Shown: positions 1 to 64,000 of the stretch, piece after piece | Layout of the letters: the number at the start of each line of letters is the position of its first letter | Position numbering within the stretch: the first letter of the stretch is position 1 | Source of the DNA: Candidatus Dojkabacteria bacterium | Lineage (GTDB): Bacteria; Patescibacteriota; Dojkabacteria; SC72 | Length of the DNA stretch: 64,000 nt | Direction of reading: 5' to 3' | NCBI GenBank assembly: GCA_012513575.1 | Contig: JAAZBX010000007.1 | Span: forward strand, 27,931-91,930 | The notes under the pieces: generated by a model | The model's database searches: none | What the model was told of the DNA's origin: nothing | What the model saw: the letters and a program-made list of their open reading frames with translations, nothing else | Translations under genes and position numbers: made by a program

Positions 1-461
1 AAATGGAAATATTCCTTTAACAATTTCTTCCTTCTTTCATCGCTTTTAGGAAGAAACCCTAAAAAAACAAACTTATCTGTTGGTAAACCCGAGATAGAGA
101 TTGCCGAAGTAAGAGCGGATGGGCCAGGAATTGATATGACAGAATACTCTTTTTCCAAAAGTTCTTTTACTAAACGGAAGCCTGGATCAGAGATTAAAGG
201 AGTTCCAGCGTCAGAAATTAATGCTAAATTCATACCCATATCTAACTTCTCTAATATCTTAAAAATCATTTTATCGTGATTTTGATCTCTATATGATACC
301 AACGGTGTATCTACCAAATACTTATCAAGCAACTTTTTACTTTCTCTAGTATCTTCTGAAAGAATAAAGGTTGCTTCTTTCAAGATCCTAATAGCTCTCA
401 AAGTAATATCTTCTAGATTACCTATAGGTGTAGCAACTACATATAGTTTCCCTTTCTCCAT
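1..461 (-). CDS. rsmI: 16S rRNA (C1402-2'-O)-methyltransferase, runs off the window edge
   Basis: Manual translation from ATG at 461: MEKGKLYVVATPIGNLEDITLRA...SEDTR...ALISDAGTPLISDPG...IPGPSA, all RsmI motifs; not in the ORF track. Confidence 0.93.
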   Translation of the reverse strand, partial: MEKGKLYVVATPIGNLEDITLRAIRILKEATFILSEDTRESKKLLDKYLVDTPLVSYRDQNHDKMIFKILEKLDMGMNLALISDAGTPLISDPGFRLVKELLEKEYSVISIPGPSALTSAISISGLPTDKFVFLGFLPKSDERRKKLLKEYFH

Positions 462-1160
462 TTATTTATTATTTAAATTTATAATCTTATTAAGAACAGT
501 ATCAGTATTTTCTTCTGAGATTTCTTCTGAGCTTAAAGCTTCTTCTAACAAATATTTTCCAATCTTAAACCTTCTCAAATCTACCGAAGTCGCATACGCT
601 CCAGATTCTATGCCCAAATCATTAATTAAAGTTCTTATATACGTTCCTGATGAACAAAAAATATTAAAAGTAACAAAAGGCCAAGAATACTCTATACAAG
701 AAAATTCTAAAATCTTAATTATCCTAGGACTGATTTGAACTTCCTTTCCGGCCCTAGCATATTCATAGGCCTTTTTCCCATTAATTTTAATTGCTGAATA
801 AGAAGATGGAATTTGTTGAATTTCTCCTAAAAATTTCTTATGTATGATTTCTTCTAAAGTGTTTCTTGAAACAACTAGGCCTTTATTGTCCTGAATTACT
901 TTCTTCCCAGTTTCATCTTGAGAATCGGTAGCATATCCAAATTCCGCTTTAACCTGGTATCCTTTCTCTAAATGCAAAATCTCTTCCATTTTTTTTGTAG
1001 CTTTCCCAAGTAAAACAATTAAAAGGCCTGTTGCAAAAGGGTCTAACGTTCCTGCATGACCAATTTTTTGACCCTTCGGAAGAATTCTCTTTAATTTTCT
1101 AATTACATCATATGATGTAATTCCCTTCTCCTTGTCTATTAGTAAAATTCCGTCTATCAT
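462..1160 (-). CDS. truB: tRNA pseudouridine(55) synthase, short form
   Basis: DKEKGITS, KIGHAGTLDPFATGLL, SSGTYIRTL motifs. Confidence 0.95.
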   Translation of the reverse strand: MIDGILLIDKEKGITSYDVIRKLKRILPKGQKIGHAGTLDPFATGLLIVLLGKATKKMEEILHLEKGYQVKAEFGYATDSQDETGKKVIQDNKGLVVSRNTLEEIIHKKFLGEIQQIPSSYSAIKINGKKAYEYARAGKEVQISPRIIKILEFSCIEYSWPFVTFNIFCSSGTYIRTLINDLGIESGAYATSVDLRRFKIGKYLLEEALSSEEISEENTDTVLNKIINLNNK

Positions 1161-1191
1161 ATACCTAATTATATATTATTATTCTCTCTTC

Positions 1192-1740
1192 ATGTTAAAT
1201 GGAATTACAATTGGACTAATATCAACCGCAGTAATGCTTTTTGCGGGACTACTTATCACGATATTAATTAATGCTTTGTTAGCTCCAACAAAAAAAACTC
1301 CACAAAGAGTTCTTTCAGAAATTGTTCAACTCATGGGACTTGAAAAAAATGATACATTTTTAGATATGGGTTGTGGGGTAGGAGAGATTGTACTTGAAGC
1401 ATACAGAAGTGCTCAGTGTAAATGTTTTGGCTATGACATATCACCAATTATGATTATTCTTGCTAGAACAAAAAGAATTCTTCATTTCCCAATGTCTAAG
1501 GATATTGTTTTTGAAGGGGAGGATATTTTTAAACTTGACTTAAAGAATTTTACAAAGATATATTGCTTTTTAGATGAGAAAAGTATGGATGCTCTAAAGA
1601 AAAAATTTCAAAAGTTTATTTCAAGTGGTGGGGTAGTGTATAGCTATAGATATTGTATTAAAGATATGAAGAGTGAAAAGAAAGTGAAGTTGAGTGATAA
1701 CGAATATCTATATATCTATAGTGACTTAAATAAGAAATAG
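1192..1740 (+). CDS. Class I SAM-dependent methyltransferase with N-terminal membrane anchor
   Basis: LDMGCGVG motif I, GYDISP; hydrophobic N-terminus; ATG 1192 preferred because the track start overlaps truB. Confidence 0.8.
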   Translation: MLNGITIGLISTAVMLFAGLLITILINALLAPTKKTPQRVLSEIVQLMGLEKNDTFLDMGCGVGEIVLEAYRSAQCKCFGYDISPIMIILARTKRILHFPMSKDIVFEGEDIFKLDLKNFTKIYCFLDEKSMDALKKKFQKFISSGGVVYSYRYCIKDMKSEKKVKLSDNEYLYIYSDLNKK

Positions 1741-1746
1741 GTTTGT

Positions 1747-1799
1747 TGGAGGGAACAATTAAGAAATAAGCATAAGGCTTAATTAGATTGTTCCCTCCA
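1747..1799. terminator. 13-bp hairpin between convergent genes (3' end of locus A)
   Basis: TGGAGGGAACAAT (1747-1759) / ATTGTTCCCTCCA (1787-1799); no clear U-tract. Confidence 0.6.
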
Positions 1800-1813
1800 T
1801 TGGGTTCTACCGG

Positions 1814-2170
1814 TTACATATATGAGTCTGTCAAAAACAAAATCAAAAGAATAAGAGGAAGAAACTTTAGTAAGGACAGAGCCAAATTAATTAGCCCCAG
1901 GCCAAATTTACCCTTTTCCACTTTTCCAAGCGAAAAATTACTTACTTCAAGAATTATCGCTATGATAAAAGCAAATGTTGCTCCTCTTAGAAACAAACCA
2001 AAAGGAAAAGATCCTTGGCCTCTGTTAAGGGTATACACGAGAAAAGTACTCACATATATTCCTATTTGGACCAAATTGACCCAAAGTTTCCCTTGGTTTT
2101 TCCCAATCTGGTAAGCCTCGATTATTACTTCGAGTACCATTAGGTATACAAAAACAATATCCCAGTTCAT
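1814..2170 (-). CDS. Orphan small multi-pass membrane protein (locus A gene 2)
   Basis: About 4 hydrophobic segments; SD AAGGAG 5 nt before ATG. Confidence 0.75.
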   Translation of the reverse strand: MNWDIVFVYLMVLEVIIEAYQIGKNQGKLWVNLVQIGIYVSTFLVYTLNRGQGSFPFGLFLRGATFAFIIAIILEVSNFSLGKVEKGKFGLGLINLALSLLKFLPLILLILFLTDSYM

Positions 2171-2179
2171 TTTTCTCCT

Positions 2180-2368
2180 TTATATCTCAACAAAGAATGG
2201 AATGGCTATCATTACAGCCCCAACTAAAATAAGTATTGTCCCGAAAAAAGAATTCGTGACTTCCTGACCATTGGAAATCAATTTCTTTCGGTTTAAAGTT
2301 TTCGACCAAGTCAGTATCAGCGAACCAAGCAAAAAAATACAAAATCCAACTGGAATTATTTTTTCCAT
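2180..2368 (-). CDS. Orphan 62-aa two-TM protein (locus A gene 1)
   Basis: Two hydrophobic segments; SD AAAGGAG 5 nt before ATG. Confidence 0.7.
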   Translation of the reverse strand: MEKIIPVGFCIFLLGSLILTWSKTLNRKKLISNGQEVTNSFFGTILILVGAVMIAIPFFVEI

Positions 2369-2471
2369 CGTTTCTCCTTTGATTATTTTCTATTTTTTAG
2401 TAAAACCCAATATACCCTCAACACTTGTTAAGAAAATATTGGGCTTCACTAATAAAAAATAGGGTAGAACC

Positions 2472-2541
2472 TTTTTAAAGAGCAGTTGATACCATAAAAG
2501 GTACCTACTTACATTATACTATAGGTTGCATCTTTTCTCAA
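2472..2541 (-). promoter_or_regulatory. sigma70 promoter, small hairpin and boxA-like site (locus A)
   Basis: TTGAGA(2541-2536)-17 bp-TATAAT(2518-2513); TACC-TTTTAT-GGTA hairpin; CTGCTCTTTAAAAA (2485-2472). Confidence 0.8.
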
Positions 2542-2551
2542 TAGAGGGGGT

Positions 2552-2602
2552 AGAAAAGAGAGTCTTCTTACGAAATAAAATCGTATAGAGATGAAGACTC
2601 TC
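2552..2602 (-). terminator. Intrinsic terminator of locus B
   Basis: GAGAGTCTTC/GAAGACTCTC 10-bp stem with inner TACGA/TCGTA, followed by TTTTCT on the minus strand. Confidence 0.7.
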
Positions 2603-2632
2603 CTTAATCTGTTCTTTACGGTCTAATGGTTA

Positions 2633-3007
2633 TTAGAATTCACAATCCTCGTCGAGATCTTCATCTTCAAAAAGATCTTCTTCATCAAATTCCCTATCTT
2701 CGAGAATTTCTTCTGAATCGTTTTCGACATCATAACAAACTGAGAAATTTGATTCTAAACAACTGATAATGGTTTCAAAATCAAGATAGTTCCCTTTATA
2801 AAGGAAGTCAACACAACCATCTGGGTCGACATTTACAAAAAGACTGAAGCTCGAATCACCTTCTTTTGCTTCATTAACTTTTTGTGTTAATGCCTCCTCA
2901 AGCCATTCGTGGTCGTGGAGGGAAACTTGAGCATAGAATGCTGTGTAACCCTTCTTTCTTAACTCTTTGACCGCACGTTCGTCCAGTAACGCAATTGCCA
3001 AAAGCAT
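2633..3007 (-). CDS. Orphan acidic protein with D/E-rich C-terminal tail (locus B)
   Basis: ATG 3007 preceded by AAAGGAG; tail EEILEDREFDEEDLFEDEDLDEDCEF. Confidence 0.7.
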   Translation of the reverse strand: MLLAIALLDERAVKELRKKGYTAFYAQVSLHDHEWLEEALTQKVNEAKEGDSSFSLFVNVDPDGCVDFLYKGNYLDFETIISCLESNFSVCYDVENDSEEILEDREFDEEDLFEDEDLDEDCEF

Positions 3008-3029
3008 GCTTTCTCCTTTTTTTTCTAAT

Positions 3030-3064
3030 ACCGTAAAGAACAAGAACAGACCAGTATTCTAACA
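3030..3064 (-). promoter_or_regulatory. Extended -10 promoter and boxA-like site (locus B)
   Basis: TGtTAGAAT (3064-3056) then TTGTTCTTTACGGT (3043-3030). Confidence 0.55.
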
Positions 3065-3108
3065 CAAAAAGAGCTCTCTTTAAAGACATATTAATGATAT
3101 AATGGGGA

Positions 3109-4320
3109 ATGAACCCACATGAACCTCTCGCTTCAAAATATCGACCTAGGTCTTTAGATGATTTTGTAGGTCAGGAACATTTAGTTGGAGAGAAGGGACC
3201 AATAAGAAAATTTATTGAATCTGGAAAAATCCCCTCAATGATTTTCTGGGGACCTCCTGGTACAGGCAAAACTACACTCGCATACATTCTTTCCTTGAAC
3301 CTTTACTACGATTTTCACAAAATGCAGGCAGTAAATAGTGGGAAAGATGCTTTGAGAAAGGTTATCAAAGTTGCAATGGCAAACCAGCAATATGGCAAAA
3401 AAACCATTCTTTTTCTAGACGAAATACATAGATGGAACAAAGCTCAACAAGATACACTTCTTCCGTATGTTGAAAAAGGAATAATTACATTAATTGGTGC
3501 AACAACAGAGAATCCATCTTTTACAGTAATATCAGCTCTTCTTTCAAGAACCAAGGTATTTGTATTTAAGCAACAGACAGAAGAAGATATTGTAAAACTT
3601 CTTACAAAGATATCAAATAAAGAATACCCGGACATAAAAATATCTAAAAAGGTTCTTCAACAAATGGCAAGTCTTTCGAATGGAGATATTCGCTCAGGAC
3701 TTAACATTCTTGAAATGAGCACAACATTGGCAAATTCTGAAATAAAAAATAGTGAGAAAGCTGAAGTAAAAGAGGAAACGTTAATTGAAACTGTTCAAAA
3801 ACCGGTATATTACGATAAAACCGGAGAAGAGCACTACAACATCATCTCAGCTATCCACAAATCTATGAGATCCTCAAATCCTGATGCGGCCTGCTACTGG
3901 GTAGGAAGAATGTTGGCAGGAGGAGAAGACCCTCTGTATATTGCAAGAAGGATGTTAAGATTTGCAAGTGAAGATATTGGGAATGCAGATCCTAGCGCTT
4001 TAATACTTGCAAACAGTGTATATGAGGCTTGTCAAAAGATTGGTATGCCTGAGTGTGAGATATTTCTAATGCAGTTGGCAATATATCTAGCAAATGCTCC
4101 AAAGGACAACACGGCATATCTCGTTGAAGGACAAGTAAAACAGGACATTGAAGAATACGGCAACTTACCTGTACCCTTAAATATTCGAAATGCAGAAACT
4201 AAACTGATGAAAGAAATAGGATATGGGAAAGGATATGAGTATGACCATGAGCTTCCAAACAAGAAATCAGACCAACAGTGTATGCCAGATAAATTAAAAA
4301 AAAGAAAATATATTCATTAA
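3109..4320 (+). CDS. rarA: Replication-associated recombination protein A (MgsA/RarA AAA+ ATPase)
   Basis: PLASKYRP, GPPGTGKT, DEIHRWNKAQQD, GATTENPSF, ASEDIG. Confidence 0.95.
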   Translation: MNPHEPLASKYRPRSLDDFVGQEHLVGEKGPIRKFIESGKIPSMIFWGPPGTGKTTLAYILSLNLYYDFHKMQAVNSGKDALRKVIKVAMANQQYGKKTILFLDEIHRWNKAQQDTLLPYVEKGIITLIGATTENPSFTVISALLSRTKVFVFKQQTEEDIVKLLTKISNKEYPDIKISKKVLQQMASLSNGDIRSGLNILEMSTTLANSEIKNSEKAEVKEETLIETVQKPVYYDKTGEEHYNIISAIHKSMRSSNPDAACYWVGRMLAGGEDPLYIARRMLRFASEDIGNADPSALILANSVYEACQKIGMPECEIFLMQLAIYLANAPKDNTAYLVEGQVKQDIEEYGNLPVPLNIRNAETKLMKEIGYGKGYEYDHELPNKKSDQQCMPDKLKKRKYIH

Positions 4321-4370
4321 ATTTAGAATCTCTTGTGGAAAGTTAAGAAGAATGAATATATAATTAGAAG

Positions 4371-5597
4371 ATGGAAATAAAAAAAGATTTAGAAATAATT
4401 GAAAGAATACTCAACAAAGGAGTAGAGCAGATTTTGCCTTCAAAAGACGCACTAAAGGAAAAACTCCTATCTGGGGAAAGGTTAACCATCTATCAAGGGT
4501 TTGACCCAACTGCACCATCGCTTCATATTGGGCACACCGTGGGCATGAGAAAACTAGAAGACTTTAGGAAATTGGGACATAAGGTTATATTTCTCATAGG
4601 AGATTTTACTGCAAGAATAGGTGACCCCTCTGATAAAAAAGAGGCAAGAGACTCCGCGAGAAAAGTATTGACTAAAGAACAGGTCGAATCAAATTTAAAA
4701 AGATATATTGATCAGGCATCTCACATTATCGATATCAAAAACGAGGAAAACCCAGTAGAAATTAAATATAATAGTGAATGGCACGAGAAATTATCCTTCC
4801 CTGACATAATAAACCTTGCCTCAGAATTTACTGTTCAGCAAATGATTAAGAGGAGTATGTATCAAGAAAGACTTAAGGAGGACAGGCCTATTTATTTAAA
4901 TGAATTTCTATATCCAATAATGCAAGGATATGATTCCGTTGTTATGGATGTAGATATCGAAGTCGGAGGAAACGATCAATTGTTCAATATGCTTGCTGGA
5001 AGAGATATGGTCCTGAACCATCTTAAAAAAGAAAAAATCGTTTTGGCTGGGAAATTGCTTGAAACAGCGGATGGAAATAAAATGGGCAAATCAGAAGGAA
5101 ATATGGTAAGACTAGATGATTCCCCAGAGGATATCTATGGGAAAATAATGTCCTTTGAGGACAATCAAATTCTTACATCTTTTGAAATTTTGACAAATGC
5201 CTCTATGGATGAAATCAATCAATACAAAAAAAGAATAGAAAATGGGGAAAACCCAATGACCCTAAAAAAAGAATTAGCCTTTAAAATTACTTCAGAAATC
5301 AAGTCGGAAGAAGATGCAAAAAAAGCAGAACTGTTTTTTGAGGCTATATTTCAAAAAAAGAACATAGATACGGAAATCCCCACAATTAAAATTCAAAAGG
5401 ATTCCCTCTCCCTTGTGGACCTAATTTACGAATGTAATTTTGCTAGAAGTAAAGGAGACGCAAGAAGATTAATAGAACAAGGTGCTGTACATATTAATGG
5501 GGAAAAATGTTCGGTTTTTAACCAAAATATCGATTTAAAAAACTCCCAAACAATTCTTAAAGTTGGAAGACAGATAGCCAAGATAGAAATTCAATAA
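4371..5597 (+). CDS. tyrS: Tyrosine--tRNA ligase
   Basis: GFDPTAPSLHIGH, GGNDQ, KMGKS, C-terminal S4 domain. Confidence 0.97.
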   Translation: MEIKKDLEIIERILNKGVEQILPSKDALKEKLLSGERLTIYQGFDPTAPSLHIGHTVGMRKLEDFRKLGHKVIFLIGDFTARIGDPSDKKEARDSARKVLTKEQVESNLKRYIDQASHIIDIKNEENPVEIKYNSEWHEKLSFPDIINLASEFTVQQMIKRSMYQERLKEDRPIYLNEFLYPIMQGYDSVVMDVDIEVGGNDQLFNMLAGRDMVLNHLKKEKIVLAGKLLETADGNKMGKSEGNMVRLDDSPEDIYGKIMSFEDNQILTSFEILTNASMDEINQYKKRIENGENPMTLKKELAFKITSEIKSEEDAKKAELFFEAIFQKKNIDTEIPTIKIQKDSLSLVDLIYECNFARSKGDARRLIEQGAVHINGEKCSVFNQNIDLKNSQTILKVGRQIAKIEIQ

Positions 5598-5600
5598 TAA

Positions 5601-7064
5601 ATGGAAATACAAACACCAACAGGTGTACTAAAAAATAGGATTTACTCCCTTGCTCCTTTGAATTTTACAAAGGACTTAAAAGAAGCTATTTCATATGTCG
5701 AAAAGAAATACGAAGGAAAGACAAGATTCAATGGCGTCCCAATGATTAATCATGTTCTTGAAATCGCAATCTCTTTACTTGAAAAAGGTCTGGATTTAAA
5801 CACCTCCATTGCGACTCTTTTACATGAAATTGAACTAAATGGATTAATCGAGGAAGAGATTCGAAACCTTTTTTCTGAAGATGTAATGGAGATACTTAAT
5901 GGAATCAAAAAAATTAAAAGAGGTACAGATAGTGTCGACACAAATCCAGAACTTATTATTAAATATGTTTTAAATGTATCTGAAGATTTACGACCAGTAT
6001 ATTTAAAAATTTTTGATACTTTGCATGACATTCGCTCTTTTGATGAAATCCCCGAAGATCAGAAAAAAAACAAACTTTTTAAAGCATTAAATATCTATGG
6101 AATATTAGCAGAATATCTCTATTTAGAAGATTTAAAGAAGGAGCTTGAAGAAAAAGCCTTTTCATACTACCTCCCAATTGAGTATAGAAGTATCTCAAAC
6201 AAAATGGATTCGTTAGGGATTTCACAAGAGCTACTGGATAAATATAAAAAAGAAATACTGCTAAGAGTAAAAGAATCTGGGATTAAAGCACGAATAGAAC
6301 AAAGAATAAAAAGTAAGTACAGTATTTACAAGAAATTAAAGAAATATGAAAAAGAGTGGATCGACCCTAATATAAGTAGGCTGGATGATTTAATAGCTTT
6401 GAGGATAATTACTCCTAATCCAAATTCCTGTTATGAAATACTCGAGAAATTAATGGACAATGGGGAGATTGTAGAAGAAAGATTTGATGACTACATTTCT
6501 AATCCAAAACCAAATGGATACAAAGCGATACAATTTCCAATTCGTTTCCCAACAATCTCAGATATGAATATTGAACTTCAGATATTAACTGAGGATATGT
6601 ACAAAGAGAACACCTTCGGAAAAGCTTCTCACATAGCATACAAAGCGAGCCAGTTAAGATATGCAAAACCAACAAACAAATTCGATTGGGTCAAAAAGAT
6701 TCAAGATGAAATAGATAGAAGTAAAATCGAAAGTAAGAAATCGAAATCGTTCCCAATAAGATGTAAGATTTTTGACGATGAAGTCTTTGCATTTACTCCT
6801 AGGGGAAAAATAATTGCTCTAGACAATGGAGATACTGTTTTGGATTTTGCTTTTAGGCTTCACACAGATATTGGGAATAAAGCCGAGAGTGCGAGAGTAA
6901 ATGGATTTCCTGCGAAACTTGCTCAGCAATTAATAACAGGAGATACAGTAGAAATAAAAGTAGATAAAAACAAGTCACATCAAAAAGACATTACTTTGGA
7001 ATACGCAAATTCAAGGAGTACAAAAAATAAAATTAGGAAAAATATCAAACAGGGGGTTAAATAA
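5601..7064 (+). CDS. RelA/SpoT homolog (degenerate HD, synthetase, TGS), C-terminally short
   Basis: RIKSKYSIYKK, DLIALRII, DYISNPKPNGY, FTPRG...TVLDFAFRLHTDIG (TGS); no ZFD/ACT. Confidence 0.85.
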   Translation: MEIQTPTGVLKNRIYSLAPLNFTKDLKEAISYVEKKYEGKTRFNGVPMINHVLEIAISLLEKGLDLNTSIATLLHEIELNGLIEEEIRNLFSEDVMEILNGIKKIKRGTDSVDTNPELIIKYVLNVSEDLRPVYLKIFDTLHDIRSFDEIPEDQKKNKLFKALNIYGILAEYLYLEDLKKELEEKAFSYYLPIEYRSISNKMDSLGISQELLDKYKKEILLRVKESGIKARIEQRIKSKYSIYKKLKKYEKEWIDPNISRLDDLIALRIITPNPNSCYEILEKLMDNGEIVEERFDDYISNPKPNGYKAIQFPIRFPTISDMNIELQILTEDMYKENTFGKASHIAYKASQLRYAKPTNKFDWVKKIQDEIDRSKIESKKSKSFPIRCKIFDDEVFAFTPRGKIIALDNGDTVLDFAFRLHTDIGNKAESARVNGFPAKLAQQLITGDTVEIKVDKNKSHQKDITLEYANSRSTKNKIRKNIKQGVK

Positions 7065-7091
7065 AAAATCAAAAAGATATACAATATAGAG

Positions 7092-7202
7092 ATGAAAAAG
7101 AAAACTAAAGCTAACGTAACAAAAATTATTAACATAATCATGGCAGTCGTTCTACTAGCAAGTATTGTAGTCCCAATGATTATTGTTTTAACTTCTCTCT
7201 AA
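7092..7202 (+). CDS. 36-aa single-TM peptide
   Basis: MKKKTKANVTKIINIIMAVVLLASIVVPMIIVLTSL; TACAAT 6 nt upstream; stop 2 nt before recG. Confidence 0.6.
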   Translation: MKKKTKANVTKIINIIMAVVLLASIVVPMIIVLTSL

Positions 7203-7204
7203 TA

Positions 7205-9196
7205 ATGTTTAATAAAGATATAGATATTTGCCAATTAAAAGGAGTTGGTACTAAGTCTGAGTATTTCTACAGAAAATTGGGTATAAATACAATCAGAAAT
7301 CTATTAAGCCATATCCCTTTTAGATATCAAGACTCTTCAAATATTATCTCTATAAATGTTTTTAAACAATTAAAAGAAGGTACTTTCCTAGGAGAGATTG
7401 AAGAAGTTAAAACAACTTATTTCAGAAAGAAAATTACGACAGTAAAAGTAAAAGACGACTCTGATAGTATTAGATTAGTGTTTTTCAACCAAGCGTATCT
7501 TCAGAAAACATTTAAAAAAAATGATGTCTACATTTTTGATGCAAAAATTACCGAGAAAAACGGAAGAAAAAATATTTACAATCCAAAATACGAGAAATTT
7601 AAGTTAGACAAAAAAAACCAATTTCATGTGGGGAAAATTGTTGGAGTATACCCTGAGACCAAAGGTCTTTCTTCTGCCATCTTAAGAAGAAGAATCTTTC
7701 AATTAAGAGATGATATCTCCAATATTTTCGAAGATCCACTACAAGGTTACAATCTCCCTTTATTAAGCCTTCCAAAGTCTATTGAGAAGATTCATTTCCC
7801 TGAAAATATTAACGACACCGAAGAAGCAAGAAAAAGACTTGCCTTTGATGAAATGTTAAAAGTTGCAATTAGTATTGAGAAAGAACATTTAAATAGAAAA
7901 AAGCAAAAGGCTATTCAAATACCTCTAGACTCAATTCTTATTAACAAATTTATTAAATCCCTTCCATACAAATTAACAAATGATCAGGTTAAAGCAATGG
8001 AGGAGATTTTGGAAGATTGCACACAAACACAGCCAATGAACAGGCTCCTAAACGGAGATGTGGGAAGTGGAAAAACAGTTGTCGCGGCTTCTGTAATTCT
8101 AAATTGTATAAATAGAGGTTTCTCAGCAATAGTACTTGCACCAACAACTGTTTTGGCGAAACAACACTTTGAAACCTTTAAAAATCTTTTTAAGAATTTT
8201 GATATAAATATTGAGCTTTGTATCTCTACAGAAAAAAGTATTTCCGATTCAAACAACAAATTAATAATTGGCACTCATGCTATTCTGTACAACCAGATCC
8301 TCCCAAAGGATTTAAACTTAGTAATAATTGACGAACAGCACAGATTTGGTGTTGAACAAAGACAGTATTTTAAACAAAAGAAAGTTGTGTCTCCGCATTA
8401 CTTAACAATGACAGCCACTCCCATTCCTAGAAGTTTGACCGAAATTTTTTTCGGTGGGCTTGATGTGTCAGAAATAAGAGAGAAGCCAACTAATAGAATT
8501 GAAGTTAAAACTTACTACACACCTTCCAAGAAAAGACTAGAGTGCTTTCAATGGGTCAAAGAAAAAATTATTTCTGGAGAAAGAAAAGATCAGGCATTTT
8601 TCATTTACCCTCTAATAGAAGAAACCGAAAAATCTACTAGAAAGTCTATTTTAAATGAATTTGAAAGTTTGACTAATATTTTTGACGGATTAAATGTTCA
8701 ATATCTGCATGGGAAATTGAAAGAGGAAGAAAAAAGTAGATTACTTAATGATTTTAAAGAGAAAAAAATTGATGTTCTAATATCTACGACTGTAATTGAA
8801 GTTGGAATTGACATCCCAGATGCAACAATTATGGTAATAGAAGATGCTGAGAGATTTGGGCTTGCACAACTTCATCAGCTAAGAGGAAGAGTGGGTCGAA
8901 GCGATAAGGAATCTTACTGCTTTGTTATACCAGGCAATACCGTTGAGAAGGGTTCCCCTGCTGAAGAAAGATTACTGTATTTCGCTAAACACAGTTCTGG
9001 TTTTGAAGTAGCAGAATTTGATTTAAAAAGGAGAGGACCGGGAGAAGTATACGGAACAAGACAGTCAGGAATTCCAAATTTTAAAGTTGCAAGTATTTAT
9101 GATACAGACTTACTAAAAGAGGCACGAATATTTGCTAAAAAAATCCTAAAGGAAGATAATAATCTTCAATATATTTTAGATAATCTTTTCTCATAA
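7205..9196 (+). CDS. recG: ATP-dependent DNA helicase RecG
   Basis: GDVGSGKT, DEQHRFG, MTATPIPR, QLHQLRGRVGR. Confidence 0.97.
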   Translation: MFNKDIDICQLKGVGTKSEYFYRKLGINTIRNLLSHIPFRYQDSSNIISINVFKQLKEGTFLGEIEEVKTTYFRKKITTVKVKDDSDSIRLVFFNQAYLQKTFKKNDVYIFDAKITEKNGRKNIYNPKYEKFKLDKKNQFHVGKIVGVYPETKGLSSAILRRRIFQLRDDISNIFEDPLQGYNLPLLSLPKSIEKIHFPENINDTEEARKRLAFDEMLKVAISIEKEHLNRKKQKAIQIPLDSILINKFIKSLPYKLTNDQVKAMEEILEDCTQTQPMNRLLNGDVGSGKTVVAASVILNCINRGFSAIVLAPTTVLAKQHFETFKNLFKNFDINIELCISTEKSISDSNNKLIIGTHAILYNQILPKDLNLVIIDEQHRFGVEQRQYFKQKKVVSPHYLTMTATPIPRSLTEIFFGGLDVSEIREKPTNRIEVKTYYTPSKKRLECFQWVKEKIISGERKDQAFFIYPLIEETEKSTRKSILNEFESLTNIFDGLNVQYLHGKLKEEEKSRLLNDFKEKKIDVLISTTVIEVGIDIPDATIMVIEDAERFGLAQLHQLRGRVGRSDKESYCFVIPGNTVEKGSPAEERLLYFAKHSSGFEVAEFDLKRRGPGEVYGTRQSGIPNFKVASIYDTDLLKEARIFAKKILKEDNNLQYILDNLFS

Positions 9197-9197
9197 A

Positions 9198-9656
9198 ATG
9201 GAAATCCATTTGGTCTTGGACAATATTCGCTCAGTTTTTAACGTAGGAAGTATATTTCGTTCTGCAGATGGGGCAGGTAGTGTAAAAAAAATTTACCTTT
9301 GTGGGATGACATCTGATATCAATAATCCAAAGCTTGAGAAAACTGCACTTGGAGCAATTGAAATGGTTCCATCTGAACATTACGAGAGTACCCAAGATGC
9401 TCTTGAAGAGATAAGAGCAAATAATATTCCAATATATTCAGTAGAATTAACTGAGGATGCAGTAAATTTCCAAACAGTTAAATATCCTTTAAAAATTGCA
9501 TTGATATTTGGACATGAGAAAATGGGTGTTGATGAGAACATTTTAAATACTTCTGATAAAAAAATATTTGTTCCTATGAGAGGAAAAAAAGAATCCTTAA
9601 ATGTTGCAAATTGTGCAACAACTGTTCTGTATGAGATCACTAGAGAACAAAAATAA
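9198..9656 (+). CDS. SpoU/TrmH-family RNA methyltransferase
   Basis: NIRSVFNVGSIFRS, FGHEKMG, SLNVA SPOUT motifs. Confidence 0.9.
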   Translation: MEIHLVLDNIRSVFNVGSIFRSADGAGSVKKIYLCGMTSDINNPKLEKTALGAIEMVPSEHYESTQDALEEIRANNIPIYSVELTEDAVNFQTVKYPLKIALIFGHEKMGVDENILNTSDKKIFVPMRGKKESLNVANCATTVLYEITREQK

Positions 9657-9702
9657 GCCTTTAATAGCTTTATTTTTAAACATTAAAACGATATAATCCC
9701 TT

Positions 9703-10446
9703 ATGAGTTTAAAACACGATTCGTTCAAAAAGGTGAGAAAGGAGAAAAACAAATGGAGATTAGATACCCCTGAAGATTTCGAGGAGATGGAAGATACCTT
9801 TCTTAAAGAGAGAATGCAGAGCAAGGAGCCTACAATCACTACAACCGTGAGAATTACGGCTGGAAAAGCGAAAAATTTCAACTTGGAAGTTCCCAAGGCA
9901 ACCCGTCCAATGACCGATAGGATGAAGATTCGTATATTTGACATCCTAAGAGAAGATTTAGTTAATAAATCCATTTTGGATCTTTATGCAGGTGCAGGTT
10001 CATTTGGATTCGAGGCTATCTCAAGAGGAGCAAAGCATTCAACATTTGTTGATGCATCAAAAAATGCCAATATTATTTTAAAAAAGAATGCTGCCCATAC
10101 TGGCTTCTTAATAGAAACAGAAATTATAAAGGAAAAGGTTGAAGAATATTTATTCAGGGTACTTAACCAAGAAGAAGTTCCATCATTTGACATAATTTTC
10201 ATGGATCCTCCTTACAAGCTTTTTAATACAAAAAAGACCTACAAAATGGAGAATGTAATAAATATGGCGACCAAGTTATTACCAGGTATCCAAGACAATA
10301 ATTGTAAAGGATGGAAAGGTGCACTTATTCTTAAACACCCGAAAAGATATGATTTAAACAAAATTAAGATAGAAAATTTAACGCTTGTAGAAAGCATTAA
10401 TCTGGGTATCAATGAAATATCCTTCTTTATTGTCAATTTTAAATAG
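9703..10446 (+). CDS. rsmD: RsmD-family methyltransferase with N-terminal extension
   Basis: TRPMTDR, LDLYAGAGSFGFEAISRGA, FMDPPY. Confidence 0.85.
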   Translation: MSLKHDSFKKVRKEKNKWRLDTPEDFEEMEDTFLKERMQSKEPTITTTVRITAGKAKNFNLEVPKATRPMTDRMKIRIFDILREDLVNKSILDLYAGAGSFGFEAISRGAKHSTFVDASKNANIILKKNAAHTGFLIETEIIKEKVEEYLFRVLNQEEVPSFDIIFMDPPYKLFNTKKTYKMENVINMATKLLPGIQDNNCKGWKGALILKHPKRYDLNKIKIENLTLVESINLGINEISFFIVNFK

Positions 10447-10634
10447 CATTAGATTAATATTCCACAGTTTCCTCTTCCCATTGCAAATTTGAGTATAAAA
10501 ATATAAAATACTTGTTGTGTATAGAATATACGGAATAAACAAATCAAAACTAAACAGAATAGTTTTTACAACACACACTTTTTAATGTGTGCTTTTCCCT
10601 TAACACTTTTTAATTAAATTACTTTGATAAAATT

Positions 10635-12425
10635 ATGGATTCTGAACAAAAAATAAAAGAAGAAAAATTAGAAAAAATGAGGCATTCTGCCTCACACATA
10701 TTAGCAGAAGCAGTATTAAAGCTTTACCCAGATACTAAACTTGGTATTGGACCGGCAATCGAAAACGGATATTACTACGACTTTGACTTTAGTGAACCTA
10801 TCGAAGAGGAGGACTTAAAGAAAATTGAGAAAGAAATGCGAAAAATTATCAAACAAAATCTTCCAATTACCCAAGTATTTATGAAGAGAACTGATGCAGA
10901 AGAATATTTCAATAAAACAGGTCAAATATACAAACTTGAGCTATTAGAAGAAATAGAGGGTAAGGAATTAAGCTTTTACATAACCGGGGAGAATGAATTT
11001 GCGGATCTTTGTAGAGGTCCTCATATCGACAGTACAAGTGAGATAGGAGCAATTAAACTTACAAAGACCGCTGGAGCATATTGGAGAGGAGACGAAAACA
11101 AAAAAATGTTAACAAGGATATATGGAACTGCGTTTGAGACAGAAAACGAGCTTAATACTTTTCTTAAAAATCAAGAATTGCTTGAGAGTAGAAATCATAG
11201 GAAAATTGGCAAACAGCTTGAGCTATTTGCTATCATTCCTGAAATTGGTCAAGGACTTCCTGTTTGGCTTCCTCGAGGCTACACAATTAGAAGAATTCTC
11301 GAAGATTACTTGTTAGAACTTGAAAACAATGCCGGATATCTTCATATTTTAACCCCTCATATCAATAAATCACAACTATTTGAAATATCAGGCCATTTGA
11401 ATTTCTACAAAGAATCTATGTATCCACCAATGCAAATAGAAGATGAAACTTACTATCTTAAGCCAATGAACTGTCCAGCAGGTATGATGGTTTACAATTT
11501 AAGTCCGAAAAGTTACAGAGACTTACCATACAAATTAGGGGAGTTCGGTACTGTATACAGATACGAGAAGAGCGGAGAGCTACATGGCTTACAAAGAGTC
11601 AGAGGATTTACTCAGAACGATGCACACATATTCTGTACCCCTGAACAACTCGAGGATTCAATAAATGAGACATTAGATTTACTCGACATATTCTACAAAG
11701 ATGTAGGATTTACAAAATACAAATTTAGGCTATCTCTTTCAGATAGAGAGGCTAATCCTAAAAAATATGCAGGAGATGTTGAGAGATGGAAACAAGCTGA
11801 AGAAACATTAAGAAAAGTTTTGATCGATAGAAAAGTTGATTTTGAAGAAATGCCAGGAGATGCAGCATTCTATGGACCTAAAATTGATATTCAAGCAGTT
11901 AATGTCTTTGGGAAAGAGGACTCTGTTTCAACTTTACAATTGGATTTCAATCTTTCTGAAAGATTCAAAATAAAATATATTGATCAAGATGGAAAAGAGC
12001 AAGAACCTTTTGTTATTCATAGAGCACTAATAGGGTCATTTGAAAGATTCTTTGCATTTTTAATTGAGACCCATGGCGGAGATTTCCCTCTTTGGTTTAC
12101 ACCTGAACAGGTTTATATTATCCCAATATCAGAGAAACATCACGATTATGCTAAACAAGTCTATGATCAATTACATAATTCAGGTCTAAGAGTAAAACTT
12201 GATGATAGAGAGAAAAGCATGCAGTCTAGAATACGAGATGCTGAGAAAATGAAAATCCCATATATCATCATTTTAGGTGACAAGGAAATTCAAACAGATA
12301 CTATCTCTGTTAGGACAAGAAAGAACAAGAGTGAAGGTTTAATGAAAGTTCAAGAATTTGTTGATAATCTCAAAGAAGAAATTAGAACAAAAGAGCCTTT
12401 TAAGGTAGAGATGGCTACTGTTTAA
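10635..12425 (+). CDS. thrS: Threonine--tRNA ligase (no N-terminal TGS)
   Basis: RHSASH, DLCRGPH, LKPMNCP, AFYGPKID, HRALIGSFERF. Confidence 0.97.
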   Translation: MDSEQKIKEEKLEKMRHSASHILAEAVLKLYPDTKLGIGPAIENGYYYDFDFSEPIEEEDLKKIEKEMRKIIKQNLPITQVFMKRTDAEEYFNKTGQIYKLELLEEIEGKELSFYITGENEFADLCRGPHIDSTSEIGAIKLTKTAGAYWRGDENKKMLTRIYGTAFETENELNTFLKNQELLESRNHRKIGKQLELFAIIPEIGQGLPVWLPRGYTIRRILEDYLLELENNAGYLHILTPHINKSQLFEISGHLNFYKESMYPPMQIEDETYYLKPMNCPAGMMVYNLSPKSYRDLPYKLGEFGTVYRYEKSGELHGLQRVRGFTQNDAHIFCTPEQLEDSINETLDLLDIFYKDVGFTKYKFRLSLSDREANPKKYAGDVERWKQAEETLRKVLIDRKVDFEEMPGDAAFYGPKIDIQAVNVFGKEDSVSTLQLDFNLSERFKIKYIDQDGKEQEPFVIHRALIGSFERFFAFLIETHGGDFPLWFTPEQVYIIPISEKHHDYAKQVYDQLHNSGLRVKLDDREKSMQSRIRDAEKMKIPYIIILGDKEIQTDTISVRTRKNKSEGLMKVQEFVDNLKEEIRTKEPFKVEMATV

Positions 12426-12448
12426 TTTAATTTTATTAATTTTAATAA

Positions 12449-13024
12449 ATGCCTTTTGACAAACAAGCAGAATTAAGAAAAAAGTTCGGTCCTAGAAAGA
12501 ATGAATACATTAGGGTCGAAGAAGTTCAACTCATTGATGAAAAGGGAAATAATATTGGGGTAGTTAAAACAAATAGAGCCCTTGAAATGGCGAGAGAGGT
12601 AGAATTAGACTTGGTTGAAGTAGGACCCAACGTTAAGCCTCCAGTTTGTAAAATAATGGACTATTCAAAATATATATATATGCAAAGTAAAAAGAACAGG
12701 ATGAATAAGAAGGGGAAAGCAAAAGAAGTAAAAGAGTTTAGGTTTTCACCTGTAATAGAAGAAGCAGATACTAATCACAAAGTTAACAGAGCTATTGAAT
12801 ATCTAAAAAAGGGTTACCCAACAAGAATTACAATGTTCCGAAAGGGGAGACAATCAAAAGAGCAAGCAAAGGAACTTTTTGATGAAATATTGACTAATTT
12901 TGCAGATTATAGTAGCATTGAACCCGATCCTGTATCCGAAGGTAATAATATTTTTATAACATTTAAACCAAATGGCAAGACAAAAGACAAACAAAACAGC
13001 AAAGAAGAGAGTGAAGATGTCTAA
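12449..13024 (+). CDS. infC: Translation initiation factor IF-3
   Basis: NEYIR...LDLVEV...PPVCKIMDY; thrS-infC-rpmI-rplT synteny. Confidence 0.93.
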   Translation: MPFDKQAELRKKFGPRKNEYIRVEEVQLIDEKGNNIGVVKTNRALEMAREVELDLVEVGPNVKPPVCKIMDYSKYIYMQSKKNRMNKKGKAKEVKEFRFSPVIEEADTNHKVNRAIEYLKKGYPTRITMFRKGRQSKEQAKELFDEILTNFADYSSIEPDPVSEGNNIFITFKPNGKTKDKQNSKEESEDV

Positions 13025-13184
13025 TCCTAGAGGTGCTAAGAAGGGCGTTATGAGGTTTAAACAGAGCCATCAGGGTCATTTAAAAACAAAGAGATCTGCA
13101 AGAGAGAAAAGAAGACAAAGTGATAGCAAACCGGTACCAGGAGAGCTTAGGAATAAGATGGAGAAGAAAATTATTAATATCTAG
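12972..13184 (+). CDS. rpmI: 50S ribosomal protein L35
   Basis: KTNKTAKKRVK...GHLKTKRS; between infC and rplT. Confidence 0.85.
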   Translation: MARQKTNKTAKKRVKMSNPRGAKKGVMRFKQSHQGHLKTKRSAREKRRQSDSKPVPGELRNKMEKKIINI

Positions 13185-13195
13185 TAACAATAATT

Positions 13196-13534
13196 ATGAG
13201 AGTTAAAACTGGAGTAGCAAGAAAAAGAAGACATAGTAAAGTACTCGCAAGAACAAAGGGCTACAGAATGACAAAGAGTAGGCTTTACAAAGTGTCTCAT
13301 GAGGCATTCATGCATGCAGGTCAGTATGCTTATAATGACAGACAGAAGAGAGGTGGACAGATGAGAAGAATGTGGATTACAAAGATTAATGCTGCATGTA
13401 AAAATAATGGAATTCAATATAATGATTTGATATCAGGTCTTAAGAAAAACAAGATTGAATTAAATAGAATGGTTTTAGCTGATTTAGCTGTTAACAATCC
13501 AGAGGTATTTACTACCGTTGTTAAATCTATCTAA
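13196..13534 (+). CDS. rplT: 50S ribosomal protein L20
   Basis: MRVKTGV...WITKINAA...LNRMVLADLA. Confidence 0.96.
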   Translation: MRVKTGVARKRRHSKVLARTKGYRMTKSRLYKVSHEAFMHAGQYAYNDRQKRGGQMRRMWITKINAACKNNGIQYNDLISGLKKNKIELNRMVLADLAVNNPEVFTTVVKSI

Positions 13535-13550
13535 TTGGTTAGAGATTGAG

Positions 13551-13576
13551 AAGGATTCTTAAAGGGTCCTTTTTTT
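13551..13576 (+). terminator. Intrinsic terminator after rplT
   Basis: AAGGATTCTT-A-AAGGGTCCTT stem with G-U pairs followed by a T tract. Confidence 0.7.
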
Positions 13577-13661
13577 ATATTCGAACAAATCCCATCATTA
13601 GGCCCATAGAATCACAAGATTAATCATTCCTTTTTACCCAAACAATGTTGTATACTAAACA

Positions 13662-14699
13662 ATGGAATTCAAACAAAAAAATCTCCAAAAAATATATAAA
13701 GAATTGCTTCAAGACCAGAAAAAATTATCCCTACAAGGGCTAAAAAAGAAATATATATCAAAGCAGGGCTTTATTAGTGAAGCTTTTAACAAAATTTCCT
13801 CTATTAAAATAGCTGAAAGAGCAGAATATGGAAAAGAGGCAAACGAATTAAAAAATCTCTATGAAGAAATATCTCAATCACTATCACAAAATAAAAACAT
13901 CTATTCTACTAGAGAAAAAATAGATGTCACCGCTCCTTTTGATTTTAATACGAAAGAAGAACAAAGACCTCACTTTTTAAATGAAATTGGAACACAGCAT
14001 CCATTAACAAAGGAGGTTGAGATATTTACCGAGATTTTCAAAAGTATGGGTTTTAATGTACTTGAAAGTAGACAGATTGATGATGATTATCATATGTTTG
14101 AATCTCTAAATTTCCCAGTAGGCCACCCAGCAAGAGAAATGTATGACACCTTTTGGACAGAAGACGGTTTTGTACTTCCAGCACATACATCCACAATGCA
14201 AAATAGAGCGATGAGAATGTACGGTCCACCTCCAATCGCAGTTGTTTTACCCGGCAGATGCTTTAGAAATGAAGCTACAGATGCAAGTCACGAATTTACA
14301 TTCCATCAAATTGAGGGAATTTATATCGACAAGAACGTATCATTGGCAAATATGGTTGCGACAATCAAAGAATTTCTTGAAAAGTACTTAGAAACCTCCT
14401 TGGAGGTTAGGATTCAACCGTCCTATTTCCCATTCACAGAACCAGATTGTGAGTTTGTCATTAGCTGCCCATTTTGTCACAAAGCAGGTTGCTCGACCTG
14501 TGGACACTCTGGCTGGATAGAGTTGATGGGGTGTGGAATGATTCATCCAAACGTTCTAAAACAGGCAGATATTGATCCTGATACGTATTCTGGGTTTGCA
14601 TGGGGTTTTGGAGTTGACAGATTAACGATGATAAAGAGAGGAATAAATGACATACGCTTACTTAGAGATTCAAACCTTAATTTCTTAAAGCAATTTTAA
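13662..14699 (+). CDS. pheS: Phenylalanine--tRNA ligase alpha subunit
   Basis: HPAREMYDTF, FHQIEG, YFPFTEP, GFAWGFGVDR. Confidence 0.97.
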   Translation: MEFKQKNLQKIYKELLQDQKKLSLQGLKKKYISKQGFISEAFNKISSIKIAERAEYGKEANELKNLYEEISQSLSQNKNIYSTREKIDVTAPFDFNTKEEQRPHFLNEIGTQHPLTKEVEIFTEIFKSMGFNVLESRQIDDDYHMFESLNFPVGHPAREMYDTFWTEDGFVLPAHTSTMQNRAMRMYGPPPIAVVLPGRCFRNEATDASHEFTFHQIEGIYIDKNVSLANMVATIKEFLEKYLETSLEVRIQPSYFPFTEPDCEFVISCPFCHKAGCSTCGHSGWIELMGCGMIHPNVLKQADIDPDTYSGFAWGFGVDRLTMIKRGINDIRLLRDSNLNFLKQF

Positions 14700-17179
14700 T
14701 GAGGGTAACTACTGAACTTCTTAAACAATTTGGAGATATTTCTGCAAAAGATTCAGAATACGAGAAACTGATTAAAGAGCACATAGCGAACGTAGAGTAC
14801 GTTCATGACCTTTCAAAGGACTATGAGGGTATCGTAATCGGAGAAATAGTCGAGAAGGAAGAGCACCCAAACGCCGACAAGCTTGGTGTTTACAAAGTAT
14901 TCATTGGGAACAAAAGAACACAGGTAGTCGCAGGTGATAAGACCTTATGTATTGGAGACAAGGTTGCATATCTACCACCAGGCTCATATGTTCCATATAC
15001 TTATTACTCAGATGAAAAACCGGTAATTATTGAAGCAGTTGAATTACGCGGAGTTAAATCAAATGGGATGCTTGGATCAGAAAAGGAATTAAATCTAGGA
15101 CCAAATCACAACAATGTCTTCAGACTACCTCAAGAAGCTCCCGTGGGAGAGCCTTTCTCTGAATATTACAATCTTAATGACACAGTAATTGAAATTGAGA
15201 ACAAGGGGCTAACAAATAGGGGAGACTTATTTGGAATTCTTGGAATTGCTCGGGAACTTACTGCAATAACTGGAAACAAGTTTCTATCTCCAACGTGGAT
15301 ATTAAAACCTCAGAAAAAATTACACGCCGAATCTAACTGCTTAAATCTAGAAATAATTAATGATGCGGAAGCTCTATGTCCAAGATATATTGGAATTGCA
15401 ATAGATAATATCTCAATAAAACCTTCTCCTATCTGGTTGCAGTCTGAATTAGTAAAGCTAGACATTAAACCAATTAATAATGTAATTGATATTACAAATT
15501 ACATTTCAGCAATCCTTGGACAACCTCTTCATGCTTTTGATTATGACAAAATAATTTCAAATGATAATGCTCCTGACAACAAAGTAATAATTAATATAAG
15601 AATGGGCAAAGAAGGAGAGACAATATTAGGTTTAGATAATAAATTACACGAGTTAAACGACAGAACAATAGTTATTGCTGACAATAGTCATCCAATAGCC
15701 ATTGCAGGAATAATAGGAGGAAAAGATTCCTCGGTTGATGAGAGTACTAAACGAATTATCATTGAGTCTGCAAATTTTGATAAAAATAGCATTAGAAAAA
15801 GTTCTATGAATTTAGGCATTCATACAGATTCTGCAACTAAATTTAAACATTCTTTGGATCCAGAAATGTGTTTGCCTGCATTAATAAAAGCAATACAGCT
15901 TGCAAAAGAATTAGCCTCTGGAAGTATTGCTTCAAATATTATCGACATCTATCCAGACCCTCAACCGTTACAGAAGATTACAATAGATATAGATAAGCTT
16001 AATAGACACCTTGGAACTTCATTATCAAAAGATGTAATCTCAACTATATTAACCAACTTAGAATATACTGTTACCTCTTCAGATAAAACATTTCTTACTG
16101 TGAAAATTCCTTCATGGAGAAAAGATATTCAATTGGCTGAAGATATTCATGAAGATATCGCTAGAATATATGGTTTTGACAATATTGAAATTGAATTACC
16201 TAAAAAGGAGATAAGACCTATTAGAGATAATAAGATTTTTGAATTAAAGAAGAAAACTCGAAAACTCTTATCTACGCTTGGTCTTAACGAGATTCTAACA
16301 TATAGCTTCATAAGTCCTGAGAGTTTTAATAAATCGAACTTAGATTCCAATTTGGCTTTCAAACTAAAAAACCCTCTTTCACCTGAATTATCTTTAATGC
16401 GAACGAATCTGCTTCAAACTATTTTACCAAAGGTTAAAGAGAATAGAGATAGAGGCTTTAAGAACTTTGGCCTATTTGAAATTAACATTCCTCATGTTAA
16501 AGGCTATTTTGATACTGAAGGACTTCCAAAAGAGGAGTGGCACGTTTCTTCAATAATTACTAATACACAAGAATCAAAACACTCTCATTTCTATATAGCA
16601 AAAAAATATGCAAAGGCTATTTTCTCAGAGAAAGACCAGTTGATTAAATTCTCTTTAATAGCGGAATCTTTTGAACAAAATATTGATGATTATTCAAAAG
16701 CAACTATGAATATGTTTGATCCTAATGTCTCGGCATTCTGTTATTTAGATAAAGAGGTTATAGGGATTGTTGGGGAACTAAAGGAGAATATACTATTAGA
16801 ATACAAATTACCCCAAAACACATGTGCCTTTGATATTAATCTAAGTAAGCTTGTCTCAACATCCCTTCCTGACAGTAAAATGAAGCCTGTTTCCATTTAT
16901 CCCAATTTCTCAATAGATTTATGTCTTGAAAGTAATTTAGATATCAAGTATTCAGAGATTGAAGACTTCCTAAAAAAGATTCTTAACTCAGCTGGATCAT
17001 GGGGAAACACACAATGTTTAGATATATATCGAGATGAGAAAATTCCAGAAAAGAAAAGAATTACTTTTAGAATAGAGGGAGGGGAAAACAGTAAAACTTT
17101 AACAGATAAAGAAATAAAAGAGAAAGTAAGTATGATTTCTAAGAAATTAAATAGTAAATTTGGAATTAAGGTTATATAA
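14699..17179 (+). CDS. pheT: Phenylalanine--tRNA ligase beta subunit
   Basis: HPNADKL, NRGDL, GQPLHAFD, EDIARIYG; follows pheS. Confidence 0.95.
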   Translation: MRVTTELLKQFGDISAKDSEYEKLIKEHIANVEYVHDLSKDYEGIVIGEIVEKEEHPNADKLGVYKVFIGNKRTQVVAGDKTLCIGDKVAYLPPGSYVPYTYYSDEKPVIIEAVELRGVKSNGMLGSEKELNLGPNHNNVFRLPQEAPVGEPFSEYYNLNDTVIEIENKGLTNRGDLFGILGIARELTAITGNKFLSPTWILKPQKKLHAESNCLNLEIINDAEALCPRYIGIAIDNISIKPSPIWLQSELVKLDIKPINNVIDITNYISAILGQPLHAFDYDKIISNDNAPDNKVIINIRMGKEGETILGLDNKLHELNDRTIVIADNSHPIAIAGIIGGKDSSVDESTKRIIIESANFDKNSIRKSSMNLGIHTDSATKFKHSLDPEMCLPALIKAIQLAKELASGSIASNIIDIYPDPQPLQKITIDIDKLNRHLGTSLSKDVISTILTNLEYTVTSSDKTFLTVKIPSWRKDIQLAEDIHEDIARIYGFDNIEIELPKKEIRPIRDNKIFELKKKTRKLLSTLGLNEILTYSFISPESFNKSNLDSNLAFKLKNPLSPELSLMRTNLLQTILPKVKENRDRGFKNFGLFEINIPHVKGYFDTEGLPKEEWHVSSIITNTQESKHSHFYIAKKYAKAIFSEKDQLIKFSLIAESFEQNIDDYSKATMNMFDPNVSAFCYLDKEVIGIVGELKENILLEYKLPQNTCAFDINLSKLVSTSLPDSKMKPVSIYPNFSIDLCLESNLDIKYSEIEDFLKKILNSAGSWGNTQCLDIYRDEKIPEKKRITFRIEGGENSKTLTDKEIKEKVSMISKKLNSKFGIKVI

Positions 17180-20171
17180 CCTTTACTGAGATAATCCCAC
17201 TCAAGATTTCCTCCCCATTGGACGAAATAGCTTTTGCACTTATTTTTGTACTTCCTGAAACAGCATCCGCGGGAATAGTGGCGACCCAAGTATTAGCTCC
17301 TTCTTTTGTTCCAGCAACAGATTTCTGACCACTTCCACTTTGTAAAAGAAAAGTTACCCCTGAAGAAGAGATATTTCCTGAGACCACTGCCCTTAATTGT
17401 GTTTCGCCTCTCTTTACGGTATCTCCGTTTAATGGTGCAGTTAAGGTAATTGTCGCTGTTACATTCGATACCACAACTGATACAGATTTGGTGTCAATTT
17501 TACCTGCAGAATCTTTAACCGAAACTGAAATGTTTAATGAAGGAGAACTATCTGGAACAACATAATTGACCAAGAAGGAACTGTCCGCATTTACAGTCTG
17601 AACACCGACTCCAGGTATATCTACACCATTTACTTTAACAGAGAATGAGGAAAGCGTTCCCGCAAACCTAACAAAACCAGCTATCTCGAGATTTTTCCCA
17701 GATTCAACTTGTTGACCACTTGTTGGCCTACTAATATCAATAACTGGAGCATTGTCAGGTCCTAAAGGTAAAGGACAATATGCGGTTTGAGGCTCTTCAA
17801 AAATATACGAACCAACTCCTAGCATATATTTCTTATATGCTTCAACCTGAAGAGGGTTCTCTAATTTTGTTGTTAGAAGTATTTTAGTTGATATTAAATT
17901 GTAGAGCTTTGCTACGTCAAGATTTGTCGGAATAGAATTGTTTTCAGTACATACTTCAACAGATTTTCTGTTATCTGCCTGAGGAGCCCTCCCCGCAATG
18001 TATATTGTGGCTTGTTTATTACATTCCACACCTTCAGCAGGAACCCCTCCAGTATCTGTACAAACAGAAGTAGTCATAATTCCTGCAGGCCTATTGTAGT
18101 TAAATTCGTTATATCTATCTATTACCCTTCTAAAGAAAGAATTTGTTATATCTAAAGAAATTGTAGATGACCAACCTCCAGGCATCACCTCATTGTTGTT
18201 ATTACCATTCCATGCAGCAACAACTAAACTTTGGTTGTATTGAAATGCTAATAAATCTTTAGGACCATCTGTCGTGCCTGTCTTCCCACAAAGCTTTTTA
18301 CCATTTATATAGAAGGAGCTATTTGCATACCTATCATTGAACCCATTCAAATCGCAAATCATCCAGTTAACAACATAAGCTTCTTTCTCATCAATTACCC
18401 TTTGACCTTCTGATTCCTCAAACTCCTTAAGAACCTTACCCTTAGAATCTTCAACTTTGAGAATAGCTGTTGTATCATGACGTATTCCACTATTCGCTAG
18501 GGTAGCATAAGCATTTGTAAGATCTACTAACTTCATCTCTGCAGAACCCAAACCAAGACTCAAACCGTAGTTTGCCTTGTTTTCAATACCCTCTATTCCT
18601 AACTTTTGCATTAATTGAAGATACCCATCTATACCTCCGACTTGCAAGGCATATACAGTTGGGATATTCCTTGAAAGTACAAGAGCCTTTCTGGCAAGAA
18701 TTAGACCATCATATCTTCCATCCCAGTTCTTTGGTTTATATGGACCGAAGGAAATTGAATCTATATCAGGAGTTAACAACCATGGCCCATATCCTTTATT
18801 TATCATATTTAAATATACAAAGGGCTTAACAGAAGAACCTGTTTGTCTCATACTGGTTGTAATATTAACATTCCCATCAACTCTAGGATCTTCAATATTC
18901 CAGTAATCAACTGAGCCCACCATCGCAAGTATTTGTGCATTTTTAGGATTCATAACGACCATTGCTCCATTGTGAACATTATGCCTTTTGTTTTCTTCGA
19001 CTCCCTTTGTAATCTCCTCTTCCGCAATCCCCTGTAGAGTAGAGTCAAGAGTGGTCGTAACCTTTAGACCCCCTCTTTGTACTATATCAGGCCCGAACTC
19101 TTCTTCTAAAATTCCTTTAACATAAAATACAAAATGAGGAGCTTTTATTTCAATCCTGTTGGTTTTATACACTAATTCTTCTTCCCTCGCAGCATCAATA
19201 TCTTCTTTTGAAACACCTAAAATTCTTTTCTTGTCTTCCAACTGATCGAGGACATAATTTTGTCTTACTTTTGCCAATTCTGGATTACTACCAAACAGAG
19301 GAGAGTAGATGCTTGGGCCCTGGATAAGTCCTGCTATCAAAGCACTTTCTGCCAAAGTAAGTTCGCTAACATCTTTCCCAAAATAGGAATTTGCAGCTGC
19401 TTGAAAACCATAATTAACCCCTCCCAAAGGAATTTCATTCATGTACATCTGCAAAATTTCATCCTTGGTAAAGGTTTGTTCTACTTGCATGGTTATCAAT
19501 GCTTCCTTAATTTTCCTTGACAAAGTTCTTTCGTATACTTCATCACCTAAAAGGTCTTTTAGTAACGTAGTCTTAACAAGTTGTTGAGTAAGTGTACTTC
19601 CACCCCTTACAACTTTTCCTCCACGAATATTTTGAATGAAGGCTTTTAATATACCTAAATAATCTAATCCCTTATGCTGATAAAATTCTGCATCTTCAGC
19701 GGCTAGAAGGGCTTTTCTTGTATTTTCTGGGATCTTTTCTAGTGGAACGAATTCCCTATTTTCATCTCCAAAAATTGTATAAAGCAATTCTCCGTTTCTA
19801 TCAAGAATCTGGGTACTTTGATCCGATGATCTGTCTATTAATTGATCTGGAGCAGGAAGTGCATCTCCTATCTTCTTAAGGTAGATACCTAAGACAATTA
19901 GGCCGACACAACCAACAAAGAAAGCGACACCAAGTCCAATATATAAAACCTTTCTTATTTTCTTTTTAAAAGGGGCTGAAGATAAAGATTTCTTGCTGTT
20001 TTTTACTTTCTTTTTACTATTAACAACATTGGTGGAATATTTCTTTATATTCATATACTTATTAAACCCGATATTAGGAATAGTACCACTCGTATTCTTG
20101 TTTGATCTTCGCCTACTAGAAGCGAGTTTTCTCTTGGGCTGAGAATATCCAATACTGTATTTCATATTCAT
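17172..20171 (-). CDS. Class A penicillin-binding protein with C-terminal Ig-like domains
   Basis: EDAEFYQH, GGSTLTQQ, RKIKE (transglycosylase); SSVK, SRN, KTG (transpeptidase). Confidence 0.93.
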   Translation of the reverse strand: MNMKYSIGYSQPKRKLASSRRRSNKNTSGTIPNIGFNKYMNIKKYSTNVVNSKKKVKNSKKSLSSAPFKKKIRKVLYIGLGVAFFVGCVGLIVLGIYLKKIGDALPAPDQLIDRSSDQSTQILDRNGELLYTIFGDENREFVPLEKIPENTRKALLAAEDAEFYQHKGLDYLGILKAFIQNIRGGKVVRGGSTLTQQLVKTTLLKDLLGDEVYERTLSRKIKEALITMQVEQTFTKDEILQMYMNEIPLGGVNYGFQAAANSYFGKDVSELTLAESALIAGLIQGPSIYSPLFGSNPELAKVRQNYVLDQLEDKKRILGVSKEDIDAAREEELVYKTNRIEIKAPHFVFYVKGILEEEFGPDIVQRGGLKVTTTLDSTLQGIAEEEITKGVEENKRHNVHNGAMVVMNPKNAQILAMVGSVDYWNIEDPRVDGNVNITTSMRQTGSSVKPFVYLNMINKGYGPWLLTPDIDSISFGPYKPKNWDGRYDGLILARKALVLSRNIPTVYALQVGGIDGYLQLMQKLGIEGIENKANYGLSLGLGSAEMKLVDLTNAYATLANSGIRHDTTAILKVEDSKGKVLKEFEESEGQRVIDEKEAYVVNWMICDLNGFNDRYANSSFYINGKKLCGKTGTTDGPKDLLAFQYNQSLVVAAWNGNNNNEVMPGGWSSTISLDITNSFFRRVIDRYNEFNYNRPAGIMTTSVCTDTGGVPAEGVECNKQATIYIAGRAPQADNRKSVEVCTENNSIPTNLDVAKLYNLISTKILLTTKLENPLQVEAYKKYMLGVGSYIFEEPQTAYCPLPLGPDNAPVIDISRPTSGQQVESGKNLEIAGFVRFAGTLSSFSVKVNGVDIPGVGVQTVNADSSFLVNYVVPDSSPSLNISVSVKDSAGKIDTKSVSVVVSNVTATITLTAPLNGDTVKRGETQLRAVVSGNISSSGVTFLLQSGSGQKSVAGTKEGANTWVATIPADAVSGSTKISAKAISSNGEEILSGIISVKVI

Positions 20172-20256
20172 ATATTATGCCCTCATTTGACTAAAAATTT
20201 CAAGCTCTAATATTTGAGATAAAGTGTTAATAGTGTATCATGTGATATAATCATCT

Positions 20257-21549
20257 ATGAAAAACGGAATGAAGCCACAAACATTAAAAGGATTTTATGA
20301 CTACTTCTCTGATGATATGAGAATTCGTAATTTCATAAAAGATTCTTTTAGAGAAATTGCCGAAGAATACGGTTTTGAGCCCTTAGAAACTCCCGCCTTA
20401 GAATATTCAGAATTAATTCTCGGACAGAGTGGGGAAGAGGCAGAGAAACTGTATTACAAATTTAAAGATAATGGGGAAAGGGATGTAATGCTTAAATATG
20501 AACTAATGATTCCAATGTGCAGAGCTGTGGCACAAAATATAAACAGTATTACACTCCCATATAAAAGATACCAAGTACAGAATGTATGGAGAGCTGAGAA
20601 TGTCCAAAGAGGAAGATTAAGAGAATTCACCCAAATGGATGTGGATATTTTGGGTAGTAGCTCCCATTTAGCAGATGCAGAGATAATTCTTTTTGGCATA
20701 TCATTTCTAAAGAAAATTGGATTTGAGAACTTCAGGGTGAGGTTAAATAGTAGAGAAATAATCCAGGGAATTGTCGAAGTTCTTGAGATTGAGGAAAGCA
20801 AGTTTGAGAAAATATATATTTCCATTGATAAGTTAGAAAAGATTGGGAAGGAGAAAGTAAGAGAGATTCTCATTATTGACTCAAATATTGAAAAGGAAAA
20901 GGTAGACAAATTACTTGAGATTATTGAAATAAAAGAGATTGATAAAATAAGTAATATCTTAGAAAACTCAATCGCTGGTAAAAATGGGGTAGAGAATATT
21001 AAAAAAATACTATCGATAATTAATGGAACAGAGAGAGATAAGGTTCTATTTGACCTCTCTTTGGCTAGAGGTTTAACTTCTTACACTGGTGCAGTGTGGG
21101 AGTTTGAAATCATCGAAGGAAATATAGGCTCCGTTAGTGGTGGGGGAAGATATGATAAAGCTGTCAGTAAGTATTTAGGCAGGGAAATCCCAGCAACAGG
21201 GACTTCTTTTGGCCTTGAAAGATTAGCAGAGGTCATTAAGCAGATGGAGATGCTAAAAACGAAAGATAACAAATCAGTACTTATTATCCCAATGGATGAA
21301 AGATCTACTTCTTTTTTACTTTCAACTACAAAAAAACTTAGAAAGAAAAATATTCAAACCAACATTTACCCAGATTTCGTTAAACTCAAAGAATCTTTAA
21401 AATATGCTAACAAGAAAGAATATACTTGGGTGATCATAATTGGAGAAAATGAAACATCCTCTAATACACTTACACTCAGAAATATGCTAACACAAGAGCA
21501 ATTTACACTAACTATTAAAGAGGCTATAAATAAAATACAAAACAAGTAA
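20257..21549 (+). CDS. hisS: Histidine--tRNA ligase
   Basis: WRAENVQRGRLREFTQ, LARGLTSYTG, GGGRYD, FGLER. Confidence 0.96.
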   Translation: MKNGMKPQTLKGFYDYFSDDMRIRNFIKDSFREIAEEYGFEPLETPALEYSELILGQSGEEAEKLYYKFKDNGERDVMLKYELMIPMCRAVAQNINSITLPYKRYQVQNVWRAENVQRGRLREFTQMDVDILGSSSHLADAEIILFGISFLKKIGFENFRVRLNSREIIQGIVEVLEIEESKFEKIYISIDKLEKIGKEKVREILIIDSNIEKEKVDKLLEIIEIKEIDKISNILENSIAGKNGVENIKKILSIINGTERDKVLFDLSLARGLTSYTGAVWEFEIIEGNIGSVSGGGRYDKAVSKYLGREIPATGTSFGLERLAEVIKQMEMLKTKDNKSVLIIPMDERSTSFLLSTTKKLRKKNIQTNIYPDFVKLKESLKYANKKEYTWVIIIGENETSSNTLTLRNMLTQEQFTLTIKEAINKIQNK

Positions 21550-21569
21550 TTAATTCAGCGCCTGAATTG

Positions 21570-22184
21570 ATGAAAGCATATAATGAAAAAAATGTTTTTA
21601 TTTTTTCTAAAGACCTATCACTTATTGAGCAACTCCGAAGAGATCTTTACTCTTTTAATGCTTGTATAAGATTATTCCTTAACAATCGAGAACTGATAGG
21701 AAAACATAGAGTGGAATTAATTATCATTGATCAACGATTTTTTAAAGAATTTGAATATCTTCCAAGGTTTTTTCATACAAAGATTATCTATATTTCTGAA
21801 GACTATTCAAAAAATAATATCGAAAAAATCATAGTGAATAAAGCTGACAATATTCTTTTTACCCCAATCAATTACGCCTTTTTATTATGCTTGATAAGGA
21901 AATATTTAGGCTTGTTAATTACAAAAGAATGTCAAGAATTAGTGTATAGAGGAATTTCCCTTTCAAACAACTCAAAATCTATCACCTATAACAGATGTAA
22001 AGCTTTGTTAACTGATTCTGAATTTGAGACAATGAAATCAATTATGTCAAACAGTATTGATTCAAGAAAATCCTCAGCGGCTCTTCAAGTTACGGTTTGT
22101 CGAATTAATAAAAAAAGTGTTGAGGCAATGGGTCTTCGATTAATAAAAAAAAGAAGGGGACATAATTACACAATTTCTATTTAG
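21570..22184 (+). CDS. Degenerate OmpR-like regulator (receiver-like plus winged-helix-like)
   Basis: ELIIID, ADNILFTP, LTDSEF, LQVTVCRINKK, RGHNY echo OmpR motifs; acidic pocket and Lys not conserved. Confidence 0.5.
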   Translation: MKAYNEKNVFIFSKDLSLIEQLRRDLYSFNACIRLFLNNRELIGKHRVELIIIDQRFFKEFEYLPRFFHTKIIYISEDYSKNNIEKIIVNKADNILFTPINYAFLLCLIRKYLGLLITKECQELVYRGISLSNNSKSITYNRCKALLTDSEFETMKSIMSNSIDSRKSSAALQVTVCRINKKSVEAMGLRLIKKRRGHNYTISI

Positions 22185-24784
22185 ATTTTCTTCTTCCATT
22201 CAACAATTTTCTTCAAAGCTTCAAGAGGAGTTAAATTGTCTGTATCAATCTTCTGAATCTCATTTTCTATAACTGAATTTTTTGCACTGAAAAGTGGATA
22301 TTGTAATGCTGCATTAGAAATAATTCTGTTTTGCTCTTTGGAAGAGAAAGTTCCTTCTCTGATAGTATTTTTTTGAGGAAAAAGAATGTTTTGTTCAAAA
22401 CCTTCTAAAATTTGGTTAGCACGCTTAATAATTTTCTCTGGAAGACCAGCCATTTTCGCTACATAAATACCGTAGCTTCTATCAGTTCCTCCTTCAATTA
22501 TCTTTCTAAGAAAAATAACCTCACCTTTCTCAATATCTTCTTCAACTAACACATTGTAATTTTTTACTTCAGAAGGGAATTTCTCAGCAAGCCTCAAAAG
22601 TTCATGATAGTGTGTTGCAAAAAGAGTTCTAGCCTTAAGTTCCCTGATAATATACTCTGCTAGAGCCCACGCTATACTGACTCCATCATATGTACTTGTA
22701 CCTCTTCCTACTTCATCAAGGACTATTAAGCTGTATTTGGAAGCATTGTTAATAATGTTTGCGGCTTCATCCATTTCGACCATAAAAGTACTTCTTCCTC
22801 GGGACAAATCATCCGACGCTCCAACTCTTGTAAATATTCTATCTACAATTGAGATCTCAGCTTTGTTTGCTGGAACAAAGGATCCTATTTGTGCCATTAA
22901 TACAATTGTTGCAACTTGTCTGATATATGTTGATTTCCCTGCCATATTGGGACCTGTGAGTATACACATATTCCCTTCTTTGGAAGAAAGATCAGTATTG
23001 TTTGAAATAAAACTACTTTTATCAAATGATTCAATTATTGGATGACGACCTTTTTCTATGTGGATTATTCCATCATTTTCCCCCATCTCTGAGATTTCTG
23101 GCTTTACATAATCTAATTGTTTTGCTGTGTAGGCAAAGTTAGACAAAACATCAATATATGATATTTTTTTTGAAAGCTCTTTTATTTTCTCGAGATTGGG
23201 CAATAGAGTCTCTCTAAATTCATTAAATAGTTTTAGCTCCAAAAGAGAAAGCCTCTCATGGGCATTTAGTATTATTTCTTCCTTTTCTTTTAAGTCTTCA
23301 GTAATAAATCTTTCGGAATTAACTAGGGTTTGCTTTCTAATATATCTATCAGGGACTTTACCGTAATGAGACTTGGTCACCTCAATATAATATCCAAAGA
23401 CATTATTGTAACTGACCTTCAAAGAAGAAATTCCTGTTGACTTCCTTTCCTTTTCTTCAAACTCCTTCAGCCAAATCTTGCTGTTCATAGACAGAGATTT
23501 TAGTTCATCAACTTCCTTGCTGTAACCTTCACGAATAATTCCTCCTTCAGAAATAGTATTGGGAGGATTGTCAACAAGAAATTTGGATATCTTATTGACT
23601 AATTCTTTGTAAAATTCATTATCTAATTTACTATACTTAATTTTCAAAGAATTACTAAGCTCATCAAGAATATCTAATGCGTTCTGTAATGAAACTTGTA
23701 ATGCTTTGAGATCTCTAGCATTTACCCTGTTAAGACCAATTTTCCCAACAATTCTTTCTATATCATTAATTCCTTCTAATTTTCCTCTTACCGAATCTAA
23801 TATGTTTTCATTTTGAAAAAATATTTCAACTATCTTTAACCTTTCATCAATTTCCTTCTTTGAGATTAAAGGATTCAATATCCAACCATACAACAATCTT
23901 GTTCCCATACGCGTGTTTGTGTTATTGAGAATAGAGAACAAAGAATTCTCCATAGTTCCCAAATAGTAGTTATTTGTTAATTCAAGGTTTCTTACTGTTG
24001 CCTTATCAAGAATCATTGTCTTCTCCAAAGAGACTTTAATTGGTTTGGATATATGCTTTGGATTCATCATCTGGGTATTAGAAATATAATGAAGAATCAT
24101 AGCAACAGAAATTATTCCCTCAGAATCTCTCTCAAGACCAAGAGAATCAGTTGTATTTATCTCAAAGAAATCTTTTATTATCTCTTCGCAATATTTGATA
24201 TTTTCGAAACGTTTATCAAGAAATTGAACTGGGAAAGCAGAAAGTAGATCATTACTCTGGCCTTCAAGAATTAATATCTCCGAAGGATTATAAGCAGTTA
24301 ATACAGATCTGACATAGTTATCTTCGTAGCCTTCTTTTAACAGTAGAAATTCCCCTGTAGTTATATCAGCAAGTGATGCAACAATTTTCTTCTTTGAAAA
24401 ATAGAAAGCAGCCAGATACGAATTTCTCATAATGCTTGCTTCTTCTCCGTCTACTGTCCCAGGAGTAACAATTCTGGTCACTCCTCTTTTAACAATACCC
24501 TTTGCAAATTTAGGATCTTCAAGTTGATCTACAACTACAACACAATATCCCGCATCAATAAACTTCGGGAGATATTGATCTATAGCTTTATGAGGAAAAC
24601 CAGCTAGTAGTGTAGCATTCTCCTTCTTGTCTCTTTTTGTCAAAGTAATATTTAACACTTTCGAAGCTATTTTTGCATCCTCACCAAATGTTTCAAAAAA
24701 ATCTCCCATCCTGAAAAGGACAATTTTATCAGGATACTGCTTCTTGAAACTTAAGAATTGCTTCATCATTGGAGTATCATTCAT
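22181..24784 (-). CDS. mutS: DNA mismatch repair protein MutS
   Basis: TPMMKQ, FRMGDFFE, GPNMAGKS, STFMVEM, DEVGRGTST, FATHYHEL. Confidence 0.97.
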   Translation of the reverse strand: MNDTPMMKQFLSFKKQYPDKIVLFRMGDFFETFGEDAKIASKVLNITLTKRDKKENATLLAGFPHKAIDQYLPKFIDAGYCVVVVDQLEDPKFAKGIVKRGVTRIVTPGTVDGEEASIMRNSYLAAFYFSKKKIVASLADITTGEFLLLKEGYEDNYVRSVLTAYNPSEILILEGQSNDLLSAFPVQFLDKRFENIKYCEEIIKDFFEINTTDSLGLERDSEGIISVAMILHYISNTQMMNPKHISKPIKVSLEKTMILDKATVRNLELTNNYYLGTMENSLFSILNNTNTRMGTRLLYGWILNPLISKKEIDERLKIVEIFFQNENILDSVRGKLEGINDIERIVGKIGLNRVNARDLKALQVSLQNALDILDELSNSLKIKYSKLDNEFYKELVNKISKFLVDNPPNTISEGGIIREGYSKEVDELKSLSMNSKIWLKEFEEKERKSTGISSLKVSYNNVFGYYIEVTKSHYGKVPDRYIRKQTLVNSERFITEDLKEKEEIILNAHERLSLLELKLFNEFRETLLPNLEKIKELSKKISYIDVLSNFAYTAKQLDYVKPEISEMGENDGIIHIEKGRHPIIESFDKSSFISNNTDLSSKEGNMCILTGPNMAGKSTYIRQVATIVLMAQIGSFVPANKAEISIVDRIFTRVGASDDLSRGRSTFMVEMDEAANIINNASKYSLIVLDEVGRGTSTYDGVSIAWALAEYIIRELKARTLFATHYHELLRLAEKFPSEVKNYNVLVEEDIEKGEVIFLRKIIEGGTDRSYGIYVAKMAGLPEKIIKRANQILEGFEQNILFPQKNTIREGTFSSKEQNRIISNAALQYPLFSAKNSVIENEIQKIDTDNLTPLEALKKIVEWKKKI

Positions 24785-24821
24785 ACCTTGTAGTATACCA
24801 CAGAGAATATTGAAAACTCAG

Positions 24822-27359
24822 CTATTTACCGAGTATTATTTTGCCTTCTTCATCTGCAACAATCCTTCTTGCATCAGAAATGTCCTCAGAAGATACGCAC
24901 ACCCCATACACTCCAGCTTGTACACAGTACTTAAGTAACGGTTTGCTATTTTCAACAATCACAATAACTTTCCCTGTTTTACCTTTGACAGAATAGTTAA
25001 TATTATCCAAAACCTTAAAAATACTAGATCTTGCCAAATCATATTTTGCATCTTTTTCATCAACTTTAAACCCTTGCATCTGTTTTGCAACTCTAGGAGT
25101 ATTTAAAATCACTCCATCAAGATTTGTATTCACAATCTCATCAACAAGAATTATTTCAGAAGGATTATCTAAAATTACATACAAATTGAAAGAAGACATT
25201 CTTCTAAGTTTTTCACTAAGAAGTAATTTTTTTATCTCCCTTACTACATCCTCATTCATAGGAGCATGAACAGCCAAAGAAATATTCCTTTTCTTGTAAA
25301 CATTTCGAAGTTTTCTAATAATTCTAGCAACTCTTTTAAGTAATTCTGGATTGTTTGCATAATGAATTGCACCAAAAGCATCAGAGGAAAGAGACTCATC
25401 TTCATTTTTCTTTCCACCTACCAACCCTCTAAAATCTTTAACTTTTGCAGAACCTATAGAAATGATTACTTCATCACCTTTTACCAAATTAACATATTCA
25501 AGAATGGTGTTACATATTCTTTTAGAGTAATCTACAAACTTCTTATCCTCAACGTATTGAAGAATATGACGACCATCTTCAATCATAATTTTATCCAAAT
25601 CAATATATACAAGACCATTGGAATTACCAACAAAATCAAATAGTTCCTTGGGTTGTTGATCAACCAAAGAGAAAATTTTAGTCGCAGTGTGCGGCAAAGT
25701 AAAATCTTTGGGTGTAGATGAAGTATTATCTCCATCTTCATCAGAGAGCTCTTTTAGGGTAACATCACCACGAGCGTATACGTCTGCAATTGGATGTAAC
25801 TCTTTCTTTATCTCATCAATTAATTTTGAGCTTTTATAAATTGTCCCAGAATTTCCATCAAGTTTAACAATATCCCCATCCTCGAGAAGTGAGGATGCAG
25901 TAGCCGCTCCAACTACTGCTGGTATTTTGAATTCCCTGCAAAGAATTGCTGTGTCACTAGTTAGACCTCCAGTCTCCATAATTATTCCGCCGGAAGAGAG
26001 AATCATTCCTTCCATCTCCGATGAATATCTCTTTATTAAAAGAATATCTCCTTTTGTATATTTTTTTACTACTGGTCCATCAACAATATTTATCTTTCCT
26101 GTAACTGTTCCAAAGCTTGCACCAATACCAGAGATAACAAAATCTTCTCTCTTGGTTTCCGGTTTGTTTAATTCAACATCAAGCTCTTTCTTAGCTTGAA
26201 CTATCAATTCCTCAAGTCTTTTAATTTCTTCATCATTATTTTTCTGAACAATTTTCTTTGCCTCCGTCATTGCAGAGGAAATCATTTGATCTTTGCTTTC
26301 AAACTTTTCAATAAAACCTAGAATTTCTTCTCGGACATTGGACCTAACATTAACAACAAATTCGCTTTGTACTTCAAAATCAAGTGATTTAAATCTAACT
26401 GGCTTGTTTTGCAGTACCCAAAATCTTCCTCCAGACAAAACCCATTCAATATTTTGAGCTTCCCCACTTCTATCTTCAATAACTAAAGAAATTTTTGATA
26501 TCTCCTGTATATCCTTATCTGAAAGTTTCTGTTTATGACTCCAACCTTTTGATATTTTTATCTTCTCAACACCCTGATTCATTTTCTTCACTTGCTTCAT
26601 CGTCCTTACCTTCATCCACTCTTGTGGAGCAATATGTTTCTCAACTGTTGAGAGATCTTTCTTGTTTAATAAATATGTATCCGGAGTCACTTCTCCCAAA
26701 GAAATTACATCTCCCAATCCGTATACAGCCTCAATGTTTAATTTCGTTTTTTCCTGACTAATAGGATCAACGGTGTAAACAATACCCGCAACTTCAGATT
26801 GAACCATCTTCTGTACAACAACAGCCATTTTAACATCGGAGATATCAATGTTCATTCTTTTAGCGTAAGCCACAACATCATCGCTAAACATCGAAGAAAA
26901 AATCCTTTTTATAGAGGGTAATAGCTCATCATACTTCCTAACATTTAGCTCGGTAGAAAAAATTCCAGTGAATGAAACATCTTTATCATTAGGAAAGACT
27001 ACAGAGGATCTTACAGAAACCCAAGCATCAGTAAAACCTGATAATCTAGTATATGCAGAAAGAATCTCCTCCTGTGCTTCCTTATCAAGTATTTCGTTAA
27101 CCATCGTAGATTCAATCTCAAACGCTTCAGGGTTTTTCCCTTTACCAAGCAATTTTTCTTTGTTTCCTTTAAACACTTTCAAAGAATGCTCAACAAAGAC
27201 ATCACTTGATACAACAAAAAATTCTGGGACTGGGACATCCATATCTTTAAGCTTGAAAAGACTTAATCCCTTTCTTCCCACTTTATTTTCATTTAATTCT
27301 TTTGCAGAATAGTCTTCAAAAAAGAATACTTTTGGTTTCTTTGAAGTTTCATTACTCAT
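24822..27359 (-). CDS. PEP synthase/PPDK-like protein with degenerate catalytic motifs
   Basis: VGRKG, VRSS, MAVVVQKMV, GLGD N-domain; swivel domain GGLTSDTAILCRE; divergent C-terminal barrel. Confidence 0.8.
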   Translation of the reverse strand: MSNETSKKPKVFFFEDYSAKELNENKVGRKGLSLFKLKDMDVPVPEFFVVSSDVFVEHSLKVFKGNKEKLLGKGKNPEAFEIESTMVNEILDKEAQEEILSAYTRLSGFTDAWVSVRSSVVFPNDKDVSFTGIFSTELNVRKYDELLPSIKRIFSSMFSDDVVAYAKRMNIDISDVKMAVVVQKMVQSEVAGIVYTVDPISQEKTKLNIEAVYGLGDVISLGEVTPDTYLLNKKDLSTVEKHIAPQEWMKVRTMKQVKKMNQGVEKIKISKGWSHKQKLSDKDIQEISKISLVIEDRSGEAQNIEWVLSGGRFWVLQNKPVRFKSLDFEVQSEFVVNVRSNVREEILGFIEKFESKDQMISSAMTEAKKIVQKNNDEEIKRLEELIVQAKKELDVELNKPETKREDFVISGIGASFGTVTGKINIVDGPVVKKYTKGDILLIKRYSSEMEGMILSSGGIIMETGGLTSDTAILCREFKIPAVVGAATASSLLEDGDIVKLDGNSGTIYKSSKLIDEIKKELHPIADVYARGDVTLKELSDEDGDNTSSTPKDFTLPHTATKIFSLVDQQPKELFDFVGNSNGLVYIDLDKIMIEDGRHILQYVEDKKFVDYSKRICNTILEYVNLVKGDEVIISIGSAKVKDFRGLVGGKKNEDESLSSDAFGAIHYANNPELLKRVARIIRKLRNVYKKRNISLAVHAPMNEDVVREIKKLLLSEKLRRMSSFNLYVILDNPSEIILVDEIVNTNLDGVILNTPRVAKQMQGFKVDEKDAKYDLARSSIFKVLDNINYSVKGKTGKVIVIVENSKPLLKYCVQAGVYGVCVSSEDISDARRIVADEEGKIILGK

Positions 27360-27392
27360 TGTCTCGGGCAGTAAAAAACTTAATTCTAATTC

Positions 27393-28496
27393 TTAATTAA
27401 CAATACCTTTCGCTTCTATTTTTTGCAAGTCTATATAAAATTCATAAAGAATTTTAATTAATACTATTATCGGAACTGCAACAACAGCACCAAGAGGACC
27501 CGCAAGGATAAGCATAATTACCGCTCCGACCATTACATAGAAAGGCTTAACTCCAACAACATTTCCCATTACTTTTGGAATGATAAAATTGTTCTCTATC
27601 TGTTGATAAATAACCATCAAAATTAAAATAATAAATGCATTAATGGGACCCAATGTAATAAGTGATACTATTCCGACAGCAACTCCACCCAAAGTCGCAC
27701 CAATACTTGGAATTGCATCCATCAACCCAACAAATACCGCCAAGGGAATAGCAAAAGGAACTTTAAATAGAGATAGTAAAACCACTGAAATCAGTGTGGC
27801 AATTAGGCTAACTGCACCCTGTCCTAGCACCCATCCTCCCAGCTTATTTTCCACATCAGAAATTAATTGTTTAACTCTTTGCACTCTATCTTTTGAACGA
27901 ATTTTAACAAAAATGACATCAGCCAAAGAATCATGCTCTGAAACTAAATAAATAGAAAGAACTGTAACTGAAAGCAGGGTAGTAAATCCATTGAAGAACC
28001 CACCAAGAGTTGAAGTTATACTTTTGAAATTGTCTGAAGTAGTCAAGGAACTGACCCAATCAGACACAGATTTCTCAACAGAAGCACTATCTATCTTAAA
28101 ACCATTAATATTTAACCCATTTATGGAATTTAATAATTTTGAAATCCAATCAGGTAGCACTTCAAAAAGACCACCTATTTGATTAACAAAAGGAACAAAA
28201 ATAATTGCTAATATTACAAGAAGGAAAATCAAAAGAGAAAAATATGCAAGAAATATTGCAACATTTTTTGACATTTTCTTCTTTAAGAACCAGTTTACAA
28301 TTGGCCTCATTGCACACATTAGTACGAATGAGAACATTAAAAAAAGTAATATCGAAATAAATTGCTTCCCCCAAAACAGAAGAGCTATCGTTGAAACAAT
28401 CAAGATGAGTAGAGTAGGAGATAAATCTATTTGAACTTTTTGAGGCCTATTTGCATCTGGACCATTCTTACTTTCAACAGAATAAATCTTTGGCAT
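27393..28496 (-). CDS. AI-2E/PerM family transporter
   Basis: Multiple TMs; IPSIG, QQIENNFIIPKVMG. Confidence 0.9.
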   Translation of the reverse strand: MPKIYSVESKNGPDANRPQKVQIDLSPTLLILIVSTIALLFWGKQFISILLFLMFSFVLMCAMRPIVNWFLKKKMSKNVAIFLAYFSLLIFLLVILAIIFVPFVNQIGGLFEVLPDWISKLLNSINGLNINGFKIDSASVEKSVSDWVSSLTTSDNFKSITSTLGGFFNGFTTLLSVTVLSIYLVSEHDSLADVIFVKIRSKDRVQRVKQLISDVENKLGGWVLGQGAVSLIATLISVVLLSLFKVPFAIPLAVFVGLMDAIPSIGATLGGVAVGIVSLITLGPINAFIILILMVIYQQIENNFIIPKVMGNVVGVKPFYVMVGAVIMLILAGPLGAVVAVPIIVLIKILYEFYIDLQKIEAKGIVN

Positions 28497-28543
28497 ATAT
28501 ATAGCAATAATTATATTATCCTAAATATGATACCACAATTCCT

Positions 28544-29482
28544 TTACTGTAATCTATTCTTTTTGTAAATAACGATTCCAGAACTTGCAAGGAAAGCTAT
28601 CAAAGCAAGAATGCCAATAATTCCCATTATCTGTCCATCTTTAAGAATGGAAAGGGCTAATTGCAACTCACCTGCAGCAACTGGCAAATCAGAATCAATA
28701 ACGGCATTTCCATTTACAGAGCTATCCTTCGAATAAACAACAGAGACTTTTTCTTCGACTTCTTTACTATTTCCAGCCTCATCTTTAAGGGCAACTGCGA
28801 ATACGTTTGAACCCTCTTCCCTTAAAGAAATATCCTTTAAAACAAATTTCCCATCGTTTCCTACCTCTGCCTCATAAATATCCGTACCTCTTTTGACTAC
28901 AACCTTACTCCCTGGCTCAGCTTCCCCTGATAATGCGAATGTCTCCGTCCCAACTTCTTTTGAATAATTTATCTTTGACAACTCAGGGGCTGTTCTATCA
29001 ACAGATACAATAATTGGATCTGATTTTGGAGTTACTATTTTTTTTAGAAAACCTTTTATTGCTGAGACAGATACTATATATTTACCTTCATCTTCAATTT
29101 TCTGAATGAATTCAAACTTCCCATCTTTACCAATTTTTGCTGTTCCTACAAGTTCGTTGTCAATATATACTTGAGCCTTTTTAAAACCCTCTGCAATTCC
29201 TTTTACAACAATATTCTCACCATTAACAGCAGTCACTGTGTCTGCAATGGAAGGGGAGGATAGGGACTCATCTAGTTGAGGATTCTTGTTATTTTTAAGA
29301 TAGGAAAAAATTCCATAACCGATAAGAAGCAGACCAAACACAATAAAAAGTGTGCCGATAAGTCTCGAGAGAGAACTTTCTCTCTTTTCTCTAATCTCAA
29401 CCTTAGACACCATACTATCCTTGGAAGAATTTGACACTTTTTGATTATTTTTTTTGGCAGAATTAATTTTTTTCTTTGCCAC
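28544..29482 (-). CDS. Surface protein with Ig-like domains and C-terminal LPxxxG-TM-basic tail
   Basis: N-terminal TM; VDRTAP, DEAGN Ig-like signatures; DLPVAAG, TM, KKNR. Confidence 0.65.
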   Translation of the reverse strand: MAKKKINSAKKNNQKVSNSSKDSMVSKVEIREKRESSLSRLIGTLFIVFGLLLIGYGIFSYLKNNKNPQLDESLSSPSIADTVTAVNGENIVVKGIAEGFKKAQVYIDNELVGTAKIGKDGKFEFIQKIEDEGKYIVSVSAIKGFLKKIVTPKSDPIIVSVDRTAPELSKINYSKEVGTETFALSGEAEPGSKVVVKRGTDIYEAEVGNDGKFVLKDISLREEGSNVFAVALKDEAGNSKEVEEKVSVVYSKDSSVNGNAVIDSDLPVAAGELQLALSILKDGQIMGIIGILALIAFLASSGIVIYKKNRLQ

Positions 29483-29583
29483 GTTTGACCCATATTAAAA
29501 TTTATATAGTCGCTTGTTTAGAATAATATAATTTCGTAAATAATGCAACCTTTCTTAAAATTTAGTAGAATAGTAAAGTAATT

Positions 29584-30270
29584 ATGAGCAAATTATTTAA
29601 AATTCTATTAACATTATTCCTTATACTATTGGTATTGACACCAATTTCATATTTTATCGCTTATCCATACATAAATGAGATTGAAATACAATTTGGGAAG
29701 CTAAACTTATATGAAATTTCTAAAAAGACTTACATCTCTTTGCTTACATCGGTATCTCCTTCCCCAGAGAAATACAAAACTGTTGAATTTGAGTCAGACT
29801 CAATAGAAGAATCAATTCAATCCAAAAATATTGTTCTAGATAGCAAACTTTTAGAGGAATTAAATACGACATTAACGATTGATTCCGCACTAATTCATGG
29901 GAGAGTTTTCCAGGGGATTACCTCAAAAACAATGGATTTAGGTTTTTGGCATTTTCCTCTTTCGAAATATCCTGGACAAAAAGGCAATTCAGTTATAATT
30001 GGACATCGTTTTTTTTATCTCCCCCCAGCAAAAAACACCTTTTTTAATTTAGATAGAGTACAAATTGGGGACACAATTATTTTAAATCATAATGAGGGGG
30101 AGTGGAAATATATAGTTACAGAAACTAGAATTGTTAATGACAATGATTTATCTGTTCTCCAAAACACAGAAGATTACCGACTAACCTTAATTACATGTAC
30201 ACCTCTTTGGACTTCAGAAAAAAGGTTAGTTGTCATTTCAAAGCTAGACAAACTATATCAAAAAGTATAG
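29584..30270 (+). CDS. Sortase
   Basis: N-terminal TM; GNSVIIGH, LTLITC, R catalytic triad. Confidence 0.92.
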   Translation: MSKLFKILLTLFLILLVLTPISYFIAYPYINEIEIQFGKLNLYEISKKTYISLLTSVSPSPEKYKTVEFESDSIEESIQSKNIVLDSKLLEELNTTLTIDSALIHGRVFQGITSKTMDLGFWHFPLSKYPGQKGNSVIIGHRFFYLPPAKNTFFNLDRVQIGDTIILNHNEGEWKYIVTETRIVNDNDLSVLQNTEDYRLTLITCTPLWTSEKRLVVISKLDKLYQKV

Positions 30271-30301
30271 AATTAGAAGCATAAATTAACACAAATCTTT
30301 C

Positions 30302-31327
30302 ATGGATGATTTTTACAAAAGAACAGATATTGATAAAAGTACGGTGGAATTAACAATTACAATTCCAAAGGATTCTTTCAACAAAAGCTACAAAGCTATG
30401 TTGGATCAGGAATTAAGCAATACAAAGATAGATGGCTTCAGAAAAGGGAAAGTCCCTTCGAATTTAGTTGAAACAGAACTAGGGACTAGTCTCAAGATAA
30501 AGGTATTTGAAAAATTACTTCCGATGTACCTAACCACAGCCTTACAAAAAGAAAATCTCTCACCCATTGCACCACCTAACTACAAAAATTTCCCCGATTT
30601 AACAAAGGATCAAAACTTGGTCATTTCTGTAGACATTACCATTATGCCCGAATTTAAGCTTGGTAATTTAAAGAAAATTCAAATTATTCAAGAAGATACA
30701 AAAGTTACTGATAAAGAAGTAGAAGAAGCGATATCAAATCTTTTTAAAAATGATAATTTGGGAGAAAAGGAAATAAATGATAAATGGGCGGTTAAAGTTT
30801 CTGAAAAACTTAAAGTAGACGCAATCAAATCTGTAAAAGATTTTAATGGTTTTGTAAAAAAGACAATCGAAAATCAGAAAAAAATTGTTTCAAGAAGAAA
30901 GGCTGAAGATGATGCATTGAATCAAGCTATTAATATTTGTAAAATTGAAATTCCACAAGCCGCTATCCAGTACGAAGCTGAAGAAAGAGAGCATTCATTT
31001 GTGCATGATTTTGGTCATGATCAAAGGAAAATTGATACATTCCTTAAATCCAATAATGTGTCGATGGAGAAAATGAAGGAGCTTTGGCTGAAAGATGCAA
31101 AAGAAGCCCTAGAAACAGATGTATTCCTAAAATTGTTCGCAAGAGAGAAAGAAATTAATGTGACAGATGAAGAGTTAAAAACAAAGATAAAAGAAATTGT
31201 AAATAACTCTCCTAATATTGAAGATAAATCTCTTTTTGAGAATGATGAGTGGAAAGAATATGTGAGAAGAGTAGAGGAGAAAGAAAAAGCATTCAGAGCT
31301 TTTTCTAAAGAGGTTTTAGGAGAATAG
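30302..31327 (+). CDS. tig: Trigger factor lacking most of the PPIase domain
   Basis: GFRKGKVP motif; 341 aa; precedes clpP. Confidence 0.88.
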   Translation: MDDFYKRTDIDKSTVELTITIPKDSFNKSYKAMLDQELSNTKIDGFRKGKVPSNLVETELGTSLKIKVFEKLLPMYLTTALQKENLSPIAPPNYKNFPDLTKDQNLVISVDITIMPEFKLGNLKKIQIIQEDTKVTDKEVEEAISNLFKNDNLGEKEINDKWAVKVSEKLKVDAIKSVKDFNGFVKKTIENQKKIVSRRKAEDDALNQAINICKIEIPQAAIQYEAEEREHSFVHDFGHDQRKIDTFLKSNNVSMEKMKELWLKDAKEALETDVFLKLFAREKEINVTDEELKTKIKEIVNNSPNIEDKSLFENDEWKEYVRRVEEKEKAFRAFSKEVLGE

Positions 31328-31357
31328 AACTGCCTATTAATTTATTAATATTGTTCT

Positions 31358-31939
31358 ATGATATTAATTCCTACAGTAATTGAGAAAGAAAGGGGCGGAG
31401 AGAGAGCATACGATATCTATTCAAGACTTCTTAAAGATAGGATTGTTTTTGTTAGTGGCGAAATTGAAACAAATATGGCAAACACCGTAGTTGCTCAACT
31501 TCTATTTCTGGAGAAAGAGGATCCCGATTCTGACATACAGATGTTTATCAATTCTCCTGGAGGACACATTACCGCAGGAATGGCGATCATCGATACTATG
31601 AATTACATTAAACCTGATGTGTCAACTACTGCTGTAGGTCTTGCAGCATCTATGGGAACAATGTTGTTAATTAATGGAGCAAAAGGTAAAAGATACGCTC
31701 TCCCAAACAGTAAAATACATATTCACCAACCGCTTGGTGGAGTAGAGGGTCAAGCTAGTGATATTGCAATTGAAGCAAAAGAAATTTTGAAAATCCGAGA
31801 AAGTCTTTACAAAATGATTTCAGAGAAAACTGGGAAATCCGTATCTCAGATAACAAAAGATGCTGATAGAGATAAATATTTTACTGCTACCGAAGCCAAA
31901 GCTTACGGTTTGATAGATAAAATAATTAAAAAAAGATAA
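31358..31939 (+). CDS. clpP: ATP-dependent Clp protease proteolytic subunit
   Basis: [25 protein letters not shown]. Confidence 0.97.
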
Positions 31940-32472
31940 TGCCAGAAAGATACTATTCTGAATCACCAGATTCATTTGAAGATGAAAGACAAGAAAGTGA
32001 CTTAGAATTCATAAGAAAAGACCTTGAGGACATATTTAGTCATGGGTTCAGCGGAGATTCTCAAACAGAAGATTTAGAAAATTTATCTTCTTTGGATATT
32101 AAGGAATTTATATACCAACACTTAATTGAAAGTGGAATAATTGATGTACAATTTTCCAATACTGTTGATATAGAAAATTTTGATGAGATAGCCCAATTAT
32201 GCGATTTTTTGTCCACCACACTCACAAAATATCCACAAAAAGGAGAAGTTCAAGTACATTTCCTAGAATCGGGTGACTTCGCTGCAACTGTTTCAGTTAT
32301 TCAGACAAGCCTTAAGGGAGTAAGTGTTAAGGTTGAATCTTTAGAAGAGAGCCCCAAATTTTTAGTTAATAAATGGAAAGAAATTGTAGATAAGAATTCT
32401 TCTAAAGATAGAAAGAAAAACAAAACAAAGAAATTTGGGGAGCTAAAAAAGAAATTTGGAAAAAATATTTAA
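31939..32472 (+). CDS. Hypothetical protein (acidic N-terminus, basic C-terminus)
   Basis: 177-aa ORF whose ATG overlaps the clpP stop. Confidence 0.6.
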   Translation: MPERYYSESPDSFEDERQESDLEFIRKDLEDIFSHGFSGDSQTEDLENLSSLDIKEFIYQHLIESGIIDVQFSNTVDIENFDEIAQLCDFLSTTLTKYPQKGEVQVHFLESGDFAATVSVIQTSLKGVSVKVESLEESPKFLVNKWKEIVDKNSSKDRKKNKTKKFGELKKKFGKNI

Positions 32473-32489
32473 CTTGTTATTAATAAAAA

Positions 32490-32933
32490 ATGAATAATAA
32501 TTACGAAAAAGAAAAACCTGCCAGCTGGGGAGAAGTAATAGATAGCAGAATTGAGGAAACGCTTAATGCAGAAGCACAGTACTCTCCTTCGTCTTTGCAG
32601 TTTGAAGATATTAGTCTTGCAGATATAGATAAGCACATGCTAGAAAGATTTTATGCAGAATTTCCTTCAGTTGTTCCTTCTGGAATATATTCAGACGCTG
32701 GGTTAATTTCTTTAGCAAACAATCAAGGATTCCATGCAGAAATGCCACAAAATCTCAAAACTCAGCCTCTTTATTTCATCTTAAGGGGAGATAAGGTTGC
32801 TGCATTTTTACCATTAGAGAATATTGAAGAGAGTAGGATTGATTGCTACTTCTTTCATAAACTTAATATCCAAAACGACCCAATTCTAAGGGAAAAATAT
32901 TTGGAATTGCTTTATAGGTTGAATAAAGATTAA
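32490..32933 (+). CDS. Hypothetical protein
   Basis: 147-aa ORF in the same orientation filling the gap before the tRNA. Confidence 0.6.
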   Translation: MNNNYEKEKPASWGEVIDSRIEETLNAEAQYSPSSLQFEDISLADIDKHMLERFYAEFPSVVPSGIYSDAGLISLANNQGFHAEMPQNLKTQPLYFILRGDKVAAFLPLENIEESRIDCYFFHKLNIQNDPILREKYLELLYRLNKD

Positions 32934-32959
32934 AAAAAAGATAGAATTGTTTCTGTTAT

Positions 32960-33033
32960 GGGCGATTAGCTCAGCTGGTTAGAGCGTCACATTGACATTG
33001 TGGAGGTCACAGGTTCGAGCCCCGTATCGCCCA
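32960..33033 (+). tRNA. tRNA-Val (GAC), CCA not encoded
   Basis: Acceptor GGGCGAT/ATCGCCC, D arm GCTC/GAGC, anticodon loop TTGACAT, T loop TTCGAGC. Confidence 0.95.
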
Positions 33034-33037
33034 TTTT

Positions 33038-34009
33038 TTATATATCTCTTCTAGAAAGGATACTAAAAGCTTCTTCAACAGAATTTGAATTCATCAATAA
33101 TTCCCTTAAATCACTTGCAGTATCAAAATTACTAATATATGCCTTTATATACTTCTTCTGACTATTAAAGATATCAAGTTTACCCTTTTCTTTAATAAAA
33201 ATCCTTAGATGCTCCGACAAAGTCTCAAGCCTTTCTTTTTTCGTTATCATTCCCATTCGCCTTTTTGAATCATCTGAGAACAACCATGGATTAGAAAGAA
33301 TTGCTCTCCCAATTAAAACTCCGTCCACGCCAAAATTCTTACCATACTCTTTTGCTTGCTTAATATTCCTAATATCACCGTTTCCCAATATCAATGTTTT
33401 AGAATTCATAGAATCTCTTAAAGAAACAGCTCTTTTAATTTCATCCCATCGACATGGAGTAGAGTAGTTTTCTTTTGACAATCTTCCATGAACAGTAAGC
33501 AAGTCTAAATCTTTCTCCAAAAGAAAACCTATCCAATCCTCTGTTTGAATCTTATCAAATCCAATTCTTGTCTTAACACTAACTGGAATACCTTTTGAGC
33601 TTTCTTTTACTGCTTGAATTATCTCATTTGAGAGTATTTTATCGTTAATTAATGCAGAACCTCTCCCACTTGAGAGAACATCTCTTACCGAACAACCCAT
33701 ATTGATATCAATACCGTCCGGTTTTAATTCTCTTATCTCTTTTATCGTTTTTGCATAAAATTCGGGAACATTTCCCCATAACTGGAAAACAATTGGTCTT
33801 TCTACATCTCTAAAAAGAAGTCTATGAGAAACGTTCTCTTTTCCTTCTGAACAGAAACCTTCAACATTAAGAAATTCTGTAAAAAACACATCAGGTTTCC
33901 CAATCTTACATAACACTTGCCTGAACACAGTATCTGTAATACCCTCCATAGGTGATAATCCTAAGATAAAACCCTTCTTGGATAAAATTTTTTGGTAAAT
34001 ATTCCCCAT
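33038..34009 (-). CDS. tRNA-dihydrouridine synthase (DusB-like)
   Basis: SPMEGITD, IDINMGC, PVSVKTR, TVHGR, GNGDI, IGRA. Confidence 0.92.
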   Translation of the reverse strand: MGNIYQKILSKKGFILGLSPMEGITDTVFRQVLCKIGKPDVFFTEFLNVEGFCSEGKENVSHRLLFRDVERPIVFQLWGNVPEFYAKTIKEIRELKPDGIDINMGCSVRDVLSSGRGSALINDKILSNEIIQAVKESSKGIPVSVKTRIGFDKIQTEDWIGFLLEKDLDLLTVHGRLSKENYSTPCRWDEIKRAVSLRDSMNSKTLILGNGDIRNIKQAKEYGKNFGVDGVLIGRAILSNPWLFSDDSKRRMGMITKKERLETLSEHLRIFIKEKGKLDIFNSQKKYIKAYISNFDTASDLRELLMNSNSVEEAFSILSRRDI

Positions 34010-34125
34010 ACCATGATTCTATCATAAAGTTATATAAACAAATGAAAAAGTAAGTGGCTTGATAATCAATTATCTCTTGCAAGTGAAAGGGATTTAACAT
34101 AAACTGAAATAAGAAAACTGCCCAT

Positions 34126-34521
34126 ATGGAACCACAAAAAATTCAAGATAATTCAGGCTCACAGCTAATTCAATTTGAAAAAACAGATTCTTATTCCAAG
34201 ATACTTGTTTACTTCATTCAAGATTTCTTAAATTGGTGGTATGTGAAGATGCCCATAAGGCACCTTAAAATTCTGGGGCGTATATCTGTATTGGTTGATG
34301 ACAATCTTTCAATGTCTTTACTCTTCAAAAATTTTTTTGTTCCATGGCATAGAGACAATTCACTAATAGGTTACTTCTTTGGTTTTCTAGTCAAAATCTT
34401 TTATTTACCAATCGCTTTATTAATTTATCTATTATCAATTCTTACGTATCTAGCAGTAATAATAATTTGGTTATTACTTCCTATCGCAACATTAGTATTT
34501 TCTATTACATCTTTTTTTTAA
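34126..34521 (+). CDS. Small membrane protein abutting the Clp ATPase gene
   Basis: FLNWWY, FFVPW, hydrophobic C-terminal half; stop directly before ATG 34522. Confidence 0.7.
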   Translation: MEPQKIQDNSGSQLIQFEKTDSYSKILVYFIQDFLNWWYVKMPIRHLKILGRISVLVDDNLSMSLLFKNFFVPWHRDNSLIGYFFGFLVKIFYLPIALLIYLLSILTYLAVIIIWLLLPIATLVFSITSFF

Positions 34522-37236
34522 ATGGAATTAGAATTTGGTAGCAAACAAAAAACACTTATTGGAATACATCATAAAGAAAAAAATTCTTTTTCTGTTTCAA
34601 AAAAGGGATATCCTGTTCCAACAGATGAGAATCAGTCAATATTTCTTTTAACACGTGATCATTTCTTTTCTATCACAACACCACAAATCTCATATCTGCT
34701 CTACAGTAATCCCAAATATGAGAAATTTGAAAAAATTAAAAGTATCATCTCCAATATTTTAATCGTTCCAGGAGTTTTAATAACTACAGCATACATTCTA
34801 AAATTTACTTCTCTTCTTGATAATTTCCCTTTAATTTTGAGCCTACTCAACAACCCATTCACCAACTTTTTATTTGGTATTTCAATTTTCTCAATCTTGC
34901 TCCTTTGGCATGAATTCTATAGTGACAGAGATCAGCAGATGCAACTCCCCTTAATAAAAAAAATCCCTCAACGTGATATCGATGAAATTAATACTGTTGG
35001 TTTTAAGTTTGGAAGATATTCAAATATTGATATTGCCAAATATATTTCTTCTGAAACAATTCAACTCCTTTCAGATTTTACTCTGAATGGAGAATTCGAC
35101 ATATATCACTGCTTTAAGATATTGACAGACGAGACATTTGAAGTACAACAGATAGTCCGACGAGGAGGAATCTCAATCGACAATGAAAAGTTAGAGAATT
35201 CTGATGTTAATTCTGACACTCTTCCTAAAATAAATCTCTCTTCAATTAGAGCTCTACTTGTATATGCTGTAGAGGAGGCATTGCTAACAGAAAGTAAAAT
35301 GGTCAATCCTGAGCATATATTTTTGGCAATTTCAAAAATGTATCCTCAAATTATAAAGATGTTCCAGAAAGAGAATATAAACTTAGACATATTTAGAGAA
35401 GTTGTAAAATTTCAGAATTTTCTTAATAGAAGAAAAGCAAAATATCTAGACCCAGATCAACCATATTATAGAAAGGGTGGAATTGGGAAACAAATTATCT
35501 ACGGCTATACCTTCATATTAAGTCACTTTAGTAAAGAAATTAACAAAAAAATTGCAGAGACAAATGACATCTTTGGTATAGGTCATGACGAAGAGGTTGA
35601 AAATCTTGTATCAGTTCTTGGGAAAGTTACAAACAAGAATGCGTTGTTAATTGGAGAACCAGGAGTTGGGAAATCAAGTATAATTCTTGGTCTTGCACAA
35701 AGAATAAATAAAGGAGATGTCCCAATTCAGTTGAAAGATAAAAGAATAATTGAATTAGATATTAATGCCCTTATCGCTCATTCTCAAAATGCCTCAAGTA
35801 TGGAGGAACTAATGATTAAGGCCATGACAGAATTATCAAAAGCGGGAAATACCATTCTCTACATAGATGAAATTCAACAGATAGTTCCAACAAAAGCACA
35901 AGAGAGTGGACATACAATTGCGGGAATGATGCTCCCATATATTCTTAACAGTAAATTCCCCATAATTGGGAGTATTAACTATTCAGATTACAAAAAATAT
36001 TTTTACAGTAATGAATCTCTTAGACAAAGTTTTACGAATATTGAGACAAAAGAGATATCAGCAGCGGATGCACTTACAATATTGGAAAGTAAAATTCCTT
36101 CGCTGGAAAGCAATTTTAATTGCTTTATTACATTCCCCGCTCTGGTGTCAGCGGTTGAAATATCTCAAAGGTATATTAAAGAGAGAAAGCTCCCAAGTAG
36201 TGCAGTTCAAACAATCGAAGCAGCCTGCTCTTGGGCACAAGCAAATGGGATTCAGAAGATTACTTCGGAACATGTTTCTAAAGCAATTTCTCTGCAAAAA
36301 AATATAAATATTACTGAAATAAATCAGGAAGAAAGTAACAAGTTAATCAAATTAGAGGAAAATATCAAGAGCAGAGTAATAGGGCAGGATGAGGCTGTTA
36401 CAGTAATATCAGAAGCGCTAAGGCGAGCGAGGGCAGATATTCGAAACCCCAATAAACCAATAGGCTCATTTCTCTTTATTGGACCAACTGGTGTAGGAAA
36501 AACATATTTAGCCAAAGTTGTTGGAGAAGAATACTTTGGAGTTGAAGATACCATTATTAGACTTGATATGTCAGAATATCAGGAAATATCTAGTATAAAT
36601 AAATTCCTCGGTTCTTCAGAGGGAGATAGCATTTTAAGTCAAACCGAAATTTCATTAATAGACAGGATTAAAAGAAGTCCACACACAGTTGTTCTTTTTG
36701 ATGAGATAGAAAAAGCCCATCCTGACATTTTAAATCTCTTCCTTCAAATCTTTGATGAGGGAAGACTTACAAGTAATCAAGGTGATACCGTTGATTTCAC
36801 TCATGCAATAATTGTCTGTACAAGCAATATCGGAAGTAAAATTCTTTTAGATTCACTCTCAGAACCAAATGTCATGTGGGAGGAAGCAAAAGAAAGAGTA
36901 TTATTAGAGCTAAGACAAGTTTTAAAACCTGAGCTACTAAATAGATTTGACGACATAATTGTATTCCAACCTCATGACATGAGTAATCTTTCAAAAATTG
37001 CTGTTCTGGAACTAAATCAACTTGCAAAAAGGCTTGCAGAGAAAGAGATTACACTAAAATGGACTCAACAAATTCCAATGCTCATTGCAAACAAAGCCAA
37101 TGATCCAGGCAACGGTGCTAGACCATTAAAAAGATACATACAAGACAATGTGGAAGGACAGATAGCCAAAGCGATTATAGAACAAACATTAAAGCCTGGA
37201 GAAGAGGTCGAGATAAAGGAGAGTTGGATTGTATAG
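34522..37236 (+). CDS. ClpA/B/C-family AAA+ ATPase with N-terminal transmembrane segments
   Basis: GEPGVGKS, YIDEI; GPTGVGKT, RLDMSEY, FDEIEKAH, GARPL; two hydrophobic segments near aa 75-130. Confidence 0.9.
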   Translation: MELEFGSKQKTLIGIHHKEKNSFSVSKKGYPVPTDENQSIFLLTRDHFFSITTPQISYLLYSNPKYEKFEKIKSIISNILIVPGVLITTAYILKFTSLLDNFPLILSLLNNPFTNFLFGISIFSILLLWHEFYSDRDQQMQLPLIKKIPQRDIDEINTVGFKFGRYSNIDIAKYISSETIQLLSDFTLNGEFDIYHCFKILTDETFEVQQIVRRGGISIDNEKLENSDVNSDTLPKINLSSIRALLVYAVEEALLTESKMVNPEHIFLAISKMYPQIIKMFQKENINLDIFREVVKFQNFLNRRKAKYLDPDQPYYRKGGIGKQIIYGYTFILSHFSKEINKKIAETNDIFGIGHDEEVENLVSVLGKVTNKNALLIGEPGVGKSSIILGLAQRINKGDVPIQLKDKRIIELDINALIAHSQNASSMEELMIKAMTELSKAGNTILYIDEIQQIVPTKAQESGHTIAGMMLPYILNSKFPIIGSINYSDYKKYFYSNESLRQSFTNIETKEISAADALTILESKIPSLESNFNCFITFPALVSAVEISQRYIKERKLPSSAVQTIEAACSWAQANGIQKITSEHVSKAISLQKNINITEINQEESNKLIKLEENIKSRVIGQDEAVTVISEALRRARADIRNPNKPIGSFLFIGPTGVGKTYLAKVVGEEYFGVEDTIIRLDMSEYQEISSINKFLGSSEGDSILSQTEISLIDRIKRSPHTVVLFDEIEKAHPDILNLFLQIFDEGRLTSNQGDTVDFTHAIIVCTSNIGSKILLDSLSEPNVMWEEAKERVLLELRQVLKPELLNRFDDIIVFQPHDMSNLSKIAVLELNQLAKRLAEKEITLKWTQQIPMLIANKANDPGNGARPLKRYIQDNVEGQIAKAIIEQTLKPGEEVEIKESWIV

Positions 37237-37301
37237 ATAGATTGTTGAAAAAATTCTTTTAATCAAATATAATCTGAACGTTAATATATAGTAAAAAAAA
37301 C

Positions 37302-37460
37302 ATGGGTGCACTTCCAAAAAGAAAAATATCCAAAGCAAGAAAAGGAAGAAGAAGATCACATAACGCATTGAAACTAACAGGTGTTTCAAAATGTCCAAAA
37401 TGTGGAAGCTTAAAAAAGAGCCATTTCGTCTGTCCTAATTGTGGAACATATAAAAAGTAA
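37302..37460 (+). CDS. rpmF: 50S ribosomal protein L32 (zinc-ribbon type)
   Basis: Manual translation MGALPKRKISKARKGRRRSH...CPKCG...HFVCPNCG; below the ORF-track cutoff. Confidence 0.95.
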   Translation: MGALPKRKISKARKGRRRSHNALKLTGVSKCPKCGSLKKSHFVCPNCGTYKK

Positions 37461-37462
37461 TT

Positions 37463-37915
37463 ATGAAGAGATCAACTGATCCAAGACATTTAGCAAGAAT
37501 CCTTGCACTTCAAGGACTTTTCTCAAAATACTTTTTGCAAAAAGAAATTCATATGGAGATGATTCCCATTAAGGAACTTTTGTCCATTGATGAATTTGAA
37601 GACTATGATAAGGACTTATTTGAAAAAATTACTGAAGGGGTTGTAAATAATATCGAACAGATAGATAAATTGATTGAGAAATACGCGCCCCAGTGGCCAA
37701 TTCAACAAATGAAGTTAGTTGATTTACAAATCCTAAGAATTGCTATTCTTGAAGGCTTTATCTCAAAAATTACTCCTCCTAAAGTTTCAATAGATGAGGC
37801 AATTGAAATCGCAAAAGATTTTGGTGGGGAGAGTAGTGGGAAATTTGTAAATGGGGTTCTTGGCGCAATATACGAAGAAATTAAATCTGAAGAAGAAAAA
37901 GATGGAGAAAATTAA
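37463..37915 (+). CDS. nusB: Transcription antitermination factor NusB
   Basis: RHLARILALQ, ILRIA, IDEAIEIAK, FVNGVL. Confidence 0.94.
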   Translation: MKRSTDPRHLARILALQGLFSKYFLQKEIHMEMIPIKELLSIDEFEDYDKDLFEKITEGVVNNIEQIDKLIEKYAPQWPIQQMKLVDLQILRIAILEGFISKITPPKVSIDEAIEIAKDFGGESSGKFVNGVLGAIYEEIKSEEEKDGEN

Positions 37916-38594
37916 CGAAATAGAAGAAAAAATTGGAGTAAAGTTTAAAAATCACTTACTTCTCGAAACAGCTTTTACACATAGGTCATATCTTAATGAA
38001 AATAGAGGAAAGAATTTGGAAAATAATGAGAGGTTAGAATTTTTAGGAGATGCAGTACTCGAATTAATTGTGTCAGCAAACCTTTATCATAATTACACCG
38101 ACAAAGCCGAGGGCGAGCTTACAAGTATTAGAGCTGCAATAGTAAGAACAGAGAGCTTAGCAAAAGAGACTGAAAGGTTAAATCTCGGAATGTATCTTAG
38201 GATGTCAAAAGGAGAGAAAGATTCTGGAGGAGAGGAGAAACCATATTTACTAGCCAACTTATATGAGGCACTTCTTGGAGCAATCTATTTAGATGCTGGA
38301 TATGAGGAATGTTTATATTTTGTGAAGAGAACTCTTTTCAAAAAAATTAAGAGGATTATCAGTCAGAAGCTTTTTATTGACCCTAAAACAAAGGTACAAG
38401 AGATAATGCAAAGAAAACACCGTATAACACCCACATATGAGATCCTAAAAGAAGAGGGGCCCGATCATAAGAAATCTTTTACGGTAGCTCTCTTTATGGG
38501 AGACAGGAAAGTTGTTGAAGGAGAAGGTGCAAGCAAACAAAAAGCTGAGGAAAATGCAGCAACGAATGCAATAGATATTTTAGAAAAAGATTAA
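37902..38594 (+). CDS. rnc: Ribonuclease III
   Basis: AFTHRS, NERLEFLGDAVL, dsRBD (DPKT...EGPDH...SKQKAE); start set to ATG 37902. Confidence 0.96.
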   Translation: MEKINEIEEKIGVKFKNHLLLETAFTHRSYLNENRGKNLENNERLEFLGDAVLELIVSANLYHNYTDKAEGELTSIRAAIVRTESLAKETERLNLGMYLRMSKGEKDSGGEEKPYLLANLYEALLGAIYLDAGYEECLYFVKRTLFKKIKRIISQKLFIDPKTKVQEIMQRKHRITPTYEILKEEGPDHKKSFTVALFMGDRKVVEGEGASKQKAEENAATNAIDILEKD

Positions 38595-38637
38595 TATATC
38601 TTGAATTAACTAAGTTCTTTTGATAGAATTCAGCAAT

Positions 38638-38934
38638 ATGTTAAAAATAAGATTAAAAAGAGTTGGTAGAAGTAAAGATCCTTACTACAGAATAGTAGTG
38701 ATGGAGTCTTCACAACCAAGAAATGGTAGGACTAAGGATGAAATTGGTATATACAATCCTAGGATTAATCAATTTGAGGTTGATAAGGAGAAGGCAGAAG
38801 CGTGGCTCGCAAAGGGGGCACAACCCACTGACACAGTAGCTCAGTATTTTGTTAAGGCTGGCATTCTGAAAAAACTACACAGAGGTTCAACCAAACCAAA
38901 TACTCAGAAAAAAGAGAAGAAGTCAGAAGAGTAG
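38638..38934 (+). CDS. rpsP: 30S ribosomal protein S16
   Basis: MLKIRLKRVG...PYYRIVV...GAQPTDTV. Confidence 0.96.
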   Translation: MLKIRLKRVGRSKDPYYRIVVMESSQPRNGRTKDEIGIYNPRINQFEVDKEKAEAWLAKGAQPTDTVAQYFVKAGILKKLHRGSTKPNTQKKEKKSEE

Positions 38935-38972
38935 TATATAATTTGTTTAGATAATATATTACCAATATTAGA

Positions 38973-39284
38973 ATGAAAGAATTACTTGAGTATATTGTAA
39001 AATCGATAGTAAACAATCCTGATGCTGTGGAAGTTGAGGAGAAGGAAAGTGTAGATTTCCCAGGTTTAACTATTCTTACTATAGATGTTGCAGAAGAAGA
39101 TAAAGGCGTTGTGATTGGAAGAAAAGGAAGAACAATCAATGCTATACGAGATCTTATAACAATAAATGCTATTAGAACAAACAGACGAGTTAAAGTTTTG
39201 ATTAGAGATAACGAGCGAGATAAAACTGAAAGAAAAGAAGAAAAGACTGAAGTAGATGAAAGTATTTTTGAGGATGAGATATAG
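38973..39284 (+). CDS. khpA: KH-domain RNA-binding protein
   Basis: DKGVVIGRKGRTINAIR (GxxG); follows rpsP. Confidence 0.88.
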   Translation: MKELLEYIVKSIVNNPDAVEVEEKESVDFPGLTILTIDVAEEDKGVVIGRKGRTINAIRDLITINAIRTNRRVKVLIRDNERDKTERKEEKTEVDESIFEDEI

Positions 39285-39292
39285 CGAATTTT

Positions 39293-40018
39293 TTACTTTA
39301 CTGGTGCATTAAGTTTCTTCGACTTTTCCTTTAATATCTCCATTACATCTGCAAAGTCAGTATAAGGTTTAAAAGGTTTATAAATATTCACAACAAGATT
39401 TTCCTCTTCTGAAACATAATAACCAGTCAGGCTTAATTCAACCTCCCAAAGTTCAGCACTCTTTGTAAGAGAAATATTCTGTGGAGAAACAATATATGGA
39501 GAAGAGTAGTAAAAGTTATCCAAAAAGTTCAGTATATTTTCTAGAGATCCCCTGTAAGCCAAAGGGCCATTAACACCCTTATACTGATTAGAATCCTGTT
39601 GCTTATTTTTATCTACAATCCCAATATTTACATCGCTTGCAGAGATTTTATCTGATGTTAAATTTTTTAATCTCGCCAGTTCATCTATATAATAGAGAAA
39701 GCTAGCAACTTTCAATGTCCTAGGTATAACACTTTTAACCTCGATTAAATCATCATTCAATTGATCCTCAGAAATACTCTCAATTGATTGTTTTAGTTTA
39801 ATTAATTGTTCCTGTTTTGACTTTATTTCTTTAAGTTCAGTTCGATAATTAAAGGCTTCCTTTAACATTGGAATAAAAACAAATATTGAGATGAAAAGTA
39901 AAATCATAGACACAATTATGGGAATTATTAAATCCTTTATCTTTAATCTGGTATTCTTAATCTTTTCACTTATTCCCTCTTGTTTTCTTACAGTTTTTTG
40001 CATGTTAGGAAGTGCCAT
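39293..40018 (-). CDS. PilO-like type IV pilus assembly protein
   Basis: Single TM plus coiled coil; follows pilM and pilN-like genes. Confidence 0.65.
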   Translation of the reverse strand: MALPNMQKTVRKQEGISEKIKNTRLKIKDLIIPIIVSMILLFISIFVFIPMLKEAFNYRTELKEIKSKQEQLIKLKQSIESISEDQLNDDLIEVKSVIPRTLKVASFLYYIDELARLKNLTSDKISASDVNIGIVDKNKQQDSNQYKGVNGPLAYRGSLENILNFLDNFYYSSPYIVSPQNISLTKSAELWEVELSLTGYYVSEEENLVVNIYKPFKPYTDFADVMEILKEKSKKLNAPVK

Positions 40019-40020
40019 AA

Positions 40021-40689
40021 TTATTCTTTCTTCTCATCTAAATTAGTACTAAAATTCCCTTCTTTCATAGTAATCTTGAATTCAAATTTTACAACAGAAT
40101 CCAGTTTATTAAATTGTTCAAGACTTACCCTGCTTACTAGCTCATCTTCACTTAAAAGGTACCAGAATTTAGCCAAATCATCTAAAGATGGGCATTTGCC
40201 TTCAAAAGAAACCGATTTTACACTCTGGAAATCAAATTGATCTAATTCAATATCACCTAGATTTGAGGCAATTTGGGTAAAATATTCAAAAATCTTCCTC
40301 GCCGAATATTGATTTGATGAAATATCTTGATAAAGATATATTCTTCTTAATATCTCCTCATTAGAAAGAATAACTGAACTCAACTGTTTTACTTCCGCCT
40401 CTTGTTTACTTAATTCGCTTTGTGCTTTCTGAACCTGTATCTTGCTTATCGTCGAAAAAAGAACAATGATTATTGTGATTGTAAGAAAAATGATAATACT
40501 TAATATTGAACCGATGTTCAATTTAACCTTCTTTTTTTCCTGAACTATTTCGGATTTTGACAATATTGGAACCAAGTTAATGCTATCATCATTATCAGCC
40601 AAAAATACATCGTCAAGGCTTGGAGCCTCTTCCTTGACTACTGATTTGACCTCTTTTTCCTTTTTGTTTTCTTCAATTACTTTATTCAT
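40021..40689 (-). CDS. PilN-like type IV pilus assembly protein
   Basis: INLVP PilM-binding motif, TM, coiled coil. Confidence 0.75.
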   Translation of the reverse strand: MNKVIEENKKEKEVKSVVKEEAPSLDDVFLADNDDSINLVPILSKSEIVQEKKKVKLNIGSILSIIIFLTITIIIVLFSTISKIQVQKAQSELSKQEAEVKQLSSVILSNEEILRRIYLYQDISSNQYSARKIFEYFTQIASNLGDIELDQFDFQSVKSVSFEGKCPSLDDLAKFWYLLSEDELVSRVSLEQFNKLDSVVKFEFKITMKEGNFSTNLDEKKE

Positions 40690-41713
40690 CTTTTAATGCT
40701 AAACCTATCGCAACTGAATATGATGGAGCACCCTTCATCGCGATGTCCTCGAAACGTTTATCAATTATAATATTGTTCCAAGGCATTGCAATCATTACAT
40801 TGGCATTTAAGCTTTTTGCGACATATTCTTTCAAGCCTGGAAGGAGAGCACCATCTCCACTTAAGACATAATCTGTTGGAGCAATTGAAAGGGTTCTACT
40901 CTTGAAAAACTCAACACCTCTTCGAACTTCAACCAATATGGATTCAATTATTGGCGTTAATACACTCAAAATCTTTCCTTCCAATACATTGTCTACTAAA
41001 CCGTAATTTCTTTTGAACTCTTCTGCTCGCTGGGTATCGAGATTAAATTTATTTACAACTGCCTGTGTCAGGGAATCAGAGCCTATCGCAATACTTTGAG
41101 AGAATACTAGGTATCCTTCTGAAATAATACTCATATCTGTACTGTTGGCACCGAAATCTAACATTACCAAAGTATTTTTCCCTGTTGATTTGTACATGGC
41201 TCTCCCCATTGCAACTGATTCAGTTTCAATTGAGAGCAAATCTAAACCTGCCTGTGCAGCAATATTAACATAGATATTTACAACTTTTTTTGCAGCAGCT
41301 ACGACTAGTACTCTTGGAGCATTTTTTTCAGTATTAAAACCTATCGGAACATAGTCTAGTTGAACCTCATTCAAAGGTAAAGGAATATACTGTTTAGCCT
41401 CGTAGTAAACGGCCTCTTTTAATTCTTCTTTCTTTACTCCAGGTAATTCAAAGAATCTTGTAAACACAGAAAACTCAGGTAAAGCCATAACTACTTGCCT
41501 ATTTTTAATCGCAGAGGCATCATAGAGCCTTTTTAAGACATCAGCAAGTTTCTTCTGGTCTGCAATGTCTTCACTGTTAATAACTCCCTTTGGAGTGACT
41601 TGTGAACCTAGATTAACTAATGTTGGTTTGTTGGTTGATATCCCTGAAAGCTCCACAGCTTTTACAGAGTGCGTTCCAAAGTCTATCCCAACATGATCGG
41701 GCAGTTTTGCCAT
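40682..41713 (-). CDS. pilM: Type IV pilus assembly protein PilM
   Basis: VGIDFGTHSVKAV, LDFGA, LSGDGA, AIGLAL actin-like fold. Confidence 0.92.
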   Translation of the reverse strand: MAKLPDHVGIDFGTHSVKAVELSGISTNKPTLVNLGSQVTPKGVINSEDIADQKKLADVLKRLYDASAIKNRQVVMALPEFSVFTRFFELPGVKKEELKEAVYYEAKQYIPLPLNEVQLDYVPIGFNTEKNAPRVLVVAAAKKVVNIYVNIAAQAGLDLLSIETESVAMGRAMYKSTGKNTLVMLDFGANSTDMSIISEGYLVFSQSIAIGSDSLTQAVVNKFNLDTQRAEEFKRNYGLVDNVLEGKILSVLTPIIESILVEVRRGVEFFKSRTLSIAPTDYVLSGDGALLPGLKEYVAKSLNANVMIAMPWNNIIIDKRFEDIAMKGAPSYSVAIGLALKDE

Positions 41714-41758
41714 GTTAAGTAATTCAAATAATATTAATTCAAACTTTCAAAAGAGCTT

Positions 41759-42157
41759 TTACAATTGTCCGGGTTCGCCGACATATTTGTTTAATTCTTT
41801 GACTAAGCCATCGTAATCTAAATCAGTTTTTACTAAATATGATGAAGCTCCTAGGCTAAACGATTCTCTAATAACAGACTCACTTGTCATATTAGTTAGG
41901 ATAATTACAGACATATCTCCATATTTCCCAGTATTTGTTTTAATAGCCCTGAGAACCTCCAAACCATCAACACCAGGCATCATCAAATCAAGAAGAAGAA
42001 TGTCAACGTTACCTAAGTTCTTTGACAATGTATCTAGGGCTTGATATCCATCAGAGGCTGTTAAAGCAAAGAAACCTGCCGTTTCAATTAATTCTTTGTA
42101 AGAATCCAACAAGTCTTTCTCATCCTCTACGACTAGAATTGTTTTCTTTTTATCCAT
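41759..42157 (-). CDS. Single-domain response regulator
   Basis: ILVVEDE, LLDLMMP, ILTN, YLVK. Confidence 0.9.
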   Translation of the reverse strand: MDKKKTILVVEDEKDLLDSYKELIETAGFFALTASDGYQALDTLSKNLGNVDILLLDLMMPGVDGLEVLRAIKTNTGKYGDMSVIILTNMTSESVIRESFSLGASSYLVKTDLDYDGLVKELNKYVGEPGQL

Positions 42158-42198
42158 TTCACCTGTTTGTTGAATTTAGACAGTTTGGTTTATACATA

Positions 42199-42900
42199 TT
42201 ACCATATTATCGTTTCAGTTTTAATAATTGCTTGCCTCTGGAATTGTCTGTTTAGTAACTCACCGTTCCCAAAGTACCAATTTACAGCAGAAGAGAGCAT
42301 ATCTAATTGAATTACTTTGTTTTTCTCAACTGTAGGTTTAAGTTGTATAGTAAAATTCTCGATGTTTACAAATCTAGAGTTTAATACAACAAAATTTTCA
42401 TTTTCGGATATCAAACAATCACGATGATCATCGGGAGTATCCGCTAAATCAGGTTTTGAAGCTCTTAGAATATATCCATTTACATTCCCACTATTATCAA
42501 CATCAGTAGAAACACCTTTGTAGAAGGCTAAACAAATCCACCCAGTTGAGCCGTTTGGTTTGAAATGAATCTCATTACCTGTTTGGTTAGGAACTGTTAC
42601 TTCATCAAAAGAAGAAATCTCTGTTATATTTCCATTCTCAAAATTAAACGTTCTGGCATTACTTTGATAAAGACGAACATTACTCGGATCTGTTGTCCTG
42701 AGTGTTCTTCTTAACATCTCTAAAACATACTCTGATTCCGTTCTTACTCTTGCCTTGTTAGTAGAAGTTGTGGATACCCTTATCAATGTTGAGAGGACTA
42801 AAGCGGAAGTAAGCATTAAGAAACCAAGGATTACAGTCGTTATTAACATCTCCACCAAGCTAAACCCTTCGTATGTTTTTCTCTTTTTCATTCTCATCAT
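42199..42900 (-). CDS. Minor type IV pilin
   Basis: GFSLVEML class III signal. Confidence 0.85.
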   Translation of the reverse strand: MMRMKKRKTYEGFSLVEMLITTVILGFLMLTSALVLSTLIRVSTTSTNKARVRTESEYVLEMLRRTLRTTDPSNVRLYQSNARTFNFENGNITEISSFDEVTVPNQTGNEIHFKPNGSTGWICLAFYKGVSTDVDNSGNVNGYILRASKPDLADTPDDHRDCLISENENFVVLNSRFVNIENFTIQLKPTVEKNKVIQLDMLSSAVNWYFGNGELLNRQFQRQAIIKTETIIW

Positions 42901-43496
42901 CTTAAAGGTATTACAGTTGAATATATATAGTGTTTGACATTTCTTCTTGCAGTATATGTACCTTCGCTTGCAAGATGACCAACCACAATCCCAACATTTA
43001 TTTGTTTATCCGTAGACGCAGTGTAGGGATAAAAACATGCATATCTAAAGAAACCACTTCCAACATTATTTGTCATTATTTCTGCATCTTCAAAATCTTC
43101 TCTATGAATATTAATCGTTTCTATTGTAAGAGAAGATATCGTCAGAATCTTAAAGTCATCATCTTTTTTAAATTCAAACACTCCTGAATTTGTAGTATCA
43201 GGAATAAAACATTTGATATTTGTTGGAAAACTAGGAGCTATTTTGTTAAAAAATGATATAGCATCAGAAGAAGTAGGATACTCGTAAAATTCCTGGACTA
43301 TATTCTCAGCCATATTTGCTCCTTCAACTGCATACTGTGTCATTTTATCTATTCTTTCATTTTCTACAGCATCACTCATTGTAGAAGCTGCAATTCTCAT
43401 AAGGACAACAGATGCGACACCAACTACCATTATGGCAATAAGGGATTCAATAAAGCCCATTCCTTCATATGAATTGTATTTAATTTTGTTCTTCAT
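42897..43496 (-). CDS. Minor type IV pilin (PilV-like)
   Basis: GMGFIESLIA prepilin-like N-terminus. Confidence 0.75.
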   Translation of the reverse strand: MKNKIKYNSYEGMGFIESLIAIMVVGVASVVLMRIAASTMSDAVENERIDKMTQYAVEGANMAENIVQEFYEYPTSSDAISFFNKIAPSFPTNIKCFIPDTTNSGVFEFKKDDDFKILTISSLTIETINIHREDFEDAEIMTNNVGSGFFRYACFYPYTASTDKQINVGIVVGHLASEGTYTARRNVKHYIYSTVIPLR

Positions 43497-44292
43497 TTCC
43501 TTTTACAATAATTCTTCCTGACAAGTGAGATATGACGATAGTTTTTCCACCTTTATTTCCTGGTCGTGAAATCTTAATCTCAAGGGGTAATGTTTCAGAC
43601 AAAGGCTTATGTGTATCATAATCGAAATTCAGCAACGCACCAGCAGAATCATAGAAGAGAGCTCTTCCTGTTACTGATTCAAAAAGAAGAAAAGCAGGAC
43701 GAGCATTGGGATTGGGTTCATCTGGATAACTGTCAGAAAAAACAGGCAAAATATTAACAGATAACTGCTGGTTTCCAGCTCCCATCGTACCAATACCCAT
43801 ATCTCCGAACAATGCATACCCCTTTAGGACATTGACTCCATCGCTTCCACAAGAACCCGTGTTGAAGGGTACTGTTGTAACTGGAATATTCCCATTATAT
43901 GAGCTGATGTCATTCTGTGGATCGAAATTGGGCACTGCTGATCTAGTTCTTATATCTCCATACTCAGAAAACCCTGAACACCATTTAAACGGATAATAGA
44001 CTCCGAAAGTTCCATTAACAGTATCCTCAATATTCCTTAAATCTATACCCAACCCATAAATCCATCCTTCATTTGAACTTTTTTCTAGCAACATAGCATC
44101 TCTCTGTACTTTCCTAATATTTTGTTCAAAACCATTTATAAACTCATTTAATCTAATAGTTGATTGAAAATTTTGATATGTTGAAAAAGAAAGTCCTGAT
44201 AAAAGAACAATTATGGACATAACAATCAACAACTCTATAAGTGTAAAACCAGAATATCTTGAAATCTTTTTTAACATATTAGGCAGCTTCAA
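43480..44292 (-). CDS. Minor type IV pilin (FimT/GspH-like)
   Basis: GFTLIELLIV; C-terminal ISHLSGRI. Confidence 0.82.
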   Translation of the reverse strand: MKLPNMLKKISRYSGFTLIELLIVMSIIVLLSGLSFSTYQNFQSTIRLNEFINGFEQNIRKVQRDAMLLEKSSNEGWIYGLGIDLRNIEDTVNGTFGVYYPFKWCSGFSEYGDIRTRSAVPNFDPQNDISSYNGNIPVTTVPFNTGSCGSDGVNVLKGYALFGDMGIGTMGAGNQQLSVNILPVFSDSYPDEPNPNARPAFLLFESVTGRALFYDSAGALLNFDYDTHKPLSETLPLEIKISRPGNKGGKTIVISHLSGRIIVKGNEEQN

Positions 44293-44345
44293 GTTACTAA
44301 TTCAATTTAGCATAAAACAATATACTATTCAATGTTTCTTACACT

Positions 44346-45101
44346 TTAAAGAGGTGGAATAATGAGCTGTAAGATTTTACTAAAAATCACATCTCCATAT
44401 ACAGCTCCAATTACAAAAGAAAGAGAGATGAAAGGAATCATTGGAATTTTTATCTTTTTGATATCTTCCTTTGTTATCAATCCATTAAAAATCGCATAGA
44501 GTAGAGCAGATACAATCGAGAGCCAAAAGGTCGTTAAAAATTGCTTTGGAGATATTACCAATCCAATTGAGAGTAATACTAGAATATCACCGAAGCCGAA
44601 AGATTTCTTTATTATCTTTGTTAATAGAAATATCCCTAATAATATTCCAATTGTAATAATTACAGACAGAGGAATTTGAATAAAGAGTATAAAAACAAGA
44701 ATTGAGAAAATTAATAAAGTATGAACTAAATTTCTCGGAATTTCTTTGTAGAGAAAATCATAGTATGAGAGAAGAAATAGGAATAGTAGAATTATCCAGA
44801 TATAAAAATGGGAACTATTTAAATAGAGAAGAAGGAAAGAACCTCCTAGGAAAGCTTCAGAGATAGGGTAGTAGGGATTTACCTTTGAGCGACAATTTTT
44901 ACATCTTCCTTTAATTAATAAATAACCAAAACATGGAATTAATTCATACCAAGTTAGTTTCTTTTTACATTTTTCACAATAAGAACTTTCTGTTAAGAGA
45001 GTTGATAGTTTAATATTTTTTTCAATTCTGTATAGTGTAGCGTTAATATAACTGGCCAAGGAAGCACCTAAGAAGAATATACATAAATATATAATTAGCA
45101 T
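44346..45101 (-). CDS. pilD: Prepilin peptidase
   Basis: SYCEKC...IP...GRCKNC zinc domain; YD and GFGD catalytic aspartates; IPMIPF. Confidence 0.9.
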   Translation of the reverse strand: MLIIYLCIFFLGASLASYINATLYRIEKNIKLSTLLTESSYCEKCKKKLTWYELIPCFGYLLIKGRCKNCRSKVNPYYPISEAFLGGSFLLLYLNSSHFYIWIILLFLFLLSYYDFLYKEIPRNLVHTLLIFSILVFILFIQIPLSVIITIGILLGIFLLTKIIKKSFGFGDILVLLSIGLVISPKQFLTTFWLSIVSALLYAIFNGLITKEDIKKIKIPMIPFISLSFVIGAVYGDVIFSKILQLIIPPL

Positions 45102-45124
45102 GTATCCATTATATACAGCTTTTT

Positions 45125-45155
45125 AAAAAAGAAGAACCCCTCGGAAGAGGGGTTC
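45125..45155 (-). terminator. Intrinsic terminator after pilin 2
   Basis: GAACCCCTC/GAGGGGTTC stem, T tract on the minus strand. Confidence 0.85.
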
Positions 45156-45170
45156 AAAGATATTTCTTAA

Positions 45171-45968
45171 TTACATACAGGCAGGACTATTCACATCAAG
45201 GCATTCTGTGTCTTTGTCAGAAACACAACTTGGAGAACATGGGTCATCAGGGCTTCCAGGTATTACTGGGGATGGAATATCTTTAACAATTGGTTCCAAA
45301 GTCTTATCTGTTCCATCATCCGTATCACAATATGAGGGTCTACCATCAATACAGTTTGTATTCTTTGTAGGATCACATGGAGCACAAGGGTCATAGGTTG
45401 GTTCCTCTTTTATTGGTGTCCACGTCCTTCCGTCCCAATTTGACCTTGTTTTAGCTTTCTTTATCAATTCATAACTTGCCGGGTCTTCCACAGGTAGATA
45501 CTTCTCCTTTGTTATTGTTCCAAAACCCTCTCCCATGGTTGGGTCTCCAAATCCATTTCCTACACAAATTATCCCTTTTTGTAATTCATCATCAATCCCT
45601 CCTAAAGTAACACAAATTAATACGGCTTGTTTAGATGTATTAGTAGAGTAGTAGTAGGTAGCTTCAGAACCACCATTAAAAAGACCTAAATCTAAATAGT
45701 TTTTTAGACTTCCTCCCTCTGCAGTCATCTGTTCAATACTAATTGGTGTCCCATCAGGTTGACTCCCATCTGGGAATACCCCATTATCAGTATAGAAGGA
45801 TTGAGCAGCCTGATAGAGTTGTGTGGCACCATTTTTATGTGCTATCTCATTTGATTTGTCTATTGAGAATCTTCCTGCAGCTACTCCTACGACAATTAGA
45901 ATTACCAAGATCCCCATTACAATTAGCATTTCTACTAACGTGAATGCTTTATATGATTTTTTCTTCAT
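45171..45968 (-). CDS. Type IV pilin with Cys-rich C-terminal extension
   Basis: AFTLVEML; paralog of 46078-46653; extra tail with two 4-Cys units. Confidence 0.88.
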   Translation of the reverse strand: MKKKSYKAFTLVEMLIVMGILVILIVVGVAAGRFSIDKSNEIAHKNGATQLYQAAQSFYTDNGVFPDGSQPDGTPISIEQMTAEGGSLKNYLDLGLFNGGSEATYYYSTNTSKQAVLICVTLGGIDDELQKGIICVGNGFGDPTMGEGFGTITKEKYLPVEDPASYELIKKAKTRSNWDGRTWTPIKEEPTYDPCAPCDPTKNTNCIDGRPSYCDTDDGTDKTLEPIVKDIPSPVIPGSPDDPCSPSCVSDKDTECLDVNSPACM

Positions 45969-46022
45969 AATTGCTTTTTTAAATTTACTTATTATAAATT
46001 ACACAATATCGTTATACTTGTC

Positions 46023-46051
46023 AAAAGAAAAACCCCTCCGAAGAGGGGTTT
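46023..46051 (-). terminator. Intrinsic terminator after pilin 1
   Basis: AAACCCCTC-TTCG-GAGGGGTTT on the minus strand plus T tract. Confidence 0.88.
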
Positions 46052-46077
46052 CAGATTACAAAACACTAAACTTTAAC

Positions 46078-46653
46078 TTATTGAACTACATCAACAGTTC
46101 CCCATCCATCTCCATTCCAGAAAGATGTATCAGCCGTCTCAACAATAGCAGTATATTCTGCATTCTCATCTGCTTCGTAAAATTCTTTGGTAATTGTAAA
46201 TGAGCCACTCCCATTTGTCAGAGTGTCAGGAGCAGTAAGGGCAAAACCGTTACCAACACAAGAGACACCTTTATTTGTCTCATCACCCGCTCCACCCAAG
46301 GTTACACAAACAACAACTGCCTGTCTGGTACTATTTACATAATAAGAATAGTCTGCCTCAGACCCACCCTTAAATGAACCCATATCTAAATATTTTCCCA
46401 AAGCACCCTCCACATTGTTAGGATTCGTGGTCATGTTCTCCAAAGTGTCATAACTTGGAAATCTTCCATAATCAGTAAAATGAGATTGTAATGCTTGATA
46501 TAACTGTGTAGCACCATTCTGGTGTGCAATTTGATTTGCTCTATCAATTGCAAACCTTCCTGCAGCTACTCCTACTACCATAAGGATAACTAAGATTCCC
46601 ATAACAATAAGCATCTCAATCAAAGTAAATGCTTTGTATGTTGCTCTCTTCAT
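46078..46653 (-). CDS. Type IV pilin (probable major pilin)
   Basis: AFTLIEML; Cys pair; own terminator. Confidence 0.88.
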   Translation of the reverse strand: MKRATYKAFTLIEMLIVMGILVILMVVGVAAGRFAIDRANQIAHQNGATQLYQALQSHFTDYGRFPSYDTLENMTTNPNNVEGALGKYLDMGSFKGGSEADYSYYVNSTRQAVVVCVTLGGAGDETNKGVSCVGNGFALTAPDTLTNGSGSFTITKEFYEADENAEYTAIVETADTSFWNGDGWGTVDVVQ

Positions 46654-46720
46654 ATATTTTATATATTTAGGTTAATTTAACTAATAATAAGTTACACAAT
46701 GCTATTAACATTGTCAATAG

Positions 46721-47932
46721 CTATGTCATAACTTGAGACAAACCAAACATAGGCATATACACACCAAGTGCAATAAAACCAACTGCAACACCCATAATTA
46801 TTAACATTAAAGGCTCTAAAATTGTTGAAAGATTTGAAGTAGCAGTATCAACCTCTTCTTTATAATATTGAGATACCTTTTCTAAAACTGCATCAATCTC
46901 ACCTGTCTCCTCTCCTACAGAAATCATGCTACTAACAAGAAGTGGAAAATACTCACTCCTTGCAATCGGAAGAGCTAAAGGTCCCCCCTTTTCTACCTCT
47001 TCCTTTGATTCCATTACAACATCTTTAAATATGGAATTACTTAAAGATTGTCCTGTTAGCTCAAGAGCTTTGACAATTGACAAACCACTACCAAGCAACA
47101 AAGACAGAATTCTAGTAAATTGGGCAATCTGGGTTTTTGAAATAAGTTTACCAATAATTGGGAGTTTAATTAGAAGCTTGTCTATTGTCTTCTTTCCTTT
47201 CTCTGTGCTTTTGTAATATCTGAAACTAACATAAAATACAGAAATTATGACAATAACGGCCCACCAATAATCAAGTAAGAGATCACTTGCAGTCATAAGC
47301 ATTCTGGTAATAACTGGTAAATCAGCACCAAAATCATTGTAGATATCCGACATTGATGGAACGAGCACAAACATCATCATCAAAATAACACCCAAAATTA
47401 CTACAAGGATAATAACAGGATAAATCATTGCAGATTTAATTTTACGACTAAGAGATTCTTTTTCTTCTAATTCTGTAGCCAACTTACCAAGAATAACTTC
47501 CAAATTTCCACTTTCCTCTCCAGCTTCAATTAGGTTGAGTGTAATATTGTCAAATACATCTTCCTGCTCTCTAAATGAAACCGATAATGATTTCCCTGAT
47601 TGTACTGCAGTAGAGACATTCTGAAGAACTTTTTTAAACATTGGATTGCTTGATTGGTCAACCATTATTTCCAAAGCCCTATTAAGTGGCAACCCAGACG
47701 CAATCATTGTAGCCATCTGCCTCATAAAAACAACCTTTTCTTTCATTGGAACTCCACCAATGTTTATCTCTGAAAACCTACTGGGATCTAATATGCTTGC
47801 TTCTTTAATTGAAACAACAACTAAACCTTGATCATGGAGGATATCAGCAACAGCTCCCGGGTCTCTTGCCTCAATATCTCCCTTTACCTCTCTACCGTTT
47901 TTATCTCTTGCAGAGTATTTAAATTTCCCCAT
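46721..47932 (-). CDS. pilC: Type IV pilus platform protein PilC
   Basis: AGEESGNL, AMIYP, VGEETGEI, LEP. Confidence 0.93.
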   Translation of the reverse strand: MGKFKYSARDKNGREVKGDIEARDPGAVADILHDQGLVVVSIKEASILDPSRFSEINIGGVPMKEKVVFMRQMATMIASGLPLNRALEIMVDQSSNPMFKKVLQNVSTAVQSGKSLSVSFREQEDVFDNITLNLIEAGEESGNLEVILGKLATELEEKESLSRKIKSAMIYPVIILVVILGVILMMMFVLVPSMSDIYNDFGADLPVITRMLMTASDLLLDYWWAVIVIISVFYVSFRYYKSTEKGKKTIDKLLIKLPIIGKLISKTQIAQFTRILSLLLGSGLSIVKALELTGQSLSNSIFKDVVMESKEEVEKGGPLALPIARSEYFPLLVSSMISVGEETGEIDAVLEKVSQYYKEEVDTATSNLSTILEPLMLIIMGVAVGFIALGVYMPMFGLSQVMT

Positions 47933-47935
47933 ATT

Positions 47936-49564
47936 TTAACCTTTTAATAATCTAACTACTTCATCAGGATGAACAGCATACTCCTGGGCTTTTTGGGCAG
48001 TTATCACACCCTCCCTTACCAAAGAAACCAATGATTTCTCAAGATATACCATTCCGATATCGGCACTTGTCCTAATGACATTATCTATCTGATGAGTTTT
48101 ACCTTCCCTAATAAGATTGGCGACAGCAGGTGTATTAAACAAAATCTCAGAAACTGCTCGTCTTCCTCCCTGGTCAAGAGGGATAAGTCTTTGAGCAACA
48201 ATAACCTGAAGAATATTTGATAGCTGCAACCTTACTTGGGCTTGCTGATTTTCTGGAAACACATCGATTACTCTATCAACTGTTTGAGCAGCATTGTTAG
48301 TATGCAATGTTGCAAATACTAAATGACCTGTCTCTGCCAAAGTAATCGCTGCAGCAATAGTTTCATAATCTCTCATCTCACCAACTAGGATAACATCTGG
48401 GTCTTGCCTCATTGCACTTCTTAGTGCAATTGCCCAAGAATTTGTATCATCATTCATTTCTCTCTGATCAATCAATGCTTTTTTGCCCTCAAAGACATAT
48501 TCAATAGGATCCTCTATTGTAATAATATGATCAAACCTGTTTCTATTAATATCTTCTAACATAGCAGCTAAAGTCGTACTTTTCCCGTGACCAGTTGGAC
48601 CAGTAACTAATACAAGACCCTGTTTTAACTTGGCAATTTGATGATATATTTGTGGCAAAAGCAATTCTTCAATGGTTTTAACTCTTGTTGGAATAAGTCT
48701 AAAAGCAGCTGCCAAATTTTTCATGGTATAGTAAGCATTTACCCTAAATCGTGCAGTTCTTGCACCTTCGAAGGAATATGCAAAGTCAATCTCTCTATTT
48801 ACTTCAAGAAGTTCTTTTTTATCATCAGGGATTACGGAGAGTATTAATTTTTCAGCTTCCTCAGGAGTCATGAGCTTTTCTCCAACATCAATTAATTCTC
48901 CATCAATTCTAATTATCGGAGGATATCCAACTGAAATATGCAAATCAGATGCATTTTTATTTACTACTTCGGTAAAAAGTTTTTCCATTGTAATTTCATT
49001 GCCTTCTAGAGAAATTTTTGAATTTTCGTTTTCAAGTGGCTCACTGTGTGGCATTATTGTACTAAGAGGTTTTGAAAGATTGTTTTCTTTCTCATTTCTT
49101 TCGAGAGCTTTTATTTTGTTAAGCTCAGGCATAATTTGAGAAAGAGACTCATTCCAATTACTTTTTGCAATGGGAGGAACTTGAAGATTTGGTAACTCTG
49201 TGGGCTTTTGTACATAGGTGGCCTCCTGTGTAGCAGAAGGTTGAGTCTGAGATTGCGCTGTCTGAGAAGGAGATGCCACTACAGATTCTTGTGCAGGTGG
49301 AGTATCTATAAGTGCACTAATGTCTTTTTTAAGTTCATTTAGTTTGTTTTCATCTATGTATGTCGAAGTAGAATCTTTTATCTCTGTCTTTGGCACTGAA
49401 GCGGTAGAAACAGGGGATGGTTGGGAGGGAGTAGAAGATGGTGCCACTGGATTGGTTTGAGGTTGTGGAACTTGTGTCGGAGTAACCTGAATAGGGGAGT
49501 TATTAAAATCTGGATACGCGAATTGCATTCCGTTTGGATTTTGATTTTGGGCAGTATTATCCAT
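47936..49564 (-). CDS. pilT: Retraction ATPase PilT with long low-complexity N-terminus
   Basis: ASDLH, GPTGHGKSTT, TIEDPIE, RQDPDVILVGEMRD, LIRE. Confidence 0.92.
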   Translation of the reverse strand: MDNTAQNQNPNGMQFAYPDFNNSPIQVTPTQVPQPQTNPVAPSSTPSQPSPVSTASVPKTEIKDSTSTYIDENKLNELKKDISALIDTPPAQESVVASPSQTAQSQTQPSATQEATYVQKPTELPNLQVPPIAKSNWNESLSQIMPELNKIKALERNEKENNLSKPLSTIMPHSEPLENENSKISLEGNEITMEKLFTEVVNKNASDLHISVGYPPIIRIDGELIDVGEKLMTPEEAEKLILSVIPDDKKELLEVNREIDFAYSFEGARTARFRVNAYYTMKNLAAAFRLIPTRVKTIEELLLPQIYHQIAKLKQGLVLVTGPTGHGKSTTLAAMLEDINRNRFDHIITIEDPIEYVFEGKKALIDQREMNDDTNSWAIALRSAMRQDPDVILVGEMRDYETIAAAITLAETGHLVFATLHTNNAAQTVDRVIDVFPENQQAQVRLQLSNILQVIVAQRLIPLDQGGRRAVSEILFNTPAVANLIREGKTHQIDNVIRTSADIGMVYLEKSLVSLVREGVITAQKAQEYAVHPDEVVRLLKG

Positions 49565-49586
49565 ATATATTATTTATACCAAAAAA

Positions 49587-51419
49587 TTATTCTTTTGACA
49601 CCCTTAAGACTTCTTCTATAGTTGTAATCCCTTCAAGTGCCTTTAAATAGCCATCTTGAACCATTGTTATCATCCCTTGTTCAACACCCACATCTCTAAT
49701 ATCTGAGTCAGTAACAGTTTGCAGTATCATTCTACTGATTTTTTCAGAGATATCCAGAACTTCAAAAATACCAATTCTTCCAGAATATCCTGTTCCCCCA
49801 CAGTGATCGCACCCTTTTCCTTTGTAAAGATATATTTGTGGAGTTCCATCGGGACCGACATCTGGTGCCTTCATTACAATGGGCTCCTTTGCTCCTTCGG
49901 TATCCTTTAAGCTATTTTTTGATGCAACAACTCGGTTTAAATATGAAATCAAATCAAAATCTTTAATTCCTTTAATCGTTTCAGATATATTTCTCAAAAC
50001 TTCTGGAGATACAGGATATGCTTCAATACAGTGTTTACAGACTTTTCTAGGAAGCCTTTGAGCGGCAACAGCTCGAATAGTTGAGGCTAAAAGATATGGC
50101 TCAATCCCCATGTCCATTAACCTGGGAATTGCCGCAGCAGCACTGTTTGTGTGAAGGGTGGAAAGGACCAAATGTCCTGTCAGAGATGCCTGAACAGCCA
50201 ATTGGGCCGTTTCACCATCTCTAATCTCTCCAACCATAACAATATCAGGGTCCTGCCTTAAAACTGACCTTAAGCCGTTGGCAAAAGTCAAGCCGACATC
50301 GTCATTTATCTGTACCTGAGTAACACCTGGAATTCGGATTTCAACTGGATTTTCTAGGGAGATAATATTAACCTTAGGGTCATTTACCCTCATCAAAGAG
50401 CAAGCCAATGTTCTAGTTTTACCACTACCAGTTGGACCAGTAACAAGTACGATCCCATTTGTAACACTTAATGCATCAGTAAACACTTTAAATGCGTGTC
50501 CTCTTAAACCTGTATCCTCAAGAGCAATATTTTCCGTATCAGACTCAAGTAACCTCATGACAACCTTTTCCCCATAAATCATTGGCATAATAGAAACACG
50601 GATATCTACTTTGTTTTTCCCCATTTTAACCTGAAATCTACCATCCTGAGGGATTCTTTTTTCATCAATTTTTAAATTAGAAAGAATTTTAACTCTTGAC
50701 ACTACTGCCGGTCCAAGAGACTTTGGAAGAACAAGTCTTTCCGTCATTACACCATTGATTCTAAAACGTACTCTTACCTTTTCCTCTAAAGCCTCAATAT
50801 GGATATCAGACGTTTTACTCTTAACAGCATACTGCATAATAGAATTTACAATCCTTGCAATAGGTGCCGAAGCCAGATCTGCACTGTTTAATCCCCCCAT
50901 TGCACTTCCACTTTCATCTTCTGTTATTTCGGTAACTGGGACTCCAACATCTTCAAGCGCCTCTGTTACCTGCGAACTCATCAAATCTCCAACTCTTCTG
51001 TCTAGTATCAAACCAATTCCTTCTTTCGGAGAAATATACACTTCCATTCTTGTCCCTTGCGGATATCTACTCAGTAAAGCTTGGGTCGCCTGAATATCAA
51101 AAGGATCCTCCATTGCAATTTTGACCACGTTTCCAATTCTTTCAAAAGGAACAGCTCTATACTTCGCAAGATTATCTATGGGAATCTCAGCAATTATACT
51201 CTCAGGGACAGAAATTGTTGAAAGATCAACAAAGGGGATTCCAAATATAGCTGATTTAGCTTTAGTTAAATCCAAGTCCGATACGACATTAAGATCTTTT
51301 ATGATTGCTTCTTCAGTTTTATTTGTTCTACTTCTTTCTAAAAGAACTTTTCTTACAGTCTCATCATTAACAAGATTGTTCTCCTGAAGATATTTTAATA
51401 TCGATGTTTGGGCAGCCAT
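49587..51419 (-). CDS. pilB: Extension ATPase PilB (GspE/PulE family)
   Basis: SDIHIE, PQDGR, GPTGSGKT, LRQDPD, CKHC...CDHC. Confidence 0.93.
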   Translation of the reverse strand: MAAQTSILKYLQENNLVNDETVRKVLLERSRTNKTEEAIIKDLNVVSDLDLTKAKSAIFGIPFVDLSTISVPESIIAEIPIDNLAKYRAVPFERIGNVVKIAMEDPFDIQATQALLSRYPQGTRMEVYISPKEGIGLILDRRVGDLMSSQVTEALEDVGVPVTEITEDESGSAMGGLNSADLASAPIARIVNSIMQYAVKSKTSDIHIEALEEKVRVRFRINGVMTERLVLPKSLGPAVVSRVKILSNLKIDEKRIPQDGRFQVKMGKNKVDIRVSIMPMIYGEKVVMRLLESDTENIALEDTGLRGHAFKVFTDALSVTNGIVLVTGPTGSGKTRTLACSLMRVNDPKVNIISLENPVEIRIPGVTQVQINDDVGLTFANGLRSVLRQDPDIVMVGEIRDGETAQLAVQASLTGHLVLSTLHTNSAAAAIPRLMDMGIEPYLLASTIRAVAAQRLPRKVCKHCIEAYPVSPEVLRNISETIKGIKDFDLISYLNRVVASKNSLKDTEGAKEPIVMKAPDVGPDGTPQIYLYKGKGCDHCGGTGYSGRIGIFEVLDISEKISRMILQTVTDSDIRDVGVEQGMITMVQDGYLKALEGITTIEEVLRVSKE

Positions 51420-51538
51420 CTATGCGTATTTTATTAATTACTTCTTCCAGTTTAAGATAATCGCATTAATTAGTCAATTCTTAAAAACATCATATTCCAA
51501 AAAATGAATCACATTTTTTTTTGTGTTAGAATCACTAA

Positions 51539-52225
51539 ATGACATATATTTTTGTTCGAAAAGTAGAGAAAGAAGATAAAAGTTACTTAAGAGGTTTTCT
51601 CTCAAATATCCTAAAGACAAAGAAACTCCTCTCGCTAGAAATACTATCCTCTCATCCCGACATTCATAATCTTGAAGTAACTGACAAATTAAGTATAGGT
51701 ATTGAGGATATAAAGCTATTTCAGAAGAAGCTCATATACAAACCATTCCAAGAAAGCTCTCAACTAGGAATTATTCATGATTCCCAGAAACTAACCCACG
51801 AGGCACAAAATTCCCTTCTGAAATCTCTGGAGGAGAGCGATGATAGCACTATATACGTATTAACTGTAGACAATGAGAAAAATCTTCTTCCTACAATCAG
51901 ATCTCGAGCAAGAATCATATATTCACATGTTGAGAAAATAGTTGAAAGCTCTCTTCAAGACAATTTTTTTGATTTAGATTTGGTCTCACAATTTGAAAAA
52001 ATTCAAGAAGCAAGCGAAGACAGGGTAGACTCAATAGAGTTAATAAATCAAATTGAGAATAGCTTAAAATCAAAATTTGAAATAAATATAAAAAATGGTA
52101 ATATAGATGGTTCGAAAAAATTTCTAGAGGACCTGAAAGTGATACAAAAGAGTAGGGAGAAGATAAACTCTAATTGCAATCGCAGATTGACTTTAGAGGC
52201 CATGGCAATCCAGCTTAAAGAGTAA
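51539..52225 (+). CDS. holB: DNA polymerase III delta-prime-like subunit (short)
   Basis: HPD, AQNSLLKSLEE, LLPTIRSR. Confidence 0.75.
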   Translation: MTYIFVRKVEKEDKSYLRGFLSNILKTKKLLSLEILSSHPDIHNLEVTDKLSIGIEDIKLFQKKLIYKPFQESSQLGIIHDSQKLTHEAQNSLLKSLEESDDSTIYVLTVDNEKNLLPTIRSRARIIYSHVEKIVESSLQDNFFDLDLVSQFEKIQEASEDRVDSIELINQIENSLKSKFEINIKNGNIDGSKKFLEDLKVIQKSREKINSNCNRRLTLEAMAIQLKE

Positions 52226-52309
52226 TATTTCAGGCCAATAAATGGTATAATATATAACAGAACACAGAACTTAAGAACAAATTAATTTACAGGATTTTTA
52301 CACTTTTTT

Positions 52310-54220
52310 ATGGCCAATACTTCAGACTACGGTGCATCAAATATTCAAGTGCTCAAAGGGTTGGAAGCAGTCAGAAGAAGACCCGCAATGTATATTGGCT
52401 CAACTGATGTTCATGGACTTCATCATATTTTTACAGAAATTTTGGATAACTCCGTAGACGAAGCTATTGCTGGATACTGCAGCCAAATATGGGTAATTTT
52501 AAATCAAGACGGCTCTATTACAGTAAGAGATAATGCAAGAGGAATACCTGTAGATATACACCCAGAAACAAAAGTTTCTACTCTTGAGACAGTAATGACC
52601 AATCTTCATGCTGGAGGGAAATTTGAGCAAGGAGCATACAAAGTCTCAGGAGGATTACATGGAGTAGGTATGAAATGCACAAATGCCCTTTCGGAGTGGA
52701 TGGTAACAACCGTTAAGCGCGATGGAGGGATATTTGAGCAAAGATATGAGCGAGGAGTTCCAGTTGCTCCAGTAAAAAGGATTGGAGATTCAAACGAAAC
52801 AGGAACTCAACACACTTTCATGCCCGATGATAAGATATTCAGTACAACAACCTTTGATTTTGAGACAATTGTAAAAAAATGTAGACAACATGCATATTTA
52901 ACTGCAGGGTTAAGGATCTCGGTAATTGATGATACTCACGGAGAATATAAACAGTACGATTTGTATTTCGAAGATGGGATTAAGTCGTATGTTCAGTTCC
53001 TCAACTTAGAAATGAAAGCTATTGGTGAAGAACCATTCTACATGAACAAACAGGATGGAGAAATCGTAGTAGAGGTAGCCTTACAATACACAGACGATAT
53101 GGATGAAGATGTAAGATGCTACACAAACAACATCATTAATCCCGAGGGGGGTACCCACCTTGCAGGTTTTAGGACAGCAATCACAAGTGCAATTAACGCC
53201 TATGCGACAAAAGCAGAATTACTTAAAGGGTTGGGTGGGACATTGAGTGGTGACGACGTAAGGGAAGGCTTGACCGCCGTTATTTCAGTGAAGGTACCAA
53301 ATCCCCAATTTGAAGGTCAAACAAAAATAAAATTGAACAACCCAGAAGTTAAAAGTGTTGTTGCAAAAGTGGTCAGAGATGAATTATTAACATATTTTGA
53401 GGAGCACCCACAAGATGCAAAGAATGTAATTGGGAAAGCAGTTTTAGCAAACAAAGCAAAAGCGGCAGCTAAAGCAGCAAGAGATGCTGTTATTAGAAAG
53501 AATGCCCTAGAATCAACAACCCTTCCAGGGAAATTGGCTGATTGTACTAGCAAAGATCCGGCAGAGAGTGAGCTCTTTATTGTTGAGGGAAATTCGGCAG
53601 GAGGTTCAGCAAAGCAGGGTAGGGATAGACATACACAAGCAATTCTCCCTCTTAGAGGTAAAATTATTAATACTCATAAATACAGAGTCGATAGAGTACT
53701 TGAAAATAGTGAGTTTAATGATATTACTACAGCTTTAGGAGTAGGAATTGGAGACACACTTGATATGGGCAAGCTTAGGTATCATAAAATTATCATTATG
53801 AGTGATGCAGACGTTGATGGACTACACATTACAACTTTAGTTTTGACTTTACTTTTTAGATTTTTTAGACCTTTAATCGAAGGCGGGTATGTTTACGTTG
53901 CTCAACCCCCTTTACATAAAGTAGAGATTGGAAAGAAAAAATTCTACTTCCTCAATGACCAAGAGAAAGATGACTTCGTAACAAAAGCAAAATCGGCTGG
54001 AAAAGTTCCTGTTTCAAACAGGTTCAAAGGATTAGGAGAAATGAATCCAGAGCAATTGAGGGACACTACAATGGACCCGAAGAGTAGGGTACTTAAGAAA
54101 GTTCATATTGAAGATGCAGAAGAAGCAGAGAAGGTGTTTGAGATGTTGATGGGTAATGAAGTTCCACCAAGAAGAAGATTTATCCAGTCTCATGCACGAA
54201 AAGCAACTTTAGATATTTAA
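52310..54220 (+). CDS. gyrB: DNA gyrase subunit B
   Basis: RPAMYIG, EILDNSVDE, GGLHGVG, VEGNSAGG, PLRGK, DADVDG. Confidence 0.96.
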   Translation: MANTSDYGASNIQVLKGLEAVRRRPAMYIGSTDVHGLHHIFTEILDNSVDEAIAGYCSQIWVILNQDGSITVRDNARGIPVDIHPETKVSTLETVMTNLHAGGKFEQGAYKVSGGLHGVGMKCTNALSEWMVTTVKRDGGIFEQRYERGVPVAPVKRIGDSNETGTQHTFMPDDKIFSTTTFDFETIVKKCRQHAYLTAGLRISVIDDTHGEYKQYDLYFEDGIKSYVQFLNLEMKAIGEEPFYMNKQDGEIVVEVALQYTDDMDEDVRCYTNNIINPEGGTHLAGFRTAITSAINAYATKAELLKGLGGTLSGDDVREGLTAVISVKVPNPQFEGQTKIKLNNPEVKSVVAKVVRDELLTYFEEHPQDAKNVIGKAVLANKAKAAAKAARDAVIRKNALESTTLPGKLADCTSKDPAESELFIVEGNSAGGSAKQGRDRHTQAILPLRGKIINTHKYRVDRVLENSEFNDITTALGVGIGDTLDMGKLRYHKIIIMSDADVDGLHITTLVLTLLFRFFRPLIEGGYVYVAQPPLHKVEIGKKKFYFLNDQEKDDFVTKAKSAGKVPVSNRFKGLGEMNPEQLRDTTMDPKSRVLKKVHIEDAEEAEKVFEMLMGNEVPPRRRFIQSHARKATLDI

Positions 54221-54237
54221 ATTTTTTGGAAAATAAA

Positions 54238-54759
54238 ATGGAAGATATTTTTTTAAAAAAGGAGCAAGAAGAAACTCCAAATAGAATGGTAGAGATCTTT
54301 GATTCCTTAGTCACAGATGTGACAACTCTAAACAATTCCCAAGCTTCATCTGATATTGAAAGCACAAAGGAATTGGCCGTTGTAAAACTAATTGACTCTG
54401 ATGATACCACACAAGCAATTATCTCTGCCTTGAAAGGTTCCGAGTATGAACAAAAAATTCAAGAGATATTTCCAAAAAGAAATATAATACAGACAATAGT
54501 CCAGAGGAGAGAGAAAAATCCCTCTATATCAAAAAGATTAATTCTTTTACCTGAACTAAACAAATCACAAGCTGATGATAAAGCCGAAAATTTCACATTA
54601 ATCCTTCTTGACAAGGAGAATGACCTACCCTTCCAAATTATCGGAGAACAGAAGCTTTCACTAAAAGAAAATGTAAAAGAATCTTGCCAAAAGGTTGTTA
54701 ATTTAGAAAAAGCCCAACTTCAAGAAATAACTGATAAATTAGTAAAAAATAGTTTCTAA
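54238..54759 (+). CDS. Hypothetical protein between gyrB and gyrA
   Basis: ORF fills the gyrB-gyrA gap; stop 2 nt before the gyrA ATG. Confidence 0.6.
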   Translation: MEDIFLKKEQEETPNRMVEIFDSLVTDVTTLNNSQASSDIESTKELAVVKLIDSDDTTQAIISALKGSEYEQKIQEIFPKRNIIQTIVQRREKNPSISKRLILLPELNKSQADDKAENFTLILLDKENDLPFQIIGEQKLSLKENVKESCQKVVNLEKAQLQEITDKLVKNSF

Positions 54760-54761
54760 AA

Positions 54762-57491
54762 ATGGATGAGGAAAAAAACATCACACAAGAGAATATAGAG
54801 GGGATAGAACAAGAGATTTCCTTCCATCCTGGAGAGGTATCTCCAAGATCTATTGTTGATGAGATGAAAAGTAATTACCTAGACTACTCAATGTCGGTAA
54901 TTGTTTCAAGAGCGCTCCCAGAAGTAAAAGATGGACTCAAACCATCTCAAAGAAGAATTCTTGTTGCAATTAATGATTTAGATTTAACTCCTTCATCCCA
55001 TTACAGAAAATGTGCGAAAATAGCTGGAGACACCTCTGGTAACTATCATCCTCACGGAGAGGCTGTCGTATATCCTACATTGGTAAAAATGGCCCAAGAT
55101 TTCTCTATGAGATATCCACTTGTTGATGGACAGGGGAACTTTGGCTCCATTGATGGAGATGAGGCAGCAGCGATGAGATACACAGAAGCAAGAATGGGAA
55201 AGATAACTCCAGAATTACTTTCAGAACTAAATAAGGGTACTGTAACTTTCGTTCAAAACTATGATGGTACTAGGCTAGAGCCAACAATTCTTCCTGCTGG
55301 ATTCCCAAATATCCTTGCTAATGGAGGTGATGGTATAGCGGTAGGTATGGCTACTAAAATACCTCCGTTTAATCTCACAGAGTTAATAGAAGCACTTCAA
55401 GGAATGATCAAAATGGGAAATACTTGGGTAGGGAAAGCCGTTTACAACGAACTCAGAAAAGCGAAAGAAGCCAAGGAAATTATCCCTCAAACTCTTAATT
55501 CACAACCCACAGATTACCTTGAAAGCTATGTTAATACATCTGATATTAATTATCAGGAAGAGATAGATGACCTAAAAAAGAAAATTGAAGAAGAAAAAGC
55601 CGTTCTTTACCCTGATTTCAAGTGTGAAATGACCCCTGAACAATTAATCAAAATTGTCCCAGGACCTGATTTCCCAACCGGTGCTACAATTTATGACCAA
55701 CAGGAAATCCTAAACGTCTATGCAACTGGAAGAGGAAGAATCATTCAAAGGGCAACTGCCTCCATCATTGAAGGGAAACAGGGAAAGTACCAGATTGTAA
55801 TTTCTGAAATCCCTTTCCAGGTAAACAAATCACATATGATTGAAAAAATCGCAGACTTGGTAAAGGAGAAAAAAGTCAAAGGAATTGCAGATATCATTGA
55901 CGAATCAAATATTGAAGGAATGCGCGTAGTAGTTTACCTAAAAAGAGATGCTCAACCAAAAGCTGTATTAAACAAGCTTTACAAATATACCGAGATGCAA
56001 AAAGTCTTCAATGCAAATATGATTGCGTTGGTAGATCAGGAGCCTAAAACATTACCAATCAAAAGAATCCTTGAACTCTTCATCTCTTTTAGACTCACTG
56101 TAACAATTAGAAGATTTGAATTTGAACTTGCAGCTGCTAGGTACAGAGGACATATTTTAGAGGGACTACTCAAAGCAATTGATTTACTTGATGAAGTAAT
56201 ATCTACAATTAGAAATTCTAAAACCCAAGATACAGCAAAAACTAACTTAATGGACAAATTTGAATTCACAGAAGTACAAGCACAAGCAATCCTTGATATG
56301 CAATTAAGAAGATTAGCAGCCTTGGAGAGGATGAAACTAGAAAATGAACATAAGGATATTAAAGCAAAAATTGCAGAATTAAATATTAAACTTGATGATC
56401 CAACTAAAATATTAGAAGTTGTAAATACAGATCTCCAACAAATTAAGGAGAAATATGGAGATGCAAGAAGAACAAAAATTGTTAAAGGTAAGATTAACGA
56501 AATTTCAGAGGAGGATATGGTAGCATCAGAAGATACATTGGTTACAATTACACATTCTGGATATATTAAGAGATTAAATCCGAGTACTTACAAAGCTCAA
56601 AATAGGGGAGGCAAGGGTGTAAATGGCGGAGAAACAAAAGAGGGAGATTTCATTGAACATGCATTTCTATGCAACACTCACGATGAGCTACTAATTTTTA
56701 CAAATAAAGGGAAGGTCTTCAATCTTAGAATATTTGAAATACCTGATCTTGGAAGAACAGCAAAGGGATTACCCCTAGTAAACTTAGTACAATTAGAACC
56801 AGACGAGATTGTCACCTCTGTATTAACTAGAGATCCCAAGGGGGTTGTTGGTGAAGGCAAAGCTGCCGAGGGAGAAGAAACAAAAAACTTCAAATACCTT
56901 TTAATGGCGACTGAGAAAGGATTAATCAAAAAAACAGAATTGGGAGAGTTTACCAAGATTAGATCGAATGGTTTGACCGCGATAAAATTAGAAGACGGAG
57001 ATCAATTAACTTGGGTGAAAGCTACTTCAGGTTCTGACGAGGCAATTTTGATTACAAAAGAGGGTAAGTCTGTTAGATTTAAGGAAACAGATGTCAGGCC
57101 TATGGGAAGAAGTACAAAGGGAGTTACTGGAATTAAATTCAGAACTCAAACTGACTCAGTTGTAGGAATGGCAATTGTAGGTTCGAATGAGCAGAAACTT
57201 CTTACCCTTTCTGAATATGGGTATGGCAAAATGAGCTTCCTAAAAGAATATGCAACACAAAAAAGAGCAGGCACAGGTATCTTTACTTTTAGGGTTACTT
57301 CTAAGACTGGTAAGATTGCATGTGCTCGTATTCTTAAAAAAGAGGATCAAGAAATATTTGTTATTTCTGAGAAATCAAAAGTTATTAGATCTGAACTGAA
57401 AGATGTTCCAATACTTGGGAGACAAACATCAGGAGTTAAGGTTATGAATATGAATAGTGGGGACAGGGTTACAACTGTTGCCGTCCTTTAA
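54762..57491 (+). CDS. gyrA: DNA gyrase subunit A with internal insertion
   Basis: DGLKPSQRR, YHPHG, AAMRYTE, GyrA box QNRGGKG, pinwheel repeats. Confidence 0.96.
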   Translation: MDEEKNITQENIEGIEQEISFHPGEVSPRSIVDEMKSNYLDYSMSVIVSRALPEVKDGLKPSQRRILVAINDLDLTPSSHYRKCAKIAGDTSGNYHPHGEAVVYPTLVKMAQDFSMRYPLVDGQGNFGSIDGDEAAAMRYTEARMGKITPELLSELNKGTVTFVQNYDGTRLEPTILPAGFPNILANGGDGIAVGMATKIPPFNLTELIEALQGMIKMGNTWVGKAVYNELRKAKEAKEIIPQTLNSQPTDYLESYVNTSDINYQEEIDDLKKKIEEEKAVLYPDFKCEMTPEQLIKIVPGPDFPTGATIYDQQEILNVYATGRGRIIQRATASIIEGKQGKYQIVISEIPFQVNKSHMIEKIADLVKEKKVKGIADIIDESNIEGMRVVVYLKRDAQPKAVLNKLYKYTEMQKVFNANMIALVDQEPKTLPIKRILELFISFRLTVTIRRFEFELAAARYRGHILEGLLKAIDLLDEVISTIRNSKTQDTAKTNLMDKFEFTEVQAQAILDMQLRRLAALERMKLENEHKDIKAKIAELNIKLDDPTKILEVVNTDLQQIKEKYGDARRTKIVKGKINEISEEDMVASEDTLVTITHSGYIKRLNPSTYKAQNRGGKGVNGGETKEGDFIEHAFLCNTHDELLIFTNKGKVFNLRIFEIPDLGRTAKGLPLVNLVQLEPDEIVTSVLTRDPKGVVGEGKAAEGEETKNFKYLLMATEKGLIKKTELGEFTKIRSNGLTAIKLEDGDQLTWVKATSGSDEAILITKEGKSVRFKETDVRPMGRSTKGVTGIKFRTQTDSVVGMAIVGSNEQKLLTLSEYGYGKMSFLKEYATQKRAGTGIFTFRVTSKTGKIACARILKKEDQEIFVISEKSKVIRSELKDVPILGRQTSGVKVMNMNSGDRVTTVAVL

Positions 57492-57559
57492 TCGCCATAT
57501 CTCTCTTGTAATATTCAAAGTCCTGTGATTATGAGAGAGGAGACATTTCTTAAATGTGC

Positions 57560-57628
57560 TTGAATTCACTTCCGACCTATAGTATAATATAAGTATATAC
57601 CTTTATGGTATAAACTGCTCATTAAAAA
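57560..57628 (+). promoter_or_regulatory. sigma70 promoter, small hairpin and boxA-like site (locus C)
   Basis: TTGAAT(57560)-17 bp-TATAAT(57583); TATACC-TTTAT-GGTATA; CTGCTCATTAAAAA (57615-57628). Confidence 0.8.
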
Positions 57629-57630
57629 CT

Positions 57631-57807
57631 TCCAATTAATACTTTGTGATTTATATCCTGTATTAATCTGGATAAATAGCATGTGATGAGAATATATTCT
57701 TCCTTATCCTTTTTGGGATGCATATTGTACCTAAGTATATTGGGTATATTATGCATCTCAAATGAGGTGATAAAAAATTAAACAAGAAATATTCGAGGAG
57801 GAATATT
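57631..57807 (+). ncRNA. Structured 5' leader shared with locus D
   Basis: Hairpin 57631-57672, arm TAGCATGTGATGAG 57677-57690, long hairpin 57715-57759; covaries with 62164-62307. Confidence 0.7.
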
Positions 57808-58887
57808 GTGAAAAAGCTAGTAGTTTTTATTCTTATGTTAAGTATTGTATTAGGAGCATGTAATCCAAACCCAACAAATGTACCGACTATCGAACCAACA
57901 GCAACTCCAAGTCCAACGCCATTTGTATGGTCGTGCGAAAATGATCCCGTGAGGGGTGTATCGCTAGACTTAGAGGGAATGTACAAGACAAGTATAGAAA
58001 ATAGGTATGTTCCCGGGTGTACTCAGGGGTTTTTCATAGGTCTCTCAGGAGAGGCGTACCAAATCAATTTCCTTTTCAAGGACTATCAAGCTATTAGTCT
58101 TGACAATTCTTTTATCGCCAATTTAGAGACGACTGTTGAGTGGGAAATATATGCTTATGATTATTTTGTTCCACATCATTCTCAAAAAAAAGGTGATATT
58201 ATCTCCTTTGTAATGCCAGCTCCAGGGTATTTTCTTCTTGATCGTAACGGCTACCTTTATTTTGGAGTATTCGATGATCCTAATTTTGAAGATTATGTTA
58301 GGGTATTTGTGGATGGCGAGGAATGGTTTGCTTCTTCTACTACTGTTAGAATCTTGTTATCCCCAAATGGAGAATACATTGTACCGGAAGGAGCCACAGT
58401 AAGAATTGAGTCAATCAAGGATGCAGTTGATTATCAAGGTTTAGAGAATTACGGAACTCTCGGTTGGATTGAAGCAATTGTTTTTGAACGAACGTACCCC
58501 GGGGACACAGCAAAGACCAATCACCCAATTCTGAATGAAGAAACCCAAATTGATTTCGGACCGTATGGGATTTATAAACCCTCCTTTAACGAAGAAAGAA
58601 ACAAGTGGGGCCTTTCCCTTTCAGAAGAATCCATGGTAAAGCCTGGGATTTGGGAGGAAGGATATCTGAGAGACTTCATTTGGCACGGTGGTGCGTATGT
58701 ATTTTATATGCCCGCAGATGGGGTTGTATTTTGGAATAGAAGAACTTCTTCAATTTTGTTTGAAGGGGACGAAACAGATTCAGACACTGACAAAATAGAT
58801 GCACACCTCTATCGAGAGGGTGATTTAGTAGTTGTCTATTTTGAGAGGGCTTCTCTGGATGATTTTTACATTGAGTTTTTGAATTAA
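57808..58887 (+). CDS. Orphan lipoprotein (locus C)
   Basis: GTG start with SD GAGGAGG; lipobox LGAC; Pro/Thr linker; C-terminal domain similar to the locus D protein. Confidence 0.85.
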   Translation: MKKLVVFILMLSIVLGACNPNPTNVPTIEPTATPSPTPFVWSCENDPVRGVSLDLEGMYKTSIENRYVPGCTQGFFIGLSGEAYQINFLFKDYQAISLDNSFIANLETTVEWEIYAYDYFVPHHSQKKGDIISFVMPAPGYFLLDRNGYLYFGVFDDPNFEDYVRVFVDGEEWFASSTTVRILLSPNGEYIVPEGATVRIESIKDAVDYQGLENYGTLGWIEAIVFERTYPGDTAKTNHPILNEETQIDFGPYGIYKPSFNEERNKWGLSLSEESMVKPGIWEEGYLRDFIWHGGAYVFYMPADGVVFWNRRTSSILFEGDETDSDTDKIDAHLYREGDLVVVYFERASLDDFYIEFLN

Positions 58888-59047
58888 TGTCTCCCCAACT
58901 CTAGCTAGGTTTAGAACTGAAATATATCTTTAATATGATTAAACATATTAAAACAAAAATTTCATTTCACACAACCTCATCACATGCTAGAGTTCTATTT
59001 AGATATTTGTTCTAAAATACTATTTTGTATTTTCTGATAAATACCTA

Positions 59048-59272
59048 TCATTGAACTCTTACAATATTAAAATCCCTGTAATACTCATCACCTGATAACG
59101 CTATGATATTTTTTGACAACTCATCATAACTCATCCAGCTATCATCAATTCTTTTTTTCTTTAAACTTTTTTTAAGAATATTCTCAAATTTGCTTAATTT
59201 CTCATTCAAGTGATAAATTTCAGTATTAACAATTTGGGAAATCATTAGATAATCCTCATTTGATAATCTCAT
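59048..59272 (-). CDS. Small hypothetical protein
   Basis: 74-aa ORF with ATG after an AT-rich region; no recognisable motif. Confidence 0.45.
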   Translation of the reverse strand: MRLSNEDYLMISQIVNTEIYHLNEKLSKFENILKKSLKKKRIDDSWMSYDELSKNIIALSGDEYYRDFNIVRVQ

Positions 59273-59401
59273 ACTTTTTATTAATAAATTTATTAATTTA
59301 TTCTAACCCACTCCGAAATATACTTCTTCACCTAGAGAAAAATATATTAACCTTGTATAAAATTGCTATTCTCCAAGAACTATATGTTGTAAAATAAGAA
59401 C

Positions 59402-60226
59402 ATGTCAGAATTCTGGGTAAAAATGATTACTTTTCTAATGAGTTTGACCCTATCTGTATCAACATATAGCCCTATGGGGAAATTAGTTAATCCTGATGAG
59501 AAAGGAATACTTTTCAGAGGAGAAGTTAAAGAGAGATTAATCAATGAGAATTCGGGAATTAAAGCTTTAACAACTCCTAATATCGTATCAAACAATACAA
59601 TCATAGGCTCAAAATGGTGGATATATCCTGAAGAAATTAAGCTAACGAAAAGAAGTGGAAATGATTTACTTGTTCTTGTGAATAAAGAGTATCGCTTACC
59701 AGAAACCTTTATCCCTATAGATCTTGTAAAAGCTAGCCAGTCGGGGATTAGAAGAGGAGAGAGCTATTACCTCAGGAGTATCTTAATTAATGACTTAAGA
59801 GACTTAGTAAACCAGGCTTCAAATGATGGCGTTGATTTAAGTATTCGCTCAGGATATAGATCTTATGCCGACCAACTTTATACTTACAATTTCTGGTTAA
59901 AAGCGAATGGAAATATTGAGGACGAAGCCGACAAGGTATCCGCTAGAGCAGGGCATAGCCAACACCAATTAGGCACTGCAATTGATTTTAGTAGCGCAGA
60001 AATCCAGGATGGATTAGGAGGCCAATTTTCAGGAACCCTTGCAGCCAAATGGTTAGAACAAAATGCATGGAAATACGGATTTGTTTTGGCTTTTCCAAAA
60101 GGATATGAAAATACAACTGGCTTTAGTTACGAAAGTTGGCATTACAGATATATTGGTATCGCTAATGCTTTAAATGTGATAAATAGTGGGAAAATATTGG
60201 AAGTATACTTAAGAGAGATTAATTAA
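59402..60226 (+). CDS. VanY/LdcB-like M15B carboxypeptidase
   Basis: LVNK, SGYRS, SQHQLGTAID (SxHxxGxAxD), YESWH. Confidence 0.92.
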   Translation: MSEFWVKMITFLMSLTLSVSTYSPMGKLVNPDEKGILFRGEVKERLINENSGIKALTTPNIVSNNTIIGSKWWIYPEEIKLTKRSGNDLLVLVNKEYRLPETFIPIDLVKASQSGIRRGESYYLRSILINDLRDLVNQASNDGVDLSIRSGYRSYADQLYTYNFWLKANGNIEDEADKVSARAGHSQHQLGTAIDFSSAEIQDGLGGQFSGTLAAKWLEQNAWKYGFVLAFPKGYENTTGFSYESWHYRYIGIANALNVINSGKILEVYLREIN

Positions 60227-60240
60227 CGTATAATAAAAAA

Positions 60241-60873
60241 ATGAAAAGTAATGGACCTCAAAAGATTCAAAATATTTATGTACTAATAGGATTTTTCTTT
60301 CTTTTTCTCTCGCTTATTGCTATTGCCATACCTATTGGGCCATATGTTTGGTATAGAATCAATCCCAATGAGACAGATAAAGATATTGAAAAAATCGTTA
60401 AGGAGATAACAACTGAAAAAATTGAACACAAAACTAAAACCACATCTCAAGTACCTCCACTTGACCCATCACTTCCGGAAACACCTTTTGTAATTATCCC
60501 CAAAATCAATGTTGAATCTCCGATCTCAACAAATAAAGATTTTAATACTGGCCTTGCAAAGGGCTCATGGATTGTGTCAGATTACGGAACTCCTGAGAAA
60601 CCAGAATTGCCAATTATTCTTGCTGCTCATAGATTCGGCTATGCAAATTGGAGTGTAGAGAAAAGAAATAGAATCTCTTTTTACAATCTCCCAGAGACCC
60701 AAGAGGGAGATGATGTTTTTATCTATTGGAATCAAAGAAGATATAACTACAAGATCTACAAGTCAAAAGAGAGTACCTATATTAGCGATTACAGTGCCGA
60801 CCTCATACTATATACATGCAAATTCTTTAATTCTCCGGTTCGTATCTTCCGGTATGCAGAGCTAGTTAAATAA
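60241..60873 (+). CDS. Sortase
   Basis: N-terminal TM; IPKINV, AAHRF, LILYTC, R triad. Confidence 0.88.
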   Translation: MKSNGPQKIQNIYVLIGFFFLFLSLIAIAIPIGPYVWYRINPNETDKDIEKIVKEITTEKIEHKTKTTSQVPPLDPSLPETPFVIIPKINVESPISTNKDFNTGLAKGSWIVSDYGTPEKPELPIILAAHRFGYANWSVEKRNRISFYNLPETQEGDDVFIYWNQRRYNYKIYKSKESTYISDYSADLILYTCKFFNSPVRIFRYAELVK

Positions 60874-60905
60874 GCATTCCTCACACAGAGAGAAGCCCCA
60901 TAGTG

Positions 60906-60934
60906 TTGCCATTTCGGTTATTTCATGCTATAAT
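60906..60934 (+). promoter_or_regulatory. sigma70 promoter of the small exported peptide gene
   Basis: TTGCCA-17 bp-TATAAT with TG extension. Confidence 0.7.
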
Positions 60935-60967
60935 TATCCTGCATTTAAATTAACTAGCCCTTTATAT

Positions 60968-61207
60968 ATGAGGAAGTTATTTTCAGCAACTTTAGCTGCT
61001 ATCTTGATTTCCGCTATAAATGTTTCTTCTGTCCTAGCTAGTGGGAACCCATACGGTCCATATAATCCATATGAACCTCATGAACCACTTCCAACTGGAT
61101 TTGGTGATACAAACACCTTCTATCTAGTAGCATTAGTCGCATTTACTGTCGGAATGATTATCTTAGCAATAGCTAAAGACCTTAAGGGCAAGCAGTCTGC
61201 TGCATAA
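60968..61207 (+). CDS. 79-aa exported peptide with LPTG-TM-basic tail (candidate sortase substrate)
   Basis: Signal peptide ending VLA; SGNPYGPYNPYEPHEPLPTG; TM; KDLKGK. Confidence 0.75.
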   Translation: MRKLFSATLAAILISAINVSSVLASGNPYGPYNPYEPHEPLPTGFGDTNTFYLVALVAFTVGMIILAIAKDLKGKQSAA

Positions 61208-61276
61208 CAGTTGACTGCTCCCTTGGGGAGCAATAAATGCATTTTCTATAAATTTACTTATTTTTATCATTTTAAA

Positions 61277-62050
61277 ATGAAACTATCTTTGGTTATACCA
61301 ACATACAAAAAACAAAGAGATGTTTTGGATCAATTAGAAAGAGTATACGGCTACCTTTCAAGAAAGAATCCTGACTTTGAACTCATCTTCGTTATTGATG
61401 GGTATGTTGATAATACTAAGGATATTTTAGAAAAATATGTTAAGGAGAATAGATTAAAAAAAGTTTCCATCATAGGATATGAAGATAATATGGGTAAGGG
61501 ATATGCTGTTAGATATGGAATGAAAAGAGCTACAGGGGACGTTATTGGCTTTATTGATGCTGATACAGATATTCAAATTAGGACTTTAGGTTATGCTCTA
61601 AAATCTATCAAACATGATTCTGTCATGGCTGTAGTACCTTCTAAATTTCATAAGGATTCAAATGTTGAAATGAAACTTGGTAGAAAGATTCTTTCCTATG
61701 GATTGATGTATACTAATAGGTTTCTTTTAAAGCTACCAAAGAATGTTGACGATGTTGGGTGTGGTCTCAAATTATTTAGAAAAGAATTAATCGAAAGAAT
61801 ACTTCCTTCGTTAAGAGTAAATAATTTTGCGATAGATTCTGAGATATTAAATCTAATTGGTAGAGTAGGTTACTCAGTTTCCGTTATTCCTTTCTACTTA
61901 AACAAGAACAGAAGTGAAAGTACATCTGCGAATATTGGGAAGATTTTAGGCATGGTGAAAGATATATTTGTCCTTTCATTAAGTAATAGATATATTTTCA
62001 AGAACTCATTCTCAAAGCCATCTTACATTGACAATTCTAGCAACCTATAG
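61277..62050 (+). CDS. GT2 glycosyltransferase (DPM/DPG-synthase-like)
   Basis: LSLVIPTY, NMGKGYAVRYG, FIDAD, GLKLF; start set to ATG 61277. Confidence 0.88.
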   Translation: MKLSLVIPTYKKQRDVLDQLERVYGYLSRKNPDFELIFVIDGYVDNTKDILEKYVKENRLKKVSIIGYEDNMGKGYAVRYGMKRATGDVIGFIDADTDIQIRTLGYALKSIKHDSVMAVVPSKFHKDSNVEMKLGRKILSYGLMYTNRFLLKLPKNVDDVGCGLKLFRKELIERILPSLRVNNFAIDSEILNLIGRVGYSVSVIPFYLNKNRSESTSANIGKILGMVKDIFVLSLSNRYIFKNSFSKPSYIDNSSNL

Positions 62051-62089
62051 TATAATACATGTGTTAATTGTTAACCTGCTCTTTATAAA
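62028..62089 (+). promoter_or_regulatory. Consensus sigma70 promoter, small hairpin and boxA-like site (locus D)
   Basis: TTGACA(62028)-17 bp-TATAAT(62051); GTTAA-TTG-TTAAC; CTGCTCTTTATAAA (62076-62089). Confidence 0.85.
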
Positions 62090-62095
62090 TTAATC

Positions 62096-62363
62096 CTTAA
62101 GAATTCATAGTGAAGACCCTTGTCCTATATGAGTTCTTAAGAACTCGAAGATCATTAAAAATTTCTAAGTATATACATTGATTTTATTCGGTATGTATTT
62201 AGATCAAATAGTGTGTGATGTAAGAGAGTAGGGTATTCATTTTACTTCCTACCATCCTTTTGGGATGCATAGTGTATCTAATATTTATTGGATATAGTAT
62301 GCATTCCATTTGGATGCAAAAGCAGAGAGCTTTTTCGAAAATTATCGGCTTAAGGAGGCCAAA
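62096..62363 (+). ncRNA. Structured 5' leader of locus D
   Basis: Hairpins 62097-62141, 62164-62203, 62262-62307; second boxA-like GATCATTAAAAA near 62150; arms 62208-62221 and 62321-62329. Confidence 0.7.
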
Positions 62364-62924
62364 ATGAAAGACAATAAGAAAGATGAAAAGAAACCTAACT
62401 GGAAAGAAAAGATCAAAGAGGTCAATTGGTGGATGGTTTTGGCCATCATTGCGGTCATAGCTTTATTGCTATCGTTCGCCTATCGGGCGCAACAAGCGAA
62501 GCTAGCCGCTCCAGCAGCATCATCACAGTCCTCAGGACAAACAGGCGACCAGACAGGCATCGTTGCTGCGGCTCCCAATTGTCAAGAAATTGGCATAACT
62601 TTCGGCAAAAGCGGTTCATTCCGTTCCGTATGGGACTCGAATATGAAAACATGCGTTCTGGGAATGTGGGAAGAAGCGAGGATTTCGCCCGGAATGTCCT
62701 TGGCGGACTTGAAAATTCAAGGGGACGATTACTCGTTCCTCATGCCGTTCAAGGGATCAATTAACCATTCCGCGGACACCATTTTCGTGAACAATACAAA
62801 ATGTACCCCAGGGAACCCTGTTTCCTGTGATGGGAAAACTTCGTTCGAGAAGAACACCCCAGTACATATTGTTTCCGAACCGGGAAATGATTCCTCAGGC
62901 GTAATGCTTATTCAAAATCCATAA
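62364..62924 (+). CDS. Orphan single-TM surface protein (locus D)
   Basis: SD AAGGAGG then ATG 62364; charged N-terminus, TM, Ala/Ser/Gln linker, 4-Cys domain; visibly more GC-rich than its flanks. Confidence 0.82.
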   Translation: MKDNKKDEKKPNWKEKIKEVNWWMVLAIIAVIALLLSFAYRAQQAKLAAPAASSQSSGQTGDQTGIVAAAPNCQEIGITFGKSGSFRSVWDSNMKTCVLGMWEEARISPGMSLADLKIQGDDYSFLMPFKGSINHSADTIFVNNTKCTPGNPVSCDGKTSFEKNTPVHIVSEPGNDSSGVMLIQNP

Positions 62925-63009
62925 CAAACTCTCTGCTCCTGGGTGGGGGACAATCTTTTCTGCTTAACCGCATTAAAAATCCCCCACCCCACAAACATCA
63001 CACACTATC

Positions 63010-63081
63010 AATCTTCTAAGACTATACTGTCTTACTGATGAGTCCACATATATTTACAAATATATTGAGGACGAAAAGATT
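63010..63081 (+). ncRNA. Type III hammerhead ribozyme
   Basis: AATCTT-C (stem III 5' strand and C17), stem I TAAGAC/GTCTTA, CTGATGA core, stem II GTCC/GGAC, GAA-AAGATT (core and stem III 3' strand). Confidence 0.93.
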
Positions 63082-63097
63082 TCCAAACCTTGAAGAA

Positions 63098-63931
63098 TTA
63101 ACTAAATATTTTCCTTGAAAGTTCAAATACTTTCATAAAAAGAGTGGGAGGGAGAACACTTAAAATTCGAACCCCTACTTTTTGTATACCCCAAATCACA
63201 CTTTCTCTAAAGGTTGGTTTAATATTCAAATTCTCTATCGCCCAGTTTCTTACCTCATTTGTTTTATTAAAATGATCAACCATTTTTGCCTGGCTTTCCG
63301 TTTTAAAAGTCATTCTATACTTCAGAACCGTATCAGGAAGATTTGCAAACTCTCCTTTGGTACTAAGGGTTAAAAACAGTTTTACATCTTCAGTCTTCCA
63401 CATATCTTCTGGATACAAACCTACCTCTTCTAATGTTTTTCTCCGAAGCATTACGGCCGGATGGGCAAAGGGTTGAAACAGAAATCTGTTCCTTTTCAAT
63501 CGGGAATCCTCCAACGCATACTCCCTATGACCAATATTGTTGGATTTCTCATCGATTATGTCTATTTGACCTCCAACTGCAACACAATTGGGGTTCGTCT
63601 CCATATATTCTGCCTGCTTTCTAATTCTATCCGGGCACATTATGTCATCAGCATCCATTCGTGCGATATATTTGCCGTTTGAGCTCTTAATCCCAATGTT
63701 TATTACATTTCCCAAGCCATTCTGTTTTTCTATAGGAATTACTTTAAGGATATTGGTCTTTTTTTGATATTCATAAAGAATCCCTAAAGTATTATCCTCA
63801 CTCTTGTCGTCAACAACAATGATTTCCAAAGGAGAGTAATCTTGATTCAAACAGCTCTCAATTGACTCTTTTATATATTTCTCTCCATTGTGAACAGGTA
63901 TTATTATTGACACCAAGGGATTAGATTGCAT
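63098..63931 (-). CDS. GT2 glycosyltransferase
   Basis: VSIIIPVHN, IIVVDDKSED, YIARMDADD, HPAVM, ED. Confidence 0.92.
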   Translation of the reverse strand: MQSNPLVSIIIPVHNGEKYIKESIESCLNQDYSPLEIIVVDDKSEDNTLGILYEYQKKTNILKVIPIEKQNGLGNVINIGIKSSNGKYIARMDADDIMCPDRIRKQAEYMETNPNCVAVGGQIDIIDEKSNNIGHREYALEDSRLKRNRFLFQPFAHPAVMLRRKTLEEVGLYPEDMWKTEDVKLFLTLSTKGEFANLPDTVLKYRMTFKTESQAKMVDHFNKTNEVRNWAIENLNIKPTFRESVIWGIQKVGVRILSVLPPTLFMKVFELSRKIFS

Positions 63932-64000
63932 ATCTATTTGATTTAATTAGTTTAATTACAAAAAATACAAAGATTATGAGAATTAATGCATATCCTAAAT

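Follow-up and report, generated by a model that had tools for sequence, protein, structure and literature searches.

The closest described relative of the units reported here is the leader of the rRNA operons (rrn) with its 16S and 23S stalks, in which a 5' hairpin and boxA are followed by an adjoining arm that pairs beyond the RNA body (PMC4807359, PMC13753749). The Nus tether beside the 16S arm provides a precedent for the tethering of a 5' arm proposed below, and in E. coli it is SuhB that makes the Nus loop (PMC4807359). A boxA in the 5' leader of an mRNA is known from suhB and lambda nutL-N, where the Nus loop blocks translation (PMC5725501); in any one species such leaders control only a few genes, mainly those for Nus factors or translation, and they are without 3'-end pairing. 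End-to-end pairing, sequestration of the Shine-Dalgarno sequence (SD) and processing have been described for S. aureus icaR (PMC3868564) and for type I toxin mRNAs (PMC8594479); these cases are individual genes, or else short toxin mRNAs accompanied by an antisense RNA. Finally, a role in mRNA processing has been suggested for bacterial hammerheads, and ribozymes in 3' UTRs occur in bacteria (PMC6765202).

The window analysed here, a stretch of 64,000 nucleotides from a Candidatus Dojkabacteria genome, holds four loci (A to D) in which a promoter, a boxA and a pair of closing arms are arranged around a coding sequence (CDS). This observation, made in an earlier note, is confirmed and extends further than first described. 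The four arm pairs listed there are all exact reverse complements, and the 14-nt promoter string common to A, C and D has three copies in the 716-kb assembly, all within the window. About 15 such units are present in the genome, and the promoter-plus-boxA pattern occurs in 18 of 22 genomes of the genus, against 1 of 22 for a control pattern, orthologues among the counted units and loci being non-independent samples.

The units use the same box variants as the rrn operons of the genus. Unlike the rrn stalk, they enclose an exchangeable CDS with an SD, their stem is half as long, they are numerous within a genome, and SuhB is mostly missing from their genomes. The lambda N leader, too, has a long structure and, by work of Wilson in 2002, is said to have a link to RNase III. 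Compared with suhB and nutL-N, a whole class of accessory genes is framed, and compared with icaR and the type I toxins, at least as portrayed in those sources, a boxA is present and the 3' arm usually pairs beside the box and not with the SD. A literature search found no mRNA class, spread through a lineage, that has a pre-rRNA-like frame; the ingredients are all known singly, and their combination suggests that mRNA is made and stored here in a way not described before.

Units A and B lie on the reverse strand. In A, a sigma70 promoter (2513..2541; -35 box 2541-2536, shared 7-nt motif 2525-2519, -10 box 2518-2513) is followed by a small 5' hairpin, by a boxA (2473..2484) that differs at one position from the E. 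coli consensus given in PMC13753749 and, directly 3' of the box, by the 5' closing arm (2463..2471). A long leader hairpin of about 31 bp (2391..2461; z -7.3 versus shuffles) and an SD (2380-2374) precede two hydrophobic orphan ORFs of 62 aa (ORF1, 2180..2368) and 118 aa (ORF2, 1814..2170); the 3' closing arm (1803..1811) lies 2 nt past the stop, with a predicted 3' hairpin behind it (1747..1799). In B, the -10 box (3056..3061) is followed by a boxA-like motif that is itself the 5' arm (3030..3042), as it is in the rRNA stalk, and the exact complement of this arm (2610..2622) stands behind a CDS for a 124-aa orphan with an acidic C-terminus (2633..3007); a 3' hairpin is predicted at 2554..2605.

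Units C and D lie on the forward strand. The sigma70 promoter of C (57560..57588, with the shared 7-nt motif at 57576-57582) is followed by a boxA (57616..57627) one mismatch from the 16S leader box of its own genome and by the 5' closing arm (57677..57690), the exact complement of 58976-58989. Behind the arm are a predicted anti-SD strand (57694..57705; 12 bp with 57795-57806) and a long leader hairpin (57706..57768; z -8.2), a candidate RNase III site. The CDS (57808..58887) encodes a 359-aa predicted lipoprotein, its signal peptide with Cys read by eye, and the 3' closing segment (58976..58993) comprises the arm and a further 4 nt for which pairing on the box is predicted. In D, the promoter matches the consensus at 12 of 12 positions (62028..62056; 7-nt motif 62044-62050), and a first boxA (62077..62088) is followed by a second box of the rRNA-spacer type (62149-62160), which overlaps an invariant 6-mer (62147-62152; joint span 62147..62160) complementary to the last 6 nt left by a predicted ribozyme cut. 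The 5' closing arm (62208..62221) is the exact complement of the 3' arm (62995..63008), and an inner arm (62321..62329) pairs with 62929-62937 immediately around the CDS (62364..62924), which encodes a 186-aa orphan, modelled at low confidence with an N-terminal membrane helix, a linker and a beta-rich domain. The long leader hairpin of D (62253..62316; 26 bp; z -9.2) is conserved with one- and two-sided changes, and a 3' hairpin is predicted within the closed loop (62941..62989). The earlier note had missed that D ends in a putative type III hammerhead ribozyme (63009..63082; predicted cut after 63016).

Among 366 ORFs with an upstream gap, the longest perfect complements between leader and trailer measure 14, 14, 13 and 13 nt and belong to D, C, B and a fifth unit on contig C22; A is absent from this ranking because it has two ORFs. 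The enrichment of such pairing behind boxA-like leaders, proposed as a check of the original observation, was found among 170 transcription units, in which the 7 with a -10 plus box had a mean z of -2.9 and the 163 without one a mean z of -0.07. All 40 foreign trailers were beaten by 4 of the 7 versus 5 of the 163, and at least one of those five winners turned out to belong to the units, with a variant box. The start of the arm falls 7-15 nt past that of the box motif in 23 short-leader units, and the arm's 3' partner is found between -10 and +18 relative to the stop; the cognate median score is 26 vs 13, and every foreign trailer is beaten in 17 of the 23. When other genera and families were tested blind, the cognate trailer ranked first at 6 of 13 testable loci. 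Outside the class, the pattern was found in 26 of 282 genomes and the control in about 20, with a strong stem at 1 of 4 testable loci and no qualifying ATG ORF at 12 of 16.

Covariation was observed in the stem of C and D, with two-sided changes at 6 of 14 positions (10 distinct rows), and full-length folds with a thermodynamic model, in which ribosomes are not included, give the arms a pairing probability of 0.96-1.0. The consensus of the leaders has a folding energy of -58.9 kcal/mol in the sense orientation and of -20.3 in the antisense. For the long-range arms, a strand test of G-U versus A-C changes gave 3 vs 4 bracketed changes; at helix edges A-C changes number 28 and G-U changes 9, which opposes sense-strand pairing but may be explained by A-rich flanks. 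The body of the full-length RNA consists of ORFs with SD and holds no rRNA or other stable RNA, and no match at Rfam gathering score was obtained in the window except one tRNA elsewhere.

The motif had been called boxA-like, and by comparison it does behave as a boxA, the same motif or one with a single mismatch occurring at both rRNA stalks (16S and 23S) and in the rrn spacer of the genus; in other families of the class the box is also found directly behind the -10 boxes of tRNA genes. Comparison with the genome's own rrn leader showed agreement on the arm, which in the units and in the rRNA stalk alike begins where the box ends. The suggested parallel with boxC, on the other hand, failed, since the stalk arm of this lineage's rRNA is not the GU-rich arm that C and D have. 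The corresponding stretch of its rrn leaders forms a local fold, with the box marking the start of the stalk, and boxC as stalk arm was rejected for the genus. The 16S leader box is variable across the genus and is part of the stalk, so pairing alone could account for its retention. NusA, NusB, NusG, S10, Rho, RNase III, RNase Y and two RNase J-like proteins are encoded in the genome, with nusB and rnc (RNase III), the two proteins required by the model proposed below, adjacent to each other (37463..38594, forward strand). A SuhB-family gene was found neither in this genome nor in most of the genus (2 of 22 genomes, 1 over the cut-off), and its absence from 20 of 22 genomes counts against the Nus-loop reading that we favour.

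A leader hairpin of 24-44 bp is present in 41 of 42 long leaders and the SD is predicted to pair with the leader (P>0.5) in 36 of the 42, both counts covering unit leaders only, with no ordinary-gene background. In most long leaders it is a CU-rich strand that is predicted to pair with the SD, and in three units (L127, L165 and G017) the arms cover the SD itself. About 10 short units are without a long hairpin, and in several short units the SD is open in leader-trailer cofolds. In predicted folds, the strong SDs ascribed to the units are thus often not free.

The hammerhead behind D resembles type III hammerheads (RF00008) in sequence, with the conserved core, stems I-III and the cleavage triplet intact. 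In its alignment 99.1% of 231 cells are paired and 6 pairs show two-sided changes (0 of 500 shuffles), the invariance of stem I being partly due to the search pattern. The Rfam score of 30.5 bits (E 3.7e-4, 1.4-kb search) is below the gathering score of 48.5, and, unlike other hammerheads, that of D is fixed behind a long-range closing stem, its predicted cut falling 8 nt past the 3' arm. It is kept where the whole preceding cassette is replaced (G017). RNA contigs from two studies terminate at 63013 and 63002, short of the predicted cut, which is a weak hint only. On the sense strand no other ribozyme family was matched at E<=5 (16 loci) or E<=10 (D region), and a ribozyme in the 5' leader was rejected.

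The cargo ranges from 59 to 360 aa, on transcripts of 500-1450 nt. Many of the proteins are small and hydrophobic, lipoproteins and one Band 7 protein are also among them, and the variable cargo would seem to be mostly surface proteins. Pfam gave no match for the five ORFs of A-D and none but one (Band 7) for the other units, two hits below the cut-off being left out; an Atlas search with the C protein gave no usable match. D has 11 homologues only, and its AlphaFold model, made without an alignment (pLDDT 49), was too poor for a structure search. Identity between C and unit L215 is 97% in the leader, 58% in the CDS, 100% in the trailer and 99% downstream, the CDS of C being an exchanged allele in L215, and CDSs have been swapped between near-identical frames. 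A ComEC-family gene is present in 18 of 22 genomes.

The reading that we prefer, with slightly less than even confidence, is that NusB-S10 tethers the 5' arm and that the stem closes when transcription ends and remains in place, so that the mRNA is protected at its ends and gated for translation. Each unit would be an expression frame complete in itself, with an exchangeable accessory gene inside and transcription in the stable-RNA mode. As comparison of the leaders shows, the sigma70 promoter places boxA at the 5' end; NusB-S10 would, by the E. coli rrn model, bind boxA and stay on RNA polymerase, and the tethered box would hold the 5' arm and exclude ribosomes and Rho from the growing RNA. 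Once the 3' arm emerges at or behind the stop the arms would pair and loop out the CDS, covariation showing the helix and the timing being surmised. The 3' end would be determined by a hairpin, except in the D slot, where hammerhead cleavage would do so; the lasting stem may shield both ends from RNase J and 3' exonucleases. In long-leader units, an anti-SD strand stacked on the hairpin is predicted to hold the SD, and the finished mRNA would be silent until the hairpin is cut, most likely by RNase III. Replacement of the CDS by homologous recombination within the conserved frame would lead to swaps of surface-protein alleles. It is possible, though we lean against it, that the matter is wider still: the rRNA chaperone pathway of Dojkabacteria would be a general mRNA format in which Nus factors bring the 5' end of each accessory-gene transcript to its 3' end, closed and end-protected messages stored in silence (e.g. 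in a host-free stage of the symbiont) are switched on by one RNase III cut, the hammerhead sets the 3' end of one class and has its product tucked onto the leader, and the frames act as homology arms for allele swapping.

Unlikely, yet the strongest of the alternatives, is that the units serve protection only, boxA antitermination acting against Rho on AU-rich foreign genes and the stem shielding the ends, with neither tether-assisted closure nor a translation gate. Fewer steps are needed, Rho and the RNase J-like proteins are at hand, SuhB is mostly missing and several short units leave the SD open; the fixed position of the arm at the box end, the CU-rich strand of most long leaders and the SD-covering arms are left unexplained. 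Doubtful, in our view, is the pre-rRNA-like maturation that the earlier note put forward, with RNase III cutting the closing stem and the product possibly ligated into a circle. The box-then-arm geometry is that of the 16S and 23S stalks, rnc adjoins nusB, and the 5'-3' UTR pairing in icaR is described as an RNase III substrate (PMC3868564). RNA contigs of C from three runs also break off before either arm; this is at odds with an abundant closed form that stays intact, although contigs cannot show ends. However, the closing stems measure 8-19 bp, with 22 in L235, whereas the 16S stalk has about 25-30 bp, and such maturation would make the D ribozyme, the predicted source of the 3' end there, redundant; for the circular variant neither RtcB nor go-back joints were found, as given below.

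Control of the type I toxin kind, with a toxic cargo, the closed form as a silent store and an antisense RNA removing the active form, appears improbable. Sequestration of the SD and long-distance 5'-3' pairing define type I toxin mRNAs (PMC8594479) and many cargoes are small and hydrophobic, but the sizes of the proteins and transcripts here do not match the 20-60 aa and 150-400 nt of type I systems (PMC8594479), lipoproteins and a Band 7 protein are carried, boxA is absent from type I systems, and a non-systematic look showed no conserved antisense unit. Even less probable is a DNA-level element with the arms as inverted repeats of a mobile or invertible cassette: the CDS exchange has sharp edges at start and stop and the genome encodes two tyrosine recombinases, but the arms lie inside promoter and terminator, are slot-specific with no sequence common across slots, every CDS was seen in sense orientation, leaders fold far better on the sense strand, and hammerhead and boxA act as RNA. 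One strict promoter-box pattern had 0 matches in viral contigs, which speaks against such an element, and a phage origin was likewise rejected. A covalent circle alone is scarcely credible and was dropped, since RtcB is encoded in none of the 22 genomes, this genome has no reverse transcriptase and the contigs of four RNA runs show no go-back joint, a lack that cannot show the absence of circles.

The units offer dozens of natural, sequence-diverse substrates, from an organism mostly without SuhB, for the question whether boxA and Nus factors serve antitermination or RNA-end delivery. A bacterial hammerhead would be given a concrete job, such roles having been described as largely elusive (PMC6765202). 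The frame also marks which orphan genes of an uncultured symbiont may be exchangeable surface cargo, and it may lend itself to use as a portable design for stable or gated mRNA.

The RNA contigs that cover C and D have higher depth figures than their neighbours in X5 and X14, contig depth being unable to rank genes. A weak fifth unit of the window (60897..61241, forward strand) has a promoter with the same 7-nt motif (60906-60934) and an 8-bp stem (60940-60947/61234-61241) that encloses a 79-aa ORF (60968-61207).

The four cassettes of the window (A and B on the - strand, C and D on the + strand) each hold a promoter, a boxA-like motif (the box) and a long-range closing stem around the coding sequence, formed by a 5' arm in the leader and a 3' arm in the trailer near the stop codon. 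All four pairs of arms are exact reverse complements, as claimed in the earlier note. In the 716-kb assembly containing the window (24 contigs), the four longest perfect leader/trailer complements among 366 ORFs belonged to three of these cassettes (B, C and D) and to a fifth unit, located on contig C22. The notion that arm pairing is enriched behind boxA-like leaders relative to ordinary genes was likewise borne out, with a mean pairing z of -2.9 in the seven of 170 units with a -10 element plus box versus -0.07 in the other 163, a comparison built on crude self-made ORF calls. Since D, C, B and the C22 unit top the ORFs and the z values differ in this way, the arm pairs are not a product of chance. 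The ORF-based scans omitted nine small, foreign-looking contigs with >40% GC; these (C3, C5, C10, C13, C14, C16, C18, C19 and C23; 42-54% GC vs about 35% elsewhere) are probably foreign.

With relaxed criteria, the genome yielded about 15 units, of which two are weak. Common to most units is a 7-nt motif located about 0, 5, 9, 20 or 25 nt upstream of the -10 element (at 2519-2525, 57576-57582, 60897-60903 and 62044-62050, plus about ten further promoters), with 34 of its 89 genomic copies outside long ORFs; as a guess, it is possibly a regulator site. Locus L217 (G000:C8:14215-14640, + strand) has a promoter and a box, and its 10-bp closing stem encloses about 330 nt in which no ORF behind an SD reaches 40 aa; the neighbouring tRNA gave the only Rfam match. 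The unit could hold either decayed cargo or an unknown RNA. Elsewhere in the window, 28544-29482 (- strand) has an AU-rich leader/trailer complement of 17 bp and lacks a box, and the gene at 45171-45968 (- strand), whose N-terminus is pilin-like by eye, has near-identical GC-rich hairpins on both flanks.

The -10-plus-box pattern was present in 18 of the 22 genomes of the genus, and its reversed control in one. A looser pattern occurred in 94/220 genomes of the class and 66/98 of the family (hand-counted control about 31/220 and 14/98), and outside the class its frequency was near chance. From 46 retrieved regions and four of the window's genome, 42 closed cassettes were kept; six matches that lacked a qualifying ORF were dropped, as were two whose ORFs were open. 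When no positional rule was imposed, the cognate pairing beat every foreign trailer, i.e. the trailers of other units, in 20/42 cassettes and all but at most one in 28/42. When the 5' arm was placed behind the box and its partner close to the stop codon, the cognate trailer outscored all foreign ones in 17 of 23 short-leader units; one unit with a mis-called end was omitted. In a blind test on other genera and families, 30 loci yielded 13 testable ones, of which six ranked first where about one was expected; in five loci, spread over three families, the arms were positioned 4-13 nt into the box or behind it. Five further loci of the family gave two first and three second ranks. Related units are non-independent samples, yet about ten genomic slots carry arm sequences unrelated to each other. 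At the contig end of L214, the final 55 nt repeat a stretch that lies upstream of the cassette, through either tandem duplication or an assembly artefact. In L248 (G398, outside the class) a promoter and a box precede the coding sequence of a 336-aa exported protein, which a 16-bp leader/trailer stem encloses; this may be an instance from outside Dojkabacteria.

The boxes of A, C and D have one to two mismatches to the E. coli boxA consensus as quoted in PMC13753749. The box of C, compared with 16S leader boxes, has one mismatch to that of its own genome and agrees with that of another (G020). A second box variant lies 3' of the 16S stalk and turns up again as the second box of leaders of the D and L127 types; in the D slot of G005, G007, G012, G016 and G018 two promoter-plus-box modules stand in tandem, about 92 nt apart. 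In other families the same motif, again close to the promoter, precedes tRNA genes (L184, L187, L189, L190, L198), and in L199 the motif lies upstream of a 23S gene. Of the rrn-like leader proposed earlier, the box-arm geometry is kept and the boxC label is dropped, because in the genus the rRNA stalk starts at the box, with local folding of the GU-rich stretch. NusA, NusB, NusG, S10 and Rho are encoded in the window's genome, where SuhB was not found; a SuhB-family gene occurs in 2/22 genomes of the genus. Among near relatives of this NusB are entries assigned to Ca. Dojkabacteria and many that their depositors filed as uncultured Ca. Saccharibacteria. In the window nusB and rnc (RNase III, 37851-38594) are adjacent (37463-38594, + strand), and rpsP and a gene for a KH-domain protein come next.

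The architecture is very probably real and selected at the RNA level. Among 10 distinct rows of the C/D stem, both sides change at 6 of the 14 positions, and a single A-C break occurs within the first 12; the D leader alignment shows such two-sided changes in 8 of 63 predicted pairs. A G-U versus A-C strand comparison on the long-range arms gave three against four. Three leader hairpins in the window reach z of -7 to -9 against shuffles. Leader-only folds of the cassettes alone predict a hairpin of 24-44 bp in 41/42 and an SD paired to the leader (P>0.5) in 36/42, its usual partner being a CU-rich strand directly behind the 5' arm. The lambda N leader has an RNase III step.

Our tentative preference, by analogy, is closure assisted by a Nus tether of the rrn type (NusB-S10 on boxA holding the 5' arm to the polymerase; E. 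coli rrn, PMC4807359), which would bring the arms together, with the stem retained and translation gated. Such a tether would account for a 5' arm at the end of the box whatever the arm sequence. A stem for protection only is rather unlikely. Stalk cleavage is improbable. Toxin-like control of the orphan cargo is very improbable, and least credible is a DNA element, the predicted fold of the D leader being -58.9 kcal/mol on the sense strand vs -20.3 kcal/mol on the antisense strand. The cassettes are not members of any known system compared; they are lineage-wide and new as an architecture, for which we infer a function. No description of such an architecture, or of boxA in Patescibacteria mRNAs, was found in the literature searched, most subscription papers being outside its scope. 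The main text of bioRxiv 10.64898/2026.10.21.760802 mentions neither boxA nor Dojkabacteria, and its supplements or database may hold these leaders or the ribozyme.

At the 3' end of D, 63009-63082 matches the Rfam family Hammerhead_3 with a score below the gathering threshold. Eleven of the 22 genomes of the genus carry the exact hammerhead pattern, which was absent from the other 198 genomes searched. Across an alignment of 11 copies, 99.1% of cells are paired and six pairs show two-sided change, four of them in one sequence. The predicted cut, after 63016, falls 8 nt behind the D 3' arm. The six nt it would leave at the new 3' end are the complement of an invariant 6-mer in the leader (62147-62152), which overlaps the second box; this pairing is not proven, both sides being almost invariant. 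In G017 the D slot holds a different short cassette, with an arm covering the SD, and the ribozyme is kept. C-type trailers end at the point where the ribozyme would start, and C therefore looks like a D-type unit after ribozyme loss.

Four of 24 listed RNA runs were compared with the window as assembled contigs, which reveal neither transcript ends nor strand nor level. The C coding sequence was covered by single contigs at 57788-58796, 57800-58905 and 57833-58912, one in each of three runs, and most of D by single contigs at 62430-63013 and 62461-63002 in two runs; coverage in the fourth run resembled that of DNA across the stretch. The D contig ends close to 63016 hint weakly at the ribozyme. 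No back-joint appeared in the contigs of the four runs. In run X5, 42 letters 5' of 57788 are unmatched, and run X13 skips most of the C coding sequence (57947-58876) and has 1195 extra letters ahead of the D promoter (61933-62046); these stretches could be either other alleles or an extra cassette. A short motif from the loose end was not found in the window's genome.

The cargo consists of orphans: small membrane proteins, predicted lipoproteins and one Band 7 protein. Unrelated proteins occupy one slot in different species. In the clearest of 20 pairs, window C vs L215, identity is 97% in the leader, 58% in the coding sequence (37% in the protein), 100% in the trailer and 99% downstream, the drop having its edges at start and stop. 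G011 has two copies with 92% of the leader in common and unrelated coding sequences. Judged from sequence, recombination in conserved flanks plus balancing selection would explain this allele pattern, with new enzymes not needed; ComEC is found in 18/22 genomes of the genus.

Follow-up and report, generated by a model that had tools for sequence, protein, structure and literature searches.

A covarying leader-trailer helix and a boxA-like motif frame exchangeable protein-coding genes in Dojkabacteria

Cassettes C and D of a Candidatus Dojkabacteria genome are, we believe with moderate confidence, copies of a conserved chromosomal frame for interchangeable surface-protein genes, in which predicted pairing of the leader and trailer arms over the full length of the transcript, of the kind found in pre-rRNA and likely aided by Nus factors, and in D a hammerhead that likely cuts just past the helix, would yield an mRNA with protected ends. 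What the data show directly is the order of the parts, the covariation of the arms, the agreement of the hammerhead with its consensus and the variability of the cargo; the genome also carries nusB, rho, RNase III and RNase J. A sequence-only reading of the 64,000-nt stretch of DNA analysed here (the window) had described a covarying leader RNA motif shared by the two cassettes; that leader is the front half only of a larger frame around the ORF.

Architecture and distribution of the frame

The unit runs from a sigma-70 promoter through a boxA-like motif, a hairpin, a 12-14-nt arm, a hairpin of 23-44 bp, the ribosome site and the ORF to a further hairpin and the complementary arm, which is followed by a type III hammerhead in cassette D and by none in cassette C (Table 1). 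The same element order in both leaders, and all base changes quoted for them, were found in the sequence. The pattern common to C and D occurs twice, as compared to a mean of 0.00 in shuffled sequences, and is therefore not a chance product; the leaders fold with z-scores of -7.3 (C) and -7.2 (D), and the + strand folds more stably than the - strand, at -59.7 versus -39.5 kcal/mol for C and -71.2 versus -44.8 kcal/mol for D. The claimed covariation was upheld in larger homolog sets, and an Rfam scan gave no gathering-level match to the leader. The covarying structure thus lies outside Rfam, while the idea of a self-contained leader motif had to be given up as the arm supplies one strand of a leader-trailer helix. 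Nor is ATCC-TTTT-GGGAT a separate conserved hairpin, since it forms the 5′ side of a hairpin of 26 bp, and its letters differ in relatives. The conserved NTCATTAAAAA matches a boxA-type element, and the hammerhead in the D trailer had been overlooked. At gathering level Rfam identified one tRNA only in the whole window, and the weak leader matches were far under threshold (best RefA1, 25.3 bits versus 94), those to miRNA, CRISPR-repeat and RefA1 families being dismissed as generic hairpin matches. A twister, pistol or 5′ hammerhead in the leader, judged by eye against consensus features and lacking Rfam support, was also rejected.

The leader core is present in 44 of 99 genomes of the same Dojkabacteria family and absent from all 105 genomes that were sampled outside this family within the class. 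Two specific patterns searched in viral contigs gave zero matches, and 22 viral-contig matches to a 16-nt pattern were attributed to chance, as none fitted the leader profile.

Table 1. Features of cassettes C and D and related loci (window coordinates)
Feature	Position	Strand	Remark
Third unit	1747..2526	-	same promoter and boxA motif; two small membrane-protein ORFs; unrelated 9-bp arm (2471-2463 pairs with 1811-1803)
nusB match (boxA-binding factor)	37493..37873	+	
RNase III match	37956..38345	+	
C promoter-like site TTGAAT-17-TATAAT (10/12)	57560..57588	+	contains family motif CCTATAGTATAAT
C small hairpin immediately 5′ of boxA, boxB-like position	57596..57612	+	
C boxA-like motif TGCTCATTAAAAA	57616..57628	+	consensus GYTCTTTAANA (PMC5725501)
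C hairpin H1	57630..57672	+	folding
C 5′ arm of leader-trailer helix	57677..57690	+	pairs with 58976-58989, 14 bp
C anti-Shine-Dalgarno stretch	57693..57704	+	predicted pairing over ribosome site and start codon, probability 0.94
C long hairpin H3 (26 bp), candidate RNase III site	57708..57767	+	folding; cleavage role inferred
C cargo ORF, 359 aa, lipoprotein-like signal	57808..58887	+	matches D orphan-domain profile
C 3′ arm	58976..58989	+	pairing; whole-transcript fold
C structured tail at hammerhead position	58989..59059	+	no hammerhead core
D promoter-like site, perfect TTGACA-17-TATAAT (12/12)	62028..62056	+	
D first boxA-like motif TGCTCTTTATAA	62077..62088	+	
D element H0	62095..62146	+	two alternative pairings; like decayed hammerhead stem II
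D second boxA-like motif GATCATTAAAAA	62150..62161	+	
D hairpin H1	62164..62203	+	folding
D 5′ arm of leader-trailer helix	62208..62221	+	pairs with 62995-63008, 14 bp
D long hairpin H3 (26 bp), candidate RNase III site	62253..62316	+	folding
D inner arm	62321..62329	+	predicted partner 62929-62937, directly after stop codon
D cargo ORF, 186 aa	62364..62924	+	N-terminal membrane anchor and orphan ~115-aa beta domain
D trailer hairpin	62941..62989	+	folding
D 3′ arm	62995..63008	+	pairing; whole-transcript fold
D type III hammerhead motif	63009..63082	+	predicted cut between 63016 and 63017

Leader-trailer helix, boxA-like motif and hammerhead

A fully paired 12-nt partner lies 0.3-1.3 kb downstream of the arm in 41 of 48 distinct leaders, the remaining seven comprising five at contig ends, one with 11/12 pairs and one without a partner, and the relatives behind these counts are not independent. 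Double-sided, compensatory changes are found in 8 of the 12 arm columns, and the nine arm variants require at least eight changes on the leader tree. The arms pair across the ORF in both the MFE and the centroid whole-transcript folds of C and D, with a pairing probability above 0.9 in 26/26 full-length folds (these cover 26 of the 36 units).

The boxA-like motif, TGCTC(A/T)TTA, is located 21-28 nt 3′ of the -10 element, its core being invariant in 24 aligned leaders, and it resembles the rRNA and tmRNA motifs of the source genome, where TGCACATTAAAA and TGCACATTTAAAA stand directly 5′ of the 16S and 23S stalk arms; a similar motif precedes the 16S arm in five relatives. It is short and AT-rich, and the second copy in D deviates from the E. 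coli consensus. A promoter followed by this motif occurs at eight sites in the source genome, including tmRNA, C, D and two more arm-framed units. The arm comes directly after boxA in two minimal hammerhead units, as in rRNA, and a 45-nt hairpin separates the two in C and D. Apart from boxA, no resemblance to the rRNA leader was seen on inspection. The covarying leader-trailer helix expected of an rrn-type unit is present, and the enclosed passenger consists of ORFs and contains no rRNA; the frame is proposed to work like an rrn leader, yet it is not one. NusB/S10 bound at the boxA-like motif would prevent Rho termination in the untranslated leader of 200-300 nt, and may retain the 5′ arm for as long as its 3′ partner has not yet emerged.

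The D hammerhead combines the core elements CTGATGA (63035-63041) and GAAA with stems of 6, 4 and 6 bp, of which stems I and II are closed and stem III is open, and its NUH triplet is UUC. It matches Rfam RF00008 over the full length (E 0.0015, full model), below gathering at 30.5 versus 48.5 bits, and homologs with a short stem II reach 42.6-43.8 bits. Compensatory stem variants exist among the homologs, the full core with three stems is found in 31 of 34 hammerhead copies, and in all 34 the predicted cut falls 7-9 nt past the arm, such that helix and cut together may shield both mRNA ends from exonucleases. The hammerhead share of units is inflated, as 28 loci were located by the hammerhead pattern, and the hammerhead is dispensable, since C and no fewer than five further units lack it. 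In four studies, RNA contigs end at 62998-63013, just 5′ of the predicted cut, which is a weak hint of cleavage, as the ends do not share one exact base, one unlabelled run crosses the predicted cut, and low-depth contigs of runs X2 and X17 extend across or beyond the hammerhead. The D leader has no cover in RNA contigs of X2, X3, X5, X13, X14 and X17 and is covered in X6 and X19, gaps in such contigs not being informative. Contig depth over the D ORF in X2 was approximately 4,000-11,000, with neighbours at 1-35, although contig depth does not rank genes.

Hairpins, cargo exchange and competing explanations

Hairpin H3 measures 23-44 bp in 35/36 units despite highly divergent sequences. In folds of the leader alone the ribosome site is paired more than 40 nt upstream in 20/36 units, as compared to 5.0 expected when the 5′ segment is shuffled, and the arm region itself overlaps the Shine-Dalgarno sequence in L087 and L104, both minimal units. 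These observations, together with the persistence of occlusion in the full-length fold of C (0.94), are consistent with a silent mRNA store in the style of the hok/aapA type I toxins, where 5′-3′ pairing and anti-Shine-Dalgarno pairing block translation until processing, for example on host contact, and for which there is a precedent (PMC6733600), as there is for the freeing of an occluded site by RNase III (PMC5371410). However, upstream anti-Shine-Dalgarno occlusion is found in only 13/26 full-length folds, so that universal occlusion was rejected, D (0.05) being among the 13 units in which it fails, and the cargoes are anchored proteins of 76-359 aa rather than short toxin peptides; we consider this explanation rather unlikely. 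Under the preferred reading, in which the frame yields an end-protected message, RNase III would cut H3, a step that in roughly every second unit (C but not D) would also free an occluded ribosome site.

Element H0 of D can adopt two mutually exclusive pairings, both of which are conserved. It resembles a hammerhead stem II with flanking AUGAG; H0 and the 3′ hammerhead occur together in 31 of 41 units and are both absent in six. Two tandem loci in relatives have a unit that is enclosed by two hammerheads or preceded by one, and in the tandem units L121 and L125 an intact hammerhead occupies the H0 position, directly 5′ of boxA. The unit may itself be a ribozyme-flanked RNA, circular or retro-mobile and resembling a retrozyme, or may have evolved from one, with the helix as ligation stem and H0 as a decayed 5′ hammerhead. 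Against this, neither RtcB nor reverse transcriptase (RVT_1) was found in the source genome, which is 98.9% complete and holds one hammerhead only, Rfam shows no intact 5′ or minus-strand ribozyme, no back-joint was seen in eight runs (contigs only, the RNA contigs lacking leader cover), the D slot is in synteny throughout the genus, and neither specific pattern is found in viral contigs; such a nature or origin is improbable in our view, and circularisation is unsupported. That the hammerhead requires H0 was rejected, as three units and two minimal units carry a hammerhead without it. We would offer only tentatively a bolder version of the preferred reading, in which Nus-guided closure and ribozyme cutting form an rRNA-like mRNA line that produces a sealed, possibly circularised, long-lived surface-protein message, the frame being derived from a domesticated hammerhead-flanked RNA with H0 as the surviving 5′ ribozyme.

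The cargoes form 11 BLAST clusters, and a hydrophobic segment is found at the N-terminus of 35 of 37. As to cargo function, Pfam gave no match above the cut-off, the atlas none, and Foldseek none at E<=0.001; the best structural alignment (Z 5.8, rmsd 4.2, 89 aligned) was to cupin/jelly-roll folds. The cargo is swappable within the frame: in contig L157 the C frame is 99-100% identical and the protein only 33%. Such exact replacement, the 98% identity of cassette C in genome G006 as compared to 74% for gyrA, and the mosaic nature of the cargo homologs would also suit flanks that act first and foremost at the DNA level, as attC-like single-strand hairpins at which cassettes recombine, with the RNA features secondary. 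This we regard as very unlikely, as every structured element lies 3′ of the promoter and on the transcribed strand, the ribozyme core being kept intact, the L157 swap points are the start and stop codons and not the arms or hairpins, and no recombinase-like ORF is present within 57000-64000. In an end-protecting frame, the conserved flanks could additionally serve as homology arms, cargo being replaced by recombination. Finally, the frame is not a riboswitch: the two H0 pairings of D might suggest a ligand-sensing or attenuating leader, but there is hardly any prospect of this given that the part common to C and D consists of simple AU-rich hairpins without a conserved pocket, that unrelated surface-protein genes follow, that minimal units lack H0, H1 and H3, and that no Rfam riboswitch matched.

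Significance and relation to known systems

The fixed distance of the hammerhead from a covarying long-range helix, and the existence of natural hammerhead-less copies such as C, which constitute a built-in control, make the role of the hammerhead directly testable. If the preferred reading is true, the frame would carry the boxA and leader-trailer logic of rRNA over to mRNA; it would also mark where surface proteins are swapped in these host-dependent bacteria, and could be used as a portable mRNA-stabilising scaffold.

The closest parallel is the rrn operon leader (boxB-boxA-boxC, rrnTAC; PMC10250234), with which the frame shares a promoter (often tandem), a small hairpin, a boxA-like motif, an arm that pairs with the trailer around a looped-out passenger, and additional leader helices. 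The rrn helix, however, exceeds 30 bp, and E. coli 16S requires more than 17 bp of leader-trailer pairing (PMC10250234), whereas the frame has 12-14 bp as compared to 20-24 bp in the rRNA stalks of the source genome; its passenger is a protein-coding ORF and a hammerhead often stands at its 3′ end. BoxA-type elements upstream of protein genes are known from the mRNA leaders of suhB and others (PMC5725501), but there boxA is close to the start codon and represses, while the motif of the frame lies 120-290 nt upstream (~30 nt in one minimal type), 5′ of a long-range arm. The type I toxin mRNAs aapA/IsoA and hok/Sok (PMC6733600) are likewise closed by end pairing, and ribosome-site occlusion is shared by some units; the frame differs in its larger anchored cargo, its boxA and ribozyme, and in occlusion in half of the units only. 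Retrozymes (PMC6765202) are similar in being structured, ~1 kb in length, with a hammerhead at an end and a variable middle, although the frame has one hammerhead and a coding cargo, and no terminal repeats or target duplications were seen. What self-cleaving ribozymes do biologically in bacteria has been described as largely elusive (PMC6765202, section 13). With the type III hammerheads of bacteria and prophages (RF00008; PMC3088659, PMC6765202) the frame copy has in common a full catalytic core, three stems and a gene-adjacent position; in contrast to them, it occupies a syntenic chromosomal slot at a constant 7-9 nt from the long-range helix that precedes it, is not seen in viral contigs, has a long AU-rich stem II insert and has been lost in C-type copies.

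Conserved leaders and their paired arms

The leaders of cassettes C and D share the order of boxA-like motif, hairpin H1, AAATAG with the arm, and long hairpin H3, as the sequence-only reading had proposed in claiming a covarying leader RNA motif, and all of the base changes between C and D that it quoted were confirmed in the sequence. The leader-trailer feature is real and family-specific; the motif claimed earlier stands within it, while the frame extends further than that reading had described. The pattern common to C and D was matched at 2 places, whereas shuffled sequences averaged 0.00, and leader copies in the 716-kb source genome were found in C and D only. Folding z scores of the leaders were -7.3 (C) and -7.2 (D), with the plus strand fold more stable than that of the minus strand by approximately 20-26 kcal/mol, and in whole-transcript folds of both cassettes the arms were paired across the ORF in the MFE and centroid structures alike.

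Covariation was upheld in a larger set of 48 distinct leaders from the gathered loci, with double-sided changes in 8 of 12 arm columns. A full 12-nt arm partner, under a filter admitting only near-perfect partners, was present in 41 of these leaders, 276-1314 nt downstream; the other seven comprised five truncated by contig ends, one with 11 of 12 pairs and one with none. Cognate arm pairs held 11-12 Watson-Crick pairs as compared to a mean of 9.25 in non-cognate pairs, although even 20 of 106 non-cognate pairs were fully paired when G-U was allowed. The nine arm variants require at least 8 changes, and 11 on a tree built with the arm left out. For H1, 95.3% of cells were paired and double changes occurred in 6 of 10 pairs, with every slid control lower, the shuffle test for this hairpin being inflated by relatedness of the sequences. 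H3 measured 23-44 bp in 35 of 36 units and was very divergent in sequence between genera, which argues that its structure, not its sequence, is conserved.

A hammerhead-trailer pattern derived from D identified 28 loci in a search of 185,579 species genomes, labelled Dojkabacteria (18), 'uncultured Saccharibacteria' (7) and 'bacterium' (3); on the basis of these relatives Dojkabacteria are taken as the host. The covariance model of the leader core matched in 44 of 99 family genomes, representing 13 of 21 genera, and in 0 of 105 genomes sampled from other families of the class.

Features of the framed units; positions are those of the window unless a contig is named
Feature	Position	Strand	Detail
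C leader core	57616-57767	+	boxA-like motif, H1, AAATAG + arm, H3
D leader core	62150-62316	+	boxA-like motif, H1, AAATAG + arm, H3
C arm pair, 14 bp	57677-57690 with 58976-58989	+	partner beyond ORF
D arm pair, 14 bp	62208-62221 with 62995-63008	+	partner beyond ORF
Type III hammerhead, D trailer	63009-63082	+	RF00008 full model, 30.5 bits, E 0.0015
Further arm-framed unit	2526-1747	minus	9-bp arm right after boxA, unrelated to C/D arms
Further arm-framed unit	G000:C22:30963 (L149)		13-bp arm right after boxA, unrelated to C/D arms

Promoter, boxA-like motif and hammerhead

A sigma-70-like promoter precedes each leader, matching the consensus at 12/12 positions in D and 10/12 in C, and is followed after 21-28 nt in both by the motif TGCTC(A/T)TTA, which resembles the boxA consensus GYTCTTTAANA (PMC5725501). 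In the source genome (G000), TGCACATTAAAA and TGCACATTTAAAA lie immediately 5' of the 16S and 23S stalk arms, and a looser version of this boxA-like motif precedes the 16S arm in five relatives. In G000 a promoter with a boxA-like motif after it is present at 8 sites, tmRNA, C, D and the two further units among them; boxA-like TGTTCTTTACAA separates the tmRNA gene (G000:C1:116652, L151) from the promoter. Both further units are ordered promoter-boxA-arm-hairpin-ORF-arm-hairpin, and a GAGC(T)TTTA(A)TGCTY-like motif recurs inside their terminal hairpins. The C22 arm is conserved in 6 relatives and masked by Ns in a seventh. The 9-bp arm type is weak alone, with scores of at least 28 at 3 of 64 control promoters, and the partner of the 9-bp arm was not recovered in several relatives. 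In the minimal units L087 and L104 a promoter and boxA are followed by an arm that overlaps the Shine-Dalgarno region, then by the ORF, the second arm and a hammerhead. In C a small hairpin precedes boxA, in a boxB-like position. G000 also carries nusB, RNase III, rho and RNase J.

The D hammerhead, the sole one found in G000, scores below the RF00008 gathering score of 48.5. Complete core and three stems were present in 31 of 34 homologous copies and the predicted cleavage site lay 7-9 nt past the arm in all 34, the hammerhead share being biased upward because 28 loci were gathered via the hammerhead pattern itself. The C tail is folded but lacks a hammerhead core, as do those of five other units. 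In four studies the RNA contigs stop at 62998 (run X2), 63013 (X5), 63002 (X13) and 63003 (X14), whereas unlabelled run X19 reads across the predicted cut, a weak hint of a 3' end near 63016. Against this hint, these ends differ, X3 stops at 62943 with a loose end, and low-depth contigs of RNA runs span or lie beyond the hammerhead site. No back-joint was present in contigs of the 8 runs examined, out of 24. A twister, pistol or 5' hammerhead was considered for the leader by inspection and had no support in Rfam.

In H0 (62095-62146), upstream of the second boxA-like motif in the D leader, two pairings that exclude one another and a near-invariant ATGAGTTYTT...RAACTC are conserved across genera; the element is possibly a decayed hammerhead. 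In tandem units L121 (G108:C2:58500-62100) and L125 (G020:C1) a hammerhead lies immediately 5' of boxA and leader core, and the second L121 unit, flanked by two hammerheads, is nearly empty.

Cargo and its exchange

The D cargo has a membrane anchor and an orphan beta domain (predicted model pLDDT 82.6) of only weak jelly-roll likeness, and the C cargo is lipoprotein-like and matches the profile of that domain. Among 37 cargoes, forming 11 BLAST clusters, 35 have a hydrophobic N-terminal segment and 17 match the D domain; P0004, P0008, P0009 and P0011 are D-family mosaics sharing N- or C-terminal halves in differing combinations. The D slot holds a constant position in the genus, between two glycosyltransferase genes, and its cargo varies. 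In metagenome contig L157 both flanks are 99-100% identical to the window, one running from gyrA across the C leader and the other reaching from the stop codon into vanY, whereas its cargo protein is only 33% identical to that of C; in relative G006 cassette C is 98% identical and gyrA 74%. From these contrasts the flanks behave as exchange arms, and we infer that cargo is replaced by homologous recombination; that they are primarily attC-like sites acting in DNA is very unlikely.

One depth-2 contig of run X2, joining 57493 to 59061 without cassette C, suggests that in some strains the site after gyrA is empty. A C-type frame after gyrA in L069:338-1000 (G019) holds a broken cargo with short tandem repeats. 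In L156 (630-684, 2304-2358) the final 55 nt past the C-type trailer repeat part of the upstream gene, which points to either a duplication junction or a chimeric assembly. Over the D ORF region (62304-62966) contig depth in X2 and X3, which cannot rank genes, is in the thousands against 1-35 over neighbours, and several cargo variants occur there within one sample. A 199-nt direct repeat of 74% identity (45771-45969 and 46456-46654) occurs between two neighbouring genes.

A proposed rRNA-style frame and its known counterparts

On balance we lean towards reading the frame as an rRNA-style device put to use on mRNA. For the rRNA antitermination complex of E. coli, which boxA recruits, a hold on the leader that lets the trailer pair with it has been proposed (PMC10250234). 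Nus factors on boxA would carry the polymerase across the long untranslated leader and favour helix closure, the ends would be protected by the helix plus, in D, the ribozyme cut, and H3 would be opened by RNase III. Silencing of mRNA translation by the frame is less likely but a genuine rival: when leaders are folded alone, an anti-SD covers the ribosome site in 20 of 36 units as compared to 5.0 expected, and RNase III relief of an occluded ribosome site has precedent (PMC5371410), but in the full-length folds, which cover 26 of the 36 units, occlusion persists in just 13 of 26, with C among them and D not. A circular or retro-mobile origin is more doubtful still: H0, with its likeness to a decayed hammerhead at the place where tandem loci have an intact one, hints at it, but neither RtcB nor reverse transcriptase was found in G000 and both search patterns were absent from viral contigs.

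The reused rRNA-style device would join boxA, leader-trailer helix and hammerhead in a combination not found in the literature searched, with supplementary motif tables and most subscription journals outside its scope. Each part has a known counterpart: rRNA transcripts carry boxA together with a leader-trailer helix (PMC10250234), the type III hammerhead of the D trailer is an established kind (PMC3088659; PMC6765202), and certain toxin mRNAs are end-paired, as the frame is predicted to be (PMC6733600).

Follow-up and report, generated by a model that had tools for sequence, protein, structure and literature searches.

We find that a hammerhead ribozyme lies behind a small, hypervariable protein gene in a genome of Candidatus Dojkabacteria, and we consider it probable that the ribozyme cuts the transcript after C63016 and so gives the mRNA of this likely surface protein a fixed, end-paired 3’ end that is protected by a cyclic phosphate. 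All positions refer to the window, the whole 64,000-nucleotide stretch of DNA that was analysed. The ribozyme closes a unit that consists of a promoter, boxA-like sites, two complementary arms and the enclosed "cargo" gene (Table 1). Four other explanations of the cut are weighed below, alongside the evidence that bears on each of them.

Results

The hammerhead and its conservation

The core of the ribozyme is complete (CUGAUGA at 63035-63041 and GAAA at 63073-63076), with a UUC cleavage triplet in which C17 is C63016. Around it are a 6-bp stem III, read from the sequence (63010-63015/63076-63081), a 6-bp stem I with the loop UAUACU (63017-63022/63029-63034), and a 4-bp stem II with G10.1-C11.1 (63042-63045/63069-63072), which beyond a 2x3 internal loop carries a 7-bp extension (63048-63054/63059-63065). 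The coordinates given for the core, the three stems and the extended stem II in the initial annotation are therefore correct. Stems I and II are closed and stem III is open, as in type III hammerheads, and all three pair at the core. Hammerheads of this consensus cut 3’ of C17 and leave a 2’,3’-cyclic phosphate. In a ViennaRNA fold of the isolated ribozyme, stems I and II are formed and stem III is absent. A strict hammerhead descriptor found one match in the 716-kb genome, at 63010-63081, and none in 10 locally shuffled genomes. An Rfam search, which had been proposed as a check, gave a mixed answer: RF00008 aligns over its full model with 30.5 bits (E = 3e-4 in 1.2 kb), which is under its gathering score of 48.5, and at gathering level there were no matches for the hammerhead region.

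A pattern scan of GTDB genomes returned 22 loci (14 labelled Dojkabacteria/WS6, 7 "Saccharibacteria" and 1 uncultured bacterium), metagenome contigs gave 34 loci, and viral contigs gave no match to the element. The loci with the "Saccharibacteria" label (L031, L034, L036-L038, L041 and L045) have a Dojkabacteria-type locus and neighbours, and their labels are probably loose. With a covariance model the element was found in 43 of the 99 genomes, and 13 of the 21 genera, of the Dojkabacteria family; a separate leader model also hit 43 of 99, mostly overlapping the ribozyme-bearing set. Two single-contig family genomes, G022 and G058, have neither ribozyme nor leader. Outside the family, the ribozyme-only model matched 4 genomes among 150 of the class and 11 among 151 of the phylum, and a phylum-wide promoter-boxA pattern proved too strict, matching 1 of 401 genomes and missing this genome itself.

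In an alignment of 25 copies, most of them rows from a pattern that fixed part of the stems, 96% of cells are paired, and two-sided changes are seen in 6 of 16 pairs, with all three stems represented; none of 500 shuffles scored as high in paired cells. Of 61 distinct copies, found by a search that tolerated small core changes only, 59 have a complete core. This set includes near-duplicates of one genome from different collections and leaves out L137 and the hammerheads without a cassette (L123, L124/L136 and L135). All 61 copies have a U at the 5’ end of loop 1 and an A just ahead of the 3’ strand of stem II, neither of which was fixed by the search patterns; these are bases of the tertiary-contact motif according to the available part of PMC3064770. 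Judged from its sequence, the ribozyme is a real type III hammerhead, as had been claimed, and one under selection: the core bases and the three stems are there, the stems covary, and the U and A of the loop contact are in place.

Organisation of the unit

Table 1 Features of the unit and its neighbour in the window.
Feature	Position	Strand	Basis
Sigma-70-type promoter, TTGACA-17-TATAAT, 12/12 consensus	62028..62056	+	sequence
boxA-like site 1	62077..62089	+	sequence; conserved in alignment
Leader hairpin (62096-62109/62128-62141) and mutually exclusive short GAGUUC/GAACUC hairpin	62096..62148	+	both conserved
boxA-like site 2	62150..62161	+	conserved
AU-rich hairpin that separates boxA-like site 2 from 5’ arm	62164..62203	+	conservation
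5’ arm of leader-trailer helix	62208..62221	+	pairing, covariation
Long leader hairpin	62253..62316	+	predicted; deep RNA contigs start at or after its 3’ end
Shine-Dalgarno AGGAGG	62352..62358	+	sequence
Cargo gene, 186 aa	62364..62924	+	sequence, structure prediction
Trailer hairpin	62941..62989	+	predicted
3’ arm of leader-trailer helix	62995..63008	+	pairing, covariation
Type III hammerhead ribozyme, predicted to cut after C63016	63010..63081	+	core, stems, Rfam alignment
Convergent GT2 glycosyltransferase gene, outside the unit	63098..63931	-	gene call

The promoter is often doubled in relatives, with the two copies about 92 nt apart. The boxA-like sites resemble the boxA consensus and the rRNA boxA of this genome; site 2 precedes the 5’ arm by 55-65 nt in 45 of 48 copies. 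Between the two sites, both of the mutually exclusive hairpins are kept with compensatory changes and could form a co-transcriptional switch. The shorter of these hairpins looks like half a hammerhead and was considered as a second ribozyme; it was rejected because it has no core and no Rfam ribozyme was found there.

The two arms form 14 Watson-Crick pairs, and the predicted cut falls 8 nt past the 3’ arm, which is the spacing that had been claimed initially and which is conserved in relatives. Indeed, the gap between helix and predicted cut is 8 nt in 37, 7 nt in 10 and 5 nt in 1 of 48 copies, and with a gap this short the helix abuts stem III. Pairing over at least 12 bp is present in 43 of the 45 copies with enough upstream DNA, compared with 4 of 45 at a shifted control position. 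It is kept by 17 sequence variants of the arm pair, and the L120 variant is fully compensated. The helix also appears in both the minimum-energy and the centroid structure of the predicted cut product (z -6.9, 20 shuffles). Its sequence is unrelated to this genome’s own 16S helix, and its length of 12-14 bp is under the requirement of at least 17 bp that the available part of PMC11404451 gives for the 16S rRNA helix.

We also compared the predicted openness of the catalytic core in different states of the 3’ arm. The median unpaired value is 0.49 with the arm free, 0.83 with the arm sequestered and 0.67 with the arm shuffled. Among the related copies, which are kin and not independent, 35 of 48 lie below their own shuffled-arm mean, and several variants do not. 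In these models the free 3’ arm pairs with the catalytic core, so it is possible that the helix gates cutting.

The cargo gene

The cargo protein is predicted to consist of a membrane helix, a flexible linker and a small beta-sandwich, and a hydrophobic segment near the start is found in 42 of 45 distinct cargo proteins. The protein has no Pfam, PHROG or ESM Atlas match, and its predicted fold has no Foldseek match at E 0.001, the best Z of 5.4, to cupin-like folds, being within background. The gene has a GC content of 46% compared with 35% for the genome. In 31 genome pairs whose neighbouring GT2 proteins are at least 90% identical, the median cargo identity is 25%. The cargo is hypervariable between relatives, and it is likely exposed on the surface or part of the envelope. 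Inside the gene, contigs of separate runs diverge from the reference at two common positions, 62505 and 62904; these shared departure points, and the mosaic look of the cargo homologs, suggest recombination within the gene.

Terminators, neighbours and related units

In the window no terminator follows the ribozyme, and 17 nt separate it from the GT2 stop. In 32 of the 61 copies the ribozyme is followed, at a distance of 7-25 nt, by a hairpin-plus-U terminator, which none of 305 shuffles showed; the other 29 have no strict terminator. The ribozyme would therefore act with or without a terminator, and where one is present the cut would remove it. The suggestion that the ribozyme stands in place of a U-tract terminator consequently fits this copy but not the family.

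Of 39 copies, 21 face a convergent next gene, 15 are followed by a co-oriented one, and 3 have no next gene. In the tandem units of L038 and L122 the ribozyme is directly followed by the boxA-like site and the arm that belong to a second unit, and paralogous units with the same arms but no ribozyme occur at 57575 in the window and in L172-L174, L176 and L177, some of them with a terminator and others with ribozyme remnants. From the tandem units, the ribozyme-less paralogs and the neighbour orientations we conclude that the ribozyme is part of the unit and not of its GT2 neighbour. The second unit of L038 is nearly empty, with 451 nt between the two predicted cuts. In L151 and L162 a second gene of the cargo family comes right after the ribozyme, in L151 with its own promoter. 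A deletion in L174 (G109:C3) reaches from the exact predicted cut site into the terminator and removes the ribozyme, a single case that may be an assembly artefact.

Related units in this genome likewise have no hammerhead. The paralog at 57555-58990 (+), which is the 57575 unit named above, has a promoter, boxA, a hairpin, 14-bp arms (57677-57690/58977-58990) and a 359-aa lipoprotein gene, followed by what is likely the decayed start of a ribozyme (clearer in L019). Promoter-plus-boxA units without a hammerhead also precede small membrane or lipoprotein genes at 2526-1814 (-) in the window and at G000:C22:30996 (-). A check of other boxA cassettes, which had been recommended, turned up none that ends in a hammerhead in this genome, with its single hammerhead.

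These data bear on the possibility that the cut serves mainly to insulate or terminate, detaching the mRNA from GT2 read-through and letting RNase J or Rho in to remove the polymerase. Both proteins are encoded in the genome, this copy has no terminator and a GT2 stop 17 nt away, 29 of 61 copies are like it in having no strict terminator, and RNase J1 accepts 5’-OH RNA and can dislodge a stalled polymerase (PMC8501993, available part). However, a terminator comes right after the ribozyme in the other 32, the next gene is often co-oriented, and insulation would not need a fixed helix spacing of 7-8 nt. We therefore regard this explanation as unlikely. Insulation from the convergent GT2 gene, which the initial annotation had offered, does not serve as a general reason for the ribozyme either, given the co-oriented neighbours and the tandem units that are split by the ribozyme alone.

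The unit could also be a selfish mobile RNA element of the retrozyme kind, or the relic of one, in which the ribozyme serves spread and not the gene. Paralogous units at several loci, the tandem and near-empty units and the GC-rich cargo would all be compatible with this. We nonetheless find such an origin very improbable: the promoter, which lies ahead of the RNA start, accompanies the unit; the unit occupies a single fixed position next to GT2 genes in many genera and mostly has one ribozyme; there are no matches in viral contigs; and 3 of the 22 genomes of the genus have a reverse transcriptase, this genome not being among them.

RNA contigs from public runs

The stretch is present in 21 public runs from 14 studies, 13 of them recorded as RNA. 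We examined eight of the 22 listed runs, picked for containing this stretch, all as assembled contigs with flat depth per contig. RNA contigs from three studies end at 63003 (X7), 63013 (X8) and 63002 (X11), with no loose 3’ end; all three ends lie in or adjoin the 3’ arm, where the helix alone could stop a library. The depth before and after the cut is 4828 vs 10 in X4 and 841 vs 2.6 in X10. The probable DNA run X1 and the unlabelled run X18 cross the predicted cut at even depth. The X4 end, at 62998, is a strain branch point that is found in DNA-like runs too, and the X2 contig ends earlier. A terminator-like site at 62930-62949 was discarded because RNA contigs pass through it. The contig ends and depths are thus a weak hint of cleavage at the ribozyme. 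The initial proposal that the ribozyme sets the mRNA 3’ end is likely to be right, given the conserved spacing and RNA contigs that stop at 63002-63013.

On the 5’ side, deep RNA contigs start at 62316-62444, and 62044-62315 is uncovered in five of six RNA runs, which we do not count as evidence. The deep X10 contig starts exactly at 62316, the 3’ base of the long leader hairpin, and this could be due to a library stop or an RNase III cut.

The apparent abundance of RNA upstream of the cut, and its stop near the cut, argue against a reading in which cutting is a control step that destabilises the mRNA through loss of the terminator hairpin, in the manner of Clec2, or is tuned by ions or folding. 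Removal of the terminator in 32 of 61 copies would agree with such a role, as would the predicted pairing of the free 3’ arm with the core, which exceeds that of shuffled arms in 35 of 48 copies; the Clec2 hammerhead, for its part, removes a poly(A) signal (PMC6765202, available part). Yet no ligand-binding domain is seen, and several variants have no arm-core pairing. A destabilising role is, in our judgement, quite improbable.

RNA ends and host enzymes

The genome encodes NusB, RNase III, Rho, PNPase and RNase J; the nusB and RNase III genes lie side by side at 37463-38594 (+) of the window. RNase II/R is above cut-off in none of 98 family genomes and in none of five distant carriers, and PNPase is the only processive 3’ exonuclease found among those searched. 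According to the available part of PMC10250234, a 3’ or cyclic phosphate is no obstacle to RNase II/R, blocks RNase PH and may block PNPase. With RNase II/R not found in the family, a cyclic phosphate could be a particularly effective shield for RNA.

The cyclic phosphate might alternatively be joined to a 5’-OH beside the 5’ arm, producing a natural circular mRNA. The geometry does resemble engineered circularisation by a ribozyme plus a stem, 20 of the 22 genomes of the genus have a 2H phosphoesterase of the 2’-5’ ligase family (each scoring under the family cut-off), and the ends of the 451-nt L038 unit could re-form stem III. On the other hand, RtcB was found in none of 61 family genomes and one of five further genomes, the stem III halves mismatch in three of four tandem units, the leader has no second ribozyme, and the contigs of the eight runs, which cannot prove absence, contain no back-splice joint. 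A circular product is very unlikely on this evidence, and the idea that the cut supplies a ligatable end finds no support. The genome’s own 2H phosphoesterase, of 193 aa and with both HxT motifs (G000:C4:28129-28650, -), could act on the cyclic phosphate.

Discussion

A working model

The observed base of our model consists of the perfect promoter, the boxA-like sites, the covarying arms and the constant spacing from arm to cut. By analogy with the rRNA operon model, NusB/S10 on boxA would keep the 5’ arm close to RNA polymerase until, some 800 nt further on, the 3’ arm comes out. The ribozyme would then fold and cut, as hammerhead chemistry suggests and the RNA contigs weakly hint, releasing the mRNA wherever the polymerase stops. 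Cutting would strip off a terminator or read-through tail and split tandem units. The short tail on the helix and the blocked end may resist PNPase and RNase J may clear the 5’-OH downstream piece, so that the outcome would be a long-lived, abundant mRNA.

Several points stand against this reading. The helix is shorter than the one required for 16S rRNA, and in five of six RNA runs the deep contigs leave out the 5’ arm, so that the mature RNA may lack it. The ribozyme is dispensable, given the ribozyme-less paralogs and the genomes G022 and G058 that have neither part. A terminator hairpin itself protects a 3’ end, and about half of the copies already have one. Finally, PMC10250234 raises blockage of PNPase by a cyclic phosphate as a possibility only.

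The same layout, in unrelated sequence, recurs in distant Patescibacteria. L188 (735-1590, +, in G321 of another Patescibacteria family) has a promoter of the same motif, boxA, a helix of 15-16 bp and a predicted cut 6-7 nt behind it, with a 119-aa soluble protein as cargo. L137 combines a perfect promoter, boxA and a lipoprotein gene with a helix of at least 15 pairs, and its hammerhead lies about 100 nt behind that helix. In L167 (11400-17500, -, in G181), a single-contig genome of another family, a 6-kb array combines one perfect promoter, seven boxA-like sites and three type III hammerheads with unrelated unknown genes. The phylum sample holds 11 genomes from other families with a hammerhead, and in 10 of these we saw no helix that ends 45 nt or less from the cut (1-2 could not be parsed). 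Two hammerheads 833 nt apart between unknown genes are seen in L189 (G243).

A bolder scenario, which we offer tentatively and consider doubtful, is that Patescibacteria have repeatedly built ribozyme-based mRNA maturation from rRNA parts. Nus-boxA would deliver the 5’ arm and the helix would free the core, which would license the cut on complete transcripts only. The cyclic phosphate would act as a 3’ cap in cells without RNase II/R, and the boxA-gene-hammerhead arrays would be self-chopping, rRNA-like operons that yield stable single-gene messages for swappable proteins.

The roles of self-cleaving ribozymes in bacteria are largely elusive, with glmS as the sole well-understood case, according to the available part of a 2019 review (PMC6765202). 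If our main reading is correct, forming mRNA 3’ ends would be one of the few well-defined tasks of a ribozyme in bacteria, and the reach of the Nus/boxA and leader-trailer system would include mRNA. The unit would then also point to an envelope gene of this uncultured lineage that is strongly transcribed and changes fast. The natural variants without ribozyme, terminator or both make the proposed role testable with a 1-kb transcript.

Comparison with known systems

On every sequence feature examined, the ribozyme is a member of the type III hammerheads (RF00008), with which it shares the core, the three stems, an NUH site, G10.1-C11.1, the loop-1 U and the stem II A contact, and it is predicted to cleave itself at C17. 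It differs from them in being chromosomal, usually single and linked to a leader-trailer helix that encloses a protein gene, and in the extension of stem II past an internal loop, with a score below the gathering level. Retrozymes and viroid-like circular RNAs have two flanking hammerheads, unlike this genome with its one.

Three systems share parts of the arrangement, as far as the available portions of their sources describe them. The prophage hammerhead clusters of PMC3088659 were proposed to cut long transcripts into single-gene RNAs, and the L167 and L189 arrays are similar; that portion reports no detected circles either. It does not describe boxA or end-pairing, and our unit is a conserved chromosomal locus with GT2 neighbours and no phage context. 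Theta ribozymes (PMC10879173) are also small and self-cleaving, and trim a 3’ trailer directly behind a closed, structured RNA, but they have an HDV-like fold and act on phage tRNAs, whereas here the target would be an mRNA. The rRNA operon leader (PMC10250234) likewise has strong, often tandem promoters, boxA ahead of each unit and complementary arms around a long RNA. In contrast, our unit encloses an mRNA, its helix has 12-14 bp rather than 25-40, and its 3’ end is predicted to be made by a ribozyme. The unit therefore appears to work like the rRNA leader-trailer system and is not a member of it, as it encloses a protein gene.

A further parallel is a synthetic one. In the engineered HH@ pre-16S constructs, as the available part of PMC10250234 presents it, a boxA leader and a leader-trailer helix are combined with a hammerhead behind the trailer that leaves a 7-nt tail. 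That design is synthetic, was made in E. coli and matures rRNA, whereas ours is natural and surrounds a variable protein gene; if our reading holds, it would be the natural twin of a design that has so far been engineered in the laboratory. We found no description of this unit in the open-access literature.
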